A DNA stretch of 64,000 nucleotides, taken from a virus. The DNA lies in IMG/VR virus record IMGVR_UViG_3300035199_001057, positions 1-64,000 of that record; one strand, 5' to 3'. This document shows positions 1 through 64,000 of this stretch, one piece after another. Positions within the stretch are counted from its first letter, which is position 1, and every line of letters starts with the position of its first letter. A program made the translations under genes and the position numbers. The notes beneath the pieces were generated by a model. That model had not been told where the DNA came from. It searched no databases and saw nothing but the letters and a program-made list of their open reading frames with translations.

Positions 1-23
1 GATTTAATATTATATCCTATCAC

Positions 24-548
24 CTACCGTTTTTTAAACTTGCGTCGTTTAGGGCTGTGGCGTTTAGGGCTGTGGCGTTTAGTACTGTGGCGTTTAGTAC
101 TGTGGCGTTTAGTACTGTGGCGTTTAGAGTGCTTGCGATATTTGATGGATTTATAGCTCTTATACTTTTTAGAGTGGTGGTTCCGCTTCTGATAATAATT
201 CCGCGGGCGCGTCTGACGCTTGTGGCGGTGAGGGTGCCAGAAGCCCCATCTAGAAGGGCGGTGGTAACGCCGATAACGTGGCGCGTGTCGCGGATAGGTG
301 CGCCAGACAGGATAGTATCGATAATAATTGTGGCTATAACTATAGGTGGACGATCCCACATACCGCCCAAATGGGGCATAATAATCAGCATAATCCTGGG
401 GGGACAGCCATACGGTGTTCGCATGGGAGGCAGGAATGTGTGAAATTACAACTACATCGTGTGGCGTAACATACACACCATCAATGTGGCAATCGGGAGT
501 GACATAAGCGCCCCCTCCCAGTAGTACAAATAAAATACAAAGTGACAT
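24..548 (-). CDS. Basic Tyr/His/Arg/Lys-rich protein with hydrophobic N-terminus and KRHS(T/P) repeat tail; function unknown
   Basis: ATG at 548 with AAGGAG SD at 555-560 and a sigma-54 promoter upstream; N-terminus [13 protein letters not shown]; C-terminus KRHSTx3 KRHSPx2 KRRKFKKR. Confidence 0.7.
46..127. repeat. 15-bp tandem repeat, 5 full copies plus a partial copy
   Basis: Units CGTTTAG(GG/TA)CTGTGG start at 46, 61, 76, 91, 106, partial at 121; encodes KRHS(T/P) on the minus strand. Confidence 0.95.
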
Positions 549-582
549 TTAAAACTCCTTACGTTTTGATAGGGATATATAT

Positions 583-599
583 TGCAATATGCGTGCCAA
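583..599 (-). promoter_or_regulatory. Sigma-54 (RpoN) -24/-12 promoter
   Basis: Minus strand reads TTGGCACGCATATTGCA, an exact match to YTGGCACG-N4-TTGCW; intergenic, correctly oriented, 35 nt upstream of the ATG at 548. Confidence 0.8.
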
Positions 600-617
600 A
601 ACCAAAAAGATCTTGTT

Positions 618-1019
618 TTATTCTATATAATCGAGACCATACTTATCCGCCAGGAGGCGCGCAAGCTCTTCTGGCTTGTCGTAGTATTCTTCTACCATGC
701 TTTTAAGCTCTTTCTTTTTCGCGCTGTCAAGCTCGGCAGAATCTTCCGCATATTTCTCTTCGAGTTGGCTTGTTAGGTCGTTATACTTTTCCAGTATCTT
801 GTCGCGCTTTTCAATCTCTTCGCGATGCGCGTCATTTATCGCTTCAATTTGCTTTCTATAAGATTCATTGCGTGCCTCTAGAATCTCTTGGGCGCTGTCT
901 TTTCGTCTAAAAAAAACCCAGAGCACAATCGTATAAAGAACAATCGCTGGGACATACCAGTTGTGTTTAATCCATACGCCGATCTTTTTTAGAGTGGTCC
1001 ACGCTGATCTAATAAACAT
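618..1019 (-). CDS. Membrane-anchored coiled-coil protein (possible lysis accessory)
   Basis: One hydrophobic segment (WYVPAIVLYTIVLWVFF) followed by a charged heptad-like region. Confidence 0.6.
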   Translation of the reverse strand: MFIRSAWTTLKKIGVWIKHNWYVPAIVLYTIVLWVFFRRKDSAQEILEARNESYRKQIEAINDAHREEIEKRDKILEKYNDLTSQLEEKYAEDSAELDSAKKKELKSMVEEYYDKPEELARLLADKYGLDYIE

Positions 1020-1024
1020 TATAT

Positions 1025-1381
1025 TTACCTCTCACTTAATTCATCACGAATAGCCTCATCGAGCCATTCCAATGTTTTCCCAAGTTTTGTATGTTCCAGG
1101 GCATCTTCGCCGAAATAATCATTCATATACGGCGTTAAAGCTTCTTCGAACTGGGCAATCACGTCTCCCGCGAGGTCCATCGACCCCATGTCATATTTTA
1201 AAGTTAGGGTGTAGTGGTTCTGAGCGACCAACGCTCCGATCTCATTGATAATTTCTACCAAATCCATCGCGCCCTTGTTCTGGTCAATTGCTGCCGCAAT
1301 ATCCGGCATTGCCCGGTTTTCATAGATTTTATAAACTTCTTCTTTGATTATGCGCTTAAGGGTGGAGCGGGCGATTTTCAT
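1025..1381 (-). CDS. Hypothetical protein with MKIxxxxLKRIIKEE leader
   Basis: Start reassigned to ATG at 1381, giving an ATGA overlap with the upstream stop; leader MKIARSTLKRIIKEEV. Confidence 0.65.
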   Translation of the reverse strand: MKIARSTLKRIIKEEVYKIYENRAMPDIAAAIDQNKGAMDLVEIINEIGALVAQNHYTLTLKYDMGSMDLAGDVIAQFEEALTPYMNDYFGEDALEHTKLGKTLEWLDEAIRDELSER

Positions 1382-1569
1382 CGTCCGTGTCTCCACCGAC
1401 TGGCAATGTCAGCCAGGCCTTCGATCCCAATATAGGCTAGAGAAATCGCTACCCAGTCTTCAGAAGCTAATGGCACAGTGTCCATGAACATGAAAATGGT
1501 AGCGGTACCCCATACCATTAACTTCCTTGACATTACCTTATTTAAAGCTGTATCTAATACTTGTTTCAT
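1378..1569 (-). CDS. Small two-TM holin-like protein
   Basis: 63 aa; SRKL followed by two hydrophobic helices and a basic C-terminus (SRWRHGR). Confidence 0.5.
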   Translation of the reverse strand: MKQVLDTALNKVMSRKLMVWGTATIFMFMDTVPLASEDWVAISLAYIGIEGLADIASRWRHGR

Positions 1570-1583
1570 AATAAGGATTCATC

Positions 1584-1811
1584 TCACTTTTTGGAAAGAA
1601 TACTCAGCAAGACCCATGCTGCGACCAGACCGACGAGGCCTTCGCTTCCTAGAGTTTTGGTGATCCCGATGACGTTTCCAACTACGTCGACCGGGAAGAA
1701 TGCCGCCGATGTGCCAAAGAGCACTTGTAGTACAACAGCTAAAGCCAAAACCGAGACACTAAGCTCCACTAGCTGTTTTGCCCAGCCGGTTGCTTTTTGT
1801 AAATATTCCAT
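1584..1811 (-). CDS. Small membrane protein (2 TM)
   Basis: AAGGAG SD; two hydrophobic segments; ACTAATTA motif upstream. Confidence 0.65.
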   Translation of the reverse strand: MEYLQKATGWAKQLVELSVSVLALAVVLQVLFGTSAAFFPVDVVGNVIGITKTLGSEGLVGLVAAWVLLSILSKK

Positions 1812-1834
1812 AGTAAATCTCCTTTATGGTTAGA

Positions 1835-2038
1835 TTAACTAGTCTTATTAATTAGTAAATCCAAGTCGCCCCCATTGCTCATAACATAAGCTATTGAATT
1901 AGCAGCATTATTGTTTTTTCTTATTGAGCCCGGGCCTTTCTGGAGAAGGGCAAACGGTACTTGGGAGATGGCTTTATCATGTTCGTTGTTTGCGTCAGCA
2001 AACCTAGTTATAACAAACTCAGCAGTTAGCGAATTCAT
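1835..2038 (-). CDS. Small protein homologous to the C-terminal module of the adjacent beta-helix protein
   Basis: TAEFVI...QVPFALLQKGPGSIRKN aligns with SADFTI...QVPFFLGMPGAISLRKN; ACTATTTA motif just upstream of ATG. Confidence 0.65.
   Translation of the reverse strand: MNSLTAEFVITRFADANNEHDKAISQVPFALLQKGPGSIRKNNNAANSIAYVMSNGGDLDLLINKTS
1849..1856 (-). promoter_or_regulatory. Putative phage late promoter ACTAATTA
   Basis: One of six copies of (A/T)CTA(A/T)TTA found close upstream of minus-strand gene starts. Confidence 0.5.
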
Positions 2039-2042
2039 ATAT

Positions 2043-2050
2043 TAAATAGT
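2043..2050 (-). promoter_or_regulatory. Putative phage late promoter ACTATTTA
   Basis: In the 26-nt gap, 4 nt before the ATG at 2038. Confidence 0.6.
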
Positions 2051-2064
2051 CGCCACATTATATT

Positions 2065-3537
2065 CTAGTTCGATCCAGTGATCTGAGAAGGGTCTGAAGT
2101 GGTTGCCAAGTATGCCTGATTTTTCCGTAGAGAAATGGCCCCGGGCATCCCGAGAAAGAAAGGAACCTGGGCCGCGGCACCGGTGCACGCCAATTTATAA
2201 TTGGAGGACAAATTAAGATAAGAATTGATAGTAAAATCTGCGCTGAACTCGGGGTAAGTCTGTGACCCGTAAGCGCACCACTTAGAAGGGCTGGAAGTCG
2301 CTAGTTCAAAACACCCCAGGTCCGGAGGGTCTTGCCGGCTTGTGCCGCTAAGGTCTGCGCTGGTTAATCCCAAATAATTTACAGCGGTGCCGGCGCCGGT
2401 TACGACGGCAGTAGAAGTCAGGGTGTAATCAGCATATAGGTTTTTAAAATTGTCACTCGGATCTTCAAAAAGCGATATCACGCTGGCTGTTGTATATACT
2501 AGGTCGGTCGCCCCAAGGGACTGACTTGTGCCCGCAAAATTGCGATAAACCCCGTTGCCCAGAAGAGTTGAACTGCCATCTAGGCCCCCATAAAAGTTGT
2601 TAGTGGCTACGTCGGCTTGAATATAGGGGAAACTAAGGCCATCGCCTGGTGGAGGGATGCTCATGCTAACAATACAATTTTCAACGCGAGCGGCGTAGAT
2701 GCCCAATTGGCCCGTGTAAGTTGCCCCATCGTGTCTCACAAGAACTGTACAGAAACTTGCCGTACACCTGTTGTTCGTCCCTAGGGTTCCGTTGCTCGCA
2801 TTAATAGCGTTAATGGGCATATCGCCGGTCGCGCCGCTCAAGATGATCAAGCAATTATTAATTAAAGCATTTTGAGGATTATGGCTAAAATCGATTGCGC
2901 GGAAATTATTCGAACCTGTTAGTAATATGCGGCAGCTATCGACAATTGTCCACGCGTTTGTGCCGCCGGTGTCTCCAAGTCCCGTAATGCCGCCTCCCGC
3001 CGGTGCCTGACGTGGCGAGCCAGCGAGAGAGGCCGAAGCGTTAATCGTTACGTTGCGAATGTCGTAGGGGCGTCCGTTGCCTTTAATGACACCATCGGTG
3101 GCGCTAGCCCCTCCACACCCGGCAATAGTTATATTGTGAATTCCAGAGCCCGAGCCAAAAAGCTCGAAGGCCGACTTCTGAAAGAGAGCCGCCTTCCAGC
3201 TGCCAGTGGCGTTTGGCGTGCCAGGGGTTACTGTTATATCTTGCCCTTCAGAGGCGCTTATAATTATTCCATAATCATAACTTCCAAGCCATAGTTCTTG
3301 TTCAAAGCCATTGCCGGAATCATAATTAAAAAGGGGCATACCATAGGACGCAGAATATATCGTTGAGGCCCCGGAACTCTCGCTAAGGATAACATAGTGG
3401 GGTCCGGCGTCGCCAGAAAGAGTGCTTTGGATATCTGCCCGGGCAGTTTCAATGCTCTTATAGGGGCTTCCTGCAGAGCCATCGCCAGTGGCGTCATTAC
3501 CGGTCGTGACTGAAACGTATTTAGTGAGAATTGCCAT
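2065..3537 (-). CDS. Right-handed beta-helix (pectin lyase-like) virion appendage protein
   Basis: N-terminal YVSxxxGNDxxGDGSxxxPYKSI motif; repeated NxTI/NCLI/NCIV beta-helix strands; DLSGTSR..PDLGCFE resembles a choice-of-anchor Q-like end. Confidence 0.65.
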   Translation of the reverse strand: MAILTKYVSVTTGNDATGDGSAGSPYKSIETARADIQSTLSGDAGPHYVILSESSGASTIYSASYGMPLFNYDSGNGFEQELWLGSYDYGIIISASEGQDITVTPGTPNATGSWKAALFQKSAFELFGSGSGIHNITIAGCGGASATDGVIKGNGRPYDIRNVTINASASLAGSPRQAPAGGGITGLGDTGGTNAWTIVDSCRILLTGSNNFRAIDFSHNPQNALINNCLIILSGATGDMPINAINASNGTLGTNNRCTASFCTVLVRHDGATYTGQLGIYAARVENCIVSMSIPPPGDGLSFPYIQADVATNNFYGGLDGSSTLLGNGVYRNFAGTSQSLGATDLVYTTASVISLFEDPSDNFKNLYADYTLTSTAVVTGAGTAVNYLGLTSADLSGTSRQDPPDLGCFELATSSPSKWCAYGSQTYPEFSADFTINSYLNLSSNYKLACTGAAAQVPFFLGMPGAISLRKNQAYLATTSDPSQITGSN

Positions 3538-3580
3538 ACGATGTCTTTAAAATGATTTTACCTTCGATTCTGCTTATATC

Positions 3581-3588
3581 TAATTAGT
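3581..3588 (-). promoter_or_regulatory. Putative phage late promoter ACTAATTA
   Basis: Intergenic, about 44 nt upstream of the ATG at 3537. Confidence 0.6.
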
Positions 3589-3609
3589 TTTTAGTGTAAT
3601 AATCTTTAC

Positions 3610-6600
3610 TTAGAACTCGTTCACCAGAGCGTAACCATCACGCTTCTCTATTGTTATTTGCTTATCAACGCAGTCTTTTAAAGAGTCCAAGTGGGAAATA
3701 AGCAATACAGTTTTAAAGTAAGACTTAACCAATTCTAAAATAGAAATGAACCCCTCCATGTTATCTGCGTCTAGTGCGGTTCCTGGTTCGTCTAAAATAA
3801 ATAAATCGGACTTGGGCAAATTGGAAACTGTCAAGAGGGCCAAGCGGATCGCCATGGCGGCAATCGTCTTCTCTGCGCCGCTGCCCATTTCTAATGGACG
3901 CGGTTCATGGCGAGGGTGTTTAATATAAATCTTTAAGTGGCGGCCATCATTCTCAAAAAAGACCTCAAACTCTACGACATTTGCCAACACCTTCGCTATT
4001 TCATTGTTAATCACGGGAAGCTTCTTTTTGATAATGTCGTAAGATATGCCATTGCTATGGGTACATCTCATGAAAAGATCATAAGCAGCATATTCTTCGC
4101 GAAGGTTTAATAACTCCTCTTTTTGGTCCTCCAAGGAAACCACCTTCTGTTCGAGGGAGCCGTGCTCTTTATAAAGTTCTAGCAACTCTTGGTCGCACCC
4201 TTCCAACTCGTGGGACATGTTGGTCGTCTTCTCCAACAAGTCAGTCAATTGGCTGACAAGAGCTTCCTTTCCTTCGATTGTCTCTTTGTTTTCGTGATAT
4301 TCCTCTTCTTTTTGTTTTAGATTGTCAATTTCCTTTTCAAGAGAACTTTTTTGGGTTTCGTCACGCTCTACCTTAAGAGACAGGTTGAGGATCTCACTGT
4401 CCAAAGTTTGCTTTCTTTCCAACAGCGAATTATAATTGGCTTGGTATTCCTCTACCTTGTCAGGATCTAACTTTTCGATTTCATTAAGAATTTTTCCTTT
4501 TTTGCTCTCCAAGGATTCTTTGATGCTCTGGGTGATGCTGAGGTTGTCAACGGCCACGTACGCGTCTTTAATGAACTTACAGTGAGAATATTCAGATCCA
4601 CATGGAACCTCCTTCAAGAGGCTGCTCTTCTTCTCCTGATTTTTCCGCTGAATTTCCAAGCTGCCGATTTCATTAATTATGTCATCGAACTCTTCTCTTT
4701 TACTCTCGATAATCTCTTGCTTTTCTTTGACCTCTTCGATGTCGAAAACGTCTACAAATGAAGTTATCTTGGCAAGCAACGTATTGTCTTCTTTAAGCGC
4801 GTCGCCGTTTGTGGCAAGGTTTTTAATGATCCCTTCTAGCTCTTCAATGCGCTTCTCCAAGTTTTGATGAATTTCATCGACGTCGATGATTTCGGTGGGA
4901 ATTGCGTCAATACGCCTTGTTAAATCGCTTGTTTCGTCGGTGACCACTCGAAGGTCCTCTTTGAGCTTTGCGCACTTTTTAGCATGCCTCTTTGTCTCAT
5001 TTTCGTTATATAAGAGGTGCTTAGTGGCCTGGGTGATCTCTTCGTTAAAGTCGCGACCTTCCAGCCTCTTCAACGCACCGCGCAAATCGGAAGCATCATC
5101 TTTGGCTGCTCTGTGTTTGATATCAAACATTTCCAAGTCCAAGAACTTGGCTAAAATCTCCTTGCGCTTGGTTGACCCCTCGCTGATAAAAGCAAGAGAT
5201 CCAAGCTGAGAAGACATTGACGTAAGCAAAAAATCATCCATGGACCCGAAGTATTTGCGAATATTCTGGTCTGTCTCTGAGCGCGTTAGACCGTTAAGGC
5301 TTCTGGTTTCGTCCGTCACCTCATCGTAAACTTCGAAATTTAGGTCGGTCTTGGCTTCGAGTGTTTCCTCCCCCTTCAACTTTTTAATGTACTTTTCTGA
5401 TTCGCGGACAACCGAGTATTTTTTGTTCCCAATTGAAACAGTTACCTTGCCGCTCCCCGAATCTTTATTCTGATTAATAATATTGAGGTTCTTCCGCTCG
5501 TTCTTAGAAGTGCTATTGAAGAGAGTGTATAATACGCTATCCACGATGCTGGATTTTCCAGAAAAGTTTTTCCCAAAGACGCCCACAATTCCGGAAAACT
5601 TTGCAAAATCGATTCCATTATTCGGACCGTAATTAAAAAGATTGTCCCACTCAAGGTGTTCAAGTCGCCAATTGATATTGCGATGAATCTCTTCTTTATC
5701 TTCAATAAGAGAGTTATACTTGGAATTCAGTTTTAAAACACGTTCCATTAATTCGTCTTCAGGTTGGAAATCTTTTAGGTACTCTTTGATAAGTTTCTTT
5801 TGTACCACCGGATCCCGCAGGTTGTCCGCCTCGATGTTAGTGGCCATGGCTTCAACATTACCGCTGGTACCTGCTGCGCGGTTCAAAAATGTGATGTGCT
5901 CCGGCTTGAAGCGGTGCTTGGCGATCTCTACCGCCTTCTTCATAGCGTCCAGGGATAAGTTATTGTTGGAAACAAGGCGCAAACGGGCCTGCGGCGGGAC
6001 TGCCGTGTTCTTCGGGAGTCGACCTTTTGGTGTAAGCTCAATCGTTATAAAAGGCCGCGGGTTCTCTAAAACGTGATGTGTACACGAAAAAGTGTCCTTG
6101 TCCTCAATATCCCAAATCAAAAACCCTTTGTCGTTAGTTTCGCCGTGATTTTGCTGAACCGTCGACCCTGCGTATCGGACCTTTCCTTTGTGATCTAGAG
6201 TCTGGTTCGTCTTATGGATATCCCCAAGAAACGCATAGTCGTGTCCTTCAAAGATTGAAAGGTCGTCTTCACCGTGCTCCATGACCCAACCAAGATCAGT
6301 CCGACTGTTAGAAATAGCCCCATGATAAAGAGCAATATTAATCTTTCCAGCGTCGGAAGGTGAAACCCAATTATCACGATCAAAGACACTAAGAACATTA
6401 AGGCTAAAATCTCCATCTAAAACTTCCTCCCCGCTATCCTTTAACAAGAATAGATTTGGATTATCCAGCGCCTCTACAATAGGCGTGATGGCGTCCTGCC
6501 TGCTGCTGTTCTTGAGGTTGCCATCATGGTTCCCCAGAATTACATAAGTAGGGGCTATATCGGCTAACTGCGATAGAAAATGGGAACAAAGTTCTACGAA

Positions 6601-6765
6601 TTCTGGGGATAGTTGTGTCTTTGTATGCGCTATATCCCCGCAATGAATAATGTAATCTACTTTTTCTTCTTTAAGCATTTTATACAGCTTTTCAAAGACT
6701 TTTTTGTACTCGTAATGATATTTTAAATTTTTAATGTGTGTATCTGCAATGTGCGCAAATTTCAT
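3610..6765 (-). CDS. Fused SbcD/Mre11 nuclease - SbcC/Rad50 ATPase
   Basis: Metallophosphoesterase motifs ADTH, GD, GNHD, GDIH; Walker A GKNFSGKS; long coiled coil; signature SGAE; Walker B ILDEP; ISH; start reassigned to MKFAHIAD at 6765 (GGAG SD). Confidence 0.92.
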   Translation of the reverse strand: MKFAHIADTHIKNLKYHYEYKKVFEKLYKMLKEEKVDYIIHCGDIAHTKTQLSPEFVELCSHFLSQLADIAPTYVILGNHDGNLKNSSRQDAITPIVEALDNPNLFLLKDSGEEVLDGDFSLNVLSVFDRDNWVSPSDAGKINIALYHGAISNSRTDLGWVMEHGEDDLSIFEGHDYAFLGDIHKTNQTLDHKGKVRYAGSTVQQNHGETNDKGFLIWDIEDKDTFSCTHHVLENPRPFITIELTPKGRLPKNTAVPPQARLRLVSNNNLSLDAMKKAVEIAKHRFKPEHITFLNRAAGTSGNVEAMATNIEADNLRDPVVQKKLIKEYLKDFQPEDELMERVLKLNSKYNSLIEDKEEIHRNINWRLEHLEWDNLFNYGPNNGIDFAKFSGIVGVFGKNFSGKSSIVDSVLYTLFNSTSKNERKNLNIINQNKDSGSGKVTVSIGNKKYSVVRESEKYIKKLKGEETLEAKTDLNFEVYDEVTDETRSLNGLTRSETDQNIRKYFGSMDDFLLTSMSSQLGSLAFISEGSTKRKEILAKFLDLEMFDIKHRAAKDDASDLRGALKRLEGRDFNEEITQATKHLLYNENETKRHAKKCAKLKEDLRVVTDETSDLTRRIDAIPTEIIDVDEIHQNLEKRIEELEGIIKNLATNGDALKEDNTLLAKITSFVDVFDIEEVKEKQEIIESKREEFDDIINEIGSLEIQRKNQEKKSSLLKEVPCGSEYSHCKFIKDAYVAVDNLSITQSIKESLESKKGKILNEIEKLDPDKVEEYQANYNSLLERKQTLDSEILNLSLKVERDETQKSSLEKEIDNLKQKEEEYHENKETIEGKEALVSQLTDLLEKTTNMSHELEGCDQELLELYKEHGSLEQKVVSLEDQKEELLNLREEYAAYDLFMRCTHSNGISYDIIKKKLPVINNEIAKVLANVVEFEVFFENDGRHLKIYIKHPRHEPRPLEMGSGAEKTIAAMAIRLALLTVSNLPKSDLFILDEPGTALDADNMEGFISILELVKSYFKTVLLISHLDSLKDCVDKQITIEKRDGYALVNEF

Positions 6766-6775
6766 ATTTTCTCCA

Positions 6776-7699
6776 CTACTGCCACGATGAAAATATGAAA
6801 TTTTCAAAATTCATCGGCACTGCTGTCTCTCTAAGTTTTTCCACCTCAGTGTAGCTTAAAGAGCCAATATCCTCTATATTGGAAGTATCCATCTGGAAAA
6901 CCTCCAACCCATATTCTAACATATTTTTTATCACTCGTAAAGACTTTTGAAGCGCGTCTCCATCCAGCCCAACATACACCGGTGACTGCTTCTCCACGAG
7001 TTTAAAAAATAATCTAGATTTGACATTTAATGTTGAGCCCAAAATACAGATTGAATTGCGCGCTTTGAGCGCATCGAAGGGTCCTTCAACTAACATAACG
7101 GGCTCAGCCCAGTCAATCAAAAGCTCGTTAAAAACTACGTTTCTGGAGGCCGGTGGGTTTTTATACTTTAAGGTATCCCCGTTGTAGCTTCTTCCCACAA
7201 AATAGTTACAATACCCCTCCGCATCGAAGGAGGGTATAATTATACGATTACGATACGCGCCGGCGTGACAGAAGCCCAGTTTATAATATCGGATGTCTTC
7301 AAGCGTAATCCCGCGGGCCTTCAAATATCGGAGAGGGCGCTGAGCTTCATGAGGCAATTGAGATGCGCCTAGAAAAAGAAATTCCTCTGGTAAGCTAAGG
7401 CGCTGATTTTCTTGGGCTATTTCTTCTTTCTGAAAAAGGGTGTCCATGGTGGACATGTCGATTTGGTTTGTTATTTGTCGCCACTTTTGAAACAAGTGTG
7501 GATGACCAAATCGCCGTACGAGCCTTTGGAGGCTCTTCCCCTTGCTGTCGCAAACCCAGCACTTGTAAACGCCCAGGTTCAGGTTGATAGAGAGCTTGCG
7601 CTTGTAGTGCTTGCAATAGGGGCAGCTAAACAAATACTCGTCGCGAGATTTGTAATAAGGGCCAAGGACTTCTTTAAGTATGTTAAGCTTATCTTTCAT
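6776..7699 (-). CDS. DnaG-type DNA primase (zinc finger + TOPRIM)
   Basis: CPYC...CWVC zinc-binding motif; RIIIP; TOPRIM VEGPFDA and LDGD. Confidence 0.9.
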   Translation of the reverse strand: MKDKLNILKEVLGPYYKSRDEYLFSCPYCKHYKRKLSINLNLGVYKCWVCDSKGKSLQRLVRRFGHPHLFQKWRQITNQIDMSTMDTLFQKEEIAQENQRLSLPEEFLFLGASQLPHEAQRPLRYLKARGITLEDIRYYKLGFCHAGAYRNRIIIPSFDAEGYCNYFVGRSYNGDTLKYKNPPASRNVVFNELLIDWAEPVMLVEGPFDALKARNSICILGSTLNVKSRLFFKLVEKQSPVYVGLDGDALQKSLRVIKNMLEYGLEVFQMDTSNIEDIGSLSYTEVEKLRETAVPMNFENFIFSSWQ

Positions 7700-7734
7700 T
7701 CAGAGAGCGCACTTGTTTCAAACATATGTTTAAT

Positions 7735-7763
7735 ACTTTACACTATCACTTCGTCGTTGTCAA
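7735..7763 (-). promoter_or_regulatory. Sigma-70-type promoter for primase and Mre11-Rad50
   Basis: Minus strand TTGACA-N17-TAAAGT overlapping the end of the resolvase gene, 36 nt before the primase ATG. Confidence 0.6.
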
Positions 7764-8295
7764 GCTTTTTTTTGGACTGTAGTAGTTTGAGGCCCGCCTT
7801 GGCGATCACGGTGGCGTCGGCGATATCAAAATACTTGGGTTTGGGGTTCCCATGAGAAGTATATTCTACTGCGAAGTTGGGCACGTGCTCAAGGAGCCAT
7901 GCGACGACCTGCTTTTTGGTATTCTGTCCTCTTTCTACTTTAATTCCCAATTGTTTTCGCGAATGGGCTGCGGTGATATGCTGTGGCTGTTTATCAAATA
8001 TTTCATATGCCAACCATGATACCACCCCATTGAACCTCTGGAGAGTGGCCATCGTATTGGCGGTGGAGCCTCCGGACTTAAAAAATATGAGGGGCTTCTC
8101 GATATAAATCTTTTCAATAGGATATTGTACCTTCAGCCGGGTAAGCTCCTCTTTAATGAATGATGCCTTGTCAAACTCATTTTTAAACTTCTTTTTGTTT
8201 CTCATGTCCCAAGCATCGCATGTTATAATCTCGCTCTCCGCGTCAATTACACAAAAGCCTGTGATGCTTGTGCTTATATCTAAACCCAATATCAT
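7738..8295 (-). CDS. RuvC-like Holliday junction resolvase
   Basis: N-terminal ILGLDISTSITG, IYIEK, C-terminal DIADA acidic motifs. Confidence 0.8.
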   Translation of the reverse strand: MILGLDISTSITGFCVIDAESEIITCDAWDMRNKKKFKNEFDKASFIKEELTRLKVQYPIEKIYIEKPLIFFKSGGSTANTMATLQRFNGVVSWLAYEIFDKQPQHITAAHSRKQLGIKVERGQNTKKQVVAWLLEHVPNFAVEYTSHGNPKPKYFDIADATVIAKAGLKLLQSKKKLDNDEVIV

Positions 8296-8305
8296 AATTT
8301 ATTTC

Positions 8306-9490
8306 CTATATGTCTAATTTTAACTTAAATGTGAAATCTCGTAAAGCAGTTTTTTTGATGGGGGTGGCTAGATTGGCCACTGCGATGAGATTTTTATTCT
8401 TATCGTAAATTCCTATTTTGTTTATAAACGTTTGATGCTTAAAGTCCGCCTCAAATCGGTAAAACGAACTGCTCACAGTATTGAATATTTCAATATTTTC
8501 AGATTCTTTATAGTGATAGGTGCCAGTTTGAGGCTGGTTTGTCGCAGCATCGTATGAAACTTTATCCAGGAGTGTTTGGTTGGCAGAAAAATTGAGTTCG
8601 GATCGGGGCGCCGTTGCGAACATGGTTAGAGTTTCAATGGGGTTCGTCCCTTCAAATTTAAATCTAAAGCTAGCTGAAGGGGTGATATCCGACGACCCAT
8701 CATTCGCGCCCAAAGCAAAGTCAATCCAGCGGAATGGACCGCTGTCTGTGTCGCGAGCAAAGGATTTCACCGTTAGGCCCCAGCTTCCAGTAAGAACAAC
8801 CACCCCCTCGTTATACAAAACAACTCCTGCAACCGAGCCGCTTCCATTCGTCTGCGCGATAGCACTCCCTGATACCTGTATTAACTCGCCGTTGCGGTAC
8901 AGGTCTTGAGCCTCCGCCGCGAGGGTACCAGAAATATAAAGTTGAAGAGTGGCGGTACCAGGATATATCTTGCTTCCGTAAAAAATGGAAGGGACATACA
9001 AAAGCGATAACTCCTGCACCGCTTTGTTGCCCAACGAAGATGAATAAGCGTAGTGGTTGGAGAGGGGTTGATAATAGTTGAGCGCTGTGCGCAAGGCGGA
9101 GACGTGGGATCCTGTTGGAAAGAGGGTTCCGTGATTGGCTACAAAGTGCTCTCTGGACAAAGACGCCGACATTGGATAAGACCCCGTGATGGAATCCCCG
9201 TATTCGAAGCTACTAAAGTAGTCCTTAAGGGAAACGTTCCCGATCGCTTCAAAGCTGCCATCTTTGGTAACGAAGGGGTAGGCTAAAGAGTCAGAAGGTC
9301 TGTCGACATTTATCTCATATAAACTTAGATTGCCCACCGGGACGCAACCCACGTTGCCCACGAAGGCGCCTGAAATTGCGTTCCTATTGTTAAGGTATAT
9401 ATTGCCGGCGTTAACGTCAAATTGAACTTCGGGGTGAGTCTCTAACGTATTGTGGAGAATCTCGTTCTCTTTAAACTTGTAGTAAGGCAT
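8306..9490 (-). CDS. Virion structural protein (baseplate/tail-fibre anchor-like), paralog of 9526..10569
   Basis: C-terminal IGIYDxNxNLIAVANLATPIKK..FKLKLDI; located in the tail module. Confidence 0.6.
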   Translation of the reverse strand: MPYYKFKENEILHNTLETHPEVQFDVNAGNIYLNNRNAISGAFVGNVGCVPVGNLSLYEINVDRPSDSLAYPFVTKDGSFEAIGNVSLKDYFSSFEYGDSITGSYPMSASLSREHFVANHGTLFPTGSHVSALRTALNYYQPLSNHYAYSSSLGNKAVQELSLLYVPSIFYGSKIYPGTATLQLYISGTLAAEAQDLYRNGELIQVSGSAIAQTNGSGSVAGVVLYNEGVVVLTGSWGLTVKSFARDTDSGPFRWIDFALGANDGSSDITPSASFRFKFEGTNPIETLTMFATAPRSELNFSANQTLLDKVSYDAATNQPQTGTYHYKESENIEIFNTVSSSFYRFEADFKHQTFINKIGIYDKNKNLIAVANLATPIKKTALRDFTFKLKLDI

Positions 9491-9525
9491 CGATATTTCT
9501 CTAAGTTGTTACGATTACTAAACAT

Positions 9526-10569
9526 TTAGTAATCAAGGCGCACACGTAGAGTAATCTCATTTGATGGCGACTTTTTCAAAGGTTCGGAAAGCTTTGCAAC
9601 CGCCAGCAATTCATTATCAGGAGAGTACAGGCCAACTGACGTGATATACGCCACTGGGTCAGCTGCCGGGTTGTTGCCCTTCACAATAATTTGAGATGCG
9701 GACAAATACGTGGTATTCGCAGAGTAGTTATATTCGGTGTTATGGGCTCTCGCAAAATAGATGGTAGAGTTAAGCTCAGTGGTATTGTTGAATTGCGCGG
9801 TGTCATACGTGAACCTCAAACCATCGGAAAGTTGATTGATTGTTGCGCCGGTAAGCATTTGATTGATACTAGCGGTCATGGTGCTGTCGTTGTCTTGGGC
9901 ACCGAAATAGCCTTTCCAGACGGAGGCTGTCAACACCACGATGCCAGCTTGATAATAAATGTGGCCAATGGACGCGGTTGCTGGCGCGTTTGAAGACGAG
10001 AACAACAGTCCGTATTCACCGGCTGGGCTGTTTGTCCTATAGGTGGTTTGCGCATTATAATCGCCAATCGTAATGGGATTCTTTGTTGCCAGGCCGTAGC
10101 CCGATGACCCAGTATATACTGTCAGCCTAAAGGAATCTTTCTTAATCTCATCCTTGTTTAGAAGTCTGGCAAATGAGATAAAGACGCATTCGCGCATATC
10201 ATCTGTCAAATCATTATCATCAGCGCCATCCCTATCGAAACTCTTTATATTGCCACTCGTATCGGTGTTGTTGAGTACCAAGGCCATCTGATTGTAAATG
10301 TTAATTTTCTTTGTGTTCTGGGTGTTTGCGGAAGAGGATAGCGCCGAGCCTGAAGCGTAGCCCCAGGTTATGTCAAAAATGTGATTGGCGGAAGAACTCA
10401 AGTATGGATAATCATAAACCGACTGAAACATGCCGTGGGCGTATTCTTTAATGTTGTTCTCAGCGTAGGTACCCGAAACAATTGTTCCAGTGATTGGGAT
10501 TGCCTCGTGTAAAAGCGTGCGAGTGTTCGCCACGTCTTCGGGCAAAAAAGTCTTGAATGAGTTAGCCAT
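9526..10569 (-). CDS. Virion structural protein (baseplate/tail-fibre anchor-like), paralog of 8306..9490
   Basis: C-terminal VGLYSPDNELLAVAKLSEPLKK..RVRLDY; AGGAG SD. Confidence 0.6.
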   Translation of the reverse strand: MANSFKTFLPEDVANTRTLLHEAIPITGTIVSGTYAENNIKEYAHGMFQSVYDYPYLSSSANHIFDITWGYASGSALSSSANTQNTKKINIYNQMALVLNNTDTSGNIKSFDRDGADDNDLTDDMRECVFISFARLLNKDEIKKDSFRLTVYTGSSGYGLATKNPITIGDYNAQTTYRTNSPAGEYGLLFSSSNAPATASIGHIYYQAGIVVLTASVWKGYFGAQDNDSTMTASINQMLTGATINQLSDGLRFTYDTAQFNNTTELNSTIYFARAHNTEYNYSANTTYLSASQIIVKGNNPAADPVAYITSVGLYSPDNELLAVAKLSEPLKKSPSNEITLRVRLDY

Positions 10570-10591
10570 TATGTTCTCCTAAGTGTAGCTG

Positions 10592-11593
10592 CTAGCTAGT
10601 TTTCTTCACAAACGTGACCGGAATATCAATTCTATATCCCGTTGTTACACCAGTTACTCTGACCGTGGTGCTAATAACCTTATATGTCCCCGTGAGAAGC
10701 GTTGGGTTTGTCTTTGTTTCTCCGATGGTGTCAAATAAATAATCAGATTGGCGCAAGTTATCTTTAGCATAAAGCGAAAATGCCAATTTGGTGCCGCGGG
10801 GGCCTGGAATTATTTCTTCGCTCGGTGGCTGTTGCTTGTTATCCGAAGAGTCTTTGGCGCCGGTGTCGCCCAGTGCGCCTGCTGCGCAGCGCTCAATAAA
10901 GCCTCCAACATTTTCAGTTAAATAGTAGGTGGCGATCTGATCGTCGTCAATAAAAGCCGGGCTTGCGAGTCCTGATGTTGTCCCTCCGCCGAATATTCCA
11001 ATATTCACGAGTTGGCCTAAGCGGTTGTCGATCTCGACCATGTATTGTTGTTCTGTCAATTCCGGACTCAAGGGAGCCTGTGCGGTTAACTTCGTTGTGT
11101 TAAGCCCTTGATCGACGCGAATGTAGGAACTAATCTCAGCGGCGGCTTGTGTGGGCAGTTGGCCAAGCATACATCGATATGCGGCCGCGTCGGCCACCGA
11201 TCCTAAGTCTGTCGCCGTTGTTTGATCTACAGCTACGTAAAAAGAACCGCTACCTAGTGCGCCTTCTGTGGGGCGCGCATGCTGGTATTGATCGTTCAAA
11301 ACAATCACGGGTAAAAAGAGTAAGTTGTTGTTGGTCAAGCTGATAAGTTTGCTCTTTAAAGAGGAGCGATTATTAGTGAAGGCTTCCAAGATAGGGGTCT
11401 GGAGGATTTCCAAGTCATAGTAGGCGGATCCGCTCAGCGCGTCGGGATTGTATTTTCCGTAGTCAATCTCGTCGTCCCCAAAGGCATATTTTGTTACCTT
11501 AAATGTGCCGTCTCCTCGGGCCAGTCTTTTACGTCCAGCGTCGGTTAATACGGCGTCTAATATAATATCGCCAGAATTATCTAAAAACCCCAT
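10592..11593 (-). CDS. Virion structural protein with a tail-fibre-N-terminus-like start
   Basis: MGFLDNSGDIILDAVLTDAGRKRLA..KVTKYAFGDDEIDY; AAGGAG SD; late motif upstream. Confidence 0.6.
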   Translation of the reverse strand: MGFLDNSGDIILDAVLTDAGRKRLARGDGTFKVTKYAFGDDEIDYGKYNPDALSGSAYYDLEILQTPILEAFTNNRSSLKSKLISLTNNNLLFLPVIVLNDQYQHARPTEGALGSGSFYVAVDQTTATDLGSVADAAAYRCMLGQLPTQAAAEISSYIRVDQGLNTTKLTAQAPLSPELTEQQYMVEIDNRLGQLVNIGIFGGGTTSGLASPAFIDDDQIATYYLTENVGGFIERCAAGALGDTGAKDSSDNKQQPPSEEIIPGPRGTKLAFSLYAKDNLRQSDYLFDTIGETKTNPTLLTGTYKVISTTVRVTGVTTGYRIDIPVTFVKKTS

Positions 11594-11611
11594 AATTGTG
11601 CTCCTTTTTAT

Positions 11612-11619
11612 TAATTAGT
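11612..11619 (-). promoter_or_regulatory. Putative phage late promoter ACTAATTA
   Basis: Intergenic, just upstream of the SD of 10592..11593. Confidence 0.6.
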
Positions 11620-11666
11620 CCCTTTTAAAGTATATTGATCCATTATACACACATTCCATGCTATTT

Positions 11667-14600
11667 TTAATCTAAACATAACTCATCAGAACTGTTGCCG
11701 AAATTGGGATTATTCGGCGCTTCGTCGGCGCAAGTTTGCGATGACGCTTCCCCGGGATGTTCACCGGGAGACTGGGCGTTAAATTTGTTAATTATCTTGT
11801 TAGCCATGTCTACATTAATGTCTATCTTTTTGCCTGTCTTTTTGGAAGTTACTCTGAACTTATATTTCTTGACCGGTCCGCCGTCTCGTCGCATATAAAG
11901 AACTTGGGCCGTATCGGCATTGTCCCCGACAATGCTCCGCAACGCATCACTAAGAGAGATTTTAAGATACTTTTTGAAAGGAATACTGGTTACCAGATCG
12001 CGCCTGGGAAATGAGTAGGGTTTCAAGACCATGTATGGCGGGAAGGATTCTTCTTTCACGATTCTTAGCTTAAAGATGCTCGTAGGGTTGGAAATGTTCC
12101 CATGGATATCGACAAAACGCGCAAAATAATAGTAATCGACGTTCGGTATCACCGAATCATTAAAGCCGCTTTGACGCGTCGAATCCAATGCGATCTTCTT
12201 CACTGTTGCCTCGTCGCGGAAGTCGGACCATTTTTCGGGTTTTCGGTGTGACCGATAAATCTCATACGTGCCTAGATCATTTTCAGTACGATAAAGAATA
12301 TGGCCCGGGGGGTTGTTGAGCGGCGCCTGGGCTATCTTATAATCGGCAACCTTGAGAATATCCTCAACAAAAATCTTGTCATTCGGCACCATAAGTCTTT
12401 CGCCGTAATTTTTATTTAACAATATCAATACTTTATTCGAAGACCCTTCATAAGGGTGAAAAGATACTTCTGGTGGAAGCGGCGGTTTATCAACAACTTT
12501 GGTTATCTCTTGCCCTTCGTAGGGCGTAGCTAACGAAAGAGTGTTGTGATATGGCGCACGAACAATTATTCCGTAAGGAATGAGATGGGTATCAAGTGGA
12601 TGGGGCAAGTCAAATTCGATGTATTTATTTAGCACGGTGTCGCTCTTACTTTCTGGGCTGGAGATCATCGAATTCGGGGGCATTCCGTAAGCGTGGGGGG
12701 CTTCTGAATGTCCGTATTTGTACGTGGCTCCCACAACCAAAGTGTGCGCAAATATTTCATATACATAATCGTGCCCATAAAAGACTTGAGTGTCCAAATA
12801 GGAAAGGGGGCTGTCTTGAGGGAAAGCGTTGGGAATGAAAATGCTTTGGACGGGGGTTCGATCACCTAGATCACCACGAAGCTTGCCGCTCTTTTTGTAT
12901 TTTGCGATCTCGTAGGCAATAACCTCAGTGTGACAACCTTCGCCCGCGTATATCTCCGGCATTGTAAGGGCTCTATCGCTCAAATACTTATTAAGCGGTG
13001 TTTTAAGGTTCTGTATTCCGAGATAATAGAGCGCCTTGCCCATCGATGGGCTAGCATTGATGGCTTCTGAGAGGTTTACATTCCTTTTATCGTCAATGTA
13101 CTGCCCAAAATGTTGGTAAAACTCGTCGACTGTATTTATATTAAGCATTTGACTTACATCAAAAAATTGAAGATCCAGCAACGAAAACTGAGAGTTAAAA
13201 GCGGCCGTGCTGGATGCGGCGCCTTGGTTCTCCAAAGGGAGGTCTGCCTCGAACTCCCGATGCATCACAAAGCGATGGGCGTTGGAATTTGCGATGGCGA
13301 TGTTGTTGGACTGGTTCGCTAACATGGTGGTGAACATATTAAAGTAAGTCTCGCCCTGTTCCTTAAGAACATTCAAAAATTGGGACGGTTGCGAATATCC
13401 TAAATCTATTTCCACGCCATATGGGAAAACCTTTTTGAGGGTTTTTGTAGACGCCATTAAATTCTCATCGTTTAGAATTATAGTTCTAAACCTCTCGGGT
13501 GTTGAAAATTCCGGGTTGTTCATGGGCACCGGTGATGTAGAGCCATAAGGCGCAAGGAGAGTACCTAAATTGGCCTGAATCTCCGATGGACTTACAGACT
13601 CGCTATTCTTAATAATATCAAAGTATTGCGACACAGTTACTTTGCTTTTTTCAAGATCGACCTCTTGACCAAGGGTAAACAAATCGCGAAAATAATTGCC
13701 GCTAAAGCTTTTATAGCCATTGTAGATATAAGGGCTTGGGAGTTGCCATTCTGAACTTACATTTTCTGGCATCTCCTCGTGGTCTTCGCGGTAACAATTA
13801 TAATAGGGCGCCACATTTACATAGCCGGTCATGACGTGCTCGTTTAATAAACCTTTAGGCTGTGCGGCGTCAAGGGTTGTCACAAAATAAGGATGATAAG
13901 GCCGTCGTTGTCCAAAGTCCGCTTTGCTGACCGAATATGTGAAAAACATTAGCTGGAGTACGGCCCACACCAACTCCATCTTTGTGGGGTCTTTCTCCTG
14001 GCCGGGTGCGGCGCCAAAAAGTGCGGCATGGAGCCATCCTTGCATTTCCTCGGAATGTGCTCCTAGATCAACAGATAAAAGCTTTAAAGAATCAAAAGGG
14101 AGTACGTCGAACGTGTCGAAGGTATCAACTTTCCAAGCTTCGAACGCCCCCGCTGTTAATCTATTGACGCTTATCTTGTTCATTTTTTTGAACTCGGCCA
14201 TCAGATTCTTCACGACTTCGACGCGTGAGTTGTAAGCGGTCATATCAAAATGATCAACACCAAGAACGGTTTCTCCGGATTTTGTTTGAAAAGTAGAAGT
14301 CTTAGGCGAAAGCGCGAAGTAATTTTCAAAGGAGAAGTTCATGCCCAACGCTTCAAAATTTGAATTAATTGTTTCAGCAAGTTTGGTCAAATCAGTACAA
14401 AAATCAGGACCTGGGGTTCGTCCAATAAGGAGCTTTCTATACGTTTCTACGTTGTTGACCGCGGCGGGAGGAGCCATCAAATGCCACTTGCCGCTGCCGG
14501 CCGTGGTGGCGGCAAACCTTCTGCCTGTGAGAAAGCGAAAAAGATCGGGCAGGAATTTATAAGAATAGCGCTGGGTGCTCCAAAATTTGCGATGAAACGC

Positions 14601-14753
14601 GTGTTTCATTCCAGTGTTTACGAAGGCGGTCTCGTTAATGATGTTTGTTCTAATCGACTTTTCTCCAAGGCCTTCGAGTCTCACATCGTTGGTGGGGGTT
14701 GTCGAAAGGTCGATTTTATCAAATCCATCAATAAGAGTGTATTTTTTTACCAT
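11667..14753 (-). CDS. Large probable virion protein with FnIII/Ig-like segments
   Basis: 1028 aa; YLDTQVFYGHDYVYEIFA and FNDSVIPNVDYYYFARFVDIHGNIS resemble FnIII D..V....Y.Y strands. Confidence 0.5.
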   Translation of the reverse strand: MVKKYTLIDGFDKIDLSTTPTNDVRLEGLGEKSIRTNIINETAFVNTGMKHAFHRKFWSTQRYSYKFLPDLFRFLTGRRFAATTAGSGKWHLMAPPAAVNNVETYRKLLIGRTPGPDFCTDLTKLAETINSNFEALGMNFSFENYFALSPKTSTFQTKSGETVLGVDHFDMTAYNSRVEVVKNLMAEFKKMNKISVNRLTAGAFEAWKVDTFDTFDVLPFDSLKLLSVDLGAHSEEMQGWLHAALFGAAPGQEKDPTKMELVWAVLQLMFFTYSVSKADFGQRRPYHPYFVTTLDAAQPKGLLNEHVMTGYVNVAPYYNCYREDHEEMPENVSSEWQLPSPYIYNGYKSFSGNYFRDLFTLGQEVDLEKSKVTVSQYFDIIKNSESVSPSEIQANLGTLLAPYGSTSPVPMNNPEFSTPERFRTIILNDENLMASTKTLKKVFPYGVEIDLGYSQPSQFLNVLKEQGETYFNMFTTMLANQSNNIAIANSNAHRFVMHREFEADLPLENQGAASSTAAFNSQFSLLDLQFFDVSQMLNINTVDEFYQHFGQYIDDKRNVNLSEAINASPSMGKALYYLGIQNLKTPLNKYLSDRALTMPEIYAGEGCHTEVIAYEIAKYKKSGKLRGDLGDRTPVQSIFIPNAFPQDSPLSYLDTQVFYGHDYVYEIFAHTLVVGATYKYGHSEAPHAYGMPPNSMISSPESKSDTVLNKYIEFDLPHPLDTHLIPYGIIVRAPYHNTLSLATPYEGQEITKVVDKPPLPPEVSFHPYEGSSNKVLILLNKNYGERLMVPNDKIFVEDILKVADYKIAQAPLNNPPGHILYRTENDLGTYEIYRSHRKPEKWSDFRDEATVKKIALDSTRQSGFNDSVIPNVDYYYFARFVDIHGNISNPTSIFKLRIVKEESFPPYMVLKPYSFPRRDLVTSIPFKKYLKISLSDALRSIVGDNADTAQVLYMRRDGGPVKKYKFRVTSKKTGKKIDINVDMANKIINKFNAQSPGEHPGEASSQTCADEAPNNPNFGNSSDELCLD

Positions 14754-14761
14754 TAGTTACC

Positions 14762-15166
14762 TTAATATCCCATAGGTTTGCCCGTTGGCTTTTTAGGAGC
14801 GCTCACGGGAGACAGGGCGGTGCCTGGTGTGGGCGTTGTTCCCGCCGTGCTGGTGCTTGTTGGCGTGCCTTTGGGCCCCCCAGTGGCATCAGCTGGGACG
14901 TCCGCATCGGAACCGGGGAAATAAGGTGCCTCGGCCGAAATCACATCCCCGGGTAGCCCGCCAACAACGGGTACTTCGTCCGGCGAGAAAGGCGCGGTCT
15001 CAAAAAGATTGGGATCCATGATAGGCGCGGTGCCAACAACAACGCCGGGCTTGTCTGGCATGCCGACAAGAGTCTTAATCTCCGCCGGGTTCGCCGGGAT
15101 CATTGCCTTGGTATAGCCCTGAAGAACAAGGTACACGTTAGTATAATAGTCTGTCATATATGCCAT
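14762..15166 (-). CDS. Pro/Thr/Gly-rich small protein, probably structural
   Basis: Low-complexity C-terminus; AAGGG SD-like site and late motif upstream. Confidence 0.55.
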   Translation of the reverse strand: MAYMTDYYTNVYLVLQGYTKAMIPANPAEIKTLVGMPDKPGVVVGTAPIMDPNLFETAPFSPDEVPVVGGLPGDVISAEAPYFPGSDADVPADATGGPKGTPTSTSTAGTTPTPGTALSPVSAPKKPTGKPMGY

Positions 15167-15181
15167 TTTGCATTCCCTTTA

Positions 15182-15189
15182 TAAATAGT
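15182..15189 (-). promoter_or_regulatory. Putative phage late promoter ACTATTTA
   Basis: Intergenic, 15 nt before the ATG at 15166. Confidence 0.6.
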
Positions 15190-15203
15190 AACTACCGAAT
15201 CTT

Positions 15204-18200
15204 TCAGGGCCTTTTACTAGTGTCCCCGCCTCCGCGCGGATCAAAATTACGGCCTCCGCGAGCGTGATCTTTGTCAACATCATAAGCTGGTAGAAACCAC
15301 GCGGGCTCATCGGCTATTTTAGTATTTCCAATGGCGCCGGCGAGGGCCGGACTTGGCGAAAACTTCGGGGCCGTTTCTATGCCACTACTAGGCAAAGATG
15401 TGTCTATGGTTGCCGTAATACCTACGGGGGGTGGTGCTGGGACTGCTCCCGGCGCCGTTTTCATTATGTAAAAAGTTTCATTATAATTGCTATAGCCGCC
15501 AAACAAATCAGTAAACTTTTTGTCGATGAGCCGATTGTCCCGGCAAAGCTCTATTTTACAATAAAGCATTTGCCCCACACCTAGAGAGTTAAGCTTCGCG
15601 CGACTTAAGGGCGCCCAGAGCTTGGATTTGATTTGTGTATTATAGTGGAAGGCGCTGGGCGTTTTTTCCGATCCGCCGCCGGTGGCTGCTTCGAATCCTT
15701 GTAAATAGCGTACACGACCGAATAGGGACATGTAAGCAATGTAAGCTTGATAATTGTCCAATCTCAAGTTCCCTTTGGAATCATACAATTGGTCGTAAAA
15801 TAAGGTGGACAGTTTCTCTTTACCCAAGAGGCCACTTGCGACCAAGGCGAGTAGGTTAAGGGGAGCGGGCATCTCCAGGTTGGTGGAAATAGCAGTAAAA
15901 TCTTCATCCGGAAAGTTGGGAGATATAGCGCCAAAATAGGCTGGGCTACTTTTTACATCAAATAAATCCATATCGCGATAAGTTTGCAAATTATCAGAAA
16001 AGATCATAGAGAGAAGGCTTTTGGCCACCTTTAGGGGATATTTTTCGTAGGGCCCTCCTTGCCATTCATATTGAGGGTTGTAAACAGACCCAAAGGGGTC
16101 TTGGGTGAATACGTTACTGGGGTCCGTTCCGAAAGACGAGTTGAACCCTCCGCCGGCTGGCGTAACCGGTATGAACTTTTGGCCAAAATTATCATCGAAG
16201 GCCTCGCTGTCCCACCAACTCCAATGCTTTGGGCCGTACGCTGATTTGTCTCCCCAGAATAGATTGTCCACCACTGTGCCGCGCAAGGGGTCATTTCCCA
16301 ACTCCATGCGTCGCTCTATATCGGCGGCGGTACCCAATTCAAATTTCACTCCATAGAAAGAAAGTACTTCGGGTATAGATATGTTTTGATTTTTATCCGT
16401 GTGGCGAGTTAGCACACGTTTACGCATGCTTTGGTAGCTTTTTTTAATAAAATCGTCGAGAGCTGTGGCGTTAAGTTCGCTCTTGACATTAGCCAGGTCC
16501 AGGCTTAAGATTCCCAAATAAGGCATATAAGAGTCACCGCCGGTTGGCTTTGCCGAACCAGGCTTTAAGAGGGCCGTAACATTTTGTGAAAGTGCTTGTT
16601 GGTAGTTTGCGGCCGCCACTGTCTTTAAGTTTCGATTTGGCGCTGCTTGGGGGAAGTTCTTGCCGTCTAGCCAGTCAAAATGATTTCTCATGTCATAGAG
16701 GTTGAGAGTCTTTTGGAAAGCTTTATGAAAATGGATAACCGCAGCATTCTCGCCGGTTGTACCCTTGGCCGCGGCAAAATTGCCCTGGCCCTTTAAATAA
16801 TCCGTGTAGCTAAAATTACTTTTTTTCGTAACGTGGGAAAGACCGAAGAGGCTAAGCAGCTTCACTAATTTATCCTCTACTCCGCGTAAAAGAGCGGTCA
16901 CCCTGAGAAGAGAAGATGGCGTCGCTGTGTCGAGCCTTGTTGACGATCGTATAAAGCTCGCCACATTCGATATGGTCGAATGGGGTACGTTATAAGAAGA
17001 AAGCGGTTCGGGATTGCCACTGCCGTCAAAATTCAACATTGTTAGCAACGTAGCCAGACTTTCTGGGCCATTGGGATCTCCCCCGAGTAAAGCGTCGCCC
17101 GATAGATTGCTGCCCTGTAATTTAAAACCGCTCACTAAACTTGCCGGCATGTTGTCGATCAAGTTAAACGTAAAAAATGAGGGGTCATTATTTGCTTTGG
17201 CAAGAAAGGCCGCATCGAATTTATCCGTGTATCTATTATACGCGTCCACCATTTTATTGGTGGCGTAGGTGGTGGTGTGCGCGCCATAAATCGAAGCGAA
17301 GGAAGAGTGAGCCTTAAGGGGGGAATTGCTTACCACTTTAAGAGATCCTTTATGTATTACCTCATCCAGGTCCAGCAGGATTTTTTTCAACGCCTGTAGT
17401 CTGCTTACCAAATATGGGATAAAAGGGTCTATAAATTTAAACTCGATCTCGTACGCATACTCATTGTAGTCATAGTCAAGAGTGTTCACTTCACCATCTC
17501 GAAACTCATAATAATCAACAAAGGGGCTGCTGCTCTCGACCTGGAGTCCGACTAACTTGCGAAATACATGTCCCTTGCCTATGGGATTGCCATACCCATC
17601 GGTTTTCCCACTATCATCCCCATAGTTGGCGTTAGTTGACCCCAGGAGCAGAACCTTTTCCCCCGTTGCAACGTTGCGCCTGTATATGTTAAAGTTATAA
17701 GGCGCTACCTGTGCCACAAAGGGGAAGATGGCATTAGAATCTAAAGCGCCGAACAGCTCCAATAGCGGTGCGAATGTGGATTGAGTTTTGAGAAGTTCCA
17801 AGCGATCTAGGGCAAACCACAAATTGACGCGGCCGCGTTGGCGGCCATGAATTCCCTTTGTCTTTATTAGAGAGTAGTCAACCTCCGAGACAATCCCGGG
17901 ATTATCATTATAGGAATCAACTGCTTTTTTCTTATCCTCCCCTAAAAAAGTAGTCTCCGTAGCTTGAGTCAAGAAAGCTTGAAAATTTTGAGAATCGTAA
18001 ACAAACATATTCTCCAGTTTGCCAATGATGCGGTTGTCGACAATCTTGTCATTGCTTTTGTATTCAATGTTTAAATAAGGGTGAGGATCATTTCCATGCG
18101 AGGCGCCTCCCATATAGCGGTATACGCCGTTAACCTTGTGACGGTGGACTGGGCCACACCAAATTTCGCTCGGCTTGCCATAGTTAAGCATGACGAATTC

Positions 18201-18965
18201 ACTATCGGTGCTCGGCACTATCTCGTCAATTGGAAGACCTGTCAATGGATTTTTTTCAAACTTCGAAGTGACAAGTTCATTTTGGTTAATAGGATATTCG
18301 TTCCCTTTGACAGAATATGTATCCCCAATTGTAAAATATGTCGTTTGAACGGGGATGGTGTCGCCGCTAAAAATAATCTCTCCGGTGAAGGCGCTATTGT
18401 CTGCGCTTGGCATTGGCCCCGTCACACCCGCGGTTGGCATAAGACAAAAAACGCAAGCCAAAAAAGATGGGGGACTTTCAACTATAGAATATTTATATAA
18501 ATGTTGAACCTTGATGGGGACACTTATTATAGGAGCGTCTAAGTCATAAGAGACATATGCGCTGAGGTCTTTGGTCAAAAGATGAGGTGCTTGATCTTGG
18601 GTGTGCAACTCCCCGGGAAGGCTCATAAAATAATCGTGCTTATCTTCCGCCAAAAGAAAATCGGCCAAGCGGGACTCCGCTGTTATAAACTTATAACGCA
18701 GAACATGGGTGTTTATAACTTTCGTTGCTTCTATAAGGGGGATGTTGGTACAATGAGCCTTTGCTGCGTCTCCGACGGGATAAAGGGATTTAAGAGCTAC
18801 ATTGAATGTAAACTTGAGAGCCTCATGTTGCAAGGGCTCCGCGGCCTGCGCAGCTTTTTCATAATAAAGATCGACGTAGCCAGGCTGTTTAACCCCATTG
18901 TTGGTGCCATTTTCAATCAAGATCTTACTGATATAAGGCTTTGGTAGATAGTCTAACCCGTTCAT
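15204..18965 (-). CDS. Large hypothetical virion protein
   Basis: About 1253 aa; start at 18965 gives a TAATG overlap with the upstream stop; His-rich motif GPVHRH..YMGGASH..PHP. Confidence 0.6.
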   Translation of the reverse strand: MNGLDYLPKPYISKILIENGTNNGVKQPGYVDLYYEKAAQAAEPLQHEALKFTFNVALKSLYPVGDAAKAHCTNIPLIEATKVINTHVLRYKFITAESRLADFLLAEDKHDYFMSLPGELHTQDQAPHLLTKDLSAYVSYDLDAPIISVPIKVQHLYKYSIVESPPSFLACVFCLMPTAGVTGPMPSADNSAFTGEIIFSGDTIPVQTTYFTIGDTYSVKGNEYPINQNELVTSKFEKNPLTGLPIDEIVPSTDSEFVMLNYGKPSEIWCGPVHRHKVNGVYRYMGGASHGNDPHPYLNIEYKSNDKIVDNRIIGKLENMFVYDSQNFQAFLTQATETTFLGEDKKKAVDSYNDNPGIVSEVDYSLIKTKGIHGRQRGRVNLWFALDRLELLKTQSTFAPLLELFGALDSNAIFPFVAQVAPYNFNIYRRNVATGEKVLLLGSTNANYGDDSGKTDGYGNPIGKGHVFRKLVGLQVESSSPFVDYYEFRDGEVNTLDYDYNEYAYEIEFKFIDPFIPYLVSRLQALKKILLDLDEVIHKGSLKVVSNSPLKAHSSFASIYGAHTTTYATNKMVDAYNRYTDKFDAAFLAKANNDPSFFTFNLIDNMPASLVSGFKLQGSNLSGDALLGGDPNGPESLATLLTMLNFDGSGNPEPLSSYNVPHSTISNVASFIRSSTRLDTATPSSLLRVTALLRGVEDKLVKLLSLFGLSHVTKKSNFSYTDYLKGQGNFAAAKGTTGENAAVIHFHKAFQKTLNLYDMRNHFDWLDGKNFPQAAPNRNLKTVAAANYQQALSQNVTALLKPGSAKPTGGDSYMPYLGILSLDLANVKSELNATALDDFIKKSYQSMRKRVLTRHTDKNQNISIPEVLSFYGVKFELGTAADIERRMELGNDPLRGTVVDNLFWGDKSAYGPKHWSWWDSEAFDDNFGQKFIPVTPAGGGFNSSFGTDPSNVFTQDPFGSVYNPQYEWQGGPYEKYPLKVAKSLLSMIFSDNLQTYRDMDLFDVKSSPAYFGAISPNFPDEDFTAISTNLEMPAPLNLLALVASGLLGKEKLSTLFYDQLYDSKGNLRLDNYQAYIAYMSLFGRVRYLQGFEAATGGGSEKTPSAFHYNTQIKSKLWAPLSRAKLNSLGVGQMLYCKIELCRDNRLIDKKFTDLFGGYSNYNETFYIMKTAPGAVPAPPPVGITATIDTSLPSSGIETAPKFSPSPALAGAIGNTKIADEPAWFLPAYDVDKDHARGGRNFDPRGGGDTSKRP

Positions 18966-20107
18966 TAGCACACATCCTCCGCATCAACTGGCGGTAAGTT
19001 ATATGGATTGCCTTGTTGTTGGTCCACAATGGCCAAGTCGTCGCACTCAAAGACATCCGTAGTGTAAATATTTTTCGTTTTAAGTTTTCGTTTATTATTA
19101 ATATTATAGCATGCCAGACCGCGGTCTATTTCGGTGTCGACCTGAACGTCAAACACGCTCTCCACGGCGTCGGTTGCCAGGTTCTCGCCCATTATTAGCC
19201 CGGAGGGTCCATAAAACACCATCTTCTGGATTCCTTGTAAGTCGTCGGTTTCGGTTATTTCGTAAACTTCTAAGAGAAAGTTCTCATTCTCGAAATCTAC
19301 ATTACCTTCTTCTAGAGAGATAAAAAGATAGTCTTTCTCGACCACAATGGAGCCCGTGGGCAACCCCAACTCGAAAATAAGCTCCTCATAGGCAGCCATA
19401 TGCTCAAAAATGGCGCCGTCTTGGCCCGTGTAGCCGGGGGCATAGATGTCGATATCAGGAGCGTCAGGTGCTAATGTTATTTCGGATATTTTGGCCAGCG
19501 ACGGCTCCGTTTCAAAAATGTTCTCTTCGGGTGGCACCTTGTAGACCGTATCCTTCAGCGTGGAGTCTAATTGGGGGATAGGAGCGACCACGCCGTTCTT
19601 CTGATAACTTTTAGACGTACCCGATAAAATTCCATTATAATAAAGCACATTCCAGTTGGGGGCTTTGTTATTGAAATATCGCTTGGTGCCAAGAAAATTG
19701 GCCAGTAGCTTTTCGGATTCGGCAAAGTCCTCATCAATCTTTAGCTTCCCAGACTTGTATTCAGCTAGCTCCTGAATATCCTGTAAATCTTCTCCAAGAT
19801 TAAACAGGTCCTTTAAATTTTTATCCAGAGCGTATGCGGCTAAATCTCCCGTATTGAAGACGGTACGATCAGCGCCTACTTTTGAATTAATAGTTTCTAA
19901 GCGAGGGGTTTGCTCTTGGATTCTTTGCTCCACAAGCCACTGACTTTCAGCCACGGTGCTTCCGGATATCCAGCGCGTGTCGTACATAACACCGTCGTCT
20001 GAAAATGTATAGTAAACTGGTTCAAACTCTCCAATGGAAAGCAGTTGGCGGCCGAAGCGAGTTAGCTTTAAATTTATTACGTCTTGTTTTTTATCAAAAA
20101 ATTCCAT
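18965..20107 (-). CDS. Virion structural protein with N-terminus related to 10592..11593
   Basis: MEFFDKKQDVINLKLTRFGRQLLS..YYTFSDDGVMYD aligns with LTDAGRKRLA..YAFGDDEIDY. Confidence 0.55.
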   Translation of the reverse strand: MEFFDKKQDVINLKLTRFGRQLLSIGEFEPVYYTFSDDGVMYDTRWISGSTVAESQWLVEQRIQEQTPRLETINSKVGADRTVFNTGDLAAYALDKNLKDLFNLGEDLQDIQELAEYKSGKLKIDEDFAESEKLLANFLGTKRYFNNKAPNWNVLYYNGILSGTSKSYQKNGVVAPIPQLDSTLKDTVYKVPPEENIFETEPSLAKISEITLAPDAPDIDIYAPGYTGQDGAIFEHMAAYEELIFELGLPTGSIVVEKDYLFISLEEGNVDFENENFLLEVYEITETDDLQGIQKMVFYGPSGLIMGENLATDAVESVFDVQVDTEIDRGLACYNINNKRKLKTKNIYTTDVFECDDLAIVDQQQGNPYNLPPVDAEDVC

Positions 20108-20109
20108 CG

Positions 20110-23100
20110 TTAGTCGCCTTCATCCGAACCTAAATCTGCTAAATTGCCAATAATTTTAGACACCATAGTCGCCTTTTTAACCTCATCCGAATCGAGGATT
20201 TGTGCCATCAGTCCCGCCGGGTTGAGAGTCTGGGGGTTAAACGTCACGGTGGAAGTAATCTTCGCTAGCTCCACCAAAGAGAAGAAGTCATGAGGCCAGT
20301 TATAAGAATACGCAAAATCATGGGGGAATTCTACCCCCTCTCTGAGAAATTGTATTCCGTTGATCTCTTGACGGCCGGCGATGTTCGCATAATTGTTTCG
20401 GCCTCGCTTTTTAACTTTAAAAACGGCCCATCTTGTCTTGTCCTCATCAAAAACATCTAAGAAATAAGGGTGTGGACCGAAGTAGGCGTCCAGGTCGTCC
20501 TTTTTGTCCTGAGCGTCCTTCAAGGCGTCAAGATCGAGCCATCCACCGGTACCGGGATTCGGGCCAAGTGGACTGGGTACGTGAGCCTGTCCTGGGGTCG
20601 TTGGAAGCACGTGTGTAATTACATCGCTTGTTGCTTTTATCGCTCTTTTGGCAATCTTAGGAGCGGTGTTTTGCCACATATTTCGGAGATCTTCTTCGTC
20701 CAGACTGGTCTCAAATTCCCACATGTACATAGTAAAAGGGTCAATATCGCTATTGTGTAAAAAGTCTAAATGAGGCGGAATAACATATTTTCGCATGAGG
20801 GATAGTAGCTTGTAAATCGCAGGATCCACTCCTTCGGGCGCCTCCGGGGGGATCTCTCGCCAGTAGTCCTTAATAAGATCAGTATATTCATATTCTGAGA
20901 AGGAGGGCGACTGAAAGACGACTTTATCTTTAAAAATTGGGCCGGTGGTGGCGGAGGAATATTTAGAGTCGGGGCCGGCATTTCCGAATGGCTCAACGCT
21001 ATTTTTTGCAGCGTCAACGGCGGAAGGGCTCATCCTGTAAAGCTCTGTCTCGGTTATAGCCGCATTTAAATCCCCCACCACTTTGAAGGGGATCGCCACA
21101 ATGGCTTCCGACAGCGTTCGCGACTTTGGCATTACACCTATCTTCTTGGGGTTCTGTACTCCTTTGGTGAAACCCAAGATAAATGATAGAGATTTGTACT
21201 CGTTGGCGTTGTTAAAATGTGGGGATCCTTCTGGGCGCTCGGTTTGCAACCAGTGCGAGGGGTCCTGGACCTCCATCCATAGGCCATTGCCTGATACCGG
21301 TGGGGTACCCATCTGATGCCACATTCCGCGGGCGACGCTTCCGCTAAGTCCAGCGGCCGATCCTAGGCGTGAATTGCTAAAAGGCTCTGTTGGGGCCGTT
21401 GTTGAGAAATCCAACACCGGGCACTCAAACTTGGAGTGTATCACAAGGCGCCTATCCGCAGGATTGTTTTCGTTCGTAAAGATCCAATTTCCGCCTTCGG
21501 AGCCGGCATCCTTCGGCGCTTGGCCAAAGTTCAAAGACGCGGAAACTTGCATCGCGTTGGTCTGCGCCGTTCCATCCCACAGAGTAGTTTGCGATGAACT
21601 CAGAGGGGTGAACGTGGGGAGCGAACTGTAAGACATTGTGAGATTATTTAAAACATCTTCTATTAAAAGACCACTTTGCGCTTCCAGGCCGATACTCATG
21701 CGGCAAGACGCGTATCCATCGTAATAAGGCGGGGTATAGGGCTCAAAGCTGGCGATGTTCCGATAAACGTAAGCTCCGGCGCCGCTGGACGCTTCAAAGA
21801 TGACGTACCCACTCCGAACGGGAGGACCAAAAGATGAACCATATAAATGAGAATCAATCGAATGGCCTGTGTTCGCGCGACTATACATTATGAAACTAGA
21901 GGAGTTCACAAACAGGCTTGAAGCAGACGGAGCGAGCAGCGACGCGGTGGCTTCGCAGTAACTCTTCATGTCGACAATATTAGTCGAGTTACGCAAGACA
22001 ATGTCCATAACATACACCCCAGAAACCGGAATATTAACCGTTTCTGGGAGGGTGTAGGCCGGATAAATGCCCGTGGGGCGTCCCGAGTCAATAAAAAAGT
22101 TGGTGACCTCCGAAAAAAAGTTATTTGCCGCAAACTTATAAAGAGGAGATTGCGCCTGCTTGATAGAGGCTGTAGAGTTCAGCCGCGTATCTAAAAACGG
22201 GTCTGTGTCCTTGATCGTAAGCGTCGCCGGGCCATTGACAATTTGCTCGAAGTTAACTCGTTGAGTAAAGGATCCGCTAATAGAATGACCCCACACATCC
22301 GAACTTGCTGGCCAGCCGCGTAGGGGCTCGATAGCAGAAGGAGAGTGAATAGGGTAGTCCACTGCTATTCCTGATTTTATGGTATTATAAAAGATGCCCG
22401 GTGCGTAGAACGGCTGCATTGCTGTCCGCCAACTCTGCTGGCCCCCCGCCATTGGGCCTGCGGCTCCTGTGGAACTGAGAGCTTTGGAGTTATAATATGA
22501 AGCTGAAAACAAGGACGCCAGTTGAACACTTCTTTGCGCCGGATAAAAGCCGTCATAGGGCACAAGCTTCATCAGAGCTTCACACCCTAGACTTAATAGC
22601 GGGGTCCGACTGCGAGCTTTCTTTTCTACCAGCTGTTCCACCGTTTGGGTCACCGGCCGGTTATCGTTATAATCCTTTTTAATCAATTTAAAATGCCGAT
22701 AGAAATCAGAAAACGCATAACGATTCAAGAATTTATCTGTCTCCGTTAAGTGGTTATACGATGCCCCCGTCAATTCAAGAAGTCCATCCTGAATGCGCAG
22801 AGCGTATTGGGCTGCGCTGACGGTGGCTGTATCGGTTTTAAAGTTGTCTTTTGTTGGAAAAGTCAAGACCCAGTTCTTATCAGCCGCGGCGCTATAGTAG
22901 CTTGCCATCTTCTCCGAAATTCTAAACTCCGGAAGAATGGTGCCTTCCTGCATTATGCGCGTTCCCTCTTCCGCATAATCATTATATGAATCATAAAAAG
23001 GAGTAATATCTTTACCCGTGCTGCTCGTAACTTCCCACAAAGTATCACCTACTGAGGCGCTATAGCGAACGGGAAGAGGCATTTTACGTAACCCATAGTT

Positions 23101-26100
23101 GCCAACATCGAAAGGCGAGTAAGTTGTTGCGGCGCCTCCTACGGTCTTTAAACGAATTTCTTCCGAGGCTCCAGAGAAGGCCACCGCGTTCGTATAACCG
23201 GGGAGAAGGCCGTAAGTAAGATTGCTGGCCGTAAGAGCGTACGCCGTGATCAGAGGGATCCTGCGCACATAACTTGGCGCTGCGGTGATGTGCGACGAAG
23301 GAGAAGAAAGGGGTGAATAGTGAAAAAGGTTATAACAATTTTGTAACTCTCCGGTGCCGTCGCGCACTGGCATGGTGGCGGAAAATGGAATGTAATTAAT
23401 CGTAGTTGTGAACTCCGGGTGTGCGTCCATGTTCCACAAGCTTGATGATTTAATGGCAACATCCGCAAAATTCACTAAATTCGCCTTCAAGCGGTCACTA
23501 CGCGAGTTGCGCCAATAATCATTAGCGAAGCGCAGCCGTCGGCGGGATTCCGACAGATAAGTAAATTGCTCTTTAGGGTAAATCACCTCGGTATAGAGAA
23601 CTTCCGTGGCAAGTTTTCTGTTAGATTTTTCTACAAGCGCTTTCATAGCGAGATAGGGCGAATAAGTTTTCGGTCGCACCTTTCCGTAAACCAGGGCTGT
23701 GTCAAGAATAACCCCGTTAGTGTTTAGTATGTCGGCGCTATGATCGGTAAACATCACGTTTTGATTGCCATAAGTCATTACAGTCTTGGCTACGTGGTCT
23801 TCGGTGTCAGATGATGGCATATATATGCGCAAAGGCTTATATTTACTAGTGGCAATTGGCTCCGTGAAGTTGCGAATCTTTTTAAGAAATTTCCCCGGCT
23901 GGCCGCCCCCGAAGCCAATCGCTTCTCCAGGGAAAATATAACCAATAGTGTTGTGAGCTTGCTGGGCACGGGCAATTGGGTGTTGTGCGCCTCGAATCTG
24001 TTTCCAAGAGGGCCAACCGTATGGGCCTTGGCGGTGGAGGATAACACCGTTAAGCAAGGAGGCTACCGAAAATTGAACGTTGGCGGCGACTGCGCCGACG
24101 CCATTCGTGCACAAAGATTGTCCCATGTAATTATACCATGCTGAACTTGCGCAATCCAGGCCCATTCCGCCAGTGTCGCCGCGGCGTATCTCTCCCCAGC
24201 CGATGCTATTCTGCGAAAGAGATGCTGTTTCGTAAATATTATAATTCAAACCTACGAAGTCCGTAAAGCCTTGGGCCGATGGCGCAAATCCTCCTGGGGC
24301 ACGTGTGTTTTTATCCTGCCCCCACCAGTGACCCCCAAGAAAATCATAAGAAACAAAGTCACTAGCGCTACAAAATGTAATATCCGTAGAGGCATAGTCC
24401 GCTCTCGCCATATTCCTTTGCTCGTATTGGTATAAAGCCGAACCGCTATAATCGCTTACCAGGCTTGCGGTTATCCACGCATACTGTAAATCTGTACGCG
24501 GAATAGGATGTTGTACAAAGAAATTATCGTATTCCTTGGCGCCCGGAGTGATAAGGTAATAAGCCCCGCCGGTAAGATAGTTTAAAGAAGATTCCGCTGG
24601 GTTGTGGGGGGCCAATGGCACACTAAGATGGTTTTTGTTTCCGTTTAATCCCACATCCAGTACACCGTCGGTGACGCCGGCGCTTAAATCGTCACAGAAA
24701 GTAGGATCTGACTCTTTGCAGCCGTCTCCCAGTCGCCACCATGAGACTAAATATTCCTTTTCAGTGTGATTATTAAGATTGCCCGGGCCGTAGCCTGCCC
24801 CGTATACCCCGGAATCACCTTCAAAAATCTCTCTAATTCCCGCGGCATTTAAAGCGATGTTCCAATAGCTTACTTCGTCGATACCTCCATCGAAGTAATC
24901 GTCCAGAGTGCCCCCTTCGTCGCGGGCGCCCAAGAGCAATGGTGCCGTTGATTGCTTGATGGTTACCGTATCGTGAATTACAAGGGTGCGCGAACCTGTA
25001 ACACCATTGACATAGGTATTGAATTTTTGCGTCGCCTCGTCAAAAGTAAAAGCCAAATGAGTCCACGTGTCTACCGCCAAAGTAGAAGCCGGAGTGTTAT
25101 AAGAAATATATCCGCCTCCGCCGCCTAAATCTGCCCCGCCGTTGCTAAAAACAGCAAAGTTTACAATCGATTGGTTTGTGGCAGAACAGTTAACTTCAAA
25201 ACTTTTATTTAGCGCTGAGGTGTAGTCGCCTTGCGACGCAATTGACATTACAGGGCCTGTGCCCGTATCTAAGGATTCTGGCTTTACCCAGGCAGAAAAG
25301 GTAAAAGCTTTTGCGTTTCCTATGATTGTAGGGCTAGCTGCGCCCGAAAGATACTGCGCGCTCCCGCTTTCGAAATCCACATATTTTGGGTTGACAAAAG
25401 TTTCCGTTGAGTCAGATAAATTCAATGTTCTCAAGGAGTTGCGATTAACCTTTTGAAAAGAAGCTGTGGCGTCTTGGTAAGCCCCTTTGGCATAATACGA
25501 TCCTGTGTTCACAGAACCGCTTGTGCCTGGATATGCTTTTCCTGCGCGCACGTAACTCGCCGAATTGAACGCATCGCTAAAGTAACCGAATTGTTTGCTG
25601 TGATCAGATAGGAGACTCCGCAGTGGTTGGCGTACCGTTAGATTTCGCCATGGCAGTGCGTTATAAACTGAATACTCGTTCGCCTCAATATCTAAGAAGC
25701 CCAAACCGTTAACTTCGGGGCCGCCGGGAGCCGAAAAGCGATTAACAATAACCCAATCATTTCGGGTGCGATCCGGAAGGGCGTAGTCGAAGACCCCTGA
25801 AATAAGGGTTTCAGCTGAAGAAGCCGTGATAGCACCTACTTCGGTGAGATAGACATTATTAGTAGAGCGTCCATTTGTTAAGACAACTTCATAATCTTTG
25901 GTATAGTTTCCAATATGGGTGATATTAGAGGCTGTCGTTTGTTGGATGTTTCTAATGTTTACGGGACGTTTCGCGGTTTCATCTCGATAGTACAGCGCTG
26001 TGGGCCTAGAACCTAAAGTGTTCCCGTATGGCGCGCCCAAATAAAGAAGCGTCGTACCCGGGCCGGTGTGGAGATATGTAATTGACCACCCTTCTGGGCG

Positions 26101-29100
26101 CGTCTCCGCGGTATCTAGATTTGAACCAGAATTCAAAGCGATGTGGCGGTACTGAAGGCCTCCCACAAATTTTTCGGTGAAGGGCCCCTGCATGGGCACT
26201 TCTTTGTCATGACCGTAAACGTCGTCGTGAAGATTTGTAACAATGGCGCCAGTCTGAAAATTATTAATCAGCGTAGAATCCACACCGCCTAGATCAACCG
26301 ACGAGCTATATAGACTAAAAGGTGTCCACTGGCGAATCTTTACCTTGTCTTCATAACCCCATATACTAAAATCGAGACCCGTCTGGTTATCTCGCTCGAT
26401 CATTCCTTCCCATTGTCGTTTTTTTGCGCCCAGCTTCTCTAGCTCTAAACTATCGGCACAGTCGGGGAAAGGGTGAAGGCCCGCGGGCAAATTCGCATAA
26501 GGTACGGCATTCTCATAACCCCGAATAGAGGCGACGATACCGTCGGAGTCTGTATCTCCTTTACGTACAGCATCCAAAAGGAAGTTATAATTCTTATTGG
26601 GATAATAGTTGCTACCACCTTTAATCGGTTTCTCTAGAGTCGACAAAACCTTATAAGGCTTCGCCAAGCGACGGATCGCGTAGGTAGATCCCGAATATTG
26701 CGCGCTCGTGACGCTATCTTTAAGGGTGTAATCGGGGGCGTTCGTTTCATTGTTATTGGATTCTAAAATTTCTTGCTTATCGATATCCAATTGGGTATCC
26801 CCAGACGCCAAGACCGAAGTCTTTCTTGAGGCGCGCTGGAGCCACCAGCGGCAATTATTTTTCTGGAGATCATCTAAGGGGGCATGACCATACTTCCAAT
26901 TGTAAGTAAGCTCATTGATTCCAAGCACTTGCGCGTTAAATTCCGGGATCATTTCTCTTATAATTGGCGGTTTGTTCCGGAATTTGTTCCGGTCGCCCAA
27001 GACAAAGTTCTCTATAACCGTAGAGAGCCCCTCCCGCAACATATCTAAGGACGCGGGGACCAGCTTCTGGATATATCGGCTAACTGCGTAATCGATATAT
27101 TTGAAGTATTCTACATACTTATCGAAATCATAGTCGTTATCAACCTTTTCAAAGTATTGGTTTCCGGCTTTTATCAACTCTTTGTATTGGCCGCGATATC
27201 GATTGACGTTGGTGCCCAAGAGCGTGTTAAAATAACCTACCGAAGCAAACATGTTAAGCATGTCTTCCGAAATATCTTGAAATAAGTTCTTTTCAATCGA
27301 CAAGTTATATGTGATGGGTCGACTCCCGCGCGTATAAAAATCATCTGACTGGTTTTCGATTATATTAACCAAATTAGAGTCTAACAACACCTCCGGGACT
27401 TGTTGTTGAAGTGTTCCGCGTTCAAGTTTTTGTACAGCGTTGGCTGAGGAGGTGGCAAAAAAGCTACCGGATGCCGTGTGGCGTCGGTCGACCACTCCGC
27501 TAAACCAGCCTTGGCCTGCGGCTGCGGCGCTTCCCGAAGAGGCATCCTCCACGGCAAACTGGCCGACGGCATTGGAAGAAGATACCGCATTAAAGTTCCA
27601 GCGAAGGGCTAATGTATCTATCTCCGGAATTTCTATCCTATTGATAGCATTTTGATATAAAAAGGCATTTTGGGTGGGAGAACTCGCACCGTAATTGTCC
27701 ACCTTCATATTATGCTGGTCGATAACCGCAGTGTCTAGTGGCATATACCAGGCTTTGACCTCCGTGGCTTTAGTGTCGGCAAATTGTAATAGCGCGCCCG
27801 TAAAGTTGGTCCGATGAGCGCCGGCATATACGCGCTTGTGGCTGGCCAGGAAATTTCTTCCTTGCTGGGTTGTCATGGACCCGGTCACCAAAAAGCTCTT
27901 ATGCTTTAGATCCCCAATGTAATTGCATCCATAAAACTGGACTATGTAATTCTCGGGGCGTGAGCCAGAGGGCTGATTAAGTTGAGGGTATCTCTTGGGT
28001 CTGATACTAACAGAAACGGACCATCGATCATCGTCGTAAATATCTTCAAAATAGGAGGAAGTGAGAAGCGGTATGCCGCTGCCCGCAGTGGATGTGAGTA
28101 TAAATTTGGCATTGCTAGAGTACTTGTCATCCTTCGCCGTATAAACTTGGAAGTTCGCATAATCATTTGTATCCCATGTTAGGTCGTTTTCTGTACCATT
28201 AGCGGTGTGTAAACCGAACAAAGAGGAAGATACGATGAGAGGGTAAAGATTGCTATAAGAGCTGCTTAAGCCGGGCTTAAGTGTCGCATACTCCATGATC
28301 CCGACGCGGTTGGGGAGAATGAAGTCCCCTTCGAGCGTAAAGCCCAAACCTGAACCTTCGTAGCCACCGCTATAGTCCTTTGTTCCTGAAATATACGACG
28401 TTGCGTTACTGTCGGTTCGGTACTGATAAACGCTAGCGTCTCCGTTATCAATCTCGTTAAAGTTAACATAGCTTTTTGTTTTTATGGTCTGCTTCGTATT
28501 GTCTTCCAGTTGGTAGGCGGTATTGTTGGCGTATACGTTGAACTTTAAAACATTATCGCCAAGGCCAAAGCATCTCAAAAGGTTGCGAAATGCTTTTTCG
28601 GTACCTTTTGACTTATTGATATACGTTAAGTTGTTGTAAATGTTCTGATAAATGGTGTTCTTAATTTCTTGGAGGGTGTGCTCGTATTTAAGATGATCAT
28701 CGCGATCCTCAAATTGGTTCAACAGGCCAGCATTGATAAAGATGTCCGGAACAATGAAGCCCTTGGACTCTAGAAACCTCTTATTAAAGGGCGGAGCGAA
28801 CGATCCAGAGGTATAGTATTTCTCATGTTTTAGGGCCGGCAGCTTGTCCATCAGAATAGCGGCTGAGTCAAAATAACTACCGATGATCTGAAGGGCGTTG
28901 AGTAGCTGATTTTGGTCTAAATTCTCAAAATCCGTTTCATTGGCTTGGAGCATCCATTGGGGTAAATATGAATCCAGCCCGTTGCCATTGGTGTCATCGT
29001 GAATGCGTCCCTCAAGCTTCTTTTGGGTCTTAAACGCCGCCACATTGGGTTGGAATGAATAGATGATCGGGTCCTCAAATTCCATGGGGCTAGCCGATGA

Positions 29101-30384
29101 CGAGATTATAGCCGATCCGGTGTTTCGTGAATATAGGGTAGAATAGCCTGTCCATGCGCCATTTGAAATGCGTCCGGAAAAGTCCAAGACAGATGAGTCG
29201 ACAGAGGCTGTTTGAGTGATGCCCTCGTTAAATTTATAATAAACGCCCAAATCCGTGTTCGCGGGATCGCTATTAGTCCCGGCGCCCACTTGGCCGAACC
29301 AATAGCGTTGTATTTTTTCGGAGGTGCGGAAGGTTTTCCAATAACGAAATTCGTCGAGGGAGCCCGATAGTTTAGCATACCCCCGATCAGGACCGTCGAT
29401 ATATACGTTACCGGAGGGAGATTGGCCGAGGGCGCCCAATGTGGCCACCAAAGCCCCGCTAACATAAGAAACGGCTGTGCCGCCGATGACGCGATGGTTA
29501 TGATCGCCGTCAATAAAGAGATCGCTTACAACATTGCTCCCGGTGTTCTTAAAACGAAACGCGTAATGATGCCACGCGTCGTCGGCGACCGTTGCGGCTG
29601 TGATTGAACTGCCGATGCTAGTCTGCGCGAACCCGGTGGTTCCGGACATATAAGTAACCAAGAAGGGGCTTCCGCTTGCCGCGCCTGTCATTTCAATTCG
29701 TAAACGCGCATAGTCCGCGGAACTGCTGAGAGTGCCCGTGACAAATACGTCTAAAATGACTTCTTTTTCCGTGGCGCTGTTGTCAAACGCGGCTTTTTTC
29801 AGCCAAAATTCTACAGTGTTGCCGTCGGTGCCTCCGATCTTAAGATTGTTCTCTCTATTTTTAGAGAGATCGTAAATATTAGCATCTTTTCGGAAGACGG
29901 TTTTGTCTTGTTGATAGTCATAATATAAAGATTTGCCTGTGCCCGGGTTCGGGCCGCCTTTAATCAAGATGTATTCATAGGAAGAAGTGCCCGCTGCACC
30001 ATATCCATTATACATATCTGTAGCAGTCAGGCTGGAAGTGGTCAGCGTGATATATCCGGTTGTACGCGGATAGCCGTTCTCAAAAATATAGAGGTCCAGG
30101 TAAGAAGAGCTTAACTCCCAAAGTGCTTTTTCTTTCAGGGATCCATCATAAGGATAGGTGTCATAAATGCGACTAATAGAGTCTTCATAATATTTTTCGG
30201 CGGATCCGAAACGAGCGAATGCTTTAGGATTTGCGAACTCTTCCAAGGGTAGAAAACGATGGTTACGTTCGCGCACGGCCGCCATAAAATCAAAAGATTC
30301 TATTTGATTATCTATATCTTGTTTTGTAAGAGGCTCTGGACTTTTTAAGTTCTCGTCCTCTTTAAATAAATCTTTTAGCGACAT
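20110..30384 (-). CDS. Giant baseplate wedge/tail protein (gp7/gpI-like motif) with LamG/ConA-like domains
   Basis: 3424 aa; LamG motifs TVEFW..WHHYAF..LFIDG..GSLDEFRYW and FTFSAWVK..WTHLAF..YVNG..GGIDEVSYWN; KSKGTEKAFRNLL resembles the P2 gpI KGT motif; follows gp25 and gp6/J genes. Confidence 0.7.
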   Translation of the reverse strand: MSLKDLFKEDENLKSPEPLTKQDIDNQIESFDFMAAVRERNHRFLPLEEFANPKAFARFGSAEKYYEDSISRIYDTYPYDGSLKEKALWELSSSYLDLYIFENGYPRTTGYITLTTSSLTATDMYNGYGAAGTSSYEYILIKGGPNPGTGKSLYYDYQQDKTVFRKDANIYDLSKNRENNLKIGGTDGNTVEFWLKKAAFDNSATEKEVILDVFVTGTLSSSADYARLRIEMTGAASGSPFLVTYMSGTTGFAQTSIGSSITAATVADDAWHHYAFRFKNTGSNVVSDLFIDGDHNHRVIGGTAVSYVSGALVATLGALGQSPSGNVYIDGPDRGYAKLSGSLDEFRYWKTFRTSEKIQRYWFGQVGAGTNSDPANTDLGVYYKFNEGITQTASVDSSVLDFSGRISNGAWTGYSTLYSRNTGSAIISSSASPMEFEDPIIYSFQPNVAAFKTQKKLEGRIHDDTNGNGLDSYLPQWMLQANETDFENLDQNQLLNALQIIGSYFDSAAILMDKLPALKHEKYYTSGSFAPPFNKRFLESKGFIVPDIFINAGLLNQFEDRDDHLKYEHTLQEIKNTIYQNIYNNLTYINKSKGTEKAFRNLLRCFGLGDNVLKFNVYANNTAYQLEDNTKQTIKTKSYVNFNEIDNGDASVYQYRTDSNATSYISGTKDYSGGYEGSGLGFTLEGDFILPNRVGIMEYATLKPGLSSSYSNLYPLIVSSSLFGLHTANGTENDLTWDTNDYANFQVYTAKDDKYSSNAKFILTSTAGSGIPLLTSSYFEDIYDDDRWSVSVSIRPKRYPQLNQPSGSRPENYIVQFYGCNYIGDLKHKSFLVTGSMTTQQGRNFLASHKRVYAGAHRTNFTGALLQFADTKATEVKAWYMPLDTAVIDQHNMKVDNYGASSPTQNAFLYQNAINRIEIPEIDTLALRWNFNAVSSSNAVGQFAVEDASSGSAAAAGQGWFSGVVDRRHTASGSFFATSSANAVQKLERGTLQQQVPEVLLDSNLVNIIENQSDDFYTRGSRPITYNLSIEKNLFQDISEDMLNMFASVGYFNTLLGTNVNRYRGQYKELIKAGNQYFEKVDNDYDFDKYVEYFKYIDYAVSRYIQKLVPASLDMLREGLSTVIENFVLGDRNKFRNKPPIIREMIPEFNAQVLGINELTYNWKYGHAPLDDLQKNNCRWWLQRASRKTSVLASGDTQLDIDKQEILESNNNETNAPDYTLKDSVTSAQYSGSTYAIRRLAKPYKVLSTLEKPIKGGSNYYPNKNYNFLLDAVRKGDTDSDGIVASIRGYENAVPYANLPAGLHPFPDCADSLELEKLGAKKRQWEGMIERDNQTGLDFSIWGYEDKVKIRQWTPFSLYSSSVDLGGVDSTLINNFQTGAIVTNLHDDVYGHDKEVPMQGPFTEKFVGGLQYRHIALNSGSNLDTAETRPEGWSITYLHTGPGTTLLYLGAPYGNTLGSRPTALYYRDETAKRPVNIRNIQQTTASNITHIGNYTKDYEVVLTNGRSTNNVYLTEVGAITASSAETLISGVFDYALPDRTRNDWVIVNRFSAPGGPEVNGLGFLDIEANEYSVYNALPWRNLTVRQPLRSLLSDHSKQFGYFSDAFNSASYVRAGKAYPGTSGSVNTGSYYAKGAYQDATASFQKVNRNSLRTLNLSDSTETFVNPKYVDFESGSAQYLSGAASPTIIGNAKAFTFSAWVKPESLDTGTGPVMSIASQGDYTSALNKSFEVNCSATNQSIVNFAVFSNGGADLGGGGGYISYNTPASTLAVDTWTHLAFTFDEATQKFNTYVNGVTGSRTLVIHDTVTIKQSTAPLLLGARDEGGTLDDYFDGGIDEVSYWNIALNAAGIREIFEGDSGVYGAGYGPGNLNNHTEKEYLVSWWRLGDGCKESDPTFCDDLSAGVTDGVLDVGLNGNKNHLSVPLAPHNPAESSLNYLTGGAYYLITPGAKEYDNFFVQHPIPRTDLQYAWITASLVSDYSGSALYQYEQRNMARADYASTDITFCSASDFVSYDFLGGHWWGQDKNTRAPGGFAPSAQGFTDFVGLNYNIYETASLSQNSIGWGEIRRGDTGGMGLDCASSAWYNYMGQSLCTNGVGAVAANVQFSVASLLNGVILHRQGPYGWPSWKQIRGAQHPIARAQQAHNTIGYIFPGEAIGFGGGQPGKFLKKIRNFTEPIATSKYKPLRIYMPSSDTEDHVAKTVMTYGNQNVMFTDHSADILNTNGVILDTALVYGKVRPKTYSPYLAMKALVEKSNRKLATEVLYTEVIYPKEQFTYLSESRRRLRFANDYWRNSRSDRLKANLVNFADVAIKSSSLWNMDAHPEFTTTINYIPFSATMPVRDGTGELQNCYNLFHYSPLSSPSSHITAAPSYVRRIPLITAYALTASNLTYGLLPGYTNAVAFSGASEEIRLKTVGGAATTYSPFDVGNYGLRKMPLPVRYSASVGDTLWEVTSSTGKDITPFYDSYNDYAEEGTRIMQEGTILPEFRISEKMASYYSAAADKNWVLTFPTKDNFKTDTATVSAAQYALRIQDGLLELTGASYNHLTETDKFLNRYAFSDFYRHFKLIKKDYNDNRPVTQTVEQLVEKKARSRTPLLSLGCEALMKLVPYDGFYPAQRSVQLASLFSASYYNSKALSSTGAAGPMAGGQQSWRTAMQPFYAPGIFYNTIKSGIAVDYPIHSPSAIEPLRGWPASSDVWGHSISGSFTQRVNFEQIVNGPATLTIKDTDPFLDTRLNSTASIKQAQSPLYKFAANNFFSEVTNFFIDSGRPTGIYPAYTLPETVNIPVSGVYVMDIVLRNSTNIVDMKSYCEATASLLAPSASSLFVNSSSFIMYSRANTGHSIDSHLYGSSFGPPVRSGYVIFEASSGAGAYVYRNIASFEPYTPPYYDGYASCRMSIGLEAQSGLLIEDVLNNLTMSYSSLPTFTPLSSSQTTLWDGTAQTNAMQVSASLNFGQAPKDAGSEGGNWIFTNENNPADRRLVIHSKFECPVLDFSTTAPTEPFSNSRLGSAAGLSGSVARGMWHQMGTPPVSGNGLWMEVQDPSHWLQTERPEGSPHFNNANEYKSLSFILGFTKGVQNPKKIGVMPKSRTLSEAIVAIPFKVVGDLNAAITETELYRMSPSAVDAAKNSVEPFGNAGPDSKYSSATTGPIFKDKVVFQSPSFSEYEYTDLIKDYWREIPPEAPEGVDPAIYKLLSLMRKYVIPPHLDFLHNSDIDPFTMYMWEFETSLDEEDLRNMWQNTAPKIAKRAIKATSDVITHVLPTTPGQAHVPSPLGPNPGTGGWLDLDALKDAQDKKDDLDAYFGPHPYFLDVFDEDKTRWAVFKVKKRGRNNYANIAGRQEINGIQFLREGVEFPHDFAYSYNWPHDFFSLVELAKITSTVTFNPQTLNPAGLMAQILDSDEVKKATMVSKIIGNLADLGSDEGD

Positions 30385-30387
30385 TTA

Positions 30388-32262
30388 TTACTCTACTCTA
30401 AATCTAAATTGCGGTGTTTGTTCCACATAGTTCCCATTAACCTTATAAACAAAATTAAGGGCATAAATCTCATCGGTCTGTAACATTGACATATCGAAAT
30501 CAAAGTAGCTACCGCTGTTATCATAAGATAATTTAGTCTGATTCTGGCTACCAGTTCCATAGGCTACAATATTGTAATTGTCTGAGATTCTCGTTATTTT
30601 ATAGTATACATTTTCCACAATATCGTTCGGGGTATCCACACTCGCCTTTACATAAATGTTCGGCTGCCAATTCTTCTTGCGTGTATAGAGTCTAAAGCGC
30701 GCCGTTTCTTCAGTGCTGTATGAATCCCTCAAATTAGTAATATTGGAAACATAAGTTTGATTGGGGTTATACCCGGACGCATTAAATGTTTTTACGGTAA
30801 TTGCGGATCCCGTGTGATATTGAACCATTTCAGCGGCTGTGCTGCTTGTGTGCCACACATCATAAATGGTTGTGATGCTGGAAGAAGCATAGGCAAAGGA
30901 GGCCGAATATATCCCCGTTTCAACAAAAGAGGCCGTTATATTAATATCCCCGGTGGCTGTGACTCCGCCGCCGATGGGGAGAAAGAGCTTGTCGCCAGTT
31001 GGCGCGGCTGATGACGTGATCCCTGCGGTGGTTCCGCTATAAATACTCACGAAAACGTTACCAGTACCTACCGCAGGAATATTGGTAAGCTGACCTTTAA
31101 CCACATTATACAAATAAAGCTTCATCAAGTTATCGGAAGCTGGTACAAGGGAAGAACTTAGATAAAAATTTCCCCTATCGTCCAACTTGCTGTTGTCCCA
31201 GCGAGCTTCGACGATGGGCCTTTTGAAAAAGAACTGCGATCCTCGCGCAAAGAACATTTTAGTGTAATAAGATACGGTGGCGCCCTCTTCGCTGCTCGTC
31301 AAAAAGACTCCTAAACCATAATTGCTTTTGAGGCCCATGTCCGTGTCAGTAGGCAAATTATCGCTCGAACTCAGCCATTGCTCCATCAGAGGTGATATAT
31401 CAATCTCCAGGTCTTCAAAGCCGGTGGTGAAAGTTTGTTGAAAAGAAGACGAAGGGGTATAATCATAGTCGCCCCCTTCGGTAGTCCAGGCCGTGTAATC
31501 CGAACCAGCCGTTGTTGTGGTTAGAGATATGACTTCTACATTGCCGGTGGGGGCAGTAACTGCTCCCGCGGTGGCGTTTTGTATACCTGCGTCAGCGGAG
31601 TCGACGGTGGAAGTAAATTGGCTTTGATCATCTACAACAGTTTTAAAAGTATCAGCGTAATGTGCAGCAGTTGTGAGGCCGCCGGCGGATATATCAACTT
31701 CAATCTCTGTACCGTCGATAGTGGGGGCAGAATCGTCCCCGTCGTTGAACCAAAAGTTATACCTATTGTCGCTGGCATCATATAAGCTTATGTATTTCCC
31801 CCCATAGTCTCCTTTCGTATTTGAAAGAAAGGAAGCGGTGGCGACTTGCGCAATTTTTGTATCAGTGCGGTACAGCCAATTAGACTCGTCAATGTCAGAA
31901 TAGTTTTCCATATCCAGGCCGACGCCTTCTTGCCAATCGGCGGTAAGAGCCGAAGCAGTTAATATAAAATTGGCCGGTGTTGGCTGGGAATGGGCCGCAT
32001 TAAACATTCGCAGATAAAAAGAGACGCTTCCACTGGCAGGTATTGTTCCTGCGGTTCGGTCCGTGGCGATAGTGTCCGTTGGAAACCGCACAAGAATGCG
32101 GCAGTTCTCGGAGGAGTCCGAAGATGCCTGGCCATATATGTGGAATACTTCCAATATATCTGATTGGCCCATGTTGCCGGATACGCCGCGCGTGGTGAGG
32201 TTTGCTTTGTAAGCATTCGTAATAGTGTTGTCTCTATCCGCTGTGTATCTTTTAATCGCCAT
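30388..32262 (-). CDS. Baseplate-associated protein with DNRLRE-like N-terminal domain
   Basis: ADRDNTI..NMG.SDILEV..RILVRF..LRMFN..WQEG pattern; TAATG coupling to the baseplate J gene. Confidence 0.55.
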   Translation of the reverse strand: MAIKRYTADRDNTITNAYKANLTTRGVSGNMGQSDILEVFHIYGQASSDSSENCRILVRFPTDTIATDRTAGTIPASGSVSFYLRMFNAAHSQPTPANFILTASALTADWQEGVGLDMENYSDIDESNWLYRTDTKIAQVATASFLSNTKGDYGGKYISLYDASDNRYNFWFNDGDDSAPTIDGTEIEVDISAGGLTTAAHYADTFKTVVDDQSQFTSTVDSADAGIQNATAGAVTAPTGNVEVISLTTTTAGSDYTAWTTEGGDYDYTPSSSFQQTFTTGFEDLEIDISPLMEQWLSSSDNLPTDTDMGLKSNYGLGVFLTSSEEGATVSYYTKMFFARGSQFFFKRPIVEARWDNSKLDDRGNFYLSSSLVPASDNLMKLYLYNVVKGQLTNIPAVGTGNVFVSIYSGTTAGITSSAAPTGDKLFLPIGGGVTATGDINITASFVETGIYSASFAYASSSITTIYDVWHTSSTAAEMVQYHTGSAITVKTFNASGYNPNQTYVSNITNLRDSYSTEETARFRLYTRKKNWQPNIYVKASVDTPNDIVENVYYKITRISDNYNIVAYGTGSQNQTKLSYDNSGSYFDFDMSMLQTDEIYALNFVYKVNGNYVEQTPQFRFRVE

Positions 32263-34052
32263 TACAATATTTCTCCGTCAATATCTGTAAGGGGGTACTT
32301 AATTTCGAAAATGACATCCTTGGGGGGGATGAGTTGTCGGCCATCATTGGAAATCAATGTCTGGTAGTCTAGATCAAATGCCGAATACTCCACTCCTGTT
32401 ACCGGTACAACGGTCACGTCTTTGACGTCGAGCACAGAAGGGACATTATTTAAAAGCTTGTATACGTCAGTAATCTTGAACGGCTCCCCGATATCATACA
32501 TATTATTAAGATAGTAACTTGATAACCTGCTTAGGCATACTTCTAAAACATCCTGCTTGTTAACATTGGTATACGCAATGGCGGTAAAGAAGATCTGAAG
32601 ATTCTGTATCCGCGCATCCAAAATATCGATAGTATCTCCTAACATTTTATACTTACTAATCCAACTTTTTAAATTTTGTTTAATAGTGGTATTGGTTTGG
32701 GTGAAGAGTCCGAGTTCATCAGTAGATATAACATGAAGATTTAAGTTTTTCCCATTGAAAGAATCCGTATCTCGCGAAATAACCGCTTTTCTTACTTGCC
32801 CGAAATTAGCGGGCATGTTATAAACCAAATTAATATAGTCATCGCGTGTAACTGCTCTATTTTGAGCGCCATAGGCCCCATAGGATCTCATTTTTATTTC
32901 TTCATTAGTCAGGTCGACGACATCCCCCGTAATAGCCTCCTCATTGACAACTTCGAGACTGTTCCGCACGGCCGACATTTGAGCGGAAGATAGAGTGTTC
33001 TCATTTAAAAATTTTATATTTACGGTGCCCACTCCGTTAATCGCTCCAGGGGCCGCATTAACTTGCGCAGCGCTATTTCTACGATATACCACCGTTAACA
33101 AGGTATCCGCGGGCGAAACACCCAGTTTATCAGTCTTAATGAGAACGGTAGGGTCAAAAGATTTGTCCGTAATATAGGATTTGCCGAATACGTCCAGAAT
33201 AACACTAGCCGGGTCTAAGACTCGCTGCTCATTGTTGCCAGTACCAGACCCAAATTGAAGGGTGGTCTTTTCGAACGTTTGGTCTACAACAAAGCGGCGC
33301 GGAACGGCAATAGGCTTAAGGATATTCTCCACGGTGCCCTGATTATTGGCCGTGTTGGTTACGGGGATATACACGGTGTCCTGTGTGAGATAGTCCACTT
33401 CATAATAATTGTTTCCGTTCGCATCAAAAACTGAAATAATTTCAGTTAGATTGGGATCGTTGATGTCTATCTGAAGAAAGCGCTCATAGGGCCCCACGTC
33501 AAACTGCTGGGTCATAAACTCGCCCGACATTACGAGGCCCCTGGCTTTGACTGCGTAGCGGGCAGGACTTGTTCCGTCCGCGTTGGCGGTGGCCACTACC
33601 ACATCGTTCGACTCCGCAAAATTTACATCCCCAATCAACGTAAACGTTCTATTGTCGGTGGTGAGCACGGTGGATCCGCGCTTTAGTATAGGGGCGTAAC
33701 TCACATCTGGGGCGGGGGCGTCTGTTTTGCTCGGAACTGAGATGAAAAAGCTGGCTTCGCCGTGAGAGGCGGCATTGGGGCGGAACTTATATCCCAAGTT
33801 TTTCGACAGCTTAATGACATTTTCCGTCTCCAGCGCTGTGGTCAAAAAGGACTCGTTCGCCTGATAATCGAGATAAAAGGAAAGAATGTCCCCCACATAT
33901 GCCACCATGTCAACCATCAGAGATCCAAAGGACGCTTCATTAAAATCTCTATATGCTTCAGGATAGTACTTCTGAGCGTAATTGAGTAATTCTTCTTTAA
34001 TAGTCGCGTAATCGCGCGCTGTGTAGTTGATGAGGGGTTTTTTAATGTTCAT
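32262..34052 (-). CDS. Baseplate wedge subunit (T4 gp6 / P2 gpJ-like)
   Basis: NYTARDY..IK..L; AYVGDILSFYLDYQANESFLTTA..LGY; QNRAVTRDDY. Confidence 0.88.
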   Translation of the reverse strand: MNIKKPLINYTARDYATIKEELLNYAQKYYPEAYRDFNEASFGSLMVDMVAYVGDILSFYLDYQANESFLTTALETENVIKLSKNLGYKFRPNAASHGEASFFISVPSKTDAPAPDVSYAPILKRGSTVLTTDNRTFTLIGDVNFAESNDVVVATANADGTSPARYAVKARGLVMSGEFMTQQFDVGPYERFLQIDINDPNLTEIISVFDANGNNYYEVDYLTQDTVYIPVTNTANNQGTVENILKPIAVPRRFVVDQTFEKTTLQFGSGTGNNEQRVLDPASVILDVFGKSYITDKSFDPTVLIKTDKLGVSPADTLLTVVYRRNSAAQVNAAPGAINGVGTVNIKFLNENTLSSAQMSAVRNSLEVVNEEAITGDVVDLTNEEIKMRSYGAYGAQNRAVTRDDYINLVYNMPANFGQVRKAVISRDTDSFNGKNLNLHVISTDELGLFTQTNTTIKQNLKSWISKYKMLGDTIDILDARIQNLQIFFTAIAYTNVNKQDVLEVCLSRLSSYYLNNMYDIGEPFKITDVYKLLNNVPSVLDVKDVTVVPVTGVEYSAFDLDYQTLISNDGRQLIPPKDVIFEIKYPLTDIDGEIL

Positions 34053-34067
34053 TGTCTTTAAGGCTTC

Positions 34068-34472
34068 CTATATAAACTGTACTTTTAATACTTCCAGAAG
34101 ATCCGAGAAATTAAATGTCGGCACCGAATAAAATATTTTTATATCTAGGCGGTTGTGGCGATCAGATTCGGCGTATAGTGGGCTGTTACGTGTAAACTCA
34201 ATGTCGTTGATCGTTACAAAAGGCATCCACTGTGCCACTTGCTCTTCAACTCTGTATGTAATGTCCGCCTCAATTGTATCGTACTGGTTGCTAAACAAAT
34301 AGTCTCGGAGTCCTGCTCCAAACTCCGGAAGCATCACTCTTTCGCCAGGAGAGGTGAGTAACAAATTCTTTAAATTCTGTTTAGTATTCGCAGCAACGGT
34401 TTTGGTTAAGGCATAATAGCCATCCTCTTCGCTTTTCTGTAATGGTATTATAGGAGAAAATCCAAAAGCCAC
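34068..34472 (-). CDS. Baseplate wedge gp25/GPW family protein
   Basis: NLLLTSPGERVMLPEFGAGLRDYLF; GTG start with GAGGTG SD. Confidence 0.92.
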   Translation of the reverse strand: MAFGFSPIIPLQKSEEDGYYALTKTVAANTKQNLKNLLLTSPGERVMLPEFGAGLRDYLFSNQYDTIEADITYRVEEQVAQWMPFVTINDIEFTRNSPLYAESDRHNRLDIKIFYSVPTFNFSDLLEVLKVQFI

Positions 34473-34493
34473 TTTTATTCACCTCTCGAAATA

Positions 34494-34501
34494 TAATTAG
34501 A
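34494..34501 (-). promoter_or_regulatory. Putative phage late promoter TCTAATTA
   Basis: Intergenic, just upstream of the SD of the gp25 gene. Confidence 0.55.
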
Positions 34502-34578
34502 TTTCTTACATAGAAATTGCTTCATTTGATTATCCTTTCTAAGTAATTGTTATATTACTCGTTTTAAGGGCCCATGGG

Positions 34579-37500
34579 TTACTCGGAGGGAGCGTCGCTA
34601 GGTGGTGTTTCAGTGGTCGCTGGGTCGCCGCTTGGTGCTTGATCAATAAGCGGACCATATTTAATAAAGGATCCCTGTTCGTCAACCTCATCGTTACAGA
34701 CAATGGGCTCTTCAATGGGCGTATCTGCCGCCGATGAAAAATTTGAAGTCCTTCCATGAAGCAACTTGGCTGCCACACCGATGGGGGTGAGTGGCCCGAT
34801 ACCAAAATTCCATGGCCATGGGGTTTTCCATGTCGGATCAACAGTACTGGCGAGTGCGCCCAAGAATGCTTTAAGGATTGTTATCCCTAGCGACCCAAAA
34901 TCAAAACCGCCCATGGGGGCGCCAGAGGGTCCGTTAACCGCATTGGCAGAAGATGTCCGCTGATAATCTCCTTGGGCGACAGCGATAGCTGTTAACAGCG
35001 TCTCTGCTGACATCGAAATGGTGCCATTGAAATTATTTTCCAATTGGGGGTAATATCTTTCTGCCAAAAGCTTATGAATAAGCGTAATCATGGTGCCCTG
35101 TTCTCTGATGAAAAAGCTTTGCATCAATTCTCGGAAGGCAGCTTGTGTTGGGGCATGCGGGTCCGATGCGGTTTTGGGCGTCGACTCTATGGTTTTTCCG
35201 ACATAGGAATGGGGTGGGATGGCCATGTTAGCAAATTTGGCCATTATCGTGTTAATATCTTTTTTGGGTTCTTGTTCGGGGACACCAGGCGGTGGCGGTG
35301 GTGGGAACAAGACGTCAACCAAGGCGGCGTAATCGGCGTAAACTAAGGCGTTTTGCTCGTAAGGGAAAGGGCGATCAGTCCCTAGCATATCGAGAAGTTC
35401 CCCTTGTTTTTGAGAATTCCCATAGGTGCCCACATAATCATTGCCCGTGTCATCAAATTTGTACCACCCGGACAGCGCGCCGGCGCTGGTGGCGGTGCCC
35501 GCCATTGAGCTACGAAAGGCTGCGTAAGTGATATCGACCCATTCAGGTGTCCCCTGAATATCGCCCTTTGTGCCCAACTTGTAAAGATCCTTGGCCTTTT
35601 CCACCTGTTGTAATTGCCACAAAAACATCTGTAAGATAAAGGTGTCGCGCCAGCCGCCGCTCTCTGCGCTTTCCGCAACCTCAAATCCGGGCTCCGCAAA
35701 GTCGTAGTTGGGGTTCCACGGAAAGCGGCCTGTGCCTGTCCACACCTTCTTGTTTTTGTAAGTCCCTATTACACTTTTATTGCTCGCTTCGCGCGCGATA
35801 AACTCCTCGCGTTGTTGGATCCACAGCTTGAGATCGGGGCTACCGTTTTCGCGAAAATCGTTTAGGATTCTCGTCGCGAGGGGTAGCTCGCCTTCCGTAT
35901 GACCATGAATGACCTTGTCGGCCACCTCTAAATTAAAAATGGTGGGCGCCAATGTGTTGCGGTACGCCTCATCGAAAGAAGCTCGTGCTTCGTCAGCATT
36001 TTTAAAGCACGCCATCCCAGACTGTTGCCAGTTGACATGATCGCCTGAGTAATTCTTGGTGGTGGCGTCGTTGTAATGGTCTCCAGGTACAAATTCATCA
36101 GTCTGAAAGGGGGATCCCATGGCATAATCGGCCCCAGGAAACCAGAATCCGCCGCCTTTTTTATTAGTTCCAGGTAACTTAAACAGAAACGGGTCGCCGG
36201 AGTCGTGCCACTGCGCCTTTTCAATAAGATTGGTGAAGTGGTCATACCAAAGGCGGTTAAAACCGCCGCGAAAACCTTTTTTGTCCGTTCCCCAATTATA
36301 GAAGGCCGGGGAACCTCCTGCGCCCCAATAATAAGGGCTTGCGTTATCTTTTAGCCAGTTCGCGCGCGTGCCCCATACCGCCACCGGCTGGCCTTTTTTG
36401 CCTTCGGAATCGGTGGGAGTGTACGTACCGACCCTGATCCTGTAGGTGAACAAGGAGTGTGTCTGGCCGGTGGCGCCGGCGGGAAACACTTCAGACTTGG
36501 TAATTGTATTCGCCGCCTCGATATAAGAAGTCTCATTAAACTGCGTAATGACTGGGGTTGTCCACCTCTTCACAGTGTTTCGAAACGCGCGGCCGCGGAG
36601 CCCCAACCCGTGCAAACCAGCAGCGTCTTCGTCCACATCATAAGCAAGGGCCGGCCACTCCCACGAGGAGTTTACCGCACTGTGCTCCGTATAAGCGTTC
36701 TTGAGAGCATCATATTCTTCCTTCTTTATAACGTCGGCGCCAAGCACCCCGACTCCTGGTTTGAAGAAGTCATCAAAAGTGTATAACCGGTTCTCCGCCA
36801 ACGTGCCAAGGTCGGTCACTCGATGATGAACCTTATACATTGATTCAAACCATGTTAAGGAATTCCATTCCGGGGCGGCTGAAAACTCAGATGAGTAAAT
36901 AGGTAGCCTTACGTAACGATGTGGAGACTCTGCCCCCTGGTCATCGAAAAAGTCGACTTTGCCTATTTTTTCTTTGAGCATCGTGTCCACCAGGCCCGGG
37001 GAGGCTGTTGGAACGTTCCCTATATCGCTGATACCATCGGATCCCAGTAGGCTCTCATCAAAGGCGTCTTGTATGCCCGGGCGATCCACTTCCGAAACAT
37101 ATTGTACGAGGCGCGCGCCAAAGTCCAAAGTGAGGATTTCATCGAGAGGCAGCGTAAAAAACCATCCCAAAAAAGTTTTACCTTTGTGGGTTATAGCCTC
37201 ATCGTTACCCGTCACCGCAAGACGCGCGTCCAGTTTTGTTCTCTCCTCAAGACTGAGGTTTTTATACCACCCGTGATTATTGGTGAGCCAAAAATCGCTG
37301 TTGCGGGTCCCGCCGCCTGGTAGCCATTTAAGAATCGACGTCATCATCGCATTCACGCCGCCGGCGGTGCCCATCGAATCGAGATAGGTTTCCCCTCGTG
37401 GCCAGGATTTCCAAAAAACGTCCGACGATAAATTAAAGTCTTTGTGATAATGTTCCTCATATTGCCACCATTCTGGCTCAAGATCCGCGATAGTGTCGAT

Positions 37501-40500
37501 CGGGGAGCGAAATTGAGACACCATGTCCCGAAATGCAGAAACGGGAATTTTGCCCGTCATACCCCAGTCCAAAAATGGGAATTCCTGTATCAGGTCCAAT
37601 TTCTCGGCCACCGTGAAGCTATCATCAAAATTGTACCTAAATAAACGCCACAGCACGGATTTATGGCGATATTTCTTTCGCCGGTCGTAATTGTCTATGC
37701 GGTGGTCATTGGCCTGATGGACTGTCAGACCCGCGCTCTCGGAATTCACCATCGTGCCGGCGGCGTGGCCAATGGCAACGGCTATTCCAGGGTTTCTTAG
37801 GGCCGGCATAATCTGTGGGAAGAGCATTATCAACTTGGTATCAAAAAGAAAAAAGGCTAAGGTGGCTTGATCTATGACCAGCTGCGCCTCCCATAGGGCG
37901 AACATCAGCTGCATATTCTTTATCATGTCCTCGCTTCCTGAAAGCTTCTCGTAAAAGCGACTATTGTAATCTATTTCCACAAATTGTTCAGCGACGAAGC
38001 CAGAGTTTACCCCATCTAAAACTTCTAATAAATTATTGGTGCTGGTGAGGGCGGGAGCCGCGGCATTAAAATCTAGATTCGTTATTGGGGTGGTATGAGA
38101 ATATTGAAAAGTAAATTGCCCAGTTGGTATTGCGTCCAGGCCGACACCGGGGGACTGAGGGGCTTTAAATTTAATGGGTACCCACAAGACGTCTTCGCCC
38201 TGGTGGGCGCCGTCCAGAGTATCTATGTAGCGGTTAAGCTCAAAGTTGGTAAGTACGCGTACCTGATCCGCGTAATCAACTGCGTTGGCGCCCTCTAGCT
38301 GCCCCAGGTACTTGTCGGCCGTGGCCACACCTTCTCCAACTTTCACCTGTTGGATCAATTTAGGACTAAAATACCCCTCTAGTTCTTGAAGCTCGTGCGG
38401 CAGTGCGCTAAATAAAACCTTTTTGACAAAACTGACTTGGTCACTTACAATAATATTGAAGGCTTCGCTGCCTGTCATAGTCTCATCTTGGTATAAAATT
38501 CTCATCATTCCAGTGATAAATTCTTCTATCACCTCGGTATAAAACGTCTCAAAAGATCCCCCTCCCATCACAGCAAATTGCTTTTTAAGCGCTCTTTCGA
38601 TCTCTTCATCCAGGAAAGCGCCGAAGAACGGCTGAGGGGGATTGTCCTCTATCCCTTCGGTGGGGGACCACTCGTAGGAGTATAAATCATCTAGCGACGC
38701 AAATCCAAAAACAAAAAGACTTTTCATCATTTCTTTTACCACAATTGCGCGGATCACGCAATCGAGGGCAATTTTAATATAGGCCACGTTGGTGGCGCTT
38801 TTGGTGACCGACATCGGCGAATAACAGTTCAAAGTCTCCGTCAGCTTTTGAACTTGGGAATTGAGGACGCGCTTATTGAAAAACCCTAAGAAGCACTCCC
38901 CTGTTTGGGACGCGCCCGTGGGCAAATGTTTTGTCAGACGGAGTTTGTCAAACATGTCAGCGACGCCTCCCGTTGTGCCCCCCATCTGCTCTTTACCGGC
39001 GCTGCCCCCATCTAGATATAAACCGTTTCGACCGGTTGCCTGGAGAAGGCCTCCGAACATCTCGTTTAAAGCAAGAAGAAAAAGGTCGTTTTCTATGAGG
39101 AAACTTTCCATTGCGGTCTGAAGTGCTTCGTTTTGATAGAACTTCATTCCATTATACTTCGCATATTTTTCCATTACCTTGGGGATAACCGGTGGTTTTT
39201 CGGCTGCGTAAGCATATAAAGTTGGATCGGTTACAATGTCCATCGTGATGGCGTTTTCATCGGTGGATTTGACAGTTAAAAGAATGTTCGCGGTCTGGCC
39301 CGCAGGTGCCCACAGTTCCATCTCATCTTTGGCCTCGACGGTCGCGGCTTCTGTCTCCGCGGCATTGGTCGCGGCTTCCGCTTGTGTTGGCGCTTTTGTT
39401 TGAAGCTTCGCGCATCTCACATTAAGGACGGCCGTGGACTGGGCGAAGCGGCGCATGTAGTGGATAAAGTCCCAAGCCTTGTCCTTCGCCTTCTTCTTTG
39501 AGTATTTCGGTTTCGTGCTGTAGATCAGGTTGCCGTCCTCATCCGTAGCCTCATGGGTCACCTTCATGTCTCCATAAAGAGTGGCCAAATTATCCCTTAC
39601 CTCGTCTTCAAACCCTGTAACTGCCGCTTTAAGCGCTTCAAACTCAAGAAGTGACATATCCGGGCAGTCGCTCACATGAGTGGTCCAGCTATCCGGTTTT
39701 CCGGCTTCGTACCAGTCAAAGCATGTTTTATCCGTATATGCGCTGCTTGGCGTCCATGGGGTTTTAGCCTTGAGAGCATAATATTGTATTAGTTTTTGGA
39801 AGCGGGGATCGGCCATTACTCCGCTTTCCTCGTTTTCAAGAGCTTTTATCTCGTTATAAAATTTAGTGTTAGCATTTAGTGCATCTTCCCACTTTATATA
39901 TTCCTGCGCTAGTTTTTCAAGATCATCATATTCTTCCGCGGTCATATCAGGGCAGGCTGCGTTACCGCCGGAGCCTTTGCCCGCCTTGATCCAGTAAACG
40001 CAATCGTCCGCGTCAAGTTTTTGGATTTGTGTGTGAGCCTCAAAGCTTCCCTCTGGTGGTTCTGTTTCATCCGGCGTCACAAAGGTATACCCTTGTATCA
40101 AGTCTAGCCAGGTAGGAGCCAGCATTGCGCTGCCAGACAAGATGAGGCCGGCCATTCCGGGCGGTAGCACTGGGCCTGGAATTGTCATTAGCTGGCCTGA
40201 ATAGAGAAATGTAAGCTTTTTCTTGATCCTGGGGATAAAGTAATCTTCGTAGCCGGCAATAATTTCATCTGGGTCAAAATAAAAGGAGATCATGTCATCG
40301 CCAAGCTTGGTGAAATATGAGTTGTCGGTGGTTTCTCCCGCGGATTCAACTGCCTGCGCGATGGCTTCCATAACCTCAACTGCAGCGTACCCCGAGTCTG
40401 TTTGTTTGGCACGTTTTTTAACCTCATCCCAGGCGTCGATTGGAACACCATCCTCGTCTTTGTCTTTCCCGTAGGTGGCCGCGGAGATTGGTGGAAAAAG

Positions 40501-43500
40501 CGGTAAGAAGGATCCGTCTGCGGTTGGTCTCACCGCATTGTATGTGTTCCGATAAATTGTTTTTACGCGGCCGACTTCTGTTTCAAATATATCCTCCACT
40601 CCACCAAAAATAGCATTGGCTGCCTGCTCGCTCGCAAATCTTTGAGATTCATGGTAAGGGTCGATTTTGGTTCCGCTCGGCTTTTCGCCCGGACCGCAAA
40701 GCTGCGCCGGCGTCATCGGGCCGCCAAGAACATCGCCCACGCTATCGAGTGCCTTAGCTAAGAGACTCTTGCGGTTGGCCGCGGCGGCGGCCATGGCATT
40801 ACGCAATTCTTCGGGGGACATAAAGTCCGAAAGCTCAAGCGCTTTGATATCCTCGTTCGTTCCACCGCAAATATTCAAAAGAATTCTCTTTTGGCGCTCA
40901 AAATTATTTCGGGCGGCGACAAAAAACTCAGGATCGATATCAGCTGCGATGATTCTTAAAAACTCGCGGATGCCATTTTGATTTACGTAAAAATCATAAA
41001 ACTGGGTATTGTGAAGATAGGGAAGCGATTGGAGAAAGAGTAGAAAGATTTCATATAACTCGTCCGGTGCGGTTTCCTCCATGAGAGAGCACATTTGATT
41101 AATAGTAAACGCGCTAGAGATATCTCCTAGAAGCTTCTCGTAGTCTTCCAGGGAAAGCCCAGTCCTACTCGATACAGTAGCAAAACTGTTGCTCTCGCGT
41201 ATGGTCGCTTCAGCTTGACTGTCAATGATAAACGCGCTTAAATCAATTTGGCCCAGTGGGGAATACGGAGCATTAGTCTTTTCGGAATCACTACAAAGCC
41301 TCATTAAGGCTTTTATAATAAGCCAAATTGCTGAGATGATTAGATCACGGGCTAGATTGATGCCCATTTGGATAAGCGCTTCTTTGAACGCTTTCATAAT
41401 ATCCGCTACAGGGTATTCGGTGGTTAAAAAGATTTCAACGCGTTTTTCGAAGGCTTGCGCGATGGCCTGAGTGTCTTTCTGAAGCGCTTTTTCAACTTCG
41501 TCGGCGTGGGTAAACAGATAATAAAGTGCGTAGATTGCAGCGGGGATGATCGCGAAGACTGCCGCGCAGATCAGCAACCCGTCGTTGGGGTCGTTGAAAA
41601 GATCATCTAGCTCCTTCTCGGCCGCCGTGATTGAGCGTGCTTTAAAGCCGTCGGTGACGTGATTTGTCTCCAGTTCGTCGATACGAAGCAATATCGCTTC
41701 TAATATCGGTAACATATTGTTTTTAAACTGTTTTCGCTTCTGGGCGATAGGAGTGTCGCTAAGGGAATACACATATTCGATGCCCAGGCCCGGTTCAGCT
41801 TTCGACATCGGCGCTTTGAGCTTGGCCTGCAGCTTCGCGGCTGCGGCGCCGCCAAGGGCGCCGGGCAGGATTGCGGAACCAAGACCCGGAGCTAGGCTCT
41901 CGTGGATACTCTTAAGGGCCGCATCGGTGGCTCCGCCGGTGAGGCCAAAGTCTGGATCCAGATCAACAAAATTATACGGCCACGCATCTTGGAGTTGTAT
42001 TTGGATAAAAGGATCCAAAGCTACAAGATTTTTAATGAGGCCGTTTTTTGGGTCTAATAGATATTCATAAAGTTCAATCTGCGTGCTTAGCGCGTCTTGC
42101 GTTTTGGTCAACGATTTAAGCTTCTCCTTGATCTCTTTCATCTCGCACAGCAAGCCCGTGCACTTGCCGTCGGTGATGCTGCCCCTTAATTTTCTATCGC
42201 TCTGCGGGAATTTATCCTTTCCAAACAACTTCTCTCGTTCTTCTAGCTCGTCAAGGAGACCTTTGATTACCGCTTTTCGCTTTTCATGGGTGTTGATCTG
42301 GGTGTTTATATTGGCTTTAAGGAGCGCACCCGACTCGTCCTGGTCATTTGCGGCCGCCTGGCGCTTTTTTAGCGCTAACTGTTCATTCATCTCCGAAATG
42401 AAGGTTTTCATTTTGTTTTTTTTGCGCCACGTATCAAGCTTGGGGACATCTGACATCATTTTGGAAAACGCTTTGAGACCGTTAGTTATTTGATCCTGAA
42501 GTGCTCCTTGGACTGTATCATCAATAGTCTCAAATATTAGTTCTAACCTAAGCGCGACGCGTTCTCCGGCTGGACCCGATGATGCCACAGCAGAGATAAT
42601 ATCGGCTTGATATTCTCGATACTTAATAATAGCCTTTCTACAAAACTGCTTTTTTAACTCATCAAGGCCAAGCGCTTTTATCAAACACTGCGCAGCCACT
42701 CGCACCAACTCTGGTACAGGTACGTGATTTAATAGGGACTTGAAAAAATCGTCTGTGTTGTTGATTTTCTCAAACTTTCCTTGGACGAACGCTGATCCCA
42801 TTTGGTCGCCGATGTGTTCGTAGGCCTTTGCGACTTCCGATTGCGCGTTTTGACGAGCAGTTTCCTTAATCATTGCGCGCGATGGCCTGGACTGCTTATA
42901 AAAGTTCTCGTCTAGCATTCGAACGTCGCTAATAATGAAACTTTCGATGATATCGCGCGTTAACCCAAAATCAACGATGGTTGGGCCGGGCCACATGTAT
43001 TTTCGCAAGAAGCCTACAACGCCTTCTGTAACAGACTCCTTACCGGTGCCGCCTGTGGAGAATCGATTGCCGGGGGGCAACAGCCCATACTTCGAATGAA
43101 TTTCTTTTAAGTATGCGAACAAAGAATTAGTAGTTTGGTTAGCGAAGATGGGGTCATGTTTGAGTGACTTTTCGCGATTAATCTGTTCTAGCTCGGCGGT
43201 TGTAGGACTTACAATATACTTCTCGAATTTATTTTTCAAGTTAAAAGGTTCAAAACCCTTGATGGGGGAGCGAGGATGGCGGTCAATCTGTGTCTTCCAG
43301 GTCTTCGTTTTAAAATCCATAAGTTCAAATTGAGAATTAAATCTCATAGTCATTGTCGCCGACGCGTAGCCATCGGGATCATGGGTCTTTGACACGGCGT
43401 AGTTGCCCTGGGCCTCCTCAAATACAGGGAGTATGTCTATTTTGGCCTTCTTCAACAATTGTACCTGTAGCAGCAAGTCCATCGGTCGTTCGAAAGTCAG

Positions 43501-44253
43501 TTGATAGGCTTTAATGGCGTTATCGAGTTCTCCCAGTACCTGAATTGTCGTATCTATGTACGCTTCGAAATCAGGGCGCGTGTAGATAGCCTCATAATAA
43601 TCTACTACCCCTTTCGGTGACTTTGGTACCTTAACCGGCTTTTTCGTAGACTTGCTTGCCTTGCCCGGGCCTGGTTTTCCAAAGGTGATGTCGGATTGTA
43701 ACGTAGCGCTCGGTTTTGTATCTAGGCCGGCGTTGGCGTGTGTGTCGCCGGTATCTTTGGGAGGCGGGGGTTGGTTCAATGCCGCTTCACCTGCGGTGTG
43801 TTCTACTATCAAGGCGGGCACCCGGGACTGTATAAAAGCCGCCGCGTTGATATAAACATGGTATCGGATCTCGGTGGTCGACTTCTTTTGACTTTCGGCT
43901 ATGTCGATTCGCGGATAAACGTTAATGGTACCATCAAAGTTTGTGTATTGGTAGGTGCCACCAAGAAAGTTTGAGATGCTGTTGGTATTGGGCACGAGCC
44001 CTTGTTGTTGAAGAGCCTTGATGACATCTTCTCTGATGGCTGCGTTAATGGATGCTGTGGTCCCGGAAATCTTCGCGGTACCAAAGATCTCAAAGGGTAC
44101 CGGTTTGGTGATCGTGTCCGTTTTCTCTAGCACGGAGAGTTCGCGCCACACCTGATTATAAAAAGGATAATTCTTGGCGAGGGACGCGGCTATAAAATCT
44201 TGGAATTTGGGCGCGTGCTTGTGTTTATATAGTTTAATTGGGGGTAGTGCCAT
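34579..44253 (-). CDS. Giant hypothetical baseplate-region protein (3224 aa) with coiled coils and hydrophobic helices
   Basis: Uninterrupted 9.7-kb ORF between the spike and gp25 genes; hydrophobic LLICAAVFAIIPAAIYALYYLF segment; no recognised catalytic motif. Confidence 0.6.
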   Translation of the reverse strand: MALPPIKLYKHKHAPKFQDFIAASLAKNYPFYNQVWRELSVLEKTDTITKPVPFEIFGTAKISGTTASINAAIREDVIKALQQQGLVPNTNSISNFLGGTYQYTNFDGTINVYPRIDIAESQKKSTTEIRYHVYINAAAFIQSRVPALIVEHTAGEAALNQPPPPKDTGDTHANAGLDTKPSATLQSDITFGKPGPGKASKSTKKPVKVPKSPKGVVDYYEAIYTRPDFEAYIDTTIQVLGELDNAIKAYQLTFERPMDLLLQVQLLKKAKIDILPVFEEAQGNYAVSKTHDPDGYASATMTMRFNSQFELMDFKTKTWKTQIDRHPRSPIKGFEPFNLKNKFEKYIVSPTTAELEQINREKSLKHDPIFANQTTNSLFAYLKEIHSKYGLLPPGNRFSTGGTGKESVTEGVVGFLRKYMWPGPTIVDFGLTRDIIESFIISDVRMLDENFYKQSRPSRAMIKETARQNAQSEVAKAYEHIGDQMGSAFVQGKFEKINNTDDFFKSLLNHVPVPELVRVAAQCLIKALGLDELKKQFCRKAIIKYREYQADIISAVASSGPAGERVALRLELIFETIDDTVQGALQDQITNGLKAFSKMMSDVPKLDTWRKKNKMKTFISEMNEQLALKKRQAAANDQDESGALLKANINTQINTHEKRKAVIKGLLDELEEREKLFGKDKFPQSDRKLRGSITDGKCTGLLCEMKEIKEKLKSLTKTQDALSTQIELYEYLLDPKNGLIKNLVALDPFIQIQLQDAWPYNFVDLDPDFGLTGGATDAALKSIHESLAPGLGSAILPGALGGAAAAKLQAKLKAPMSKAEPGLGIEYVYSLSDTPIAQKRKQFKNNMLPILEAILLRIDELETNHVTDGFKARSITAAEKELDDLFNDPNDGLLICAAVFAIIPAAIYALYYLFTHADEVEKALQKDTQAIAQAFEKRVEIFLTTEYPVADIMKAFKEALIQMGINLARDLIISAIWLIIKALMRLCSDSEKTNAPYSPLGQIDLSAFIIDSQAEATIRESNSFATVSSRTGLSLEDYEKLLGDISSAFTINQMCSLMEETAPDELYEIFLLFLQSLPYLHNTQFYDFYVNQNGIREFLRIIAADIDPEFFVAARNNFERQKRILLNICGGTNEDIKALELSDFMSPEELRNAMAAAAANRKSLLAKALDSVGDVLGGPMTPAQLCGPGEKPSGTKIDPYHESQRFASEQAANAIFGGVEDIFETEVGRVKTIYRNTYNAVRPTADGSFLPLFPPISAATYGKDKDEDGVPIDAWDEVKKRAKQTDSGYAAVEVMEAIAQAVESAGETTDNSYFTKLGDDMISFYFDPDEIIAGYEDYFIPRIKKKLTFLYSGQLMTIPGPVLPPGMAGLILSGSAMLAPTWLDLIQGYTFVTPDETEPPEGSFEAHTQIQKLDADDCVYWIKAGKGSGGNAACPDMTAEEYDDLEKLAQEYIKWEDALNANTKFYNEIKALENEESGVMADPRFQKLIQYYALKAKTPWTPSSAYTDKTCFDWYEAGKPDSWTTHVSDCPDMSLLEFEALKAAVTGFEDEVRDNLATLYGDMKVTHEATDEDGNLIYSTKPKYSKKKAKDKAWDFIHYMRRFAQSTAVLNVRCAKLQTKAPTQAEAATNAAETEAATVEAKDEMELWAPAGQTANILLTVKSTDENAITMDIVTDPTLYAYAAEKPPVIPKVMEKYAKYNGMKFYQNEALQTAMESFLIENDLFLLALNEMFGGLLQATGRNGLYLDGGSAGKEQMGGTTGGVADMFDKLRLTKHLPTGASQTGECFLGFFNKRVLNSQVQKLTETLNCYSPMSVTKSATNVAYIKIALDCVIRAIVVKEMMKSLFVFGFASLDDLYSYEWSPTEGIEDNPPQPFFGAFLDEEIERALKKQFAVMGGGSFETFYTEVIEEFITGMMRILYQDETMTGSEAFNIIVSDQVSFVKKVLFSALPHELQELEGYFSPKLIQQVKVGEGVATADKYLGQLEGANAVDYADQVRVLTNFELNRYIDTLDGAHQGEDVLWVPIKFKAPQSPGVGLDAIPTGQFTFQYSHTTPITNLDFNAAAPALTSTNNLLEVLDGVNSGFVAEQFVEIDYNSRFYEKLSGSEDMIKNMQLMFALWEAQLVIDQATLAFFLFDTKLIMLFPQIMPALRNPGIAVAIGHAAGTMVNSESAGLTVHQANDHRIDNYDRRKKYRHKSVLWRLFRYNFDDSFTVAEKLDLIQEFPFLDWGMTGKIPVSAFRDMVSQFRSPIDTIADLEPEWWQYEEHYHKDFNLSSDVFWKSWPRGETYLDSMGTAGGVNAMMTSILKWLPGGGTRNSDFWLTNNHGWYKNLSLEERTKLDARLAVTGNDEAITHKGKTFLGWFFTLPLDEILTLDFGARLVQYVSEVDRPGIQDAFDESLLGSDGISDIGNVPTASPGLVDTMLKEKIGKVDFFDDQGAESPHRYVRLPIYSSEFSAAPEWNSLTWFESMYKVHHRVTDLGTLAENRLYTFDDFFKPGVGVLGADVIKKEEYDALKNAYTEHSAVNSSWEWPALAYDVDEDAAGLHGLGLRGRAFRNTVKRWTTPVITQFNETSYIEAANTITKSEVFPAGATGQTHSLFTYRIRVGTYTPTDSEGKKGQPVAVWGTRANWLKDNASPYYWGAGGSPAFYNWGTDKKGFRGGFNRLWYDHFTNLIEKAQWHDSGDPFLFKLPGTNKKGGGFWFPGADYAMGSPFQTDEFVPGDHYNDATTKNYSGDHVNWQQSGMACFKNADEARASFDEAYRNTLAPTIFNLEVADKVIHGHTEGELPLATRILNDFRENGSPDLKLWIQQREEFIAREASNKSVIGTYKNKKVWTGTGRFPWNPNYDFAEPGFEVAESAESGGWRDTFILQMFLWQLQQVEKAKDLYKLGTKGDIQGTPEWVDITYAAFRSSMAGTATSAGALSGWYKFDDTGNDYVGTYGNSQKQGELLDMLGTDRPFPYEQNALVYADYAALVDVLFPPPPPPGVPEQEPKKDINTIMAKFANMAIPPHSYVGKTIESTPKTASDPHAPTQAAFRELMQSFFIREQGTMITLIHKLLAERYYPQLENNFNGTISMSAETLLTAIAVAQGDYQRTSSANAVNGPSGAPMGGFDFGSLGITILKAFLGALASTVDPTWKTPWPWNFGIGPLTPIGVAAKLLHGRTSNFSSAADTPIEEPIVCNDEVDEQGSFIKYGPLIDQAPSGDPATTETPPSDAPSE

Positions 44254-44269
44254 AAAATAATCTCAATTA

Positions 44270-45772
44270 TTAATTTGTTCTATTCTTTTCGCTAAGGATC
44301 GAATATGTGCCCCAATCCTGAAGGCCCATCATATCATTGTTGATTCTATTAAATACCTGGCTAATGGAGCTTTGTAGTTGTACCAGACCCTCCAACAATG
44401 ATTTGGTTCCGCCGGCTAAAACCTGATCGGAGGGCAGATTTTTACCCCCCATGACCCCAAGAGGTCCAGTGCCGCTCATCATCCCGCATAAAATCATAAA
44501 AGGATCATAATGCGTGTGAGCGGCAGTGGCAGCATTAAAGGCGGTCTGGCTAGTAATAAAACTGTGGGTAACAGATTGTAAGTCATCCACGGCCTTGGAT
44601 AGCTGGGCCAGGTACTTTTTCAAATTGTTGCCCTTGACTAGGGGCTGTAGGTCCTTGTCGTTGTTGCCCGCGATCAATTCAATTCCGAATTTGCCCATGA
44701 GCGGTGCGTCGCGCGAGTTTGTCATATTTGTCCCGGTGATTAAGCGAATTCCCGATTCGCGGGCCATGATTACCACGTCGTCGGCTTTCATTGCGGCCAA
44801 GGATTGGCCCTTCCTTTTACCCGCGCGCTTTGCGTATTCTCCGCCGGCAATGCCTAAAAGAGATTTTGAATTTGCTTTCTGGGAGAGATATAAATAGGCA
44901 GCATCTTGTTTTAAATTATTGGGCGTGCGCAAGGCGGTGGGCACTCCGGCCAGGCTTGGCTCTTGCGTCTCCAGGCGCCCCTTCGCAGCGTCCGGACCGC
45001 TACGGCCGGCGTATAGATAACAGGCGCCGGCTTGCGTGTGGCCTTTAAAACGGTATTGTTCGTCACGGCTTAGTTGTAATCCAGAATTATTTTGACCTTT
45101 AAGTTCTTTATCTCCCGGATATAAGAGACCGTCTGGTACCGTTTCTTTGAGCGCGGCACCATTAATGCCATCGTAAGCGGCCTGCATTGAAGAAGGAAGG
45201 CCGTCTATCATTTGGCGCTCCTGTGGGGCCAAGCGTTGGAGTTGTACCGGTTTGCGATTTCTACTGGTTTGTTTTCGCCCAGGTGTCGTCGATACCTGGA
45301 GGGCTGCGGGGGCATTTGGGTTCTGCGCTGGTTTTGACTTGGTTTTTTGTTCTTTTTCATAATCTGCTACGTCGAGCGCTAGTTGTGCATCAAGCTCCGC
45401 CTTGAGGTTCTTCATGGCTTCGATAGAGGCGTTTATCAACATTTGGCTTTCGGCATCAAGTGGTTCAAACTTATTAGCATAGTATTGATTCATTAATTCG
45501 GGTGCGTTAAGCAGCGCATAATTTTGATTCAACGTCCAGGTAATGAACTGTTCCTTGAAAAGCTTTTTCCCTGACGGGCCAGAGAAAAAACTAGGTATGA
45601 TCTTTTCGCCGCTTCCATAGACTTCGGACATAAGGTTGGTGAACTTGGTGCGGTCATCAGGAAGGGTAAAATAGCGTTTAGTCTCTTTGACATAATCGCG
45701 GTTCATGTTAAAAGTCAGTTGGATTTTTTTCTGTCCAACTCGGGTCGCATGGCATGTTAATATTAAACTCAT
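44270..45772 (-). CDS. Baseplate central spike (gp5 C-terminal / gpV-like)
   Basis: Beta-repeat region AYLYLSQK..MKADDVVIMARE.GIRLIT..GIELIAGN..QPLVKG; AHTH (HxH) motif near the C-terminus. Confidence 0.6.
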   Translation of the reverse strand: MSLILTCHATRVGQKKIQLTFNMNRDYVKETKRYFTLPDDRTKFTNLMSEVYGSGEKIIPSFFSGPSGKKLFKEQFITWTLNQNYALLNAPELMNQYYANKFEPLDAESQMLINASIEAMKNLKAELDAQLALDVADYEKEQKTKSKPAQNPNAPAALQVSTTPGRKQTSRNRKPVQLQRLAPQERQMIDGLPSSMQAAYDGINGAALKETVPDGLLYPGDKELKGQNNSGLQLSRDEQYRFKGHTQAGACYLYAGRSGPDAAKGRLETQEPSLAGVPTALRTPNNLKQDAAYLYLSQKANSKSLLGIAGGEYAKRAGKRKGQSLAAMKADDVVIMARESGIRLITGTNMTNSRDAPLMGKFGIELIAGNNDKDLQPLVKGNNLKKYLAQLSKAVDDLQSVTHSFITSQTAFNAATAAHTHYDPFMILCGMMSGTGPLGVMGGKNLPSDQVLAGGTKSLLEGLVQLQSSISQVFNRINNDMMGLQDWGTYSILSEKNRTN

Positions 45773-47955
45773 GTGCGCTGCTCATTTGAATCCGGCATCG
45801 TGCCTTCTTTGGCTTTCTCTTTTTTGGCCTTCGGTGGTTTGCCGAGAACGAGCGCGTTTTTGTGGCCGGTCAACTCTCCGAGCTTGGCTCTTAGTAGGGA
45901 ATTCCGCTTGGACCAGGGGGTCGTGGACCAAAATAGCTTGTTTGCTGATAGTCTTGTGGTGTTGCGAGTGCCCGGGCCGAAGAGGTCATATAGTTGTACC
46001 ATGGTCTGACCCGTTAACGGTTTGCCGCTGATGTCTTTAATGGAAGGAACATGCCAGACGCACATGCGCGCCCACTTTTCTTTTACCTTCTCCCAACTGC
46101 CCAGAACCAGGCACAACTCTTCCGCATAAACTGTTTTGCCCCCTGTCAAGGGCTTCACGGTCTTTTTGTCAGGATCCTTCATATCCGGAATCACCGACGG
46201 CATGTTGTTTTGAAAGTGCCACCATTCGGTTTTACGATAATGCATAAATTGTTCGCCGGCTGCGAGTTTCCTGACGTTTCCTGTTTTGCCGCGGCTGCCC
46301 TTCCCGGGAGGGATGCTATCAAAACCATTCTCCTTGGCGAGAGCGGTAAAACTAAAGCATAAGACGCGCTGCTCGATGGTCGTAAATGACATTACGCCGC
46401 CGGCGCCGGTACGGGGCACAATAACGTCCAACTTGCGCCACCCTATATCTGTAATGTCAACCGGTGCGTCCCATGCGCCTCCCGACAATTTGTCCCAATA
46501 ATTCAGTTGGCCTTCGCTCTTCATTTTAGCCATTTTGGCTTGATGCTCGGCGACATTTTTTTTCTTTTGCTTCGACGACACTCCTTTCTCCGTCTTGAGA
46601 AATTCCGCATACACGTCGTCGGCCAGCCAGTCGTCATCATTGAATTCATCCAGCGACGGCCGCGGTTTCGCCGCGGCGCCCATCCCGACCGTTGCTCCTT
46701 CCCATGGTTGCTCCGTTGGCTCTTGTACGGCAACTGGCTTGGTGTCCAACATGTTGTAGCCTTCCTTGCACCAGGCTTTCTTTGGCCCTTTTAATGTAGC
46801 TTGTACTTTGCAAGCGCCCGGGAGATCCCACGCGTGGTCGGCCTTGAGCAGCTGTATCGCTTCGGCGGCGTCCTTCCAGGCGCCTTCGGCTTGGGTGGCC
46901 TTCGTCCATTCGGCTGCTATTCGTGGATTTATAACCTGGCACCACGTGTGCCACCGATTTTCCTCGTTTTCATCTACCGTTATAATAAAGGGCATCTTGT
47001 CGGCCCACGTTCTGTCTTTGTATACGTAGGGGGCTGCGGCGCCTGTCTTCTTTGCGCGAGTGCTATGAAACGGCGCGGAGGCCATATTCAAGTCGATGGC
47101 TCGGCCGAGATGGTGAAAAGAAAAGAAGCCTTCTCCGGGGCCTTGCGGATTTCGGGCCGTTGATGAGCGACCGATTCCAGCAGTGGTGAAAACTCCACCT
47201 CGCGCCTTTACTTCTTTGTAAAGCTTTACGAAGTGGGGGATAATATCCTTGCGGAACCAGTTCTGGCCGGCTTTCTGGCTTGTCTGCCCCAAAAAGTAGG
47301 GGGATGATGGGGCAACCCCGCTAGCGGCGAGGGAATCGGAAGCATCCGCAATTCCAATAAAGCCCGGATGTGGAGGATCAACCGCGGCCACCTGCGCGTC
47401 TGCTTCCGCCTGTGTTAACGGCTTGTCGGGCTGAGCGGCGGGGGCCTGCGGGGTCGCTGTCATCGATTCTTGGGCTACGGCGGTGTCCCCTGGCGGCCCA
47501 TCGCGGGTTACTTTAAGAAGCGTTGGCCCGGAAAAGCTTTTCATGTTTTTAAAGGTCACTTCAACTTCGGATCCCACTCTAATTCCACCCTGCGGAGTTG
47601 CCATACCATCGAGTTTATCGACCGGCGCGTAAAACGTTGGATAACAGCTGATCCGCGGAAAATCATCGGCCGCGGCCGGCACTGGAAGAAATGTATGAAC
47701 CTCGGGAATGCGGGCGATAACCCGTACGTGTTCCTTGGAACTTATGGTGACATTATCCAACTGAAGCAAGACTACTGCCTTAAACTGAGTCTGGCTATTA
47801 AGTTTGTTCGGCTCAAAAGTTTCGATCATTGACTGTCGAAGCTGCTTAAAAGAATTAGCTAATTTGGGATCTAGGAGCGGTTGGTCTTCCAGAGCCACGT
47901 GGATTGAATCATTGATGGTGGAATTAAAAATTCCGCCGAGGGCGTCATCAGGCAT
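45769..47955 (-). CDS. Baseplate hub-like protein with M15-type zinc peptidoglycan peptidase
   Basis: OB-fold-like N-terminus (VIARIPEVH..VGSEVEVTF); SFHHLGRAID (SxHxxGxAxD) and EWWH motifs. Confidence 0.7.
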   Translation of the reverse strand: MPDDALGGIFNSTINDSIHVALEDQPLLDPKLANSFKQLRQSMIETFEPNKLNSQTQFKAVVLLQLDNVTISSKEHVRVIARIPEVHTFLPVPAAADDFPRISCYPTFYAPVDKLDGMATPQGGIRVGSEVEVTFKNMKSFSGPTLLKVTRDGPPGDTAVAQESMTATPQAPAAQPDKPLTQAEADAQVAAVDPPHPGFIGIADASDSLAASGVAPSSPYFLGQTSQKAGQNWFRKDIIPHFVKLYKEVKARGGVFTTAGIGRSSTARNPQGPGEGFFSFHHLGRAIDLNMASAPFHSTRAKKTGAAAPYVYKDRTWADKMPFIITVDENEENRWHTWCQVINPRIAAEWTKATQAEGAWKDAAEAIQLLKADHAWDLPGACKVQATLKGPKKAWCKEGYNMLDTKPVAVQEPTEQPWEGATVGMGAAAKPRPSLDEFNDDDWLADDVYAEFLKTEKGVSSKQKKKNVAEHQAKMAKMKSEGQLNYWDKLSGGAWDAPVDITDIGWRKLDVIVPRTGAGGVMSFTTIEQRVLCFSFTALAKENGFDSIPPGKGSRGKTGNVRKLAAGEQFMHYRKTEWWHFQNNMPSVIPDMKDPDKKTVKPLTGGKTVYAEELCLVLGSWEKVKEKWARMCVWHVPSIKDISGKPLTGQTMVQLYDLFGPGTRNTTRLSANKLFWSTTPWSKRNSLLRAKLGELTGHKNALVLGKPPKAKKEKAKEGTMPDSNEQRT

Positions 47956-48260
47956 TAGTTATTATCTCCTTGGATGATGTCAAGTAAATCCTCTTTGTCG
48001 CTTTCATCTAGGGCGGCCGGCGCACTTTGATTTTTGTTCAGTATAGAAGTGAGCTTAACAAGCTGTTCGTTGGAACGTTGGAGGGTTTCCACATATTTGG
48101 ACGCGATGAGTCCCAAGTTCTTGTGTGTTTCAATATCGTTATTTTTCTTTAGCTCTTGGAACAGATCTGTCAAGAGCGCTGATGTGATCGCGCGATCGTT
48201 GCGAATATTGGCAATTGCCTCTTCTAGATATTCCTCTAGGTCTTTTATATCTCGTCCCAC
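47955..48260 (-). CDS. Hypothetical helical protein
   Basis: 101-aa ORF overlapping both neighbours. Confidence 0.6.
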   Translation of the reverse strand: MGRDIKDLEEYLEEAIANIRNDRAITSALLTDLFQELKKNNDIETHKNLGLIASKYVETLQRSNEQLVKLTSILNKNQSAPAALDESDKEDLLDIIQGDNN

Positions 48261-48937
48261 CCTTTTTTAAACTCCCTATATCTTTTTCTTATGCGATTTA
48301 AAGAGCTTACGACTTGTTTGGTGTTTAAGCCGGTTATCTCTCGTATGTATAGATAAATAGCTTTTTTGTTAAAAATTTCTATTTTTTCAGCGTCATCAAA
48401 AAGAACTTGAATTGCTTGTACTGTTTTCTTTTCATTAGGTTTCAAGGGAAGGGTGTGCCACGAGTCGATTTCTTTTTTAAGATTGAGAAAAAATTCTAAT
48501 TTGATGCTATCTTCAATAATTGTATTCTGTTCAATCAAAGAAGGATCTGTCTTTTCATCTCCTGATCTTTTGTCGATATAGAAGTCTTCAAGCAAGATCT
48601 CTTTGCGGGCCTTTTTGCTCGTTTTCTTCACTTGAGCAATAAACCAATTTTTAGTAACGACACTAAAATAAGTGAATGCCTTGGAGCCCTTATTGGGATC
48701 ATATTTATTTAAAATGGTAATTAGCCAATTTTTACAATCGTCCCGAAGGGCTTCCGAGTTGGGCAACGTGTTGAATTTATAGGTAAAAACGATTTTATCA
48801 ACCATTTCATCGAAGACCGGTCCAATAAATTCCTTATATAAATCGTTACGAAGCTTAGAGTCCTCAGTATTACAATACGCTACTATGGCATCTTCATGAT
48901 CTTGCGTAAAATAATAATTTTTTCTTTTACGCGTCAT
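48245..48937 (-). CDS. Phage RNA polymerase sigma factor (late sigma-like)
   Basis: Region 2-like LNKYDPNKGSKAFTYFSVVTKNWF; C-terminal HTH-like YIREITGLNTKQVVSSL. Confidence 0.7.
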   Translation of the reverse strand: MTRKRKNYYFTQDHEDAIVAYCNTEDSKLRNDLYKEFIGPVFDEMVDKIVFTYKFNTLPNSEALRDDCKNWLITILNKYDPNKGSKAFTYFSVVTKNWFIAQVKKTSKKARKEILLEDFYIDKRSGDEKTDPSLIEQNTIIEDSIKLEFFLNLKKEIDSWHTLPLKPNEKKTVQAIQVLFDDAEKIEIFNKKAIYLYIREITGLNTKQVVSSLNRIRKRYREFKKGWDEI

Positions 48938-49247
48938 CTATTTCTTCCTCTAGGTCTTCGCCTTCTTCATCATCCTGATAAAGATAAAACGTCCTAAAAT
49001 TGTCGCACTCTTGTGAGAGTACTTTCGAGTGTTCTAGCAGATTGGAAAGTGTGGGGTCGCCCATAAAGTTCTCCATATTGTAAACAACATCAACATGTTC
49101 AGCATATTCATGAATCTTTTCAATCAGATCGTCAAGCTGCCGCTGAAAATTTAAGAACCGCCTTAGTAGCTGGATTATGTACCAAATTAAAACAAAGTTT
49201 AACAAGGCGGAAAAGCACAATAATATTGCTGTAAAGTCTATTGTCAT
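48927..49247 (-). CDS. Membrane-anchored hypothetical protein
   Basis: N-terminal TM helix, coiled coil, acidic tail. Confidence 0.6.
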   Translation of the reverse strand: MTIDFTAILLCFSALLNFVLIWYIIQLLRRFLNFQRQLDDLIEKIHEYAEHVDVVYNMENFMGDPTLSNLLEHSKVLSQECDNFRTFYLYQDDEEGEDLEEEIDDA

Positions 49248-49492
49248 CGTTTCTTCTCTAACTCCTTCATTTGCGCGGCTAAATCTACTTTTGAATTCTC
49301 TATAAACTCCTTCGTTACATCTCCCGTTCGCTTTTTAATGATTTTTGGCTTAGAGAGATTGGTGAACGAAGTGGGTATTCTGTTTACGTTCTTGCCGGCG
49401 CATAAAGCACAACATTCGCATGTTTCAGACATAGTATGCCGTACTTTAAACGTTTCTTCGCAGTCCACGCACTCATAGAGATAAATGGGCAT
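49244..49492 (-). CDS. FmdB-family zinc ribbon protein
   Basis: MPIYLYECVDC...CALC. Confidence 0.8.
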   Translation of the reverse strand: MPIYLYECVDCEETFKVRHTMSETCECCALCAGKNVNRIPTSFTNLSKPKIIKKRTGDVTKEFIENSKVDLAAQMKELEKKR

Positions 49493-49732
49493 TTAAGCCC
49501 CCTCAGATACCTTATCCTCGTCAAGCTCTGACGCTGCAGCCTCGAACTGCTCTGAAGTGTGTTCATTAAATTTAACCAGTGGCGGGTTAATTACGACAAG
49601 GCCTTCTTCGCTCTGCTTCACTTTAAAAGCCTCAAATACGGGTACAATATCCGTTTGTTCCATGAGGCTCTTTTGTAGGGCCATCATAATGGCACCAATT
49701 GCTTGTTTTGATAATTTCATTTCTTGTGACAT
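49493..49732 (-). CDS. Hypothetical protein
   Basis: ATG at 49732 with GGAGG SD at 49738-49742. Confidence 0.6.
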   Translation of the reverse strand: MSQEMKLSKQAIGAIMMALQKSLMEQTDIVPVFEAFKVKQSEEGLVVINPPLVKFNEHTSEQFEAAASELDEDKVSEGA

Positions 49733-49733
49733 A

Positions 49734-50468
49734 CTATCCTCCAATTTCGTTGAGTATGAATTTTTCCAGTTTAGAGATGCTGTAGCTCTCTGATTCTAGA
49801 TCGGTTGACACCACCAAATCCGCGGCGACAGGTTCGTCAAACGCATCGGAAATGCCGGTGAAATTGTGTACTTTGTTCGGGTCGCCATCGGGCAAGATGG
49901 CCCGGGCGTAAAGCCCTTTGGTGTCGCGTCGTTTAAGCTCTTCTACATTGCAATGAATATAAACTAATTTGGACTGGGGGGTTGACTGGCGCACGTGTTG
50001 GCGAGTGGTGTTATAAGGATTGATGGCTGACATGATACAGACCACGTTGTTGCGTCCTAAAACTTTTCCAACAAAGGAGAGTCTTTTAATGTTCTCTTCG
50101 CGATCTTTTCGCGAGAAGCCCAAGTCCTTGCAAAGGTTATCTCGATATTCATCCCCGTCGATCACTTCTACCTTGATGCCGCGCGATTTTAAACGTTGCG
50201 CGGCCGCGCGGGCTAACGTAGTCTTCCCGGCGCCGGACATCCCTGTCATTTGTATATACAATCCCTTTGTTTTCCCCCAGCTTATCTTATTCCATGTACG
50301 CTCGTGAAGTGTAAATAGTCCTAACATTAAGAGATGATAGGCCAATGCGACCAGACCTGTCTTTGTGAGCGAACCTGTGGCAGCATAAGTCAGTGCCGAG
50401 AGGATTATAAGACCGAGAAACTTCCATGTGAGCGCTTTCGCAAAACTTCTTTTAGCGGAATCAATCAA
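49734..50468 (-). CDS. cysC: Adenylylsulfate (APS) kinase with N-terminal DUF2061-like membrane domain
   Basis: TGMSGAGKTT P-loop, DGDEYR, LGFSRKDR.ENI.R, RDTKGLY, FTGIS; N-terminal RS.AKALTW..HER.W; start reassigned to TTG at 50468 (GGAGG SD). Confidence 0.92.
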   Translation of the reverse strand: MIDSAKRSFAKALTWKFLGLIILSALTYAATGSLTKTGLVALAYHLLMLGLFTLHERTWNKISWGKTKGLYIQMTGMSGAGKTTLARAAAQRLKSRGIKVEVIDGDEYRDNLCKDLGFSRKDREENIKRLSFVGKVLGRNNVVCIMSAINPYNTTRQHVRQSTPQSKLVYIHCNVEELKRRDTKGLYARAILPDGDPNKVHNFTGISDAFDEPVAADLVVSTDLESESYSISKLEKFILNEIGG

Positions 50469-50802
50469 AAAGGTCCTCCATTGTCTTGCCCCAATTGGTA
50501 AAATGGTAAGCGCGGTCGTCGATATAGACCTTCGCTGGTACCTTAGTGTTCGTAATCTCCGCAAAATAAGAGTCTAGATCGTATTTTTTCAGCCATTCTT
50601 CAATAACTGGGACGCTACGGCTGGAAAAGACGACGAGACGGTAGCCCTCTTCTTTGAGGCGCTTAATGGCGTCAACTGCGCCTTCCATGGGGGGGTCATA
50701 GGCGTTATCCATTCCTTGCCAGCGTTTCGAATATCGATGAATCACTCCATCAAAGTCAATCGCGATGGTATTTTTCTTTACCTCATCATCAATTTCTTTC
50801 AT
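50461..50802 (-). CDS. Minimal HAD-family phosphatase
   Basis: IAIDFDGVIH motif I, FSSR motif II, K..YIDDRA motifs III/IV. Confidence 0.8.
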   Translation of the reverse strand: MKEIDDEVKKNTIAIDFDGVIHRYSKRWQGMDNAYDPPMEGAVDAIKRLKEEGYRLVVFSSRSVPVIEEWLKKYDLDSYFAEITNTKVPAKVYIDDRAYHFTNWGKTMEDLFD

Positions 50803-51638
50803 GCTTTCCTCCTGGATGTCGCACCTTCAATTTCTTCCCAATCAGCATTTTCTCTTACTTCGATGTTTTTTTGCCATGCCGCGCTTAAAAGGGTGGGGCT
50901 TACATTCACTTCCTTGAAAAAATTAATAAACGCGTTGATATCTTTAGGAAAACACTTGCCCCCAAAGCCAAGCTTTCCGTCGTGACCAGGGACGTCGACG
51001 TGAGAGTTTCCCACACGACCGTCGGACAAGAATCCGCACATTATATTTGGCCAATCAAGACCTAATTGGTCGGCGGCTTGCTTCATTTCATTCATATAAG
51101 AAATTTTAGTGGCGAAGAAACAATTACACATGTACTTTATAAATTCGGCAGATGTGCTATCAGTGCTAATAATGGGTGTGTGTTGGAATCGATCGCGATA
51201 TAGCGCCCTTACGCGGTCGCAGGCGTCTTCGGATCCGCCTATGATAATTCGTGAGGCGTTTATAAAATCCAAGCGAGCAGAACGTTCCGTAAGAAATTCT
51301 GGATTAAACACAATCTCAAAGTCTGGAAACTCTTGTGCTAGGAGTTCTGTGGTGCCGGGTACAACGGTCGATTTTAAAATAAAGATGGAGTTGGGGTTGG
51401 CAGGCGATGCGCGGCGGAAAACATCTCTCACAATGGATAGGTCGATTTTATTGCCGTTCTCCAGATTCATTGGAGTAGGCACGCATACAAAAACAAACTC
51501 GCAATTAAGCACCTCTTCTAAAGTGTGGAGGCTTTTTTTATCATCCGCATCATACACGCAAACATGCGCATGTAACGCATATGCGCTAGCGACTGCCGAA
51601 CCCACAAAGCCGTTTCCTATAATTCCAACGGTATACAT
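50799..51638 (-). CDS. UDP-glucose/GDP-mannose dehydrogenase family protein, short form
   Basis: GNGFVG, CVPTP, KSTVVPGT, FNPEFL, GFGGKCFPKD with catalytic Cys; only 279 aa. Confidence 0.88.
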   Translation of the reverse strand: MYTVGIIGNGFVGSAVASAYALHAHVCVYDADDKKSLHTLEEVLNCEFVFVCVPTPMNLENGNKIDLSIVRDVFRRASPANPNSIFILKSTVVPGTTELLAQEFPDFEIVFNPEFLTERSARLDFINASRIIIGGSEDACDRVRALYRDRFQHTPIISTDSTSAEFIKYMCNCFFATKISYMNEMKQAADQLGLDWPNIMCGFLSDGRVGNSHVDVPGHDGKLGFGGKCFPKDINAFINFFKEVNVSPTLLSAAWQKNIEVRENADWEEIEGATSRRKA

Positions 51639-51689
51639 TGTTCTATTTTATCCTATTTTTCAATATTTTTAAGACCTTGGATGCGGAAT

Positions 51690-51974
51690 TTACTTTAATT
51701 TGTCGGTCTTGAGGTAGGGATCATCACCATACATTTTAGTACTACCCTGTTGGTATAACTTTTGGAGGTCGCCAGTGGCCACCATATGGTTAACCACTTC
51801 ATCTATCTCTTGAATTAAATCATTTCTTTGAGAGTTTACCACATTGGTAATGCGGCATGCGTTCGCTATCTCTTTGTCTGTCGCATTTTTCTTGCGCTTA
51901 ATATCTTCAGCCGCCCATATGCGCAAATTGGTGATGGTAAGCTTGTCAATCAAGTTTCCTAAAGTATCTGCCAT
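51690..51974 (-). CDS. DUF4254-like helical protein
   Basis: TLGNLIDKLTI.NLRIW..ED..NSQRNDLI.EID; start reassigned to 51974 (AAGGA SD). Confidence 0.6.
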   Translation of the reverse strand: MADTLGNLIDKLTITNLRIWAAEDIKRKKNATDKEIANACRITNVVNSQRNDLIQEIDEVVNHMVATGDLQKLYQQGSTKMYGDDPYLKTDKLK

Positions 51975-51982
51975 TTTGTTCC

Positions 51983-52636
51983 TTATTCTTTTCTTTCCCA
52001 CACAGTGTTAAAATTGGCTGGTTCCGGGGTGCTATTATCCCAGAATTCATAAAATTTTCGCTCGTATATATTATAGTAGGGGTCGTCCTGAAATTTAAGG
52101 GGCTCATAGCCCCATTGAGCCAGGTGGTTGGTAGTATCATCGACTGAGAAATTGCCGTGGTGGACTGTTTCGGCCCGGATGTAGCGCGGCAAAATCTTTT
52201 CAAAATCTACGCCTTGCAAAAGGGGCAAATCTAGCCCTTCAATATCTATCTGCAGTAGCTCAAACTCGACTCCTATTAAATTATATTTCTCTAAAAGAGG
52301 GTAAAGTTCTAAATAGGGCACCTCAACACTCGTCGTTTTCGTGTTCAAGACGCTTGCTTGTTCGTGGGAATTGTGAGAGGGACGATTCGCGCGATAGTAC
52401 AACGGTATAGTCCCTGAATCGGCGTGTTTGGCTTGTAACTTGGGCGTCACAATGGCCACTTGTTCAAAAAAGCAATTCTGATATTGGGAATAATATTCCT
52501 TAAGCTTTTTAAAGCTGGCGGGGTGAGGCTCCACGAAGAGCCCTGAAAGGCCTGGCCGTTCCTCAAAGAGCGCCCACACCATATCACTATGCGATTTTCC
52601 CACATTTGCGCCGAGTTGTACCACGTCGATAGACAA
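51983..52636 (-). CDS. FkbM-family SAM methyltransferase
   Basis: QLGANVG, VEPHP, LLQIDIEGLD. Confidence 0.85.
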   Translation of the reverse strand: MSIDVVQLGANVGKSHSDMVWALFEERPGLSGLFVEPHPASFKKLKEYYSQYQNCFFEQVAIVTPKLQAKHADSGTIPLYYRANRPSHNSHEQASVLNTKTTSVEVPYLELYPLLEKYNLIGVEFELLQIDIEGLDLPLLQGVDFEKILPRYIRAETVHHGNFSVDDTTNHLAQWGYEPLKFQDDPYYNIYERKFYEFWDNSTPEPANFNTVWERKE

Positions 52637-52637
52637 T

Positions 52638-53873
52638 TCATTCTCTTCCTATCACTTCAAAGGCAGGGCATGGAACAATAAATTTGCCCCCCTGGTTTAA
52701 AAACGCTGCCTCCCTTTCTACAAATTCTTTGATGAAATGCCAGGGCAACACTAATAGATAGTCCGGTGAGGCCTCTCTCATCTCTTTTTCTGAAATAATA
52801 GGAATATTAGTTCCTACCGTGTATTTGCCAAACTTGGCTGGGCTGCGCTCAGCGATGGCCGTAATATCATCAGGCGTGAGGCCATAGTACTGAAGAAGCG
52901 TGTTACCCTTTGTAGAGGCTCCGTAACCATACACAGTCTTACCTTTGGCTATTTCTCCACGAATAAAATCAACTGTTTGCTTTTTCATCTTTTCTAATTT
53001 AGTGTAAAATTCTTTCCACACTTCCGGCTTGGAAATGTCGGAATGCTCTTGCTCATAAGCGAGGATGGTATTGACTCGAAACTCACACACGTCGCGCAAT
53101 GGCGTGGTGCCAAATGATGTTTCTTTGGCAATAGTTTTCTGAAGGTAGACTCGGCATGAGCCGCCGTTTGTGTCATTTAAAGAGCAGTCGACAATTTTAA
53201 ATCCATGGGGTTCTACTAGCTTTTTCATACTGTTGAGTGAAAAATAGTACACATGTTCATGGCAAATATTGTCAAAGGCCATTTGCTTAACCATCAGAGG
53301 GGTATAAGAGAGTTGAACCACCCAAACACCATCATCTTCTAGAATATTGTAAACGTCTTCAATGAAAGGGTTGGGGTCATCCAAATCATAGAACATGGCA
53401 ATCGTTGTTACCACCTTACATTTTTTATCCCCATAGCCGCTTTTTTGGTACGAACTGTAAGAAAAGTAGTCTTGAACAACGCTATCTGCCACCTGAGAAG
53501 ATAATTCAACAAAGGAGTCTTCAACTGGGTCAATGCCGACTTTGATAAATTCATCCGGAATAAATCTAAACATTGTTCCATCATTACATGCGATGTCCAG
53601 CCAAACATCGTCTTTTTGATATTTGATGCGGCTGCTGACTTCTTCGGCGATGTTCTTCAACTGGTTCGTCATCGAAGCGTTGGTTCCAGATCGATACCAA
53701 TATTTACCGTACATTTTGTCGGGATCTACCACTTGTGTGAGGCGGGGAGCCCCGATTTTTTCATCCATTACCAAAGTGAGAGCGGCTTTTTCTTTGCCCT
53801 CATATTCCTTATTAATGTCCGTTAAAAAGTCTGATATAAAATGGCTTCCTAGATCAAGTAGATTCTCTGTCAT
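52638..53873 (-). CDS. NDP-hexose 3-C-methyltransferase (EryBIII/TylC3/EvaC-like)
   Basis: LDIACNDG, HEHVYYFS, GGS.R, GYGASTKGNTLL, PDYLLVLPWHF. Confidence 0.88.
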   Translation of the reverse strand: MTENLLDLGSHFISDFLTDINKEYEGKEKAALTLVMDEKIGAPRLTQVVDPDKMYGKYWYRSGTNASMTNQLKNIAEEVSSRIKYQKDDVWLDIACNDGTMFRFIPDEFIKVGIDPVEDSFVELSSQVADSVVQDYFSYSSYQKSGYGDKKCKVVTTIAMFYDLDDPNPFIEDVYNILEDDGVWVVQLSYTPLMVKQMAFDNICHEHVYYFSLNSMKKLVEPHGFKIVDCSLNDTNGGSCRVYLQKTIAKETSFGTTPLRDVCEFRVNTILAYEQEHSDISKPEVWKEFYTKLEKMKKQTVDFIRGEIAKGKTVYGYGASTKGNTLLQYYGLTPDDITAIAERSPAKFGKYTVGTNIPIISEKEMREASPDYLLVLPWHFIKEFVEREAAFLNQGGKFIVPCPAFEVIGRE

Positions 53874-53874
53874 C

Positions 53875-54519
53875 TTAGTTTTCTCCTTTTATATAGAAAT
53901 CATTTATTTTCCAGCGTGCATCCTTTATATACCCAAACGCATTCAAATAAGTCTCAATTTGACCATCGTCATAGTTATCCTCTATTACCAATAAAGAAAC
54001 ATTCCACCTTTTCAGGTTTAAGCCTTTTAAGACGTCTAGTTCTGTGCCCTCGGTGTCAATTGATATGAAATCAATGTTGGTTCCTATGTCGGCGTCTTCT
54101 AAAATAGAATCTAGCGTTCTTACCTCGACAGGGATCTCGTAGGTATCGTTTATAAGGCCGCGGCCTTCGTGGTCGGCAACTAAGCGTTGATCGGGTTCGA
54201 GTCCACTAATTGAAGACATTATATTGTTTCTACCAATATCGTAGACCGTAAACATTACTTCTGAGGCGTTCTCTTTGCCGCAAGCGTACTGTACGGCCTC
54301 CTTACGAGTCTCTTCAACTAGTTTATAGTACTCCGGGTTGGGCTCTATACACAGCGCACGCCACCCTTTTTTCTCAAAGTACAGCGTGTTCGAGCCCCGC
54401 GTTCCGTTTGCGGCCCCAACTTCGACGCAATTGCCTCTTTCTTTCCCATGAAAGTAAAGTTCTATCAGCACGTCCGTGCTAAATTGCCCATGATATCCTT
54501 TGATGGGTTCATAATTCAT
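53875..54519 (-). CDS. FkbM-family SAM methyltransferase
   Basis: VEVGAANG, SNT..FE..GW, IEPNP, ISIDTEGTE. Confidence 0.88.
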   Translation of the reverse strand: MNYEPIKGYHGQFSTDVLIELYFHGKERGNCVEVGAANGTRGSNTLYFEKKGWRALCIEPNPEYYKLVEETRKEAVQYACGKENASEVMFTVYDIGRNNIMSSISGLEPDQRLVADHEGRGLINDTYEIPVEVRTLDSILEDADIGTNIDFISIDTEGTELDVLKGLNLKRWNVSLLVIEDNYDDGQIETYLNAFGYIKDARWKINDFYIKGEN

Positions 54520-55230
54520 TTAACTCTGTTCCTTGCGCTTTTTTATACATTCTAATATGAGGTCCATGTCTTCCATTTGAAATGGACCGGAACAGCCATA
54601 CGGGCGGCGACAGTCCCAACGGGGAACGGGCACTCCTTTGCGATATATATTCGCAGCTTCAAAGACATTCTCGGGATGATCTGACGAAATAATGGTCGCC
54701 CCGTCCTTCATAGACTCTGCTATATTGGACAATTCAAAGTCCCAAGCCGAGAATCCCGGCTTCAAATATCTTTGAAAGTATTTCTTCCGCCAAATAGAGG
54801 GATGAAGCGTTGTGCGATAAGTGGCAGTCTGGTTAAGACATACTAGGCCCTCTTTATACGGGTCCGCGTTTCCATTTAAATGGGTATCCAAAACCGCCTT
54901 ATCGGCGCGTCCGTGCTTTATTTCCTCTTCCAAGAGAGCCATTCTTTCTAGATTTACGTAATTCATTAGCATCATATCCTCGACGGTTACAATGAAATAT
55001 TCGTCCTCTAAAGACTCAATAAAGGGGATGAGAGGGTCAGTCCACACAAGGCCGAAATCTTCCTGCTTGCCCAAAGAATGAAAAGTACAGTTAGAAGGCA
55101 AATCCGGCGCTGAGTCGGGGTCAAACCCTAAAAAAACAATCTCTTGGCCCGGCCAATGTTTGTTGAACAAATGGCTATAGGGCTCTAGCAAAAAAGCGTA
55201 TTGATTAGAGGTAGTTACCAAAACTTTCAT
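54520..55230 (-). CDS. Putative GT-A-fold glycosyltransferase
   Basis: LF.KHWP, W.D.L...YFIVTVED, SIWRK, PG.SAWDFE pattern seen in polysaccharide-locus proteins; TAATG overlap with gmd. Confidence 0.5.
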   Translation of the reverse strand: MKVLVTTSNQYAFLLEPYSHLFNKHWPGQEIVFLGFDPDSAPDLPSNCTFHSLGKQEDFGLVWTDPLIPFIESLEDEYFIVTVEDMMLMNYVNLERMALLEEEIKHGRADKAVLDTHLNGNADPYKEGLVCLNQTATYRTTLHPSIWRKKYFQRYLKPGFSAWDFELSNIAESMKDGATIISSDHPENVFEAANIYRKGVPVPRWDCRRPYGCSGPFQMEDMDLILECIKKRKEQS

Positions 55231-56195
55231 TATGAATTTTCCCAAATTTTAATGTCATTCAGGACCATTTTGCGTACCATCTCTTCAAAAGAAACTTTGG
55301 GCGCCCATCCTAGGGCTTTCTGAGCCTTGGCCGCACTGCCCACCAAAACATCTACCTCGGCCGGGCGCATGTGTCGCGGGTCTTGTTGAACATACTGTTG
55401 CCAATTTTCTATGCCAACGCAGTGAAAAGCCGCTTTTAGAAAATCTCTTACAGAGTGGGTTTCGCCGGTCGCGATCACATAATCATCCGGTTTAGGCTGC
55501 TGCAGCATCATCCACATCGCTTCGACGTAATCGGGCGCATAGCCCCAGTCGCGCTTCGCATCTACGTTTCCTAAAGAGATATGGTCTGCTATGCCTAAAT
55601 GAATTTTGGCGACCCCATCGGAAATCTTTCGCGTGACGAACTCTATACCGCGGCGCTCTGATTCATGGTTAAACAAAATTCCGCTGCAGGCGTAGACACC
55701 GTAAGACTCTCTATAATTTTTAGTTATCCAGTGGCCATAAACTTTAGCGACGCCATAAGGACTACGCGGGTAAAATCGAGTAGTTTCAGTCTGGGGCGTC
55801 TCCGTGACTTTTCCAAACATTTCGGAAGTTGAAGCCTGATAGAATCGAACTGGTTTATCGTAGGCGCGCACAGCTTCGAGCATTCGCAAGACACCTAATG
55901 CGTCAACGTCGCCAGTAGCTTCTGGGGAGTTCCAGCTTTCCCCTACAAAGGACATGGCGCCGAGATTATAAATTTCATCGGGTTGTGCCATTTGGATACA
56001 CCGCAATAAAGAGTTTTGGTCAGTCAAATCCCCGTTAATAAAGGTTATTTTCCCCTCTAGGTGCTTTGTATTAACTCTGTTTTTGGTGGAGGAGCGACGC
56101 TCCATACCATAAATCTTATAATCCTTGGTTAATAAAAAATCAGCCAAGTAGCTTCCGTCTTGGCCATTAACGCCTGTAATCAATGCTGTTTTCAA
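55230..56195 (-). CDS. gmd: GDP-mannose 4,6-dehydratase
   Basis: ALITGVNGQDGSYLA, QASTSEMFG, PRSPYGVAK, LFNHES, FVTRKI, RDWG; TTG start with GGAGG SD. Confidence 0.96.
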   Translation of the reverse strand: MKTALITGVNGQDGSYLADFLLTKDYKIYGMERRSSTKNRVNTKHLEGKITFINGDLTDQNSLLRCIQMAQPDEIYNLGAMSFVGESWNSPEATGDVDALGVLRMLEAVRAYDKPVRFYQASTSEMFGKVTETPQTETTRFYPRSPYGVAKVYGHWITKNYRESYGVYACSGILFNHESERRGIEFVTRKISDGVAKIHLGIADHISLGNVDAKRDWGYAPDYVEAMWMMLQQPKPDDYVIATGETHSVRDFLKAAFHCVGIENWQQYVQQDPRHMRPAEVDVLVGSAAKAQKALGWAPKVSFEEMVRKMVLNDIKIWENS

Positions 56196-56223
56196 GTTGC
56201 CTCCCCAGATGTTTTATAGACCA

Positions 56224-56925
56224 TTATCCGTATACTCTTTGATAGTCCAATTTAGCCTGGTCTAGTTTGTTGTCGATACCTTGGGCCTTGGCGTCTTCAA
56301 ACAAGCCGACGCCTGCGTAGTGTATAATATGGGAATCAAACCGGCTTGGCCCTCCATTCCAGTCTTGCGAAAACATGGTCATGTGATTAAATTTGTAGCC
56401 TAAGTCGTTGATCTCAAAGCCATTCTTTTTAATTAGATACCCTATATGTACATCATCGCTGCCCCAGTCAGTCCAATATTCCCCGTTGATTTTCGTATAA
56501 ATCTCTCGATGTTCTTTGGATGTAACGAAAACGCCAGTATTTATATATTCCCGATTCCAGCCAATAGCGCCAAATTTTTGCTGCGCAAGATAGATGCTCT
56601 GCAGGCGCGCATGCTGGCGAGGGCCTTTATCCTCGCAACACGTGCCAATTTCATCGGGGTCTACAACTTCAAAAAGATTAGGGCAGTTTGGCATAATCAA
56701 GGTATCCGTATCTATATGTAAAATTCTATCATATTCCTCATGAAGCTCATAATGCTTCATGATACGATAATGCCAGCGGCCGTCGCCAACATCGCAATCA
56801 GTAACATAATCAATCACCTGAAAATCGGCGCCAACTTTCGCGGCGTACTCTTTTAGGAGAGGATGAGTTAAGGCAACCCAATCGGGAATTCGATTGTCTG
56901 CGCGCGTAGTTATTAATAATTTCAT
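56224..56925 (-). CDS. GT-A glycosyltransferase (GT8/GT34-like)
   Basis: YDRILHIDTDTLI (DxD), YINTGVFV, IIHYAG. Confidence 0.78.
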   Translation of the reverse strand: MKLLITTRADNRIPDWVALTHPLLKEYAAKVGADFQVIDYVTDCDVGDGRWHYRIMKHYELHEEYDRILHIDTDTLIMPNCPNLFEVVDPDEIGTCCEDKGPRQHARLQSIYLAQQKFGAIGWNREYINTGVFVTSKEHREIYTKINGEYWTDWGSDDVHIGYLIKKNGFEINDLGYKFNHMTMFSQDWNGGPSRFDSHIIHYAGVGLFEDAKAQGIDNKLDQAKLDYQRVYG

Positions 56926-58361
56926 TTTTTAATCTTTTCTTGAGGAATACAAATATATTCTCCCCACTTGGTTAAAGAAGGTACGCGCTGGCCGAAATCA
57001 TTGTAAACATTATAGCCTAGCCTATCAAACGTTTCAAAATCAAAACCTCCATCTTCGGGCTTGACAAAACCGGGATAGCCTTCATATGATATATCCATTC
57101 CTGCATGGAAACCTATTTGCCATATAGGTCTTACGTTTTCAAGAATATTTTTCATTCCAAAAAGGGCTAAAGTTTCCATGCCCTCGATGTCCAACTTCAC
57201 AAAATCAGGAGGTTTTATATTGTTTTCTTTTACATAATCATCAAAAACAACATATGAAATTTTTCTGGCCACGGGATCATCATCAGTACAATCATTAAAT
57301 TTAGTCGTTACTACTTTTTTCTCGTTATTCAAAGCACATAAATATAATTCAATATTATACGGTTCACAGTTTTTCTTGGCCCGGTCGAAATTATCCGGAA
57401 AACCCTCAAAAGCAGATACTTCCATTCCTTCTAAGGCCATCGTGATGCCAAAAGTTCCAATATAAGCGCCGATATCGTACACAACGCTTCCGGGTTTAAT
57501 TAACCTTAGTATTTTATCAAAATTGTGATCGGCTCTTCTATATAAATTTCCTTGAAGAATATATCTATCAATGTTATTGCCGGATGCAAAAAGATCATAA
57601 AATTTAATGTCATGACCCTTATAGTTAACTGTCGCATCCTTTTTTTGAATTGAAGGAAGAGTGGCGTGGTTATATCCAAAAAACTCTGAATAGGGTCTTA
57701 GGTCTTCGAAAAGCGCGGCTACATCCACTTTACATTTGCGCCAGTCGGCAAAAAACTCATCATAAATTTGATATTTTCGTTTATATAAACCTACTTGGCT
57801 TTTATCAAGCGTCTTATAGCGCCACCCCTTTTGAACAGTGCGATATCTTCCTATAAAATTATTCATATTTTCGTTGTAAGGTATTTCACAAAATTGGCAC
57901 ACCTCTTTAACTGTGTCATGAAATTCTAGGATTATATCCTCCATTTTAATTAACTTTATTCTTTCCGGATAATTTTCCGTAATATGGACATAAACTTGTT
58001 TCATCCACTCAATATCTTCTAAGCAGCCCTGGTGTGTGGCGTCGTCTGCTAATCCGTAAGATGGGCCTTCATGGCCGGGTTGACCGCGGTAGATTTTAGA
58101 CAAAGCCATATCTCTAGGGTCTCGTATTGTCCACAAGATTTTCATTTTCGGATTGTTGTCTAAAAAGGCACTAACCTGTTCTACATTATCGATATATACT
58201 GTATCACACTTGCTTAAATAATTCTCATAAACCAATTGACCTCTACGTACCACTTGTTTATCTTCAGCCATAGGAGTAGCTTCAAGTTCCGGAGAGCCAC
58301 GTAAAATTTCTAATAACATATTGGTGCCAGTTCGGCCACAACTTAAAACTAAAACACTCAT
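56922..58361 (-). CDS. Sulfotransferase - FkbM methyltransferase fusion
   Basis: N-half SCGRTGTNML (5'-PSB loop) and IRDPRD..LS (3'-PB); C-half YDIGAYIG, AFEG, VKLDIEGME. Confidence 0.8.
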   Translation of the reverse strand: MSVLVLSCGRTGTNMLLEILRGSPELEATPMAEDKQVVRRGQLVYENYLSKCDTVYIDNVEQVSAFLDNNPKMKILWTIRDPRDMALSKIYRGQPGHEGPSYGLADDATHQGCLEDIEWMKQVYVHITENYPERIKLIKMEDIILEFHDTVKEVCQFCEIPYNENMNNFIGRYRTVQKGWRYKTLDKSQVGLYKRKYQIYDEFFADWRKCKVDVAALFEDLRPYSEFFGYNHATLPSIQKKDATVNYKGHDIKFYDLFASGNNIDRYILQGNLYRRADHNFDKILRLIKPGSVVYDIGAYIGTFGITMALEGMEVSAFEGFPDNFDRAKKNCEPYNIELYLCALNNEKKVVTTKFNDCTDDDPVARKISYVVFDDYVKENNIKPPDFVKLDIEGMETLALFGMKNILENVRPIWQIGFHAGMDISYEGYPGFVKPEDGGFDFETFDRLGYNVYNDFGQRVPSLTKWGEYICIPQEKIKK

Positions 58362-58363
58362 TT

Positions 58364-59086
58364 TTAATCCCCCTTATACACTGCCCAATTCGTCTCATGA
58401 TACGAACCCATGGTACCCGCATCAGACCACTTACCCTCTAATATATCAAATGAACAAATGTCCTCTCCGATGAAAAAATTGTTTACAGTAGAGATTTCAT
58501 ATTCGCCACGATCGGAGCGCTTTATTTTATCGATAACATCAAACACTTTATTACTGTAAAAATATATGCCTATACATGCTAAATTTGTTTGCGGCTTAAG
58601 TGGCTTTTCGTCAACACGAATTAGTCTATCTTTTTTAAACACTCCTACTCCATATCTACGCGGGTCCGCAACGCGTTTAAAAAATAATCTACATTCTTCA
58701 TTACTAATTTTAAAGCTTGTTACATAAGATTTTAAACTATCTTTAAAGATATTATCACCCAAAATTACTGCACACGTGTCATCACCAACAAAATCTCTAC
58801 AAAGTTGTAATGCGCCAGCAATCCCATCAGGTTCATCTTGTACTCTATAAGTAAAGGAGCATCCATATTCTTTGCCGCTGCCGAGGAGAGTCATGATATT
58901 TCCGCAATGTTCTACTCCAGTGATTATCATTATATCTTCAATTCCAGCTTCAACAAGCTTGCGTATTGGATGGTTAATCATAGGCTCTCCACCTAAAGGT
59001 AGAAGATGCTTGTTTGTTACCTTTGTAAGAGGATACAATCTGGTACCCTTCCCTCCAGCTAAAATAATTCCTTTAATTTTTCTCAT
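58364..59086 (-). CDS. rmlA: Glucose-1-phosphate thymidylyltransferase, short form
   Basis: GIILAGGKGTRLYPLT..KHLLP, QDEPDGIA.A, LGDNIF, EKP, RGEYEI, W.DAGT. Confidence 0.88.
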   Translation of the reverse strand: MRKIKGIILAGGKGTRLYPLTKVTNKHLLPLGGEPMINHPIRKLVEAGIEDIMIITGVEHCGNIMTLLGSGKEYGCSFTYRVQDEPDGIAGALQLCRDFVGDDTCAVILGDNIFKDSLKSYVTSFKISNEECRLFFKRVADPRRYGVGVFKKDRLIRVDEKPLKPQTNLACIGIYFYSNKVFDVIDKIKRSDRGEYEISTVNNFFIGEDICSFDILEGKWSDAGTMGSYHETNWAVYKGD

Positions 59087-60026
59087 AATACCATTCTATT
59101 GTTTTTTTAATCCCCTCGGAAAAAGTACTTTTAGGCTCCCATGCTAGCTCTAATAAAATTTTTGTATTATCAATAGCATATCTAAAATCATGCCCCAGGC
59201 GATCTGTGACATACTCAATATATTCATCCGGATGGACATCCATTAGGCCGCATATGGTTGTTATTACATCAATATTTCTTTTTTCGCAATTCGAACCAAT
59301 ACAATAAGTTTCTCCTAAATTTCCATTAATAAAGACATCCCACACACCTTCACAGTGATCTTTTACATAAATCCAATCTCTTACATTTACACCTTTACCA
59401 TAAAGAGGGATCTTCTCTTTGCTTAAAATGGAACTTATAACAGTGGGGATAAATTTTTCTTTGTGCTGCCGCGGCCCATAGTTATTAGAGCAATTGGAAA
59501 TCGTAATAGGCAGCTTAAATGTATGAAAATATGATTTAACGAGAAAATCAGAAGAAGCTTTAGAGGCTGAGTAGGGATTATGTGGGTTATATGGAGTTGT
59601 TTCGCTAAATTTGCCCGTTGGTCCCAGATCTCCATATACCTCATCCGTGGAAACATGATGAAATCTAATCACATCAGAAGCACGTGCGACCTTAAGCAGG
59701 TTGAACGTTCCTACAATATTGCTTTGTATAAAAACATCAGGATCTGTAATTGAATTATCTACATGACTCTCTGCCGCTAAATGAACCACATGAGTTATCT
59801 TGTGTCTTGTAAAAACATCAGCTAACTCGTCTAAAGAACATAAATTTACTTTTTCAAAAAAATATTTCTCATCATTCGAAAAGTCTTCTGTATTCTTAAG
59901 GTTGCCGGCATAAGTAAGGGCATCTAAATTTACTACTCTAGACACAGCGTTTCTTTTGGTTTGCAATACCATTTCTATAAAATTCGAACCAATAAACCCG
60001 GATCCGCCTGTTACCAATAAGTTCAA
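59073..60026 (-). CDS. rmlB: dTDP-glucose 4,6-dehydratase
   Basis: TGGSGFIG, DALTYAGN, AAESHVD, STDEVYG, YSASK, NNYGP, DRLGHDFRY; TTG start with GAGG SD. Confidence 0.95.
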   Translation of the reverse strand: MNLLVTGGSGFIGSNFIEMVLQTKRNAVSRVVNLDALTYAGNLKNTEDFSNDEKYFFEKVNLCSLDELADVFTRHKITHVVHLAAESHVDNSITDPDVFIQSNIVGTFNLLKVARASDVIRFHHVSTDEVYGDLGPTGKFSETTPYNPHNPYSASKASSDFLVKSYFHTFKLPITISNCSNNYGPRQHKEKFIPTVISSILSKEKIPLYGKGVNVRDWIYVKDHCEGVWDVFINGNLGETYCIGSNCEKRNIDVITTICGLMDVHPDEYIEYVTDRLGHDFRYAIDNTKILLELAWEPKSTFSEGIKKTIEWYYEKN

Positions 60027-60080
60027 TATAACCTCGCCTTACAGTTTTTTATAATACTTTATATTGCTTAAATCTTTAAA

Positions 60081-61016
60081 TTAATTTTTGAGCTTTTCAA
60101 TAAAAGCAATTCTTTCTAGAACATCAGAACCATATGATATTTTTTTATCAATGCGTTCAGAAAACACGTTTAACATGTTAACAAAATGATCTTCTTTCGC
60201 CGTCGGGTGCTTTACACAATTTCCATTAGACCAGACTTCAATAGGTAGTTCACATTGAGAAGGGCGCGTAAATACTCTACTTGCCTTTAAAATGCCCTTG
60301 GTGCCCCACGCTATTATTTCATTACGATACGCATGCCCCAAGCCATAAGAAATATTTGCTATTGAGTTGGGGTACTTAAATTGTATATATCCTCTTTCGT
60401 CCACGCCGGTTCTTTCATCATAAAAATTACAATGTGATATATCAAGGTGGCTAGTTCCCAAAATTGAGAATACAAAACTAAGTGGATATATCAAACAGTC
60501 CAACATTGCGCCGCCGCCTAATTCTTTAAAATAGCGAATATTTTTTTTATCATCAAAATGCGGAAAACCAAAATGAGCTTCAAGACATTTTATTTTTCCA
60601 ACATGTGTTGATAAGGTTTTTATTTGTTTTTGTATTGGATGGAACTCGTACATTAGCGCCTCCATACAACATAATTTCTTTTCTAGCGCTAGTTGAAAAA
60701 GCTCATTAGCTTGAGAGTGAGTTTCCGTAAAGGTTTTTTCCATCAAAAGGTGCTTTCCCGATTCAAGTACTTTCTTGCCCCACTCATAATGCAGCCCTAC
60801 CGGTAAAGAAACATATATAGCCTCTACATCGCTACTTAACAACTCTTCATAAGAAAAAGCTGCCGTGTAATTTTCTTGCGCTTGTGCGGTTGCCTTTGTG
60901 GCGTCTCTCGAAGCTATGCCAGAAAGTACAAAACTATTACATTCTTTAATAGCCGGAATTACAGATCTTTTAGCAATTGAGGAACACCCCAGTATACCAA
61001 TTTTTTTGTTTTGCAT
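60081..61016 (-). CDS. Gfo/Idh/MocA oxidoreductase, probable NDP-hexose 3-ketoreductase
   Basis: GCSSIAKR..IPA, ASRD, LP.GLH.EW, GKHLLMEK, IRY..ELGGGA.LD..YP; adjacent to the 2,3-dehydratase as in KijD10/SpnN/OleW loci. Confidence 0.8.
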   Translation of the reverse strand: MQNKKIGILGCSSIAKRSVIPAIKECNSFVLSGIASRDATKATAQAQENYTAAFSYEELLSSDVEAIYVSLPVGLHYEWGKKVLESGKHLLMEKTFTETHSQANELFQLALEKKLCCMEALMYEFHPIQKQIKTLSTHVGKIKCLEAHFGFPHFDDKKNIRYFKELGGGAMLDCLIYPLSFVFSILGTSHLDISHCNFYDERTGVDERGYIQFKYPNSIANISYGLGHAYRNEIIAWGTKGILKASRVFTRPSQCELPIEVWSNGNCVKHPTAKEDHFVNMLNVFSERIDKKISYGSDVLERIAFIEKLKN

Positions 61017-61017
61017 T

Positions 61018-62421
61018 CTAAGCTTCTTTATAATACGACGCCAAAGTTAACAAAGTTCGTGATTCTATGTTAACACTACATTCGTAAGAAGTCATTTTTT
61101 TTAATTGGTAGAGGGTAATCCATTTATGCCGATCAGACACGCTAACACTAGAATCTTTATCCAATTTTATGAGCATATATCGATTCTTTTGCTCCATAAA
61201 ACGGCCGCCCTCTTCTGATTGAAAGCAGTCATAAAAGAGGTGACTTTTTTCATCTTTAACCCCAAATTTGCTCAACTCCTTTTTCAAGGAAAATGTGTTG
61301 GAATCCAATGAATGAAAAGATGGGCCCAATTCAGCCCCATTCCAACTAAAATCTTCTTCAACTAGTTGAACAAGGACATGAAGAACATTGTTGAACTCTT
61401 TCAATAAAAAACCATACACTTTTGGTATGTTATCTCTAACTATTGGCTGACACCATGAAGATACTTCACGTGAACCAATAGAAGCTTTAACACCTACAAG
61501 CTCAAAATTTTTGTTTTCCTCGTGACATAGGCTTTGATCGGACATTTTCCAACCATGCTTGTATAATTTCGCCAGTGGTACCAGTTTGTGTTCAATTCGC
61601 TTATTATCTTTTGCTGCTAGCAGCCATTCCCGAATGAAGCTAAGTGAATGTAGCGCATCGTGATCTGAGAGAGAAGAAAATAAAAGCTGTAATTCTAAAG
61701 AGGTAAACTTAGTCCTAATGCCTTGAGCGCCCTCGATTAACTCATCGCGCGAAATTGATCTGTCAAAAAAATCAATTGTTGCCAACACAGAACGCGTGTC
61801 CATATTAATACAATGTTCTTTGGATAGCATGTGTCTGATATCATTTAAGGTTAACCAAGCAAACTTGTTGTCTATTATAGTTATCTCATCATCACTGGCG
61901 TGTACATTATCATTGGCCTTTTTATAAAACTTATACCCGTGCTCCGACTGATATCCTCGTGATTTTATTTTTGGAGAGCCGTCTAAAAAGCTTTCGATAT
62001 AAGCTACGCTTTTTCCCTTATGTGCTCCAGTATAATTGCTTTTAGTGGCTTGAACGGTTGGGGAATACTGAACGCTATCTAAATTACCGGGTTCGATTTT
62101 CGCCTGTAAAAGAAGCTCTATCTGCCCCTCATTAATGCGCGAAACAATTCCTAGTATTCCTTGTTCTGGTTGATCGATTACTGGTTGATATCGCGTAATC
62201 CCTAATTCTTTATCAACAGCTCTTGCCCCTCGGATGCTAAAAAACTTTCCACTTTGGTGTGAAATAGCCTCATTGGGGAAATAATTCCATTTTTCCATTT
62301 CATCAAAATCGATTCTTAAAATGTTAACCTGCAGGGAGCGCCGGTAACGTTCTAAAGCAGAAAATAAGTTGTCTTCATTCACATCACTCAAATAACTTTT
62401 TAAAAATTGATCAAAGATCAA
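61018..62421 (-). CDS. NDP-hexose 2,3-dehydratase (EvaA/EryBVI/TylX3 family)
   Basis: HQSGKFF, QP.I.QPE.GILG, QAK.EPGN, SPTVQAT.SNY, NMDTRSVL, REV..W.QP, QSEEGGRF. Confidence 0.93.
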   Translation of the reverse strand: MIFDQFLKSYLSDVNEDNLFSALERYRRSLQVNILRIDFDEMEKWNYFPNEAISHQSGKFFSIRGARAVDKELGITRYQPVIDQPEQGILGIVSRINEGQIELLLQAKIEPGNLDSVQYSPTVQATKSNYTGAHKGKSVAYIESFLDGSPKIKSRGYQSEHGYKFYKKANDNVHASDDEITIIDNKFAWLTLNDIRHMLSKEHCINMDTRSVLATIDFFDRSISRDELIEGAQGIRTKFTSLELQLLFSSLSDHDALHSLSFIREWLLAAKDNKRIEHKLVPLAKLYKHGWKMSDQSLCHEENKNFELVGVKASIGSREVSSWCQPIVRDNIPKVYGFLLKEFNNVLHVLVQLVEEDFSWNGAELGPSFHSLDSNTFSLKKELSKFGVKDEKSHLFYDCFQSEEGGRFMEQKNRYMLIKLDKDSSVSVSDRHKWITLYQLKKMTSYECSVNIESRTLLTLASYYKEA

Positions 62422-62425
62422 AATT

Positions 62426-63772
62426 TTATTCTCCGGCGCTTTGAATTGATTTTATATTGGCACCAATTGGAGTAGACGTCGATTGTTTCTCTAGCTCTCT
62501 CATATCTCCAAAACCACCGACCTGTGAAGAATCTTCCTGCCGCTCACACAGAAGTAAATCATATTTAGTTTTAAAATAAGCCTGTTGCGATTTCAGTTCA
62601 ATATTGGTGAAATGCTCCGTATACCAAAAGTTGTTGGAGTACTCGTCCGCAAGCTCCCAGTCCACATCTTTGTGGGCCACTGGGTCGTAAAAATTAGTTC
62701 CCGGATAAGGGCACAAAATGGTGAACCCTACGACATCCGGCTTAATTTCATCGATAAGTTGCTCTGTTAACAGGAGATCTTCGCGAGTCTCGTTGGGCAT
62801 TCCAAATAGGAAAAAGCCGCGGCGCTCGACACCATATTTTTTGGCCCATTCAAAAACATTACGTATAGTTTTAGTTTTAAGACCTTTGCCGATTTGCTTT
62901 AATATTCTATCGCTTCCACTTTCGCATCCAATGTTCACCTGATGACACTGAGATTTTTTAAGCCACTTGAACATCTCCTCGCTGGCGAAGCTCGCGTGAA
63001 TCAAGCACTCCCATTCTGTGGTGATTCCTCTTTTGATCTTCTCCTTACAAAACTCGATTACAAAGTTAGCAGAAATATCGAAAGTGGCGTCAACAAATTT
63101 AAAATAATTCAAGTCCAATTGCTCGATTACGTGTTCGATTTCATCGCACATTTCACTGACATCTCGTGACCTAATAGGATTGTTCCTCTTGTGAAATCGA
63201 CCCGAGATAATTCTTTCCGCGCAAAAAGCGCAATTGACCGGGCAAACTCGGTTACATTGAAAAGATGCGATCCGCTTGCCATTCATTGACTCACACAGAT
63301 CTACTGTGCGGTGGTTTTTAATGACTTCTCGATCAGGCCATGGCAATTCTTGCATTGGGGGTTTTGTTCCCGGGATAATGGGATCCGTGAAATTTCCACT
63401 TACGAGTTGAAAGAAAGATTCTTCGCCTTCACCTAGTATAACATGGTCAATAGCGTCATGAGAAATACACTCTTCTGGAAGCGCCGTGGGGTGATAACCT
63501 CCAACCACTGTGCGTGTTTGGGGGCTTTTTTCCTTGATCATTTGCGCCAGACGCAATGCGTGAGGCCATGCGGGAGAGGTACATGAAAATCCAACAACGT
63601 GAGCGTCCGCGCATGCTTCAATAATAGTTTCGTCCGTATCAAAATTACCTTGATAACACTGGAGGTCGAGATCTCCCACATAATGTTTTTTAAGATAAGA
63701 GGCTATAAAGCCTAGGCCAATTGGCTCCCATATATTCTCATAATAAGGTTGTACTAATATTACTTTTTTCAT
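62426..63772 (-). CDS. B12-binding-domain radical SAM enzyme
   Basis: PIGL..IASYL, VVGFS, GG.HPT..P, GEGE, CPVNCAFC (CxxxCxxC), G.ESGS, PYPGT. Confidence 0.9.
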   Translation of the reverse strand: MKKVILVQPYYENIWEPIGLGFIASYLKKHYVGDLDLQCYQGNFDTDETIIEACADAHVVGFSCTSPAWPHALRLAQMIKEKSPQTRTVVGGYHPTALPEECISHDAIDHVILGEGEESFFQLVSGNFTDPIIPGTKPPMQELPWPDREVIKNHRTVDLCESMNGKRIASFQCNRVCPVNCAFCAERIISGRFHKRNNPIRSRDVSEMCDEIEHVIEQLDLNYFKFVDATFDISANFVIEFCKEKIKRGITTEWECLIHASFASEEMFKWLKKSQCHQVNIGCESGSDRILKQIGKGLKTKTIRNVFEWAKKYGVERRGFFLFGMPNETREDLLLTEQLIDEIKPDVVGFTILCPYPGTNFYDPVAHKDVDWELADEYSNNFWYTEHFTNIELKSQQAYFKTKYDLLLCERQEDSSQVGGFGDMRELEKQSTSTPIGANIKSIQSAGE

Positions 63773-63999
63773 CTGTTTGCCTCGGTATACACTTTATACT
63801 TAGAGAGATCTTGATATTCTATAGCCAAATCTTCATTATCGTCTTTTATGCCCAGCATCAATGTGGCGCCCTTTGCTGCTATCTCAGGAAGCATATAATA
63901 ATTCCAACCAAGCATGTCAAATTTTTCTTCTAAATGGCCGAGACCTTCGCGGCGGCCAAAATATGAGGCTCTTATGAACCATTCATAAGCATCCTTATT
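63769..63999 (-). CDS. Partial (cut by window edge) DegT/DnrJ/EryC1/StrS-like PLP enzyme
   Basis: Not in the ORF track; my translation is NKDAYEWFIRASYFGRREGLGHLEEKFDMLGWNYYMLPEIAAKG...EANR*, which matches the DegT R..G..G.NY.M.E..AA.G segment; ATGA overlap with the radical SAM gene. Confidence 0.55.
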   Translation of the reverse strand, partial: NKDAYEWFIRASYFGRREGLGHLEEKFDMLGWNYYMLPEIAAKGATLMLGIKDDNEDLAIEYQDLSKYKVYTEANR

Positions 64000-64000
64000 A

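What the first reader, a model, noticed from the sequence alone, without database searches (positions are those of the whole stretch)
2065..32262. Dispersed [S/T]-[G/A/S]-S tripeptide marks a subset of virion proteins: candidate sequon of a phage-encoded virion glycosylation system
Seen (hand counts of [ST][GAS]S): about 50 in the 3424-aa protein, about 15 in 624 aa (30388..32262), 9 in 394 aa (8306..9490), 9 in 347 aa (9526..10569) and about 10 in 490 aa (2065..3537). Neighbouring structural proteins have far fewer: 0 in the 596-aa gp6/J and about 7 in the 3224-aa protein. A rough composition-based expectation for the 394-aa protein is 1-2. Sites are scattered singly in otherwise complex sequence (ITGSY, MSASL, YSSSL, LTASV, VSGSA), often between hydrophobic residues, not in linkers, and they recur across unrelated folds. 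Inference: selection maintains a modification site on exposed virion proteins. The obvious candidate writer is the sugar cluster at 49.7-64 kb, which would give a glycan-coated particle.
Basis: partly seen in the sequence, partly recalled or inferred. Interest (0 to 1): 0.9.

Follow-up and report, generated by a model that had tools for sequence, protein, structure and literature searches.

The report
Serine tripeptide tag on phage tail proteins
Five tail-region proteins of this uncultured aquatic phage carry the short motif Ser/Thr-small-Ser about four times too often, and related phages that lack the phage's sugar-building gene island have lost the motif, so it is probably, though not proven to be, where the phage attaches its own sugars.

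Summary
[ST][GAS]S occurs 93 times in five proteins against about 24 expected, and in no other of the 69 ORFs of the 89-kb genome. The signal is directional (position 3 is strictly Ser), lies at the protein level (all codons are used), survives 10-residue local shuffles and sits between hydrophobic residues. Only two of the five proteins are paralogs. The excess is kept across hundreds of homologs while most positions turn over. It also occurs in two cultured relatives (Flavobacterium phage immuto, Microcystis phage Mel-JY01) but not in T4 or cyanophage S-SM2. The trait belongs to the genome. In 11 relatives where a conserved glycosyltransferase pair abuts the tail module with no sugar island between them, two unrelated proteins fall to about 1.3x. 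A genome with a 3-kb island shows about 2.2x, and island-bearing genomes show 2.35-5.7x. Homologs in island-less phages keep the flanks but replace the motif, so the fold does not need it. The best reading (about 0.6) is a sequon for phage-encoded O-glycosylation of distal tail proteins. No sugar has been seen, exposure was not tested, the writer is unresolved, and independent losses are few. The scan reached the same reading before on other genomes of this phage group.

The parts
30388..32262 (-). 624-aa protein directly downstream of the gp6-like baseplate wedge gene; motif-rich (15 sites vs 3.7 expected)
   Evidence: 63 homologs pooled: 799 vs 210.9. 51 distinct enriched homologs carry 13.7 +/- 2.2 sites, but only 4 of 83 site columns are occupied in at least 80% of them.
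20110..30384 (-). 3424-aa giant tail/baseplate protein with a ConA-like (Laminin_G_3) domain; motif-rich (50 sites vs 12.7)
   Evidence: No internal repeats by BLAST. Homologs in the 50 enriched loci have ratios 2.35-5.69.
9526..10569 (-). 347-aa protein, distant paralog of the 394-aa protein; its C-terminal domain is shared with several Mel-JY01 and immuto tail-region proteins; motif-rich (9 vs 1.8)
   Evidence: The L044 homolog (46% identity) has replaced most sites.
8306..9490 (-). 394-aa protein of a very large marine metagenomic family, beta-sandwich core in the model; motif-rich (9 vs 1.8)
   Evidence: The 120 listed homologs average 9.25 sites vs 1.87 expected. Third-position Ser is kept at 0.88-1.0 in 7 of 9 sites.
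2065..3537 (-). 490-aa protein with a weak N-terminal match to a PHROG tail protein; motif-rich (10 vs 3.9), the weakest of the five
32262..34052 (-). gp6-like baseplate wedge protein, motif-free (0 vs 1.0); its homologs are depleted
   Evidence: 69 homologs pooled: 25 vs 107.6 (the homologs are not independent).
34579..44253 (-). 3224-aa protein upstream of the baseplate wedge genes, not enriched (7 vs 5.0); internal negative control
   Evidence: 24 homologs pooled: 61 vs 85.9.
48245..48937 (-). Late sigma factor-like gene, one of the conserved leader genes (with 47955-48260, 48927-49247, 49244-49492 and 49493-49744) that form the tail-side border of the sugar island
   Evidence: phrog_234, E 5.1e-06. 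Conserved at the island border in relatives.
49734..64000 (-). Window part of the hypervariable sugar island, which continues to genome position 70898: APS kinase, UDP-glucose dehydrogenase, FkbM and C-methyltransferases, two 4,6-dehydratases, a sulfotransferase-FkbM fusion, a nucleotidyltransferase, a 2,3-dehydratase and a B12 radical SAM enzyme. Beyond the window lie an aminotransferase, a GT1-like+GT9 fusion, heptose/octose-type enzymes and X280 (genome 70056-70898), then the conserved pair GT416 (70895-72145) and GT448 (72145-73491).
   Evidence: The island position is occupied by different gene sets in relatives.

Best explanation
The tripeptide hydrophobic-[S/T]-[G/A/S]-S-hydrophobic is a selected modification site, most likely an O-glycosylation sequon on the third-position Ser. 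It is written in the cytoplasm by phage-encoded soluble glycosyltransferases onto a subset of tail-region proteins: the protein after baseplate gp6, the giant protein, two paralogous small proteins and a fibre- or spike-like protein. The glycan is built by a fast-changing island of sugar genes. That island sits between a conserved pair of GT4-type glycosyltransferases and the late sigma factor and tail module, much as variable O-antigen or flagellin-glycan loci sit between conserved flanks. Selection acts on site density as well as on individual positions, which fits a glycan coat. Shown here: the motif excess, its directionality, its protein-level origin, its maintenance with turnover, its independence of fold, and its co-variation with the island. 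Inferred: that the modification is a sugar, that the Ser is the acceptor, that the sites are exposed, and which enzyme reads the motif.
For: (1) Specific, directional, protein-level motif in 5 of 69 ORFs, 93 sites vs 24 expected. (2) It is not inherited with a repeated domain: only the 394- and 347-aa proteins are paralogs, at 26% identity. (3) It is maintained in homologs. The 394-aa family (120 proteins) averages 9.25 vs 1.87, and substitutions stay within the class (TGS/SGS; SAS/SSS/TAS). The 624-aa family keeps 13.7 +/- 2.2 sites while 57 of 83 site columns are occupied in under 10% of members. (4) It is not generic to myovirus fibres: 20 T4 tail, baseplate and head proteins and S-SM2 gp6, gp7 (4156 aa, 16 vs 18.7) and gp8 are at expectation. 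(5) It is a genome-level trait. In 54 loci the ratios of the 624-aa homolog and of the unrelated giant protein are both low in 4 loci and both at least 2.35 in 50. (6) The fold does not need it. L044 homologs at 40-46% identity keep the flanks but replace the sites, for example TAS to TTD, TGS to RGG and SAS to NNS. (7) It co-varies with the island. 13 of 80 sigma-factor-anchored loci have GT416 abutting the leader genes. In the 11 such contigs with tail genes in hand, the giants pool to 166 vs 129.4 (ratios 0.38-1.63) and the 10 newly fetched 624-aa homologs to 18 vs 13.5. The complete genome G021, with a 3-gene island (4,6-dehydratase, GT1-family, GT2), is intermediate at 2.29 and 2.15. In 14 enriched genomes where the island region is visible, the island is at least about 8 kb (matched by contig name by eye). 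(8) The GT448+GT416 pair is among the few genes shared with the cultured, motif-positive Mel-JY01 and immuto, each followed by its own small glycan island. GT448 is 57-64% identical in 4 of 5 long enriched contigs. Its best solved relative is entry 3oy2, 'Glycosyltransferase B736L', E 2.5e-10. (9) Hosts of motif-positive cultured phages belong to different phyla (Microcystis, Flavobacterium), which favours a phage-encoded writer.
Against: No chemistry: no glycan has been observed on any of these proteins. GT448 and GT416 are intact, with the EGFGL..E stretch kept, in the motif-less L044, and the pair is present in all 13 island-less loci, so the only universally conserved GTs are not sufficient. 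No third GT family is common to all motif-positive lineages. The L068/L069/L071 clade has low ratios (1.3-1.8) although a UDP-glucose dehydrogenase and two more ORFs lie at the island position in G008, so the coupling is not strict. Independent evolutionary events are few: the gp6 tree needs only 2 changes, and the relation of the 10 further island-less contigs to L044 was not tested by a tree, so they may be one clade. The Mann-Whitney p of 7.5e-7 therefore overstates the evidence. RM378 and the 484-kb phage LR756508 carry GT448-like genes but show only moderate or weak enrichment. Some sites lie at helix N-caps or strand starts in the model and may be structural. Phage GTs can also act on DNA (passage read in PMC12619734).
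Confidence: 0.6

Rival explanations
1. The motif is a recognition site for a different trans-acting factor: another modification (phosphorylation, sulfation, acylation, methylation) or a tail-fibre assembly chaperone. That factor happens to be lost or changed in the same lineages as the sugar island.
For: The genome-level co-variation shows a trans-acting factor but not its chemistry. This phage's island also holds an APS kinase, a sulfotransferase and several methyltransferases. The GT pair persists without the motif. A search listing shows that host-dependent methylation of a phage tail protein has been reported (PMC13445384, abstract only).
Against: Sulfo- and methyltransferases are not conserved between islands. 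The only functional theme common to the islands of motif-positive genomes is sugar synthesis and transfer. The minimal 3-gene island that goes with partial enrichment encodes only a sugar dehydratase and two GTs. No kinase or chaperone candidate was found to co-vary, but no systematic search was made.
Confidence: 0.15
2. The motif is a structural element (a Ser/Thr turn, a helix N-cap or a strand start) favoured by the folds of these proteins, and its distribution among phages reflects shared ancestry only.
For: In the model of the 394-aa protein the sites lie at loop-strand or loop-helix boundaries. Seven sites in that family are conserved in position at 0.86-0.99. Three sites are kept even in L044. 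The island-less phages may form one clade (relation not tested; one search covers only L044).
Against: Homologs with the same folds do without most sites. Two unrelated proteins gain or lose the excess together. Most site positions turn over while the number is held. Unrelated fibre and baseplate proteins of T4 and S-SM2 show no excess. Position 3 does not accept Thr, which is unusual for a purely structural Ser/Thr cap.
Confidence: 0.1
3. The glycosyltransferases and the island modify something else (DNA bases or a host surface polymer), and the tail-protein motif is unrelated to them.
For: Phage GTs are reported to glucosylate DNA and to change host serotypes (passage read in PMC12619734). 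In Mel-JY01 and immuto the GT pair lies next to a PD-(D/E)XK nuclease gene. The pair is retained where the motif is lost.
Against: This leaves the selected protein motif and its co-variation with the island unexplained. No base-hydroxymethylase was noticed in the 89-kb fragment, but that was not searched for specifically.
Confidence: 0.1

Closest known systems
Virion O-glycosylation of mycobacteriophages by phage-encoded glycosyltransferases (Freeman et al. 2023, Cell Host Microbe; the paper is not held, and is known here only from passages citing it in PMC12619734 and PMC12582341)
   Same: The phage carries its own soluble glycosyltransferases, and structural virion proteins are the proposed acceptors.
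   Different: There the glycans are reported at the C-termini of capsid and tail-tube subunits. Here the candidate sites are a defined tripeptide dispersed through tail-region proteins. The sugar genes form a hypervariable island of 3 to more than 20 kb. The phages are large aquatic myoviruses of Gram-negative hosts and cyanobacteria. Glycosylation has not been demonstrated here.
Flagellin and pilin O-glycosylation islands of bacteria (Campylobacter, Aeromonas, Caulobacter FlmG; PMC7591256 abstract seen; the rest recalled)
   Same: Cytoplasmic O-glycosylation of Ser/Thr on an exported or assembled fibre protein; highly variable glycan loci that often make nonulosonic acids. NeuB was confirmed by Pfam in one representative of a family found in 16 of 60 island sets, and a cytidylyltransferase in one representative of a family found in 18 of 60. 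immuto annotates a 'pilin glycosylation protein'.
   Different: No short sequon is known for flagellins (recalled). Maf- or FlmG-type transferases were not looked for here. The acceptors are phage tail proteins.
Chlorovirus capsid glycosylation by virus-encoded enzymes; PDB entry 3oy2 'Glycosyltransferase B736L' (that it comes from a chlorovirus and its proposed role are recalled, not returned by a tool)
   Same: GT448's best solved relative by sequence is 3oy2, E 2.5e-10 over residues 37-342. A virus is proposed to glycosylate its own structural protein in the cytoplasm.
   Different: Eukaryotic algal virus; N-linked, atypical glycans on the capsid protein (recalled). Similarity is distant and says nothing about the acceptor.
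GtfA/GtfB two-protein O-GlcNAc transferase of serine-rich repeat adhesins (recalled)
   Same: An adjacent pair of GT4-type proteins; acceptor motifs of Ser alternating with small residues; later elaboration by variable accessory transferases.
   Different: No GtfA or GtfB chain appeared among the PDB sequence matches up to E = 1. Both phage proteins keep the EGFGL..E stretch, so neither looks like an inactive partner. The phage sites are single tripeptides in complex sequence, not long low-complexity repeats.
General O-glycosylation of Bacteroidota with the sequon D-[S/T]-[A/I/L/V/M/T] (recalled)
   Same: A three-residue O-glycosylation sequon used on many unrelated proteins.
   Different: A different motif: here position -1 is hydrophobic, not Asp. 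That system works outside the cytoplasm through a lipid-linked glycan (recalled), whereas phage tails assemble in the cytoplasm.

Membership tests
Mycobacteriophage-type virion O-glycosylation | Phage-encoded glycosyltransferases | tested here: met
   GT448 matches Glycos_transf_1 at E 2.4e-13, GT416 at E 3.5e-05 (below Pfam's cut-off), and a GT1-like+GT9 fusion is present.
Mycobacteriophage-type virion O-glycosylation | Glycans demonstrated on virion proteins | not testable with these tools
   Needs mass spectrometry or glycan staining of virions.
Mycobacteriophage-type virion O-glycosylation | Acceptor sites at the C-termini of capsid and tail-tube subunits (as summarised in PMC12619734) | tested here: not met
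   Candidate sites are dispersed along tail-region proteins, for example residues 92 to 3014 of the 3424-aa protein. The capsid and tube genes of this phage were not identified.
GtfA/GtfB serine-rich-repeat glycosylation | Sequence relationship to GtfA or GtfB | tested here: not met
   phmmer against all PDB chains up to E = 1 gave 62 matches for GT448 and 2 for GT416, none named GtfA, GtfB or Gtf1.
GtfA/GtfB serine-rich-repeat glycosylation | One catalytic and one non-catalytic partner (recalled) | tested here: inconclusive
   Both proteins keep an EGFGL..E stretch in all 6-7 homologs aligned. That this is the catalytic GT4 motif is recalled, and activity was not tested.
Autotransporter heptosyltransferase-like (AIDA/TibC type) protein O-heptosylation | A GT9-type transferase conserved wherever the acceptor motif is present | tested here: not met
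   The GT1-like+GT9 fusion (genome 64468-66180) has no match in Mel-JY01 or immuto, and its family occurs in 13 of 60 island sets.
Bacteroidota general O-glycosylation | Sequon D-[S/T]-[A/I/L/V/M/T] (recalled) | tested here: not met
   Position -1 is enriched for L, I, A, V and Y. Asp is not among the residues enriched at -1.
Flagellin-type variable glycosylation island | Hypervariable sugar-synthesis locus between conserved flanks next to the acceptor's structural genes | tested here: met
   All 80 GT416-anchored loci show at least 4.5 kb of island where the leader genes are in view, or no leader genes within the downstream sequence held, and gene content is mostly unrelated between islands. 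Pfam on one representative each confirmed NeuB and a cytidylyltransferase.
Flagellin-type variable glycosylation island | Maf- or FlmG-type flagellin glycosyltransferase | not tested
   No search with those families was made.

The most novel reading that the evidence does not exclude
An abundant group of large aquatic myoviruses, with cultured members on Flavobacterium and Microcystis, coats its outer tail proteins with phage-made glycans at a defined three-residue sequon. Site density is under selection, and the glycan chemistry diversifies through a hypervariable island in the way O-antigens do. This would be a viral glycan coat with its own sequon code, written in the bacterial cytoplasm.
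Probability: 0.5. Interest if true: 0.85.

Novelty: new variant of a known kind. Interest (0 to 1): 0.78.

Why it matters
If the motif is a sequon, it would be a short, defined acceptor code for a cytoplasmic protein O-glycosylation system, carried by phages that are very common in marine metagenomes. More than 3,000 homologs of one target protein passed E <= 0.001 among the 8,000 candidates scored. It would mean that the host-facing parts of these phages are sugar-coated and that the coat diversifies rapidly. That bears on adsorption, host range, and resistance to proteases and grazers in the ocean. It would also give glyco-engineers a compact tag and a soluble enzyme set. Two cultured relatives carry the same architecture, so the question can be tested directly with existing isolates. 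None of my five library searches turned up a paper describing such a tail-protein sequon.

Tried and rejected
DNA-word explanation: rejected, because all synonymous codons are used at the sites.

Regional composition: rejected by block shuffles of 40, 20 and 10 residues.

Repeat or paralogy explanation: rejected, because an all-against-all BLAST found only the 394/347 pair.

Fold identification of the 394-aa protein: the AF2 model has mean pLDDT 72. Foldseek against the PDB found nothing at E <= 0.001, and VIA-align wide gave a best Z of 5.8, within the tool's stated noise. No fold assignment is made.

DNA and protein searches of the cultured-phage collection with the 624/gp6 region and with the 394-aa protein found nothing. 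The gp6-like protein did find relatives.

GT9 fusion as the general writer: rejected.

X280 as the general writer: rejected. It is absent from Mel-JY01, immuto and RM378.

A shared GT2/GT-A family across all motif-positive genomes: not found. The small GT-A is shared only by Mel-JY01, immuto and RM378.

A replacement motif in the non-enriched phages: none found in L044. L069 and L071 keep a weak [ST]GS excess, while L068 does not.

A search for more relatives with L044's own GT416 found only itself and one other contig.

An apparent lack of a giant gene in some loci was an artefact of my ORF finder, which dropped open-ended ORFs.

The careful tree search did not finish in time, so the quick IQ-TREE tree was used.

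Freeman et al. 2023 could not be read because it is not held. 'Mel-JY01' occurs in no held paper.

Not used: complex prediction, read laying, the look-up of sequencing runs, the metagenome scan, the search of protein representatives and the second structure job.

Dropped rows: the partial giant of L285 (656 aa, ratio 1.06) was left out of the rank test. One search covers the 54 of 63 loci in which a downstream frame of at least 500 codons was in view. In one search, 118 of 121 sequences (those of 370-430 aa) were aligned. Alignment A1, used for the fold, holds 67 of the 121 sequences in hand.

Full report
WHAT IS THERE. The window is the first 64 kb of a single 89,130-bp contig, and all long genes are on the minus strand. 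It is a fragment of a large myovirus. It has gp25-like and gp6-like baseplate wedge proteins, a primase, a RuvC-like resolvase and an SbcCD-like fusion. It also has a late sigma factor-like gene, PhoH and a long block of sugar genes. Complete relatives are about 184 kb.

THE OBSERVATION. Whole-protein shuffle means were 3.9, 1.8, 1.8, 12.7 and 3.7. The gp6-like protein has 0 sites and the 3224-aa protein has 7.

Over the whole genome, 5 of 69 ORFs are flagged, and they are these five. The other 64 ORFs hold 25 sites against 34.2 expected.

The excess is not regional composition, because it survives shuffling inside 10-residue blocks in all five proteins. It is not a vague Ser-rich bias either. 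In an unbiased scan of all 8000 tripeptides, the top of the list for the five proteins is TAS, SGS, SSS, TGS and SAS. The mirror forms SAT, SGT and SST and all TxT forms are at expectation, and STS is 0 against 4.1. So position 3 must be Ser, position 2 is small, and position 1 is Ser or Thr.

All synonymous codons occur at the sites, so selection acts on the protein. The residues on either side are hydrophobic in 60 and 64 of 93 sites, against a background of 0.40. Only the 394- and 347-aa proteins are related to each other (26% identity), and the giant protein has no internal repeats detectable by BLAST.

IS IT SELECTED? The 394-aa protein belongs to a very large marine family: 3172 proteins passed E <= 0.001 among the 8000 candidates scored. 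The 120 listed homologs (51-97% identity) carry 9.25 sites on average against 1.87 expected, with a minimum of 5. Seven sites are conserved in position. Where they vary, they vary within the class (TGS/SGS; SAS/SSS/TAS; TGS/TSS). The third Ser is kept at 0.88-1.0 in 7 of the 9 sites.

In 71 related viral loci, 63 homologs of the 624-aa protein pool to 799 sites against 210.9. Nineteen closed homologs of the giant protein pool to 726 against 213.5. The 69 gp6-like proteins next door pool to 25 against 107.6, and 108 ORFs with no match in this genome pool to 145 against 144.4.

In 51 distinct enriched homologs of the 624-aa protein, the number of sites is held at 13.7 +/- 2.2. Yet only 4 of 83 site-bearing alignment columns are occupied in at least 80% of sequences, and 57 are occupied in under 10%. 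Selection therefore holds the density of sites while most positions turn over.

IS IT GENERIC? No. Twenty T4 tail, baseplate, fibre and head proteins are at expectation, with one marginal case (gp48: 7 vs 2.9, p 0.024). So are gp6, the 4156-aa gp7 (16 vs 18.7) and gp8 of cyanophage S-SM2.

The closest cultured relatives by the gp6-like protein (about 31% identity) are Microcystis phage Mel-JY01 and the Flavobacterium immuto phages. Both show the same excess in the equivalent proteins downstream of gp6 and none in gp6. Examples are Mel-JY01's 718-aa protein (11 vs 1.9) and an immuto tail spike (60 vs 20).

A GENOME-LEVEL TRAIT, NOT A FOLD-LEVEL ONE. In 54 loci I could score both the 624-aa homolog and the unrelated giant protein. 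In 4 loci (L044, and L068/L069/L071) both ratios are low: 0.8-1.5 and 1.35-1.78. In the other 50 loci both are at least 2.35.

A gp6 tree (quick IQ-TREE, because the careful search did not finish) places the two low lineages separately inside the enriched marine clade, with enriched outgroups. At least two changes are needed.

In L044 the homologs of the 347- and 394-aa proteins (46% and 40% identity) keep the flanking sequence but replace most sites with non-motif residues. Three sites are kept. The same folds therefore exist without the motif. This argues against a structural explanation and for a trans-acting reader.

WHAT CO-VARIES. Few genes are shared with Mel-JY01 and immuto. Among them is an adjacent pair of GT4-type glycosyltransferases, GT448 and GT416, at genome positions 72145-73491 and 70895-72145, just outside the window. 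GT448 is 57-64% identical in 4 of 5 long enriched contigs, and the fifth contig is 66% complete. Its best solved relative is 3oy2, 'Glycosyltransferase B736L'.

In this phage and its marine relatives the gene order is as follows: GT448, GT416, then usually a roughly 280-aa virus-only protein (X280), then a variable island, then small leader genes and the late sigma factor, then the tail module. X280 lies at genome 70056-70898 and was missed by my first ORF pick. It occurs in 46 of 60 island sets, and its neighbouring clusters in the protein atlas carry Glycos_transf_1.

The islands differ almost completely between phages. Their recurring families include 4,6-dehydratases (36 of 60), aminotransferases (25 of 60), and NeuB plus cytidylyltransferase (16-18 of 60). 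The last two were named by Pfam on one representative each.

immuto and Mel-JY01 have the same layout with small islands of their own. All 80 loci closest to our GT416 carry an island of at least 4.5 kb where its end is in view.

In L044 the two GTs are present, with their EGFGL..E stretches intact, but they abut the leader genes with no island and no X280. A scan anchored on L044's sigma factor then found 13 island-less loci among 80, plus one with a 3-kb island.

I fetched the distal tail genes of 10 further island-less contigs. Their giant proteins have ratios 1.53, 1.42, 1.36, 0.95, 1.63, 1.41, 1.06 (a partial protein), 0.38, 0.92 and 1.38, which pool to 152 against 119. Their 624-aa homologs pool to 18 against 13.5.

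The complete genome G021 has an island of only three genes: a GDP-mannose-4,6-dehydratase type enzyme, a GT1-family GT and a GT2. It is intermediate at 2.29 and 2.15.

In 14 enriched genomes where the island region is visible, the island is at least about 8 kb (matched by contig name by eye). A rank test of 50 enriched against 10 island-less giants gives p = 7.5e-7. The island-less contigs may be one clade, so this is not a count of independent events.

WHAT SPEAKS AGAINST A SIMPLE STORY.
- The only GTs conserved in every motif-positive lineage are also intact where the motif is gone, so they are not sufficient.
- No third GT is universal.
- The L068 clade has lost most of the motif although sugar genes lie at the island position in one of its contigs. 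Two of its members keep a weak [ST]GS excess.
- RM378 and a 484-kb uncultured phage carry GT448-like genes with only moderate or weak enrichment.
- Exposure of the sites was not tested. In the one model made, the sites lie at the boundaries of strands and helices, which would fit either loops or structural caps.
- No glycan has been seen.

MECHANISM PROPOSED. The inferred steps are as follows.
1. Late in infection the phage makes nucleotide sugars with its island enzymes.
2. Soluble GTs transfer sugar to the third-position Ser of the motif on tail-region proteins in the cytoplasm, before or during assembly. The small middle residue and the hydrophobic flanks define a short turn that the enzyme can reach.
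3. Island GTs and tailoring enzymes elaborate the glycan. In this phage these are methyl-, sulfo- and aminotransferases.
4. Diversifying selection on the coat drives island turnover and keeps site density high.
5. Lineages that lose the island lose the benefit, and the sites decay.

I put about 0.6 on glycosylation, about 0.15 on another modification or reader, about 0.1 on a purely structural motif, and about 0.1 on the GTs serving another target.

COMPARISON WITH WHAT IS KNOWN. Virion glycosylation by phage-encoded GTs is established for mycobacteriophages. I saw this only as passages citing Freeman et al. 2023, because the paper itself is not held. There the glycans sit on C-terminal parts of capsid and tail-tube subunits. 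The present case differs in the acceptor proteins, in having a defined dispersed tripeptide, and in the hypervariable island.

It works most like bacterial flagellin glycosylation islands. It resembles the GtfA/GtfB system only loosely, and sequence tests for that membership failed.

Five library searches gave no paper describing such a tail-protein sequon.

The scan's own earlier notes report the same motif and the same island link on other genomes of this phage group. Those notes are unchecked AI readings. I reached before seeing them, and searches test the same claim on my own data.

VERDICT. This is a new variant of a known kind of system. It is of high interest because the signal is strong, the group is abundant, and cultured relatives make it directly testable.

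Noticed in passing
genome 70056-70898, minus strand (L001:7056-7898), outside the window: A roughly 280-aa gene (X280) directly after GT416 overlaps its neighbour and was dropped by my greedy ORF pick. It belongs to a virus-only family present in 46 of 60 island sets. Its atlas neighbours carry Glycos_transf_1.
   Followed up: partly
window 32262-34052 and its 69 homologs in L003-L073: The gp6-like baseplate protein is strongly depleted in the motif (25 vs 107.6 pooled; 0 vs 1.0 here). This may be avoidance of the motif in a non-target protein. The homologs are not independent, and the depletion is not seen in Mel-JY01, immuto or S-SM2 gp6.
   Followed up: partly
L074/L198 (Mel-JY01 record positions 83441-84932): The GT448 homolog of Mel-JY01 is annotated as two ORFs (190 and 302 aa), so it is either split or frameshifted.
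   Followed up: no
genome 74503-75282, minus strand (L001:11503-12282): A 259-aa protein with a weak, below-threshold match to the anthrax lethal factor domain family (E 1.8e-05, 25 bits vs cut-off 27.4). It is conserved near GT448 in L109, L112 and L210.
   Followed up: no
genome 79361-80527, minus strand (L001:16361-17527): A 388-aa protein with a weak, below-threshold Tubulin/FtsZ GTPase match (E 0.0014, 19.4 bits vs cut-off 33), possibly a phage tubulin.
   Followed up: no
window 3610-6807: A single 1065-aa ORF matches an SbcD-like nuclease in its N-terminal part and SbcC-like ATPase in the rest, an SbcCD fusion also present in Mel-JY01.
   Followed up: no
L289 (G021) and L279-L288: The giant protein downstream of the 624-aa homolog reaches 3777-4834 aa in relatives and keeps its place in every genome examined, whether or not it carries the motif.
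   Followed up: no
L099-L105 (Rhodothermus phage RM378): RM378 has a GT448-like gene followed by a 425-aa ORF, and a small GT-A homologous to the one next to the GT pair in Mel-JY01 and immuto. Three of its ORFs are motif-enriched (for example 8 vs 1.7 at 64825-66276), and the genome-wide total is 114 vs 65.
   Followed up: partly
G003 and G005: The GT448 matches in two relatives each include one in-frame TAA according to the genome search. I did not check whether this is only the alignment running past the gene's end.
   Followed up: no
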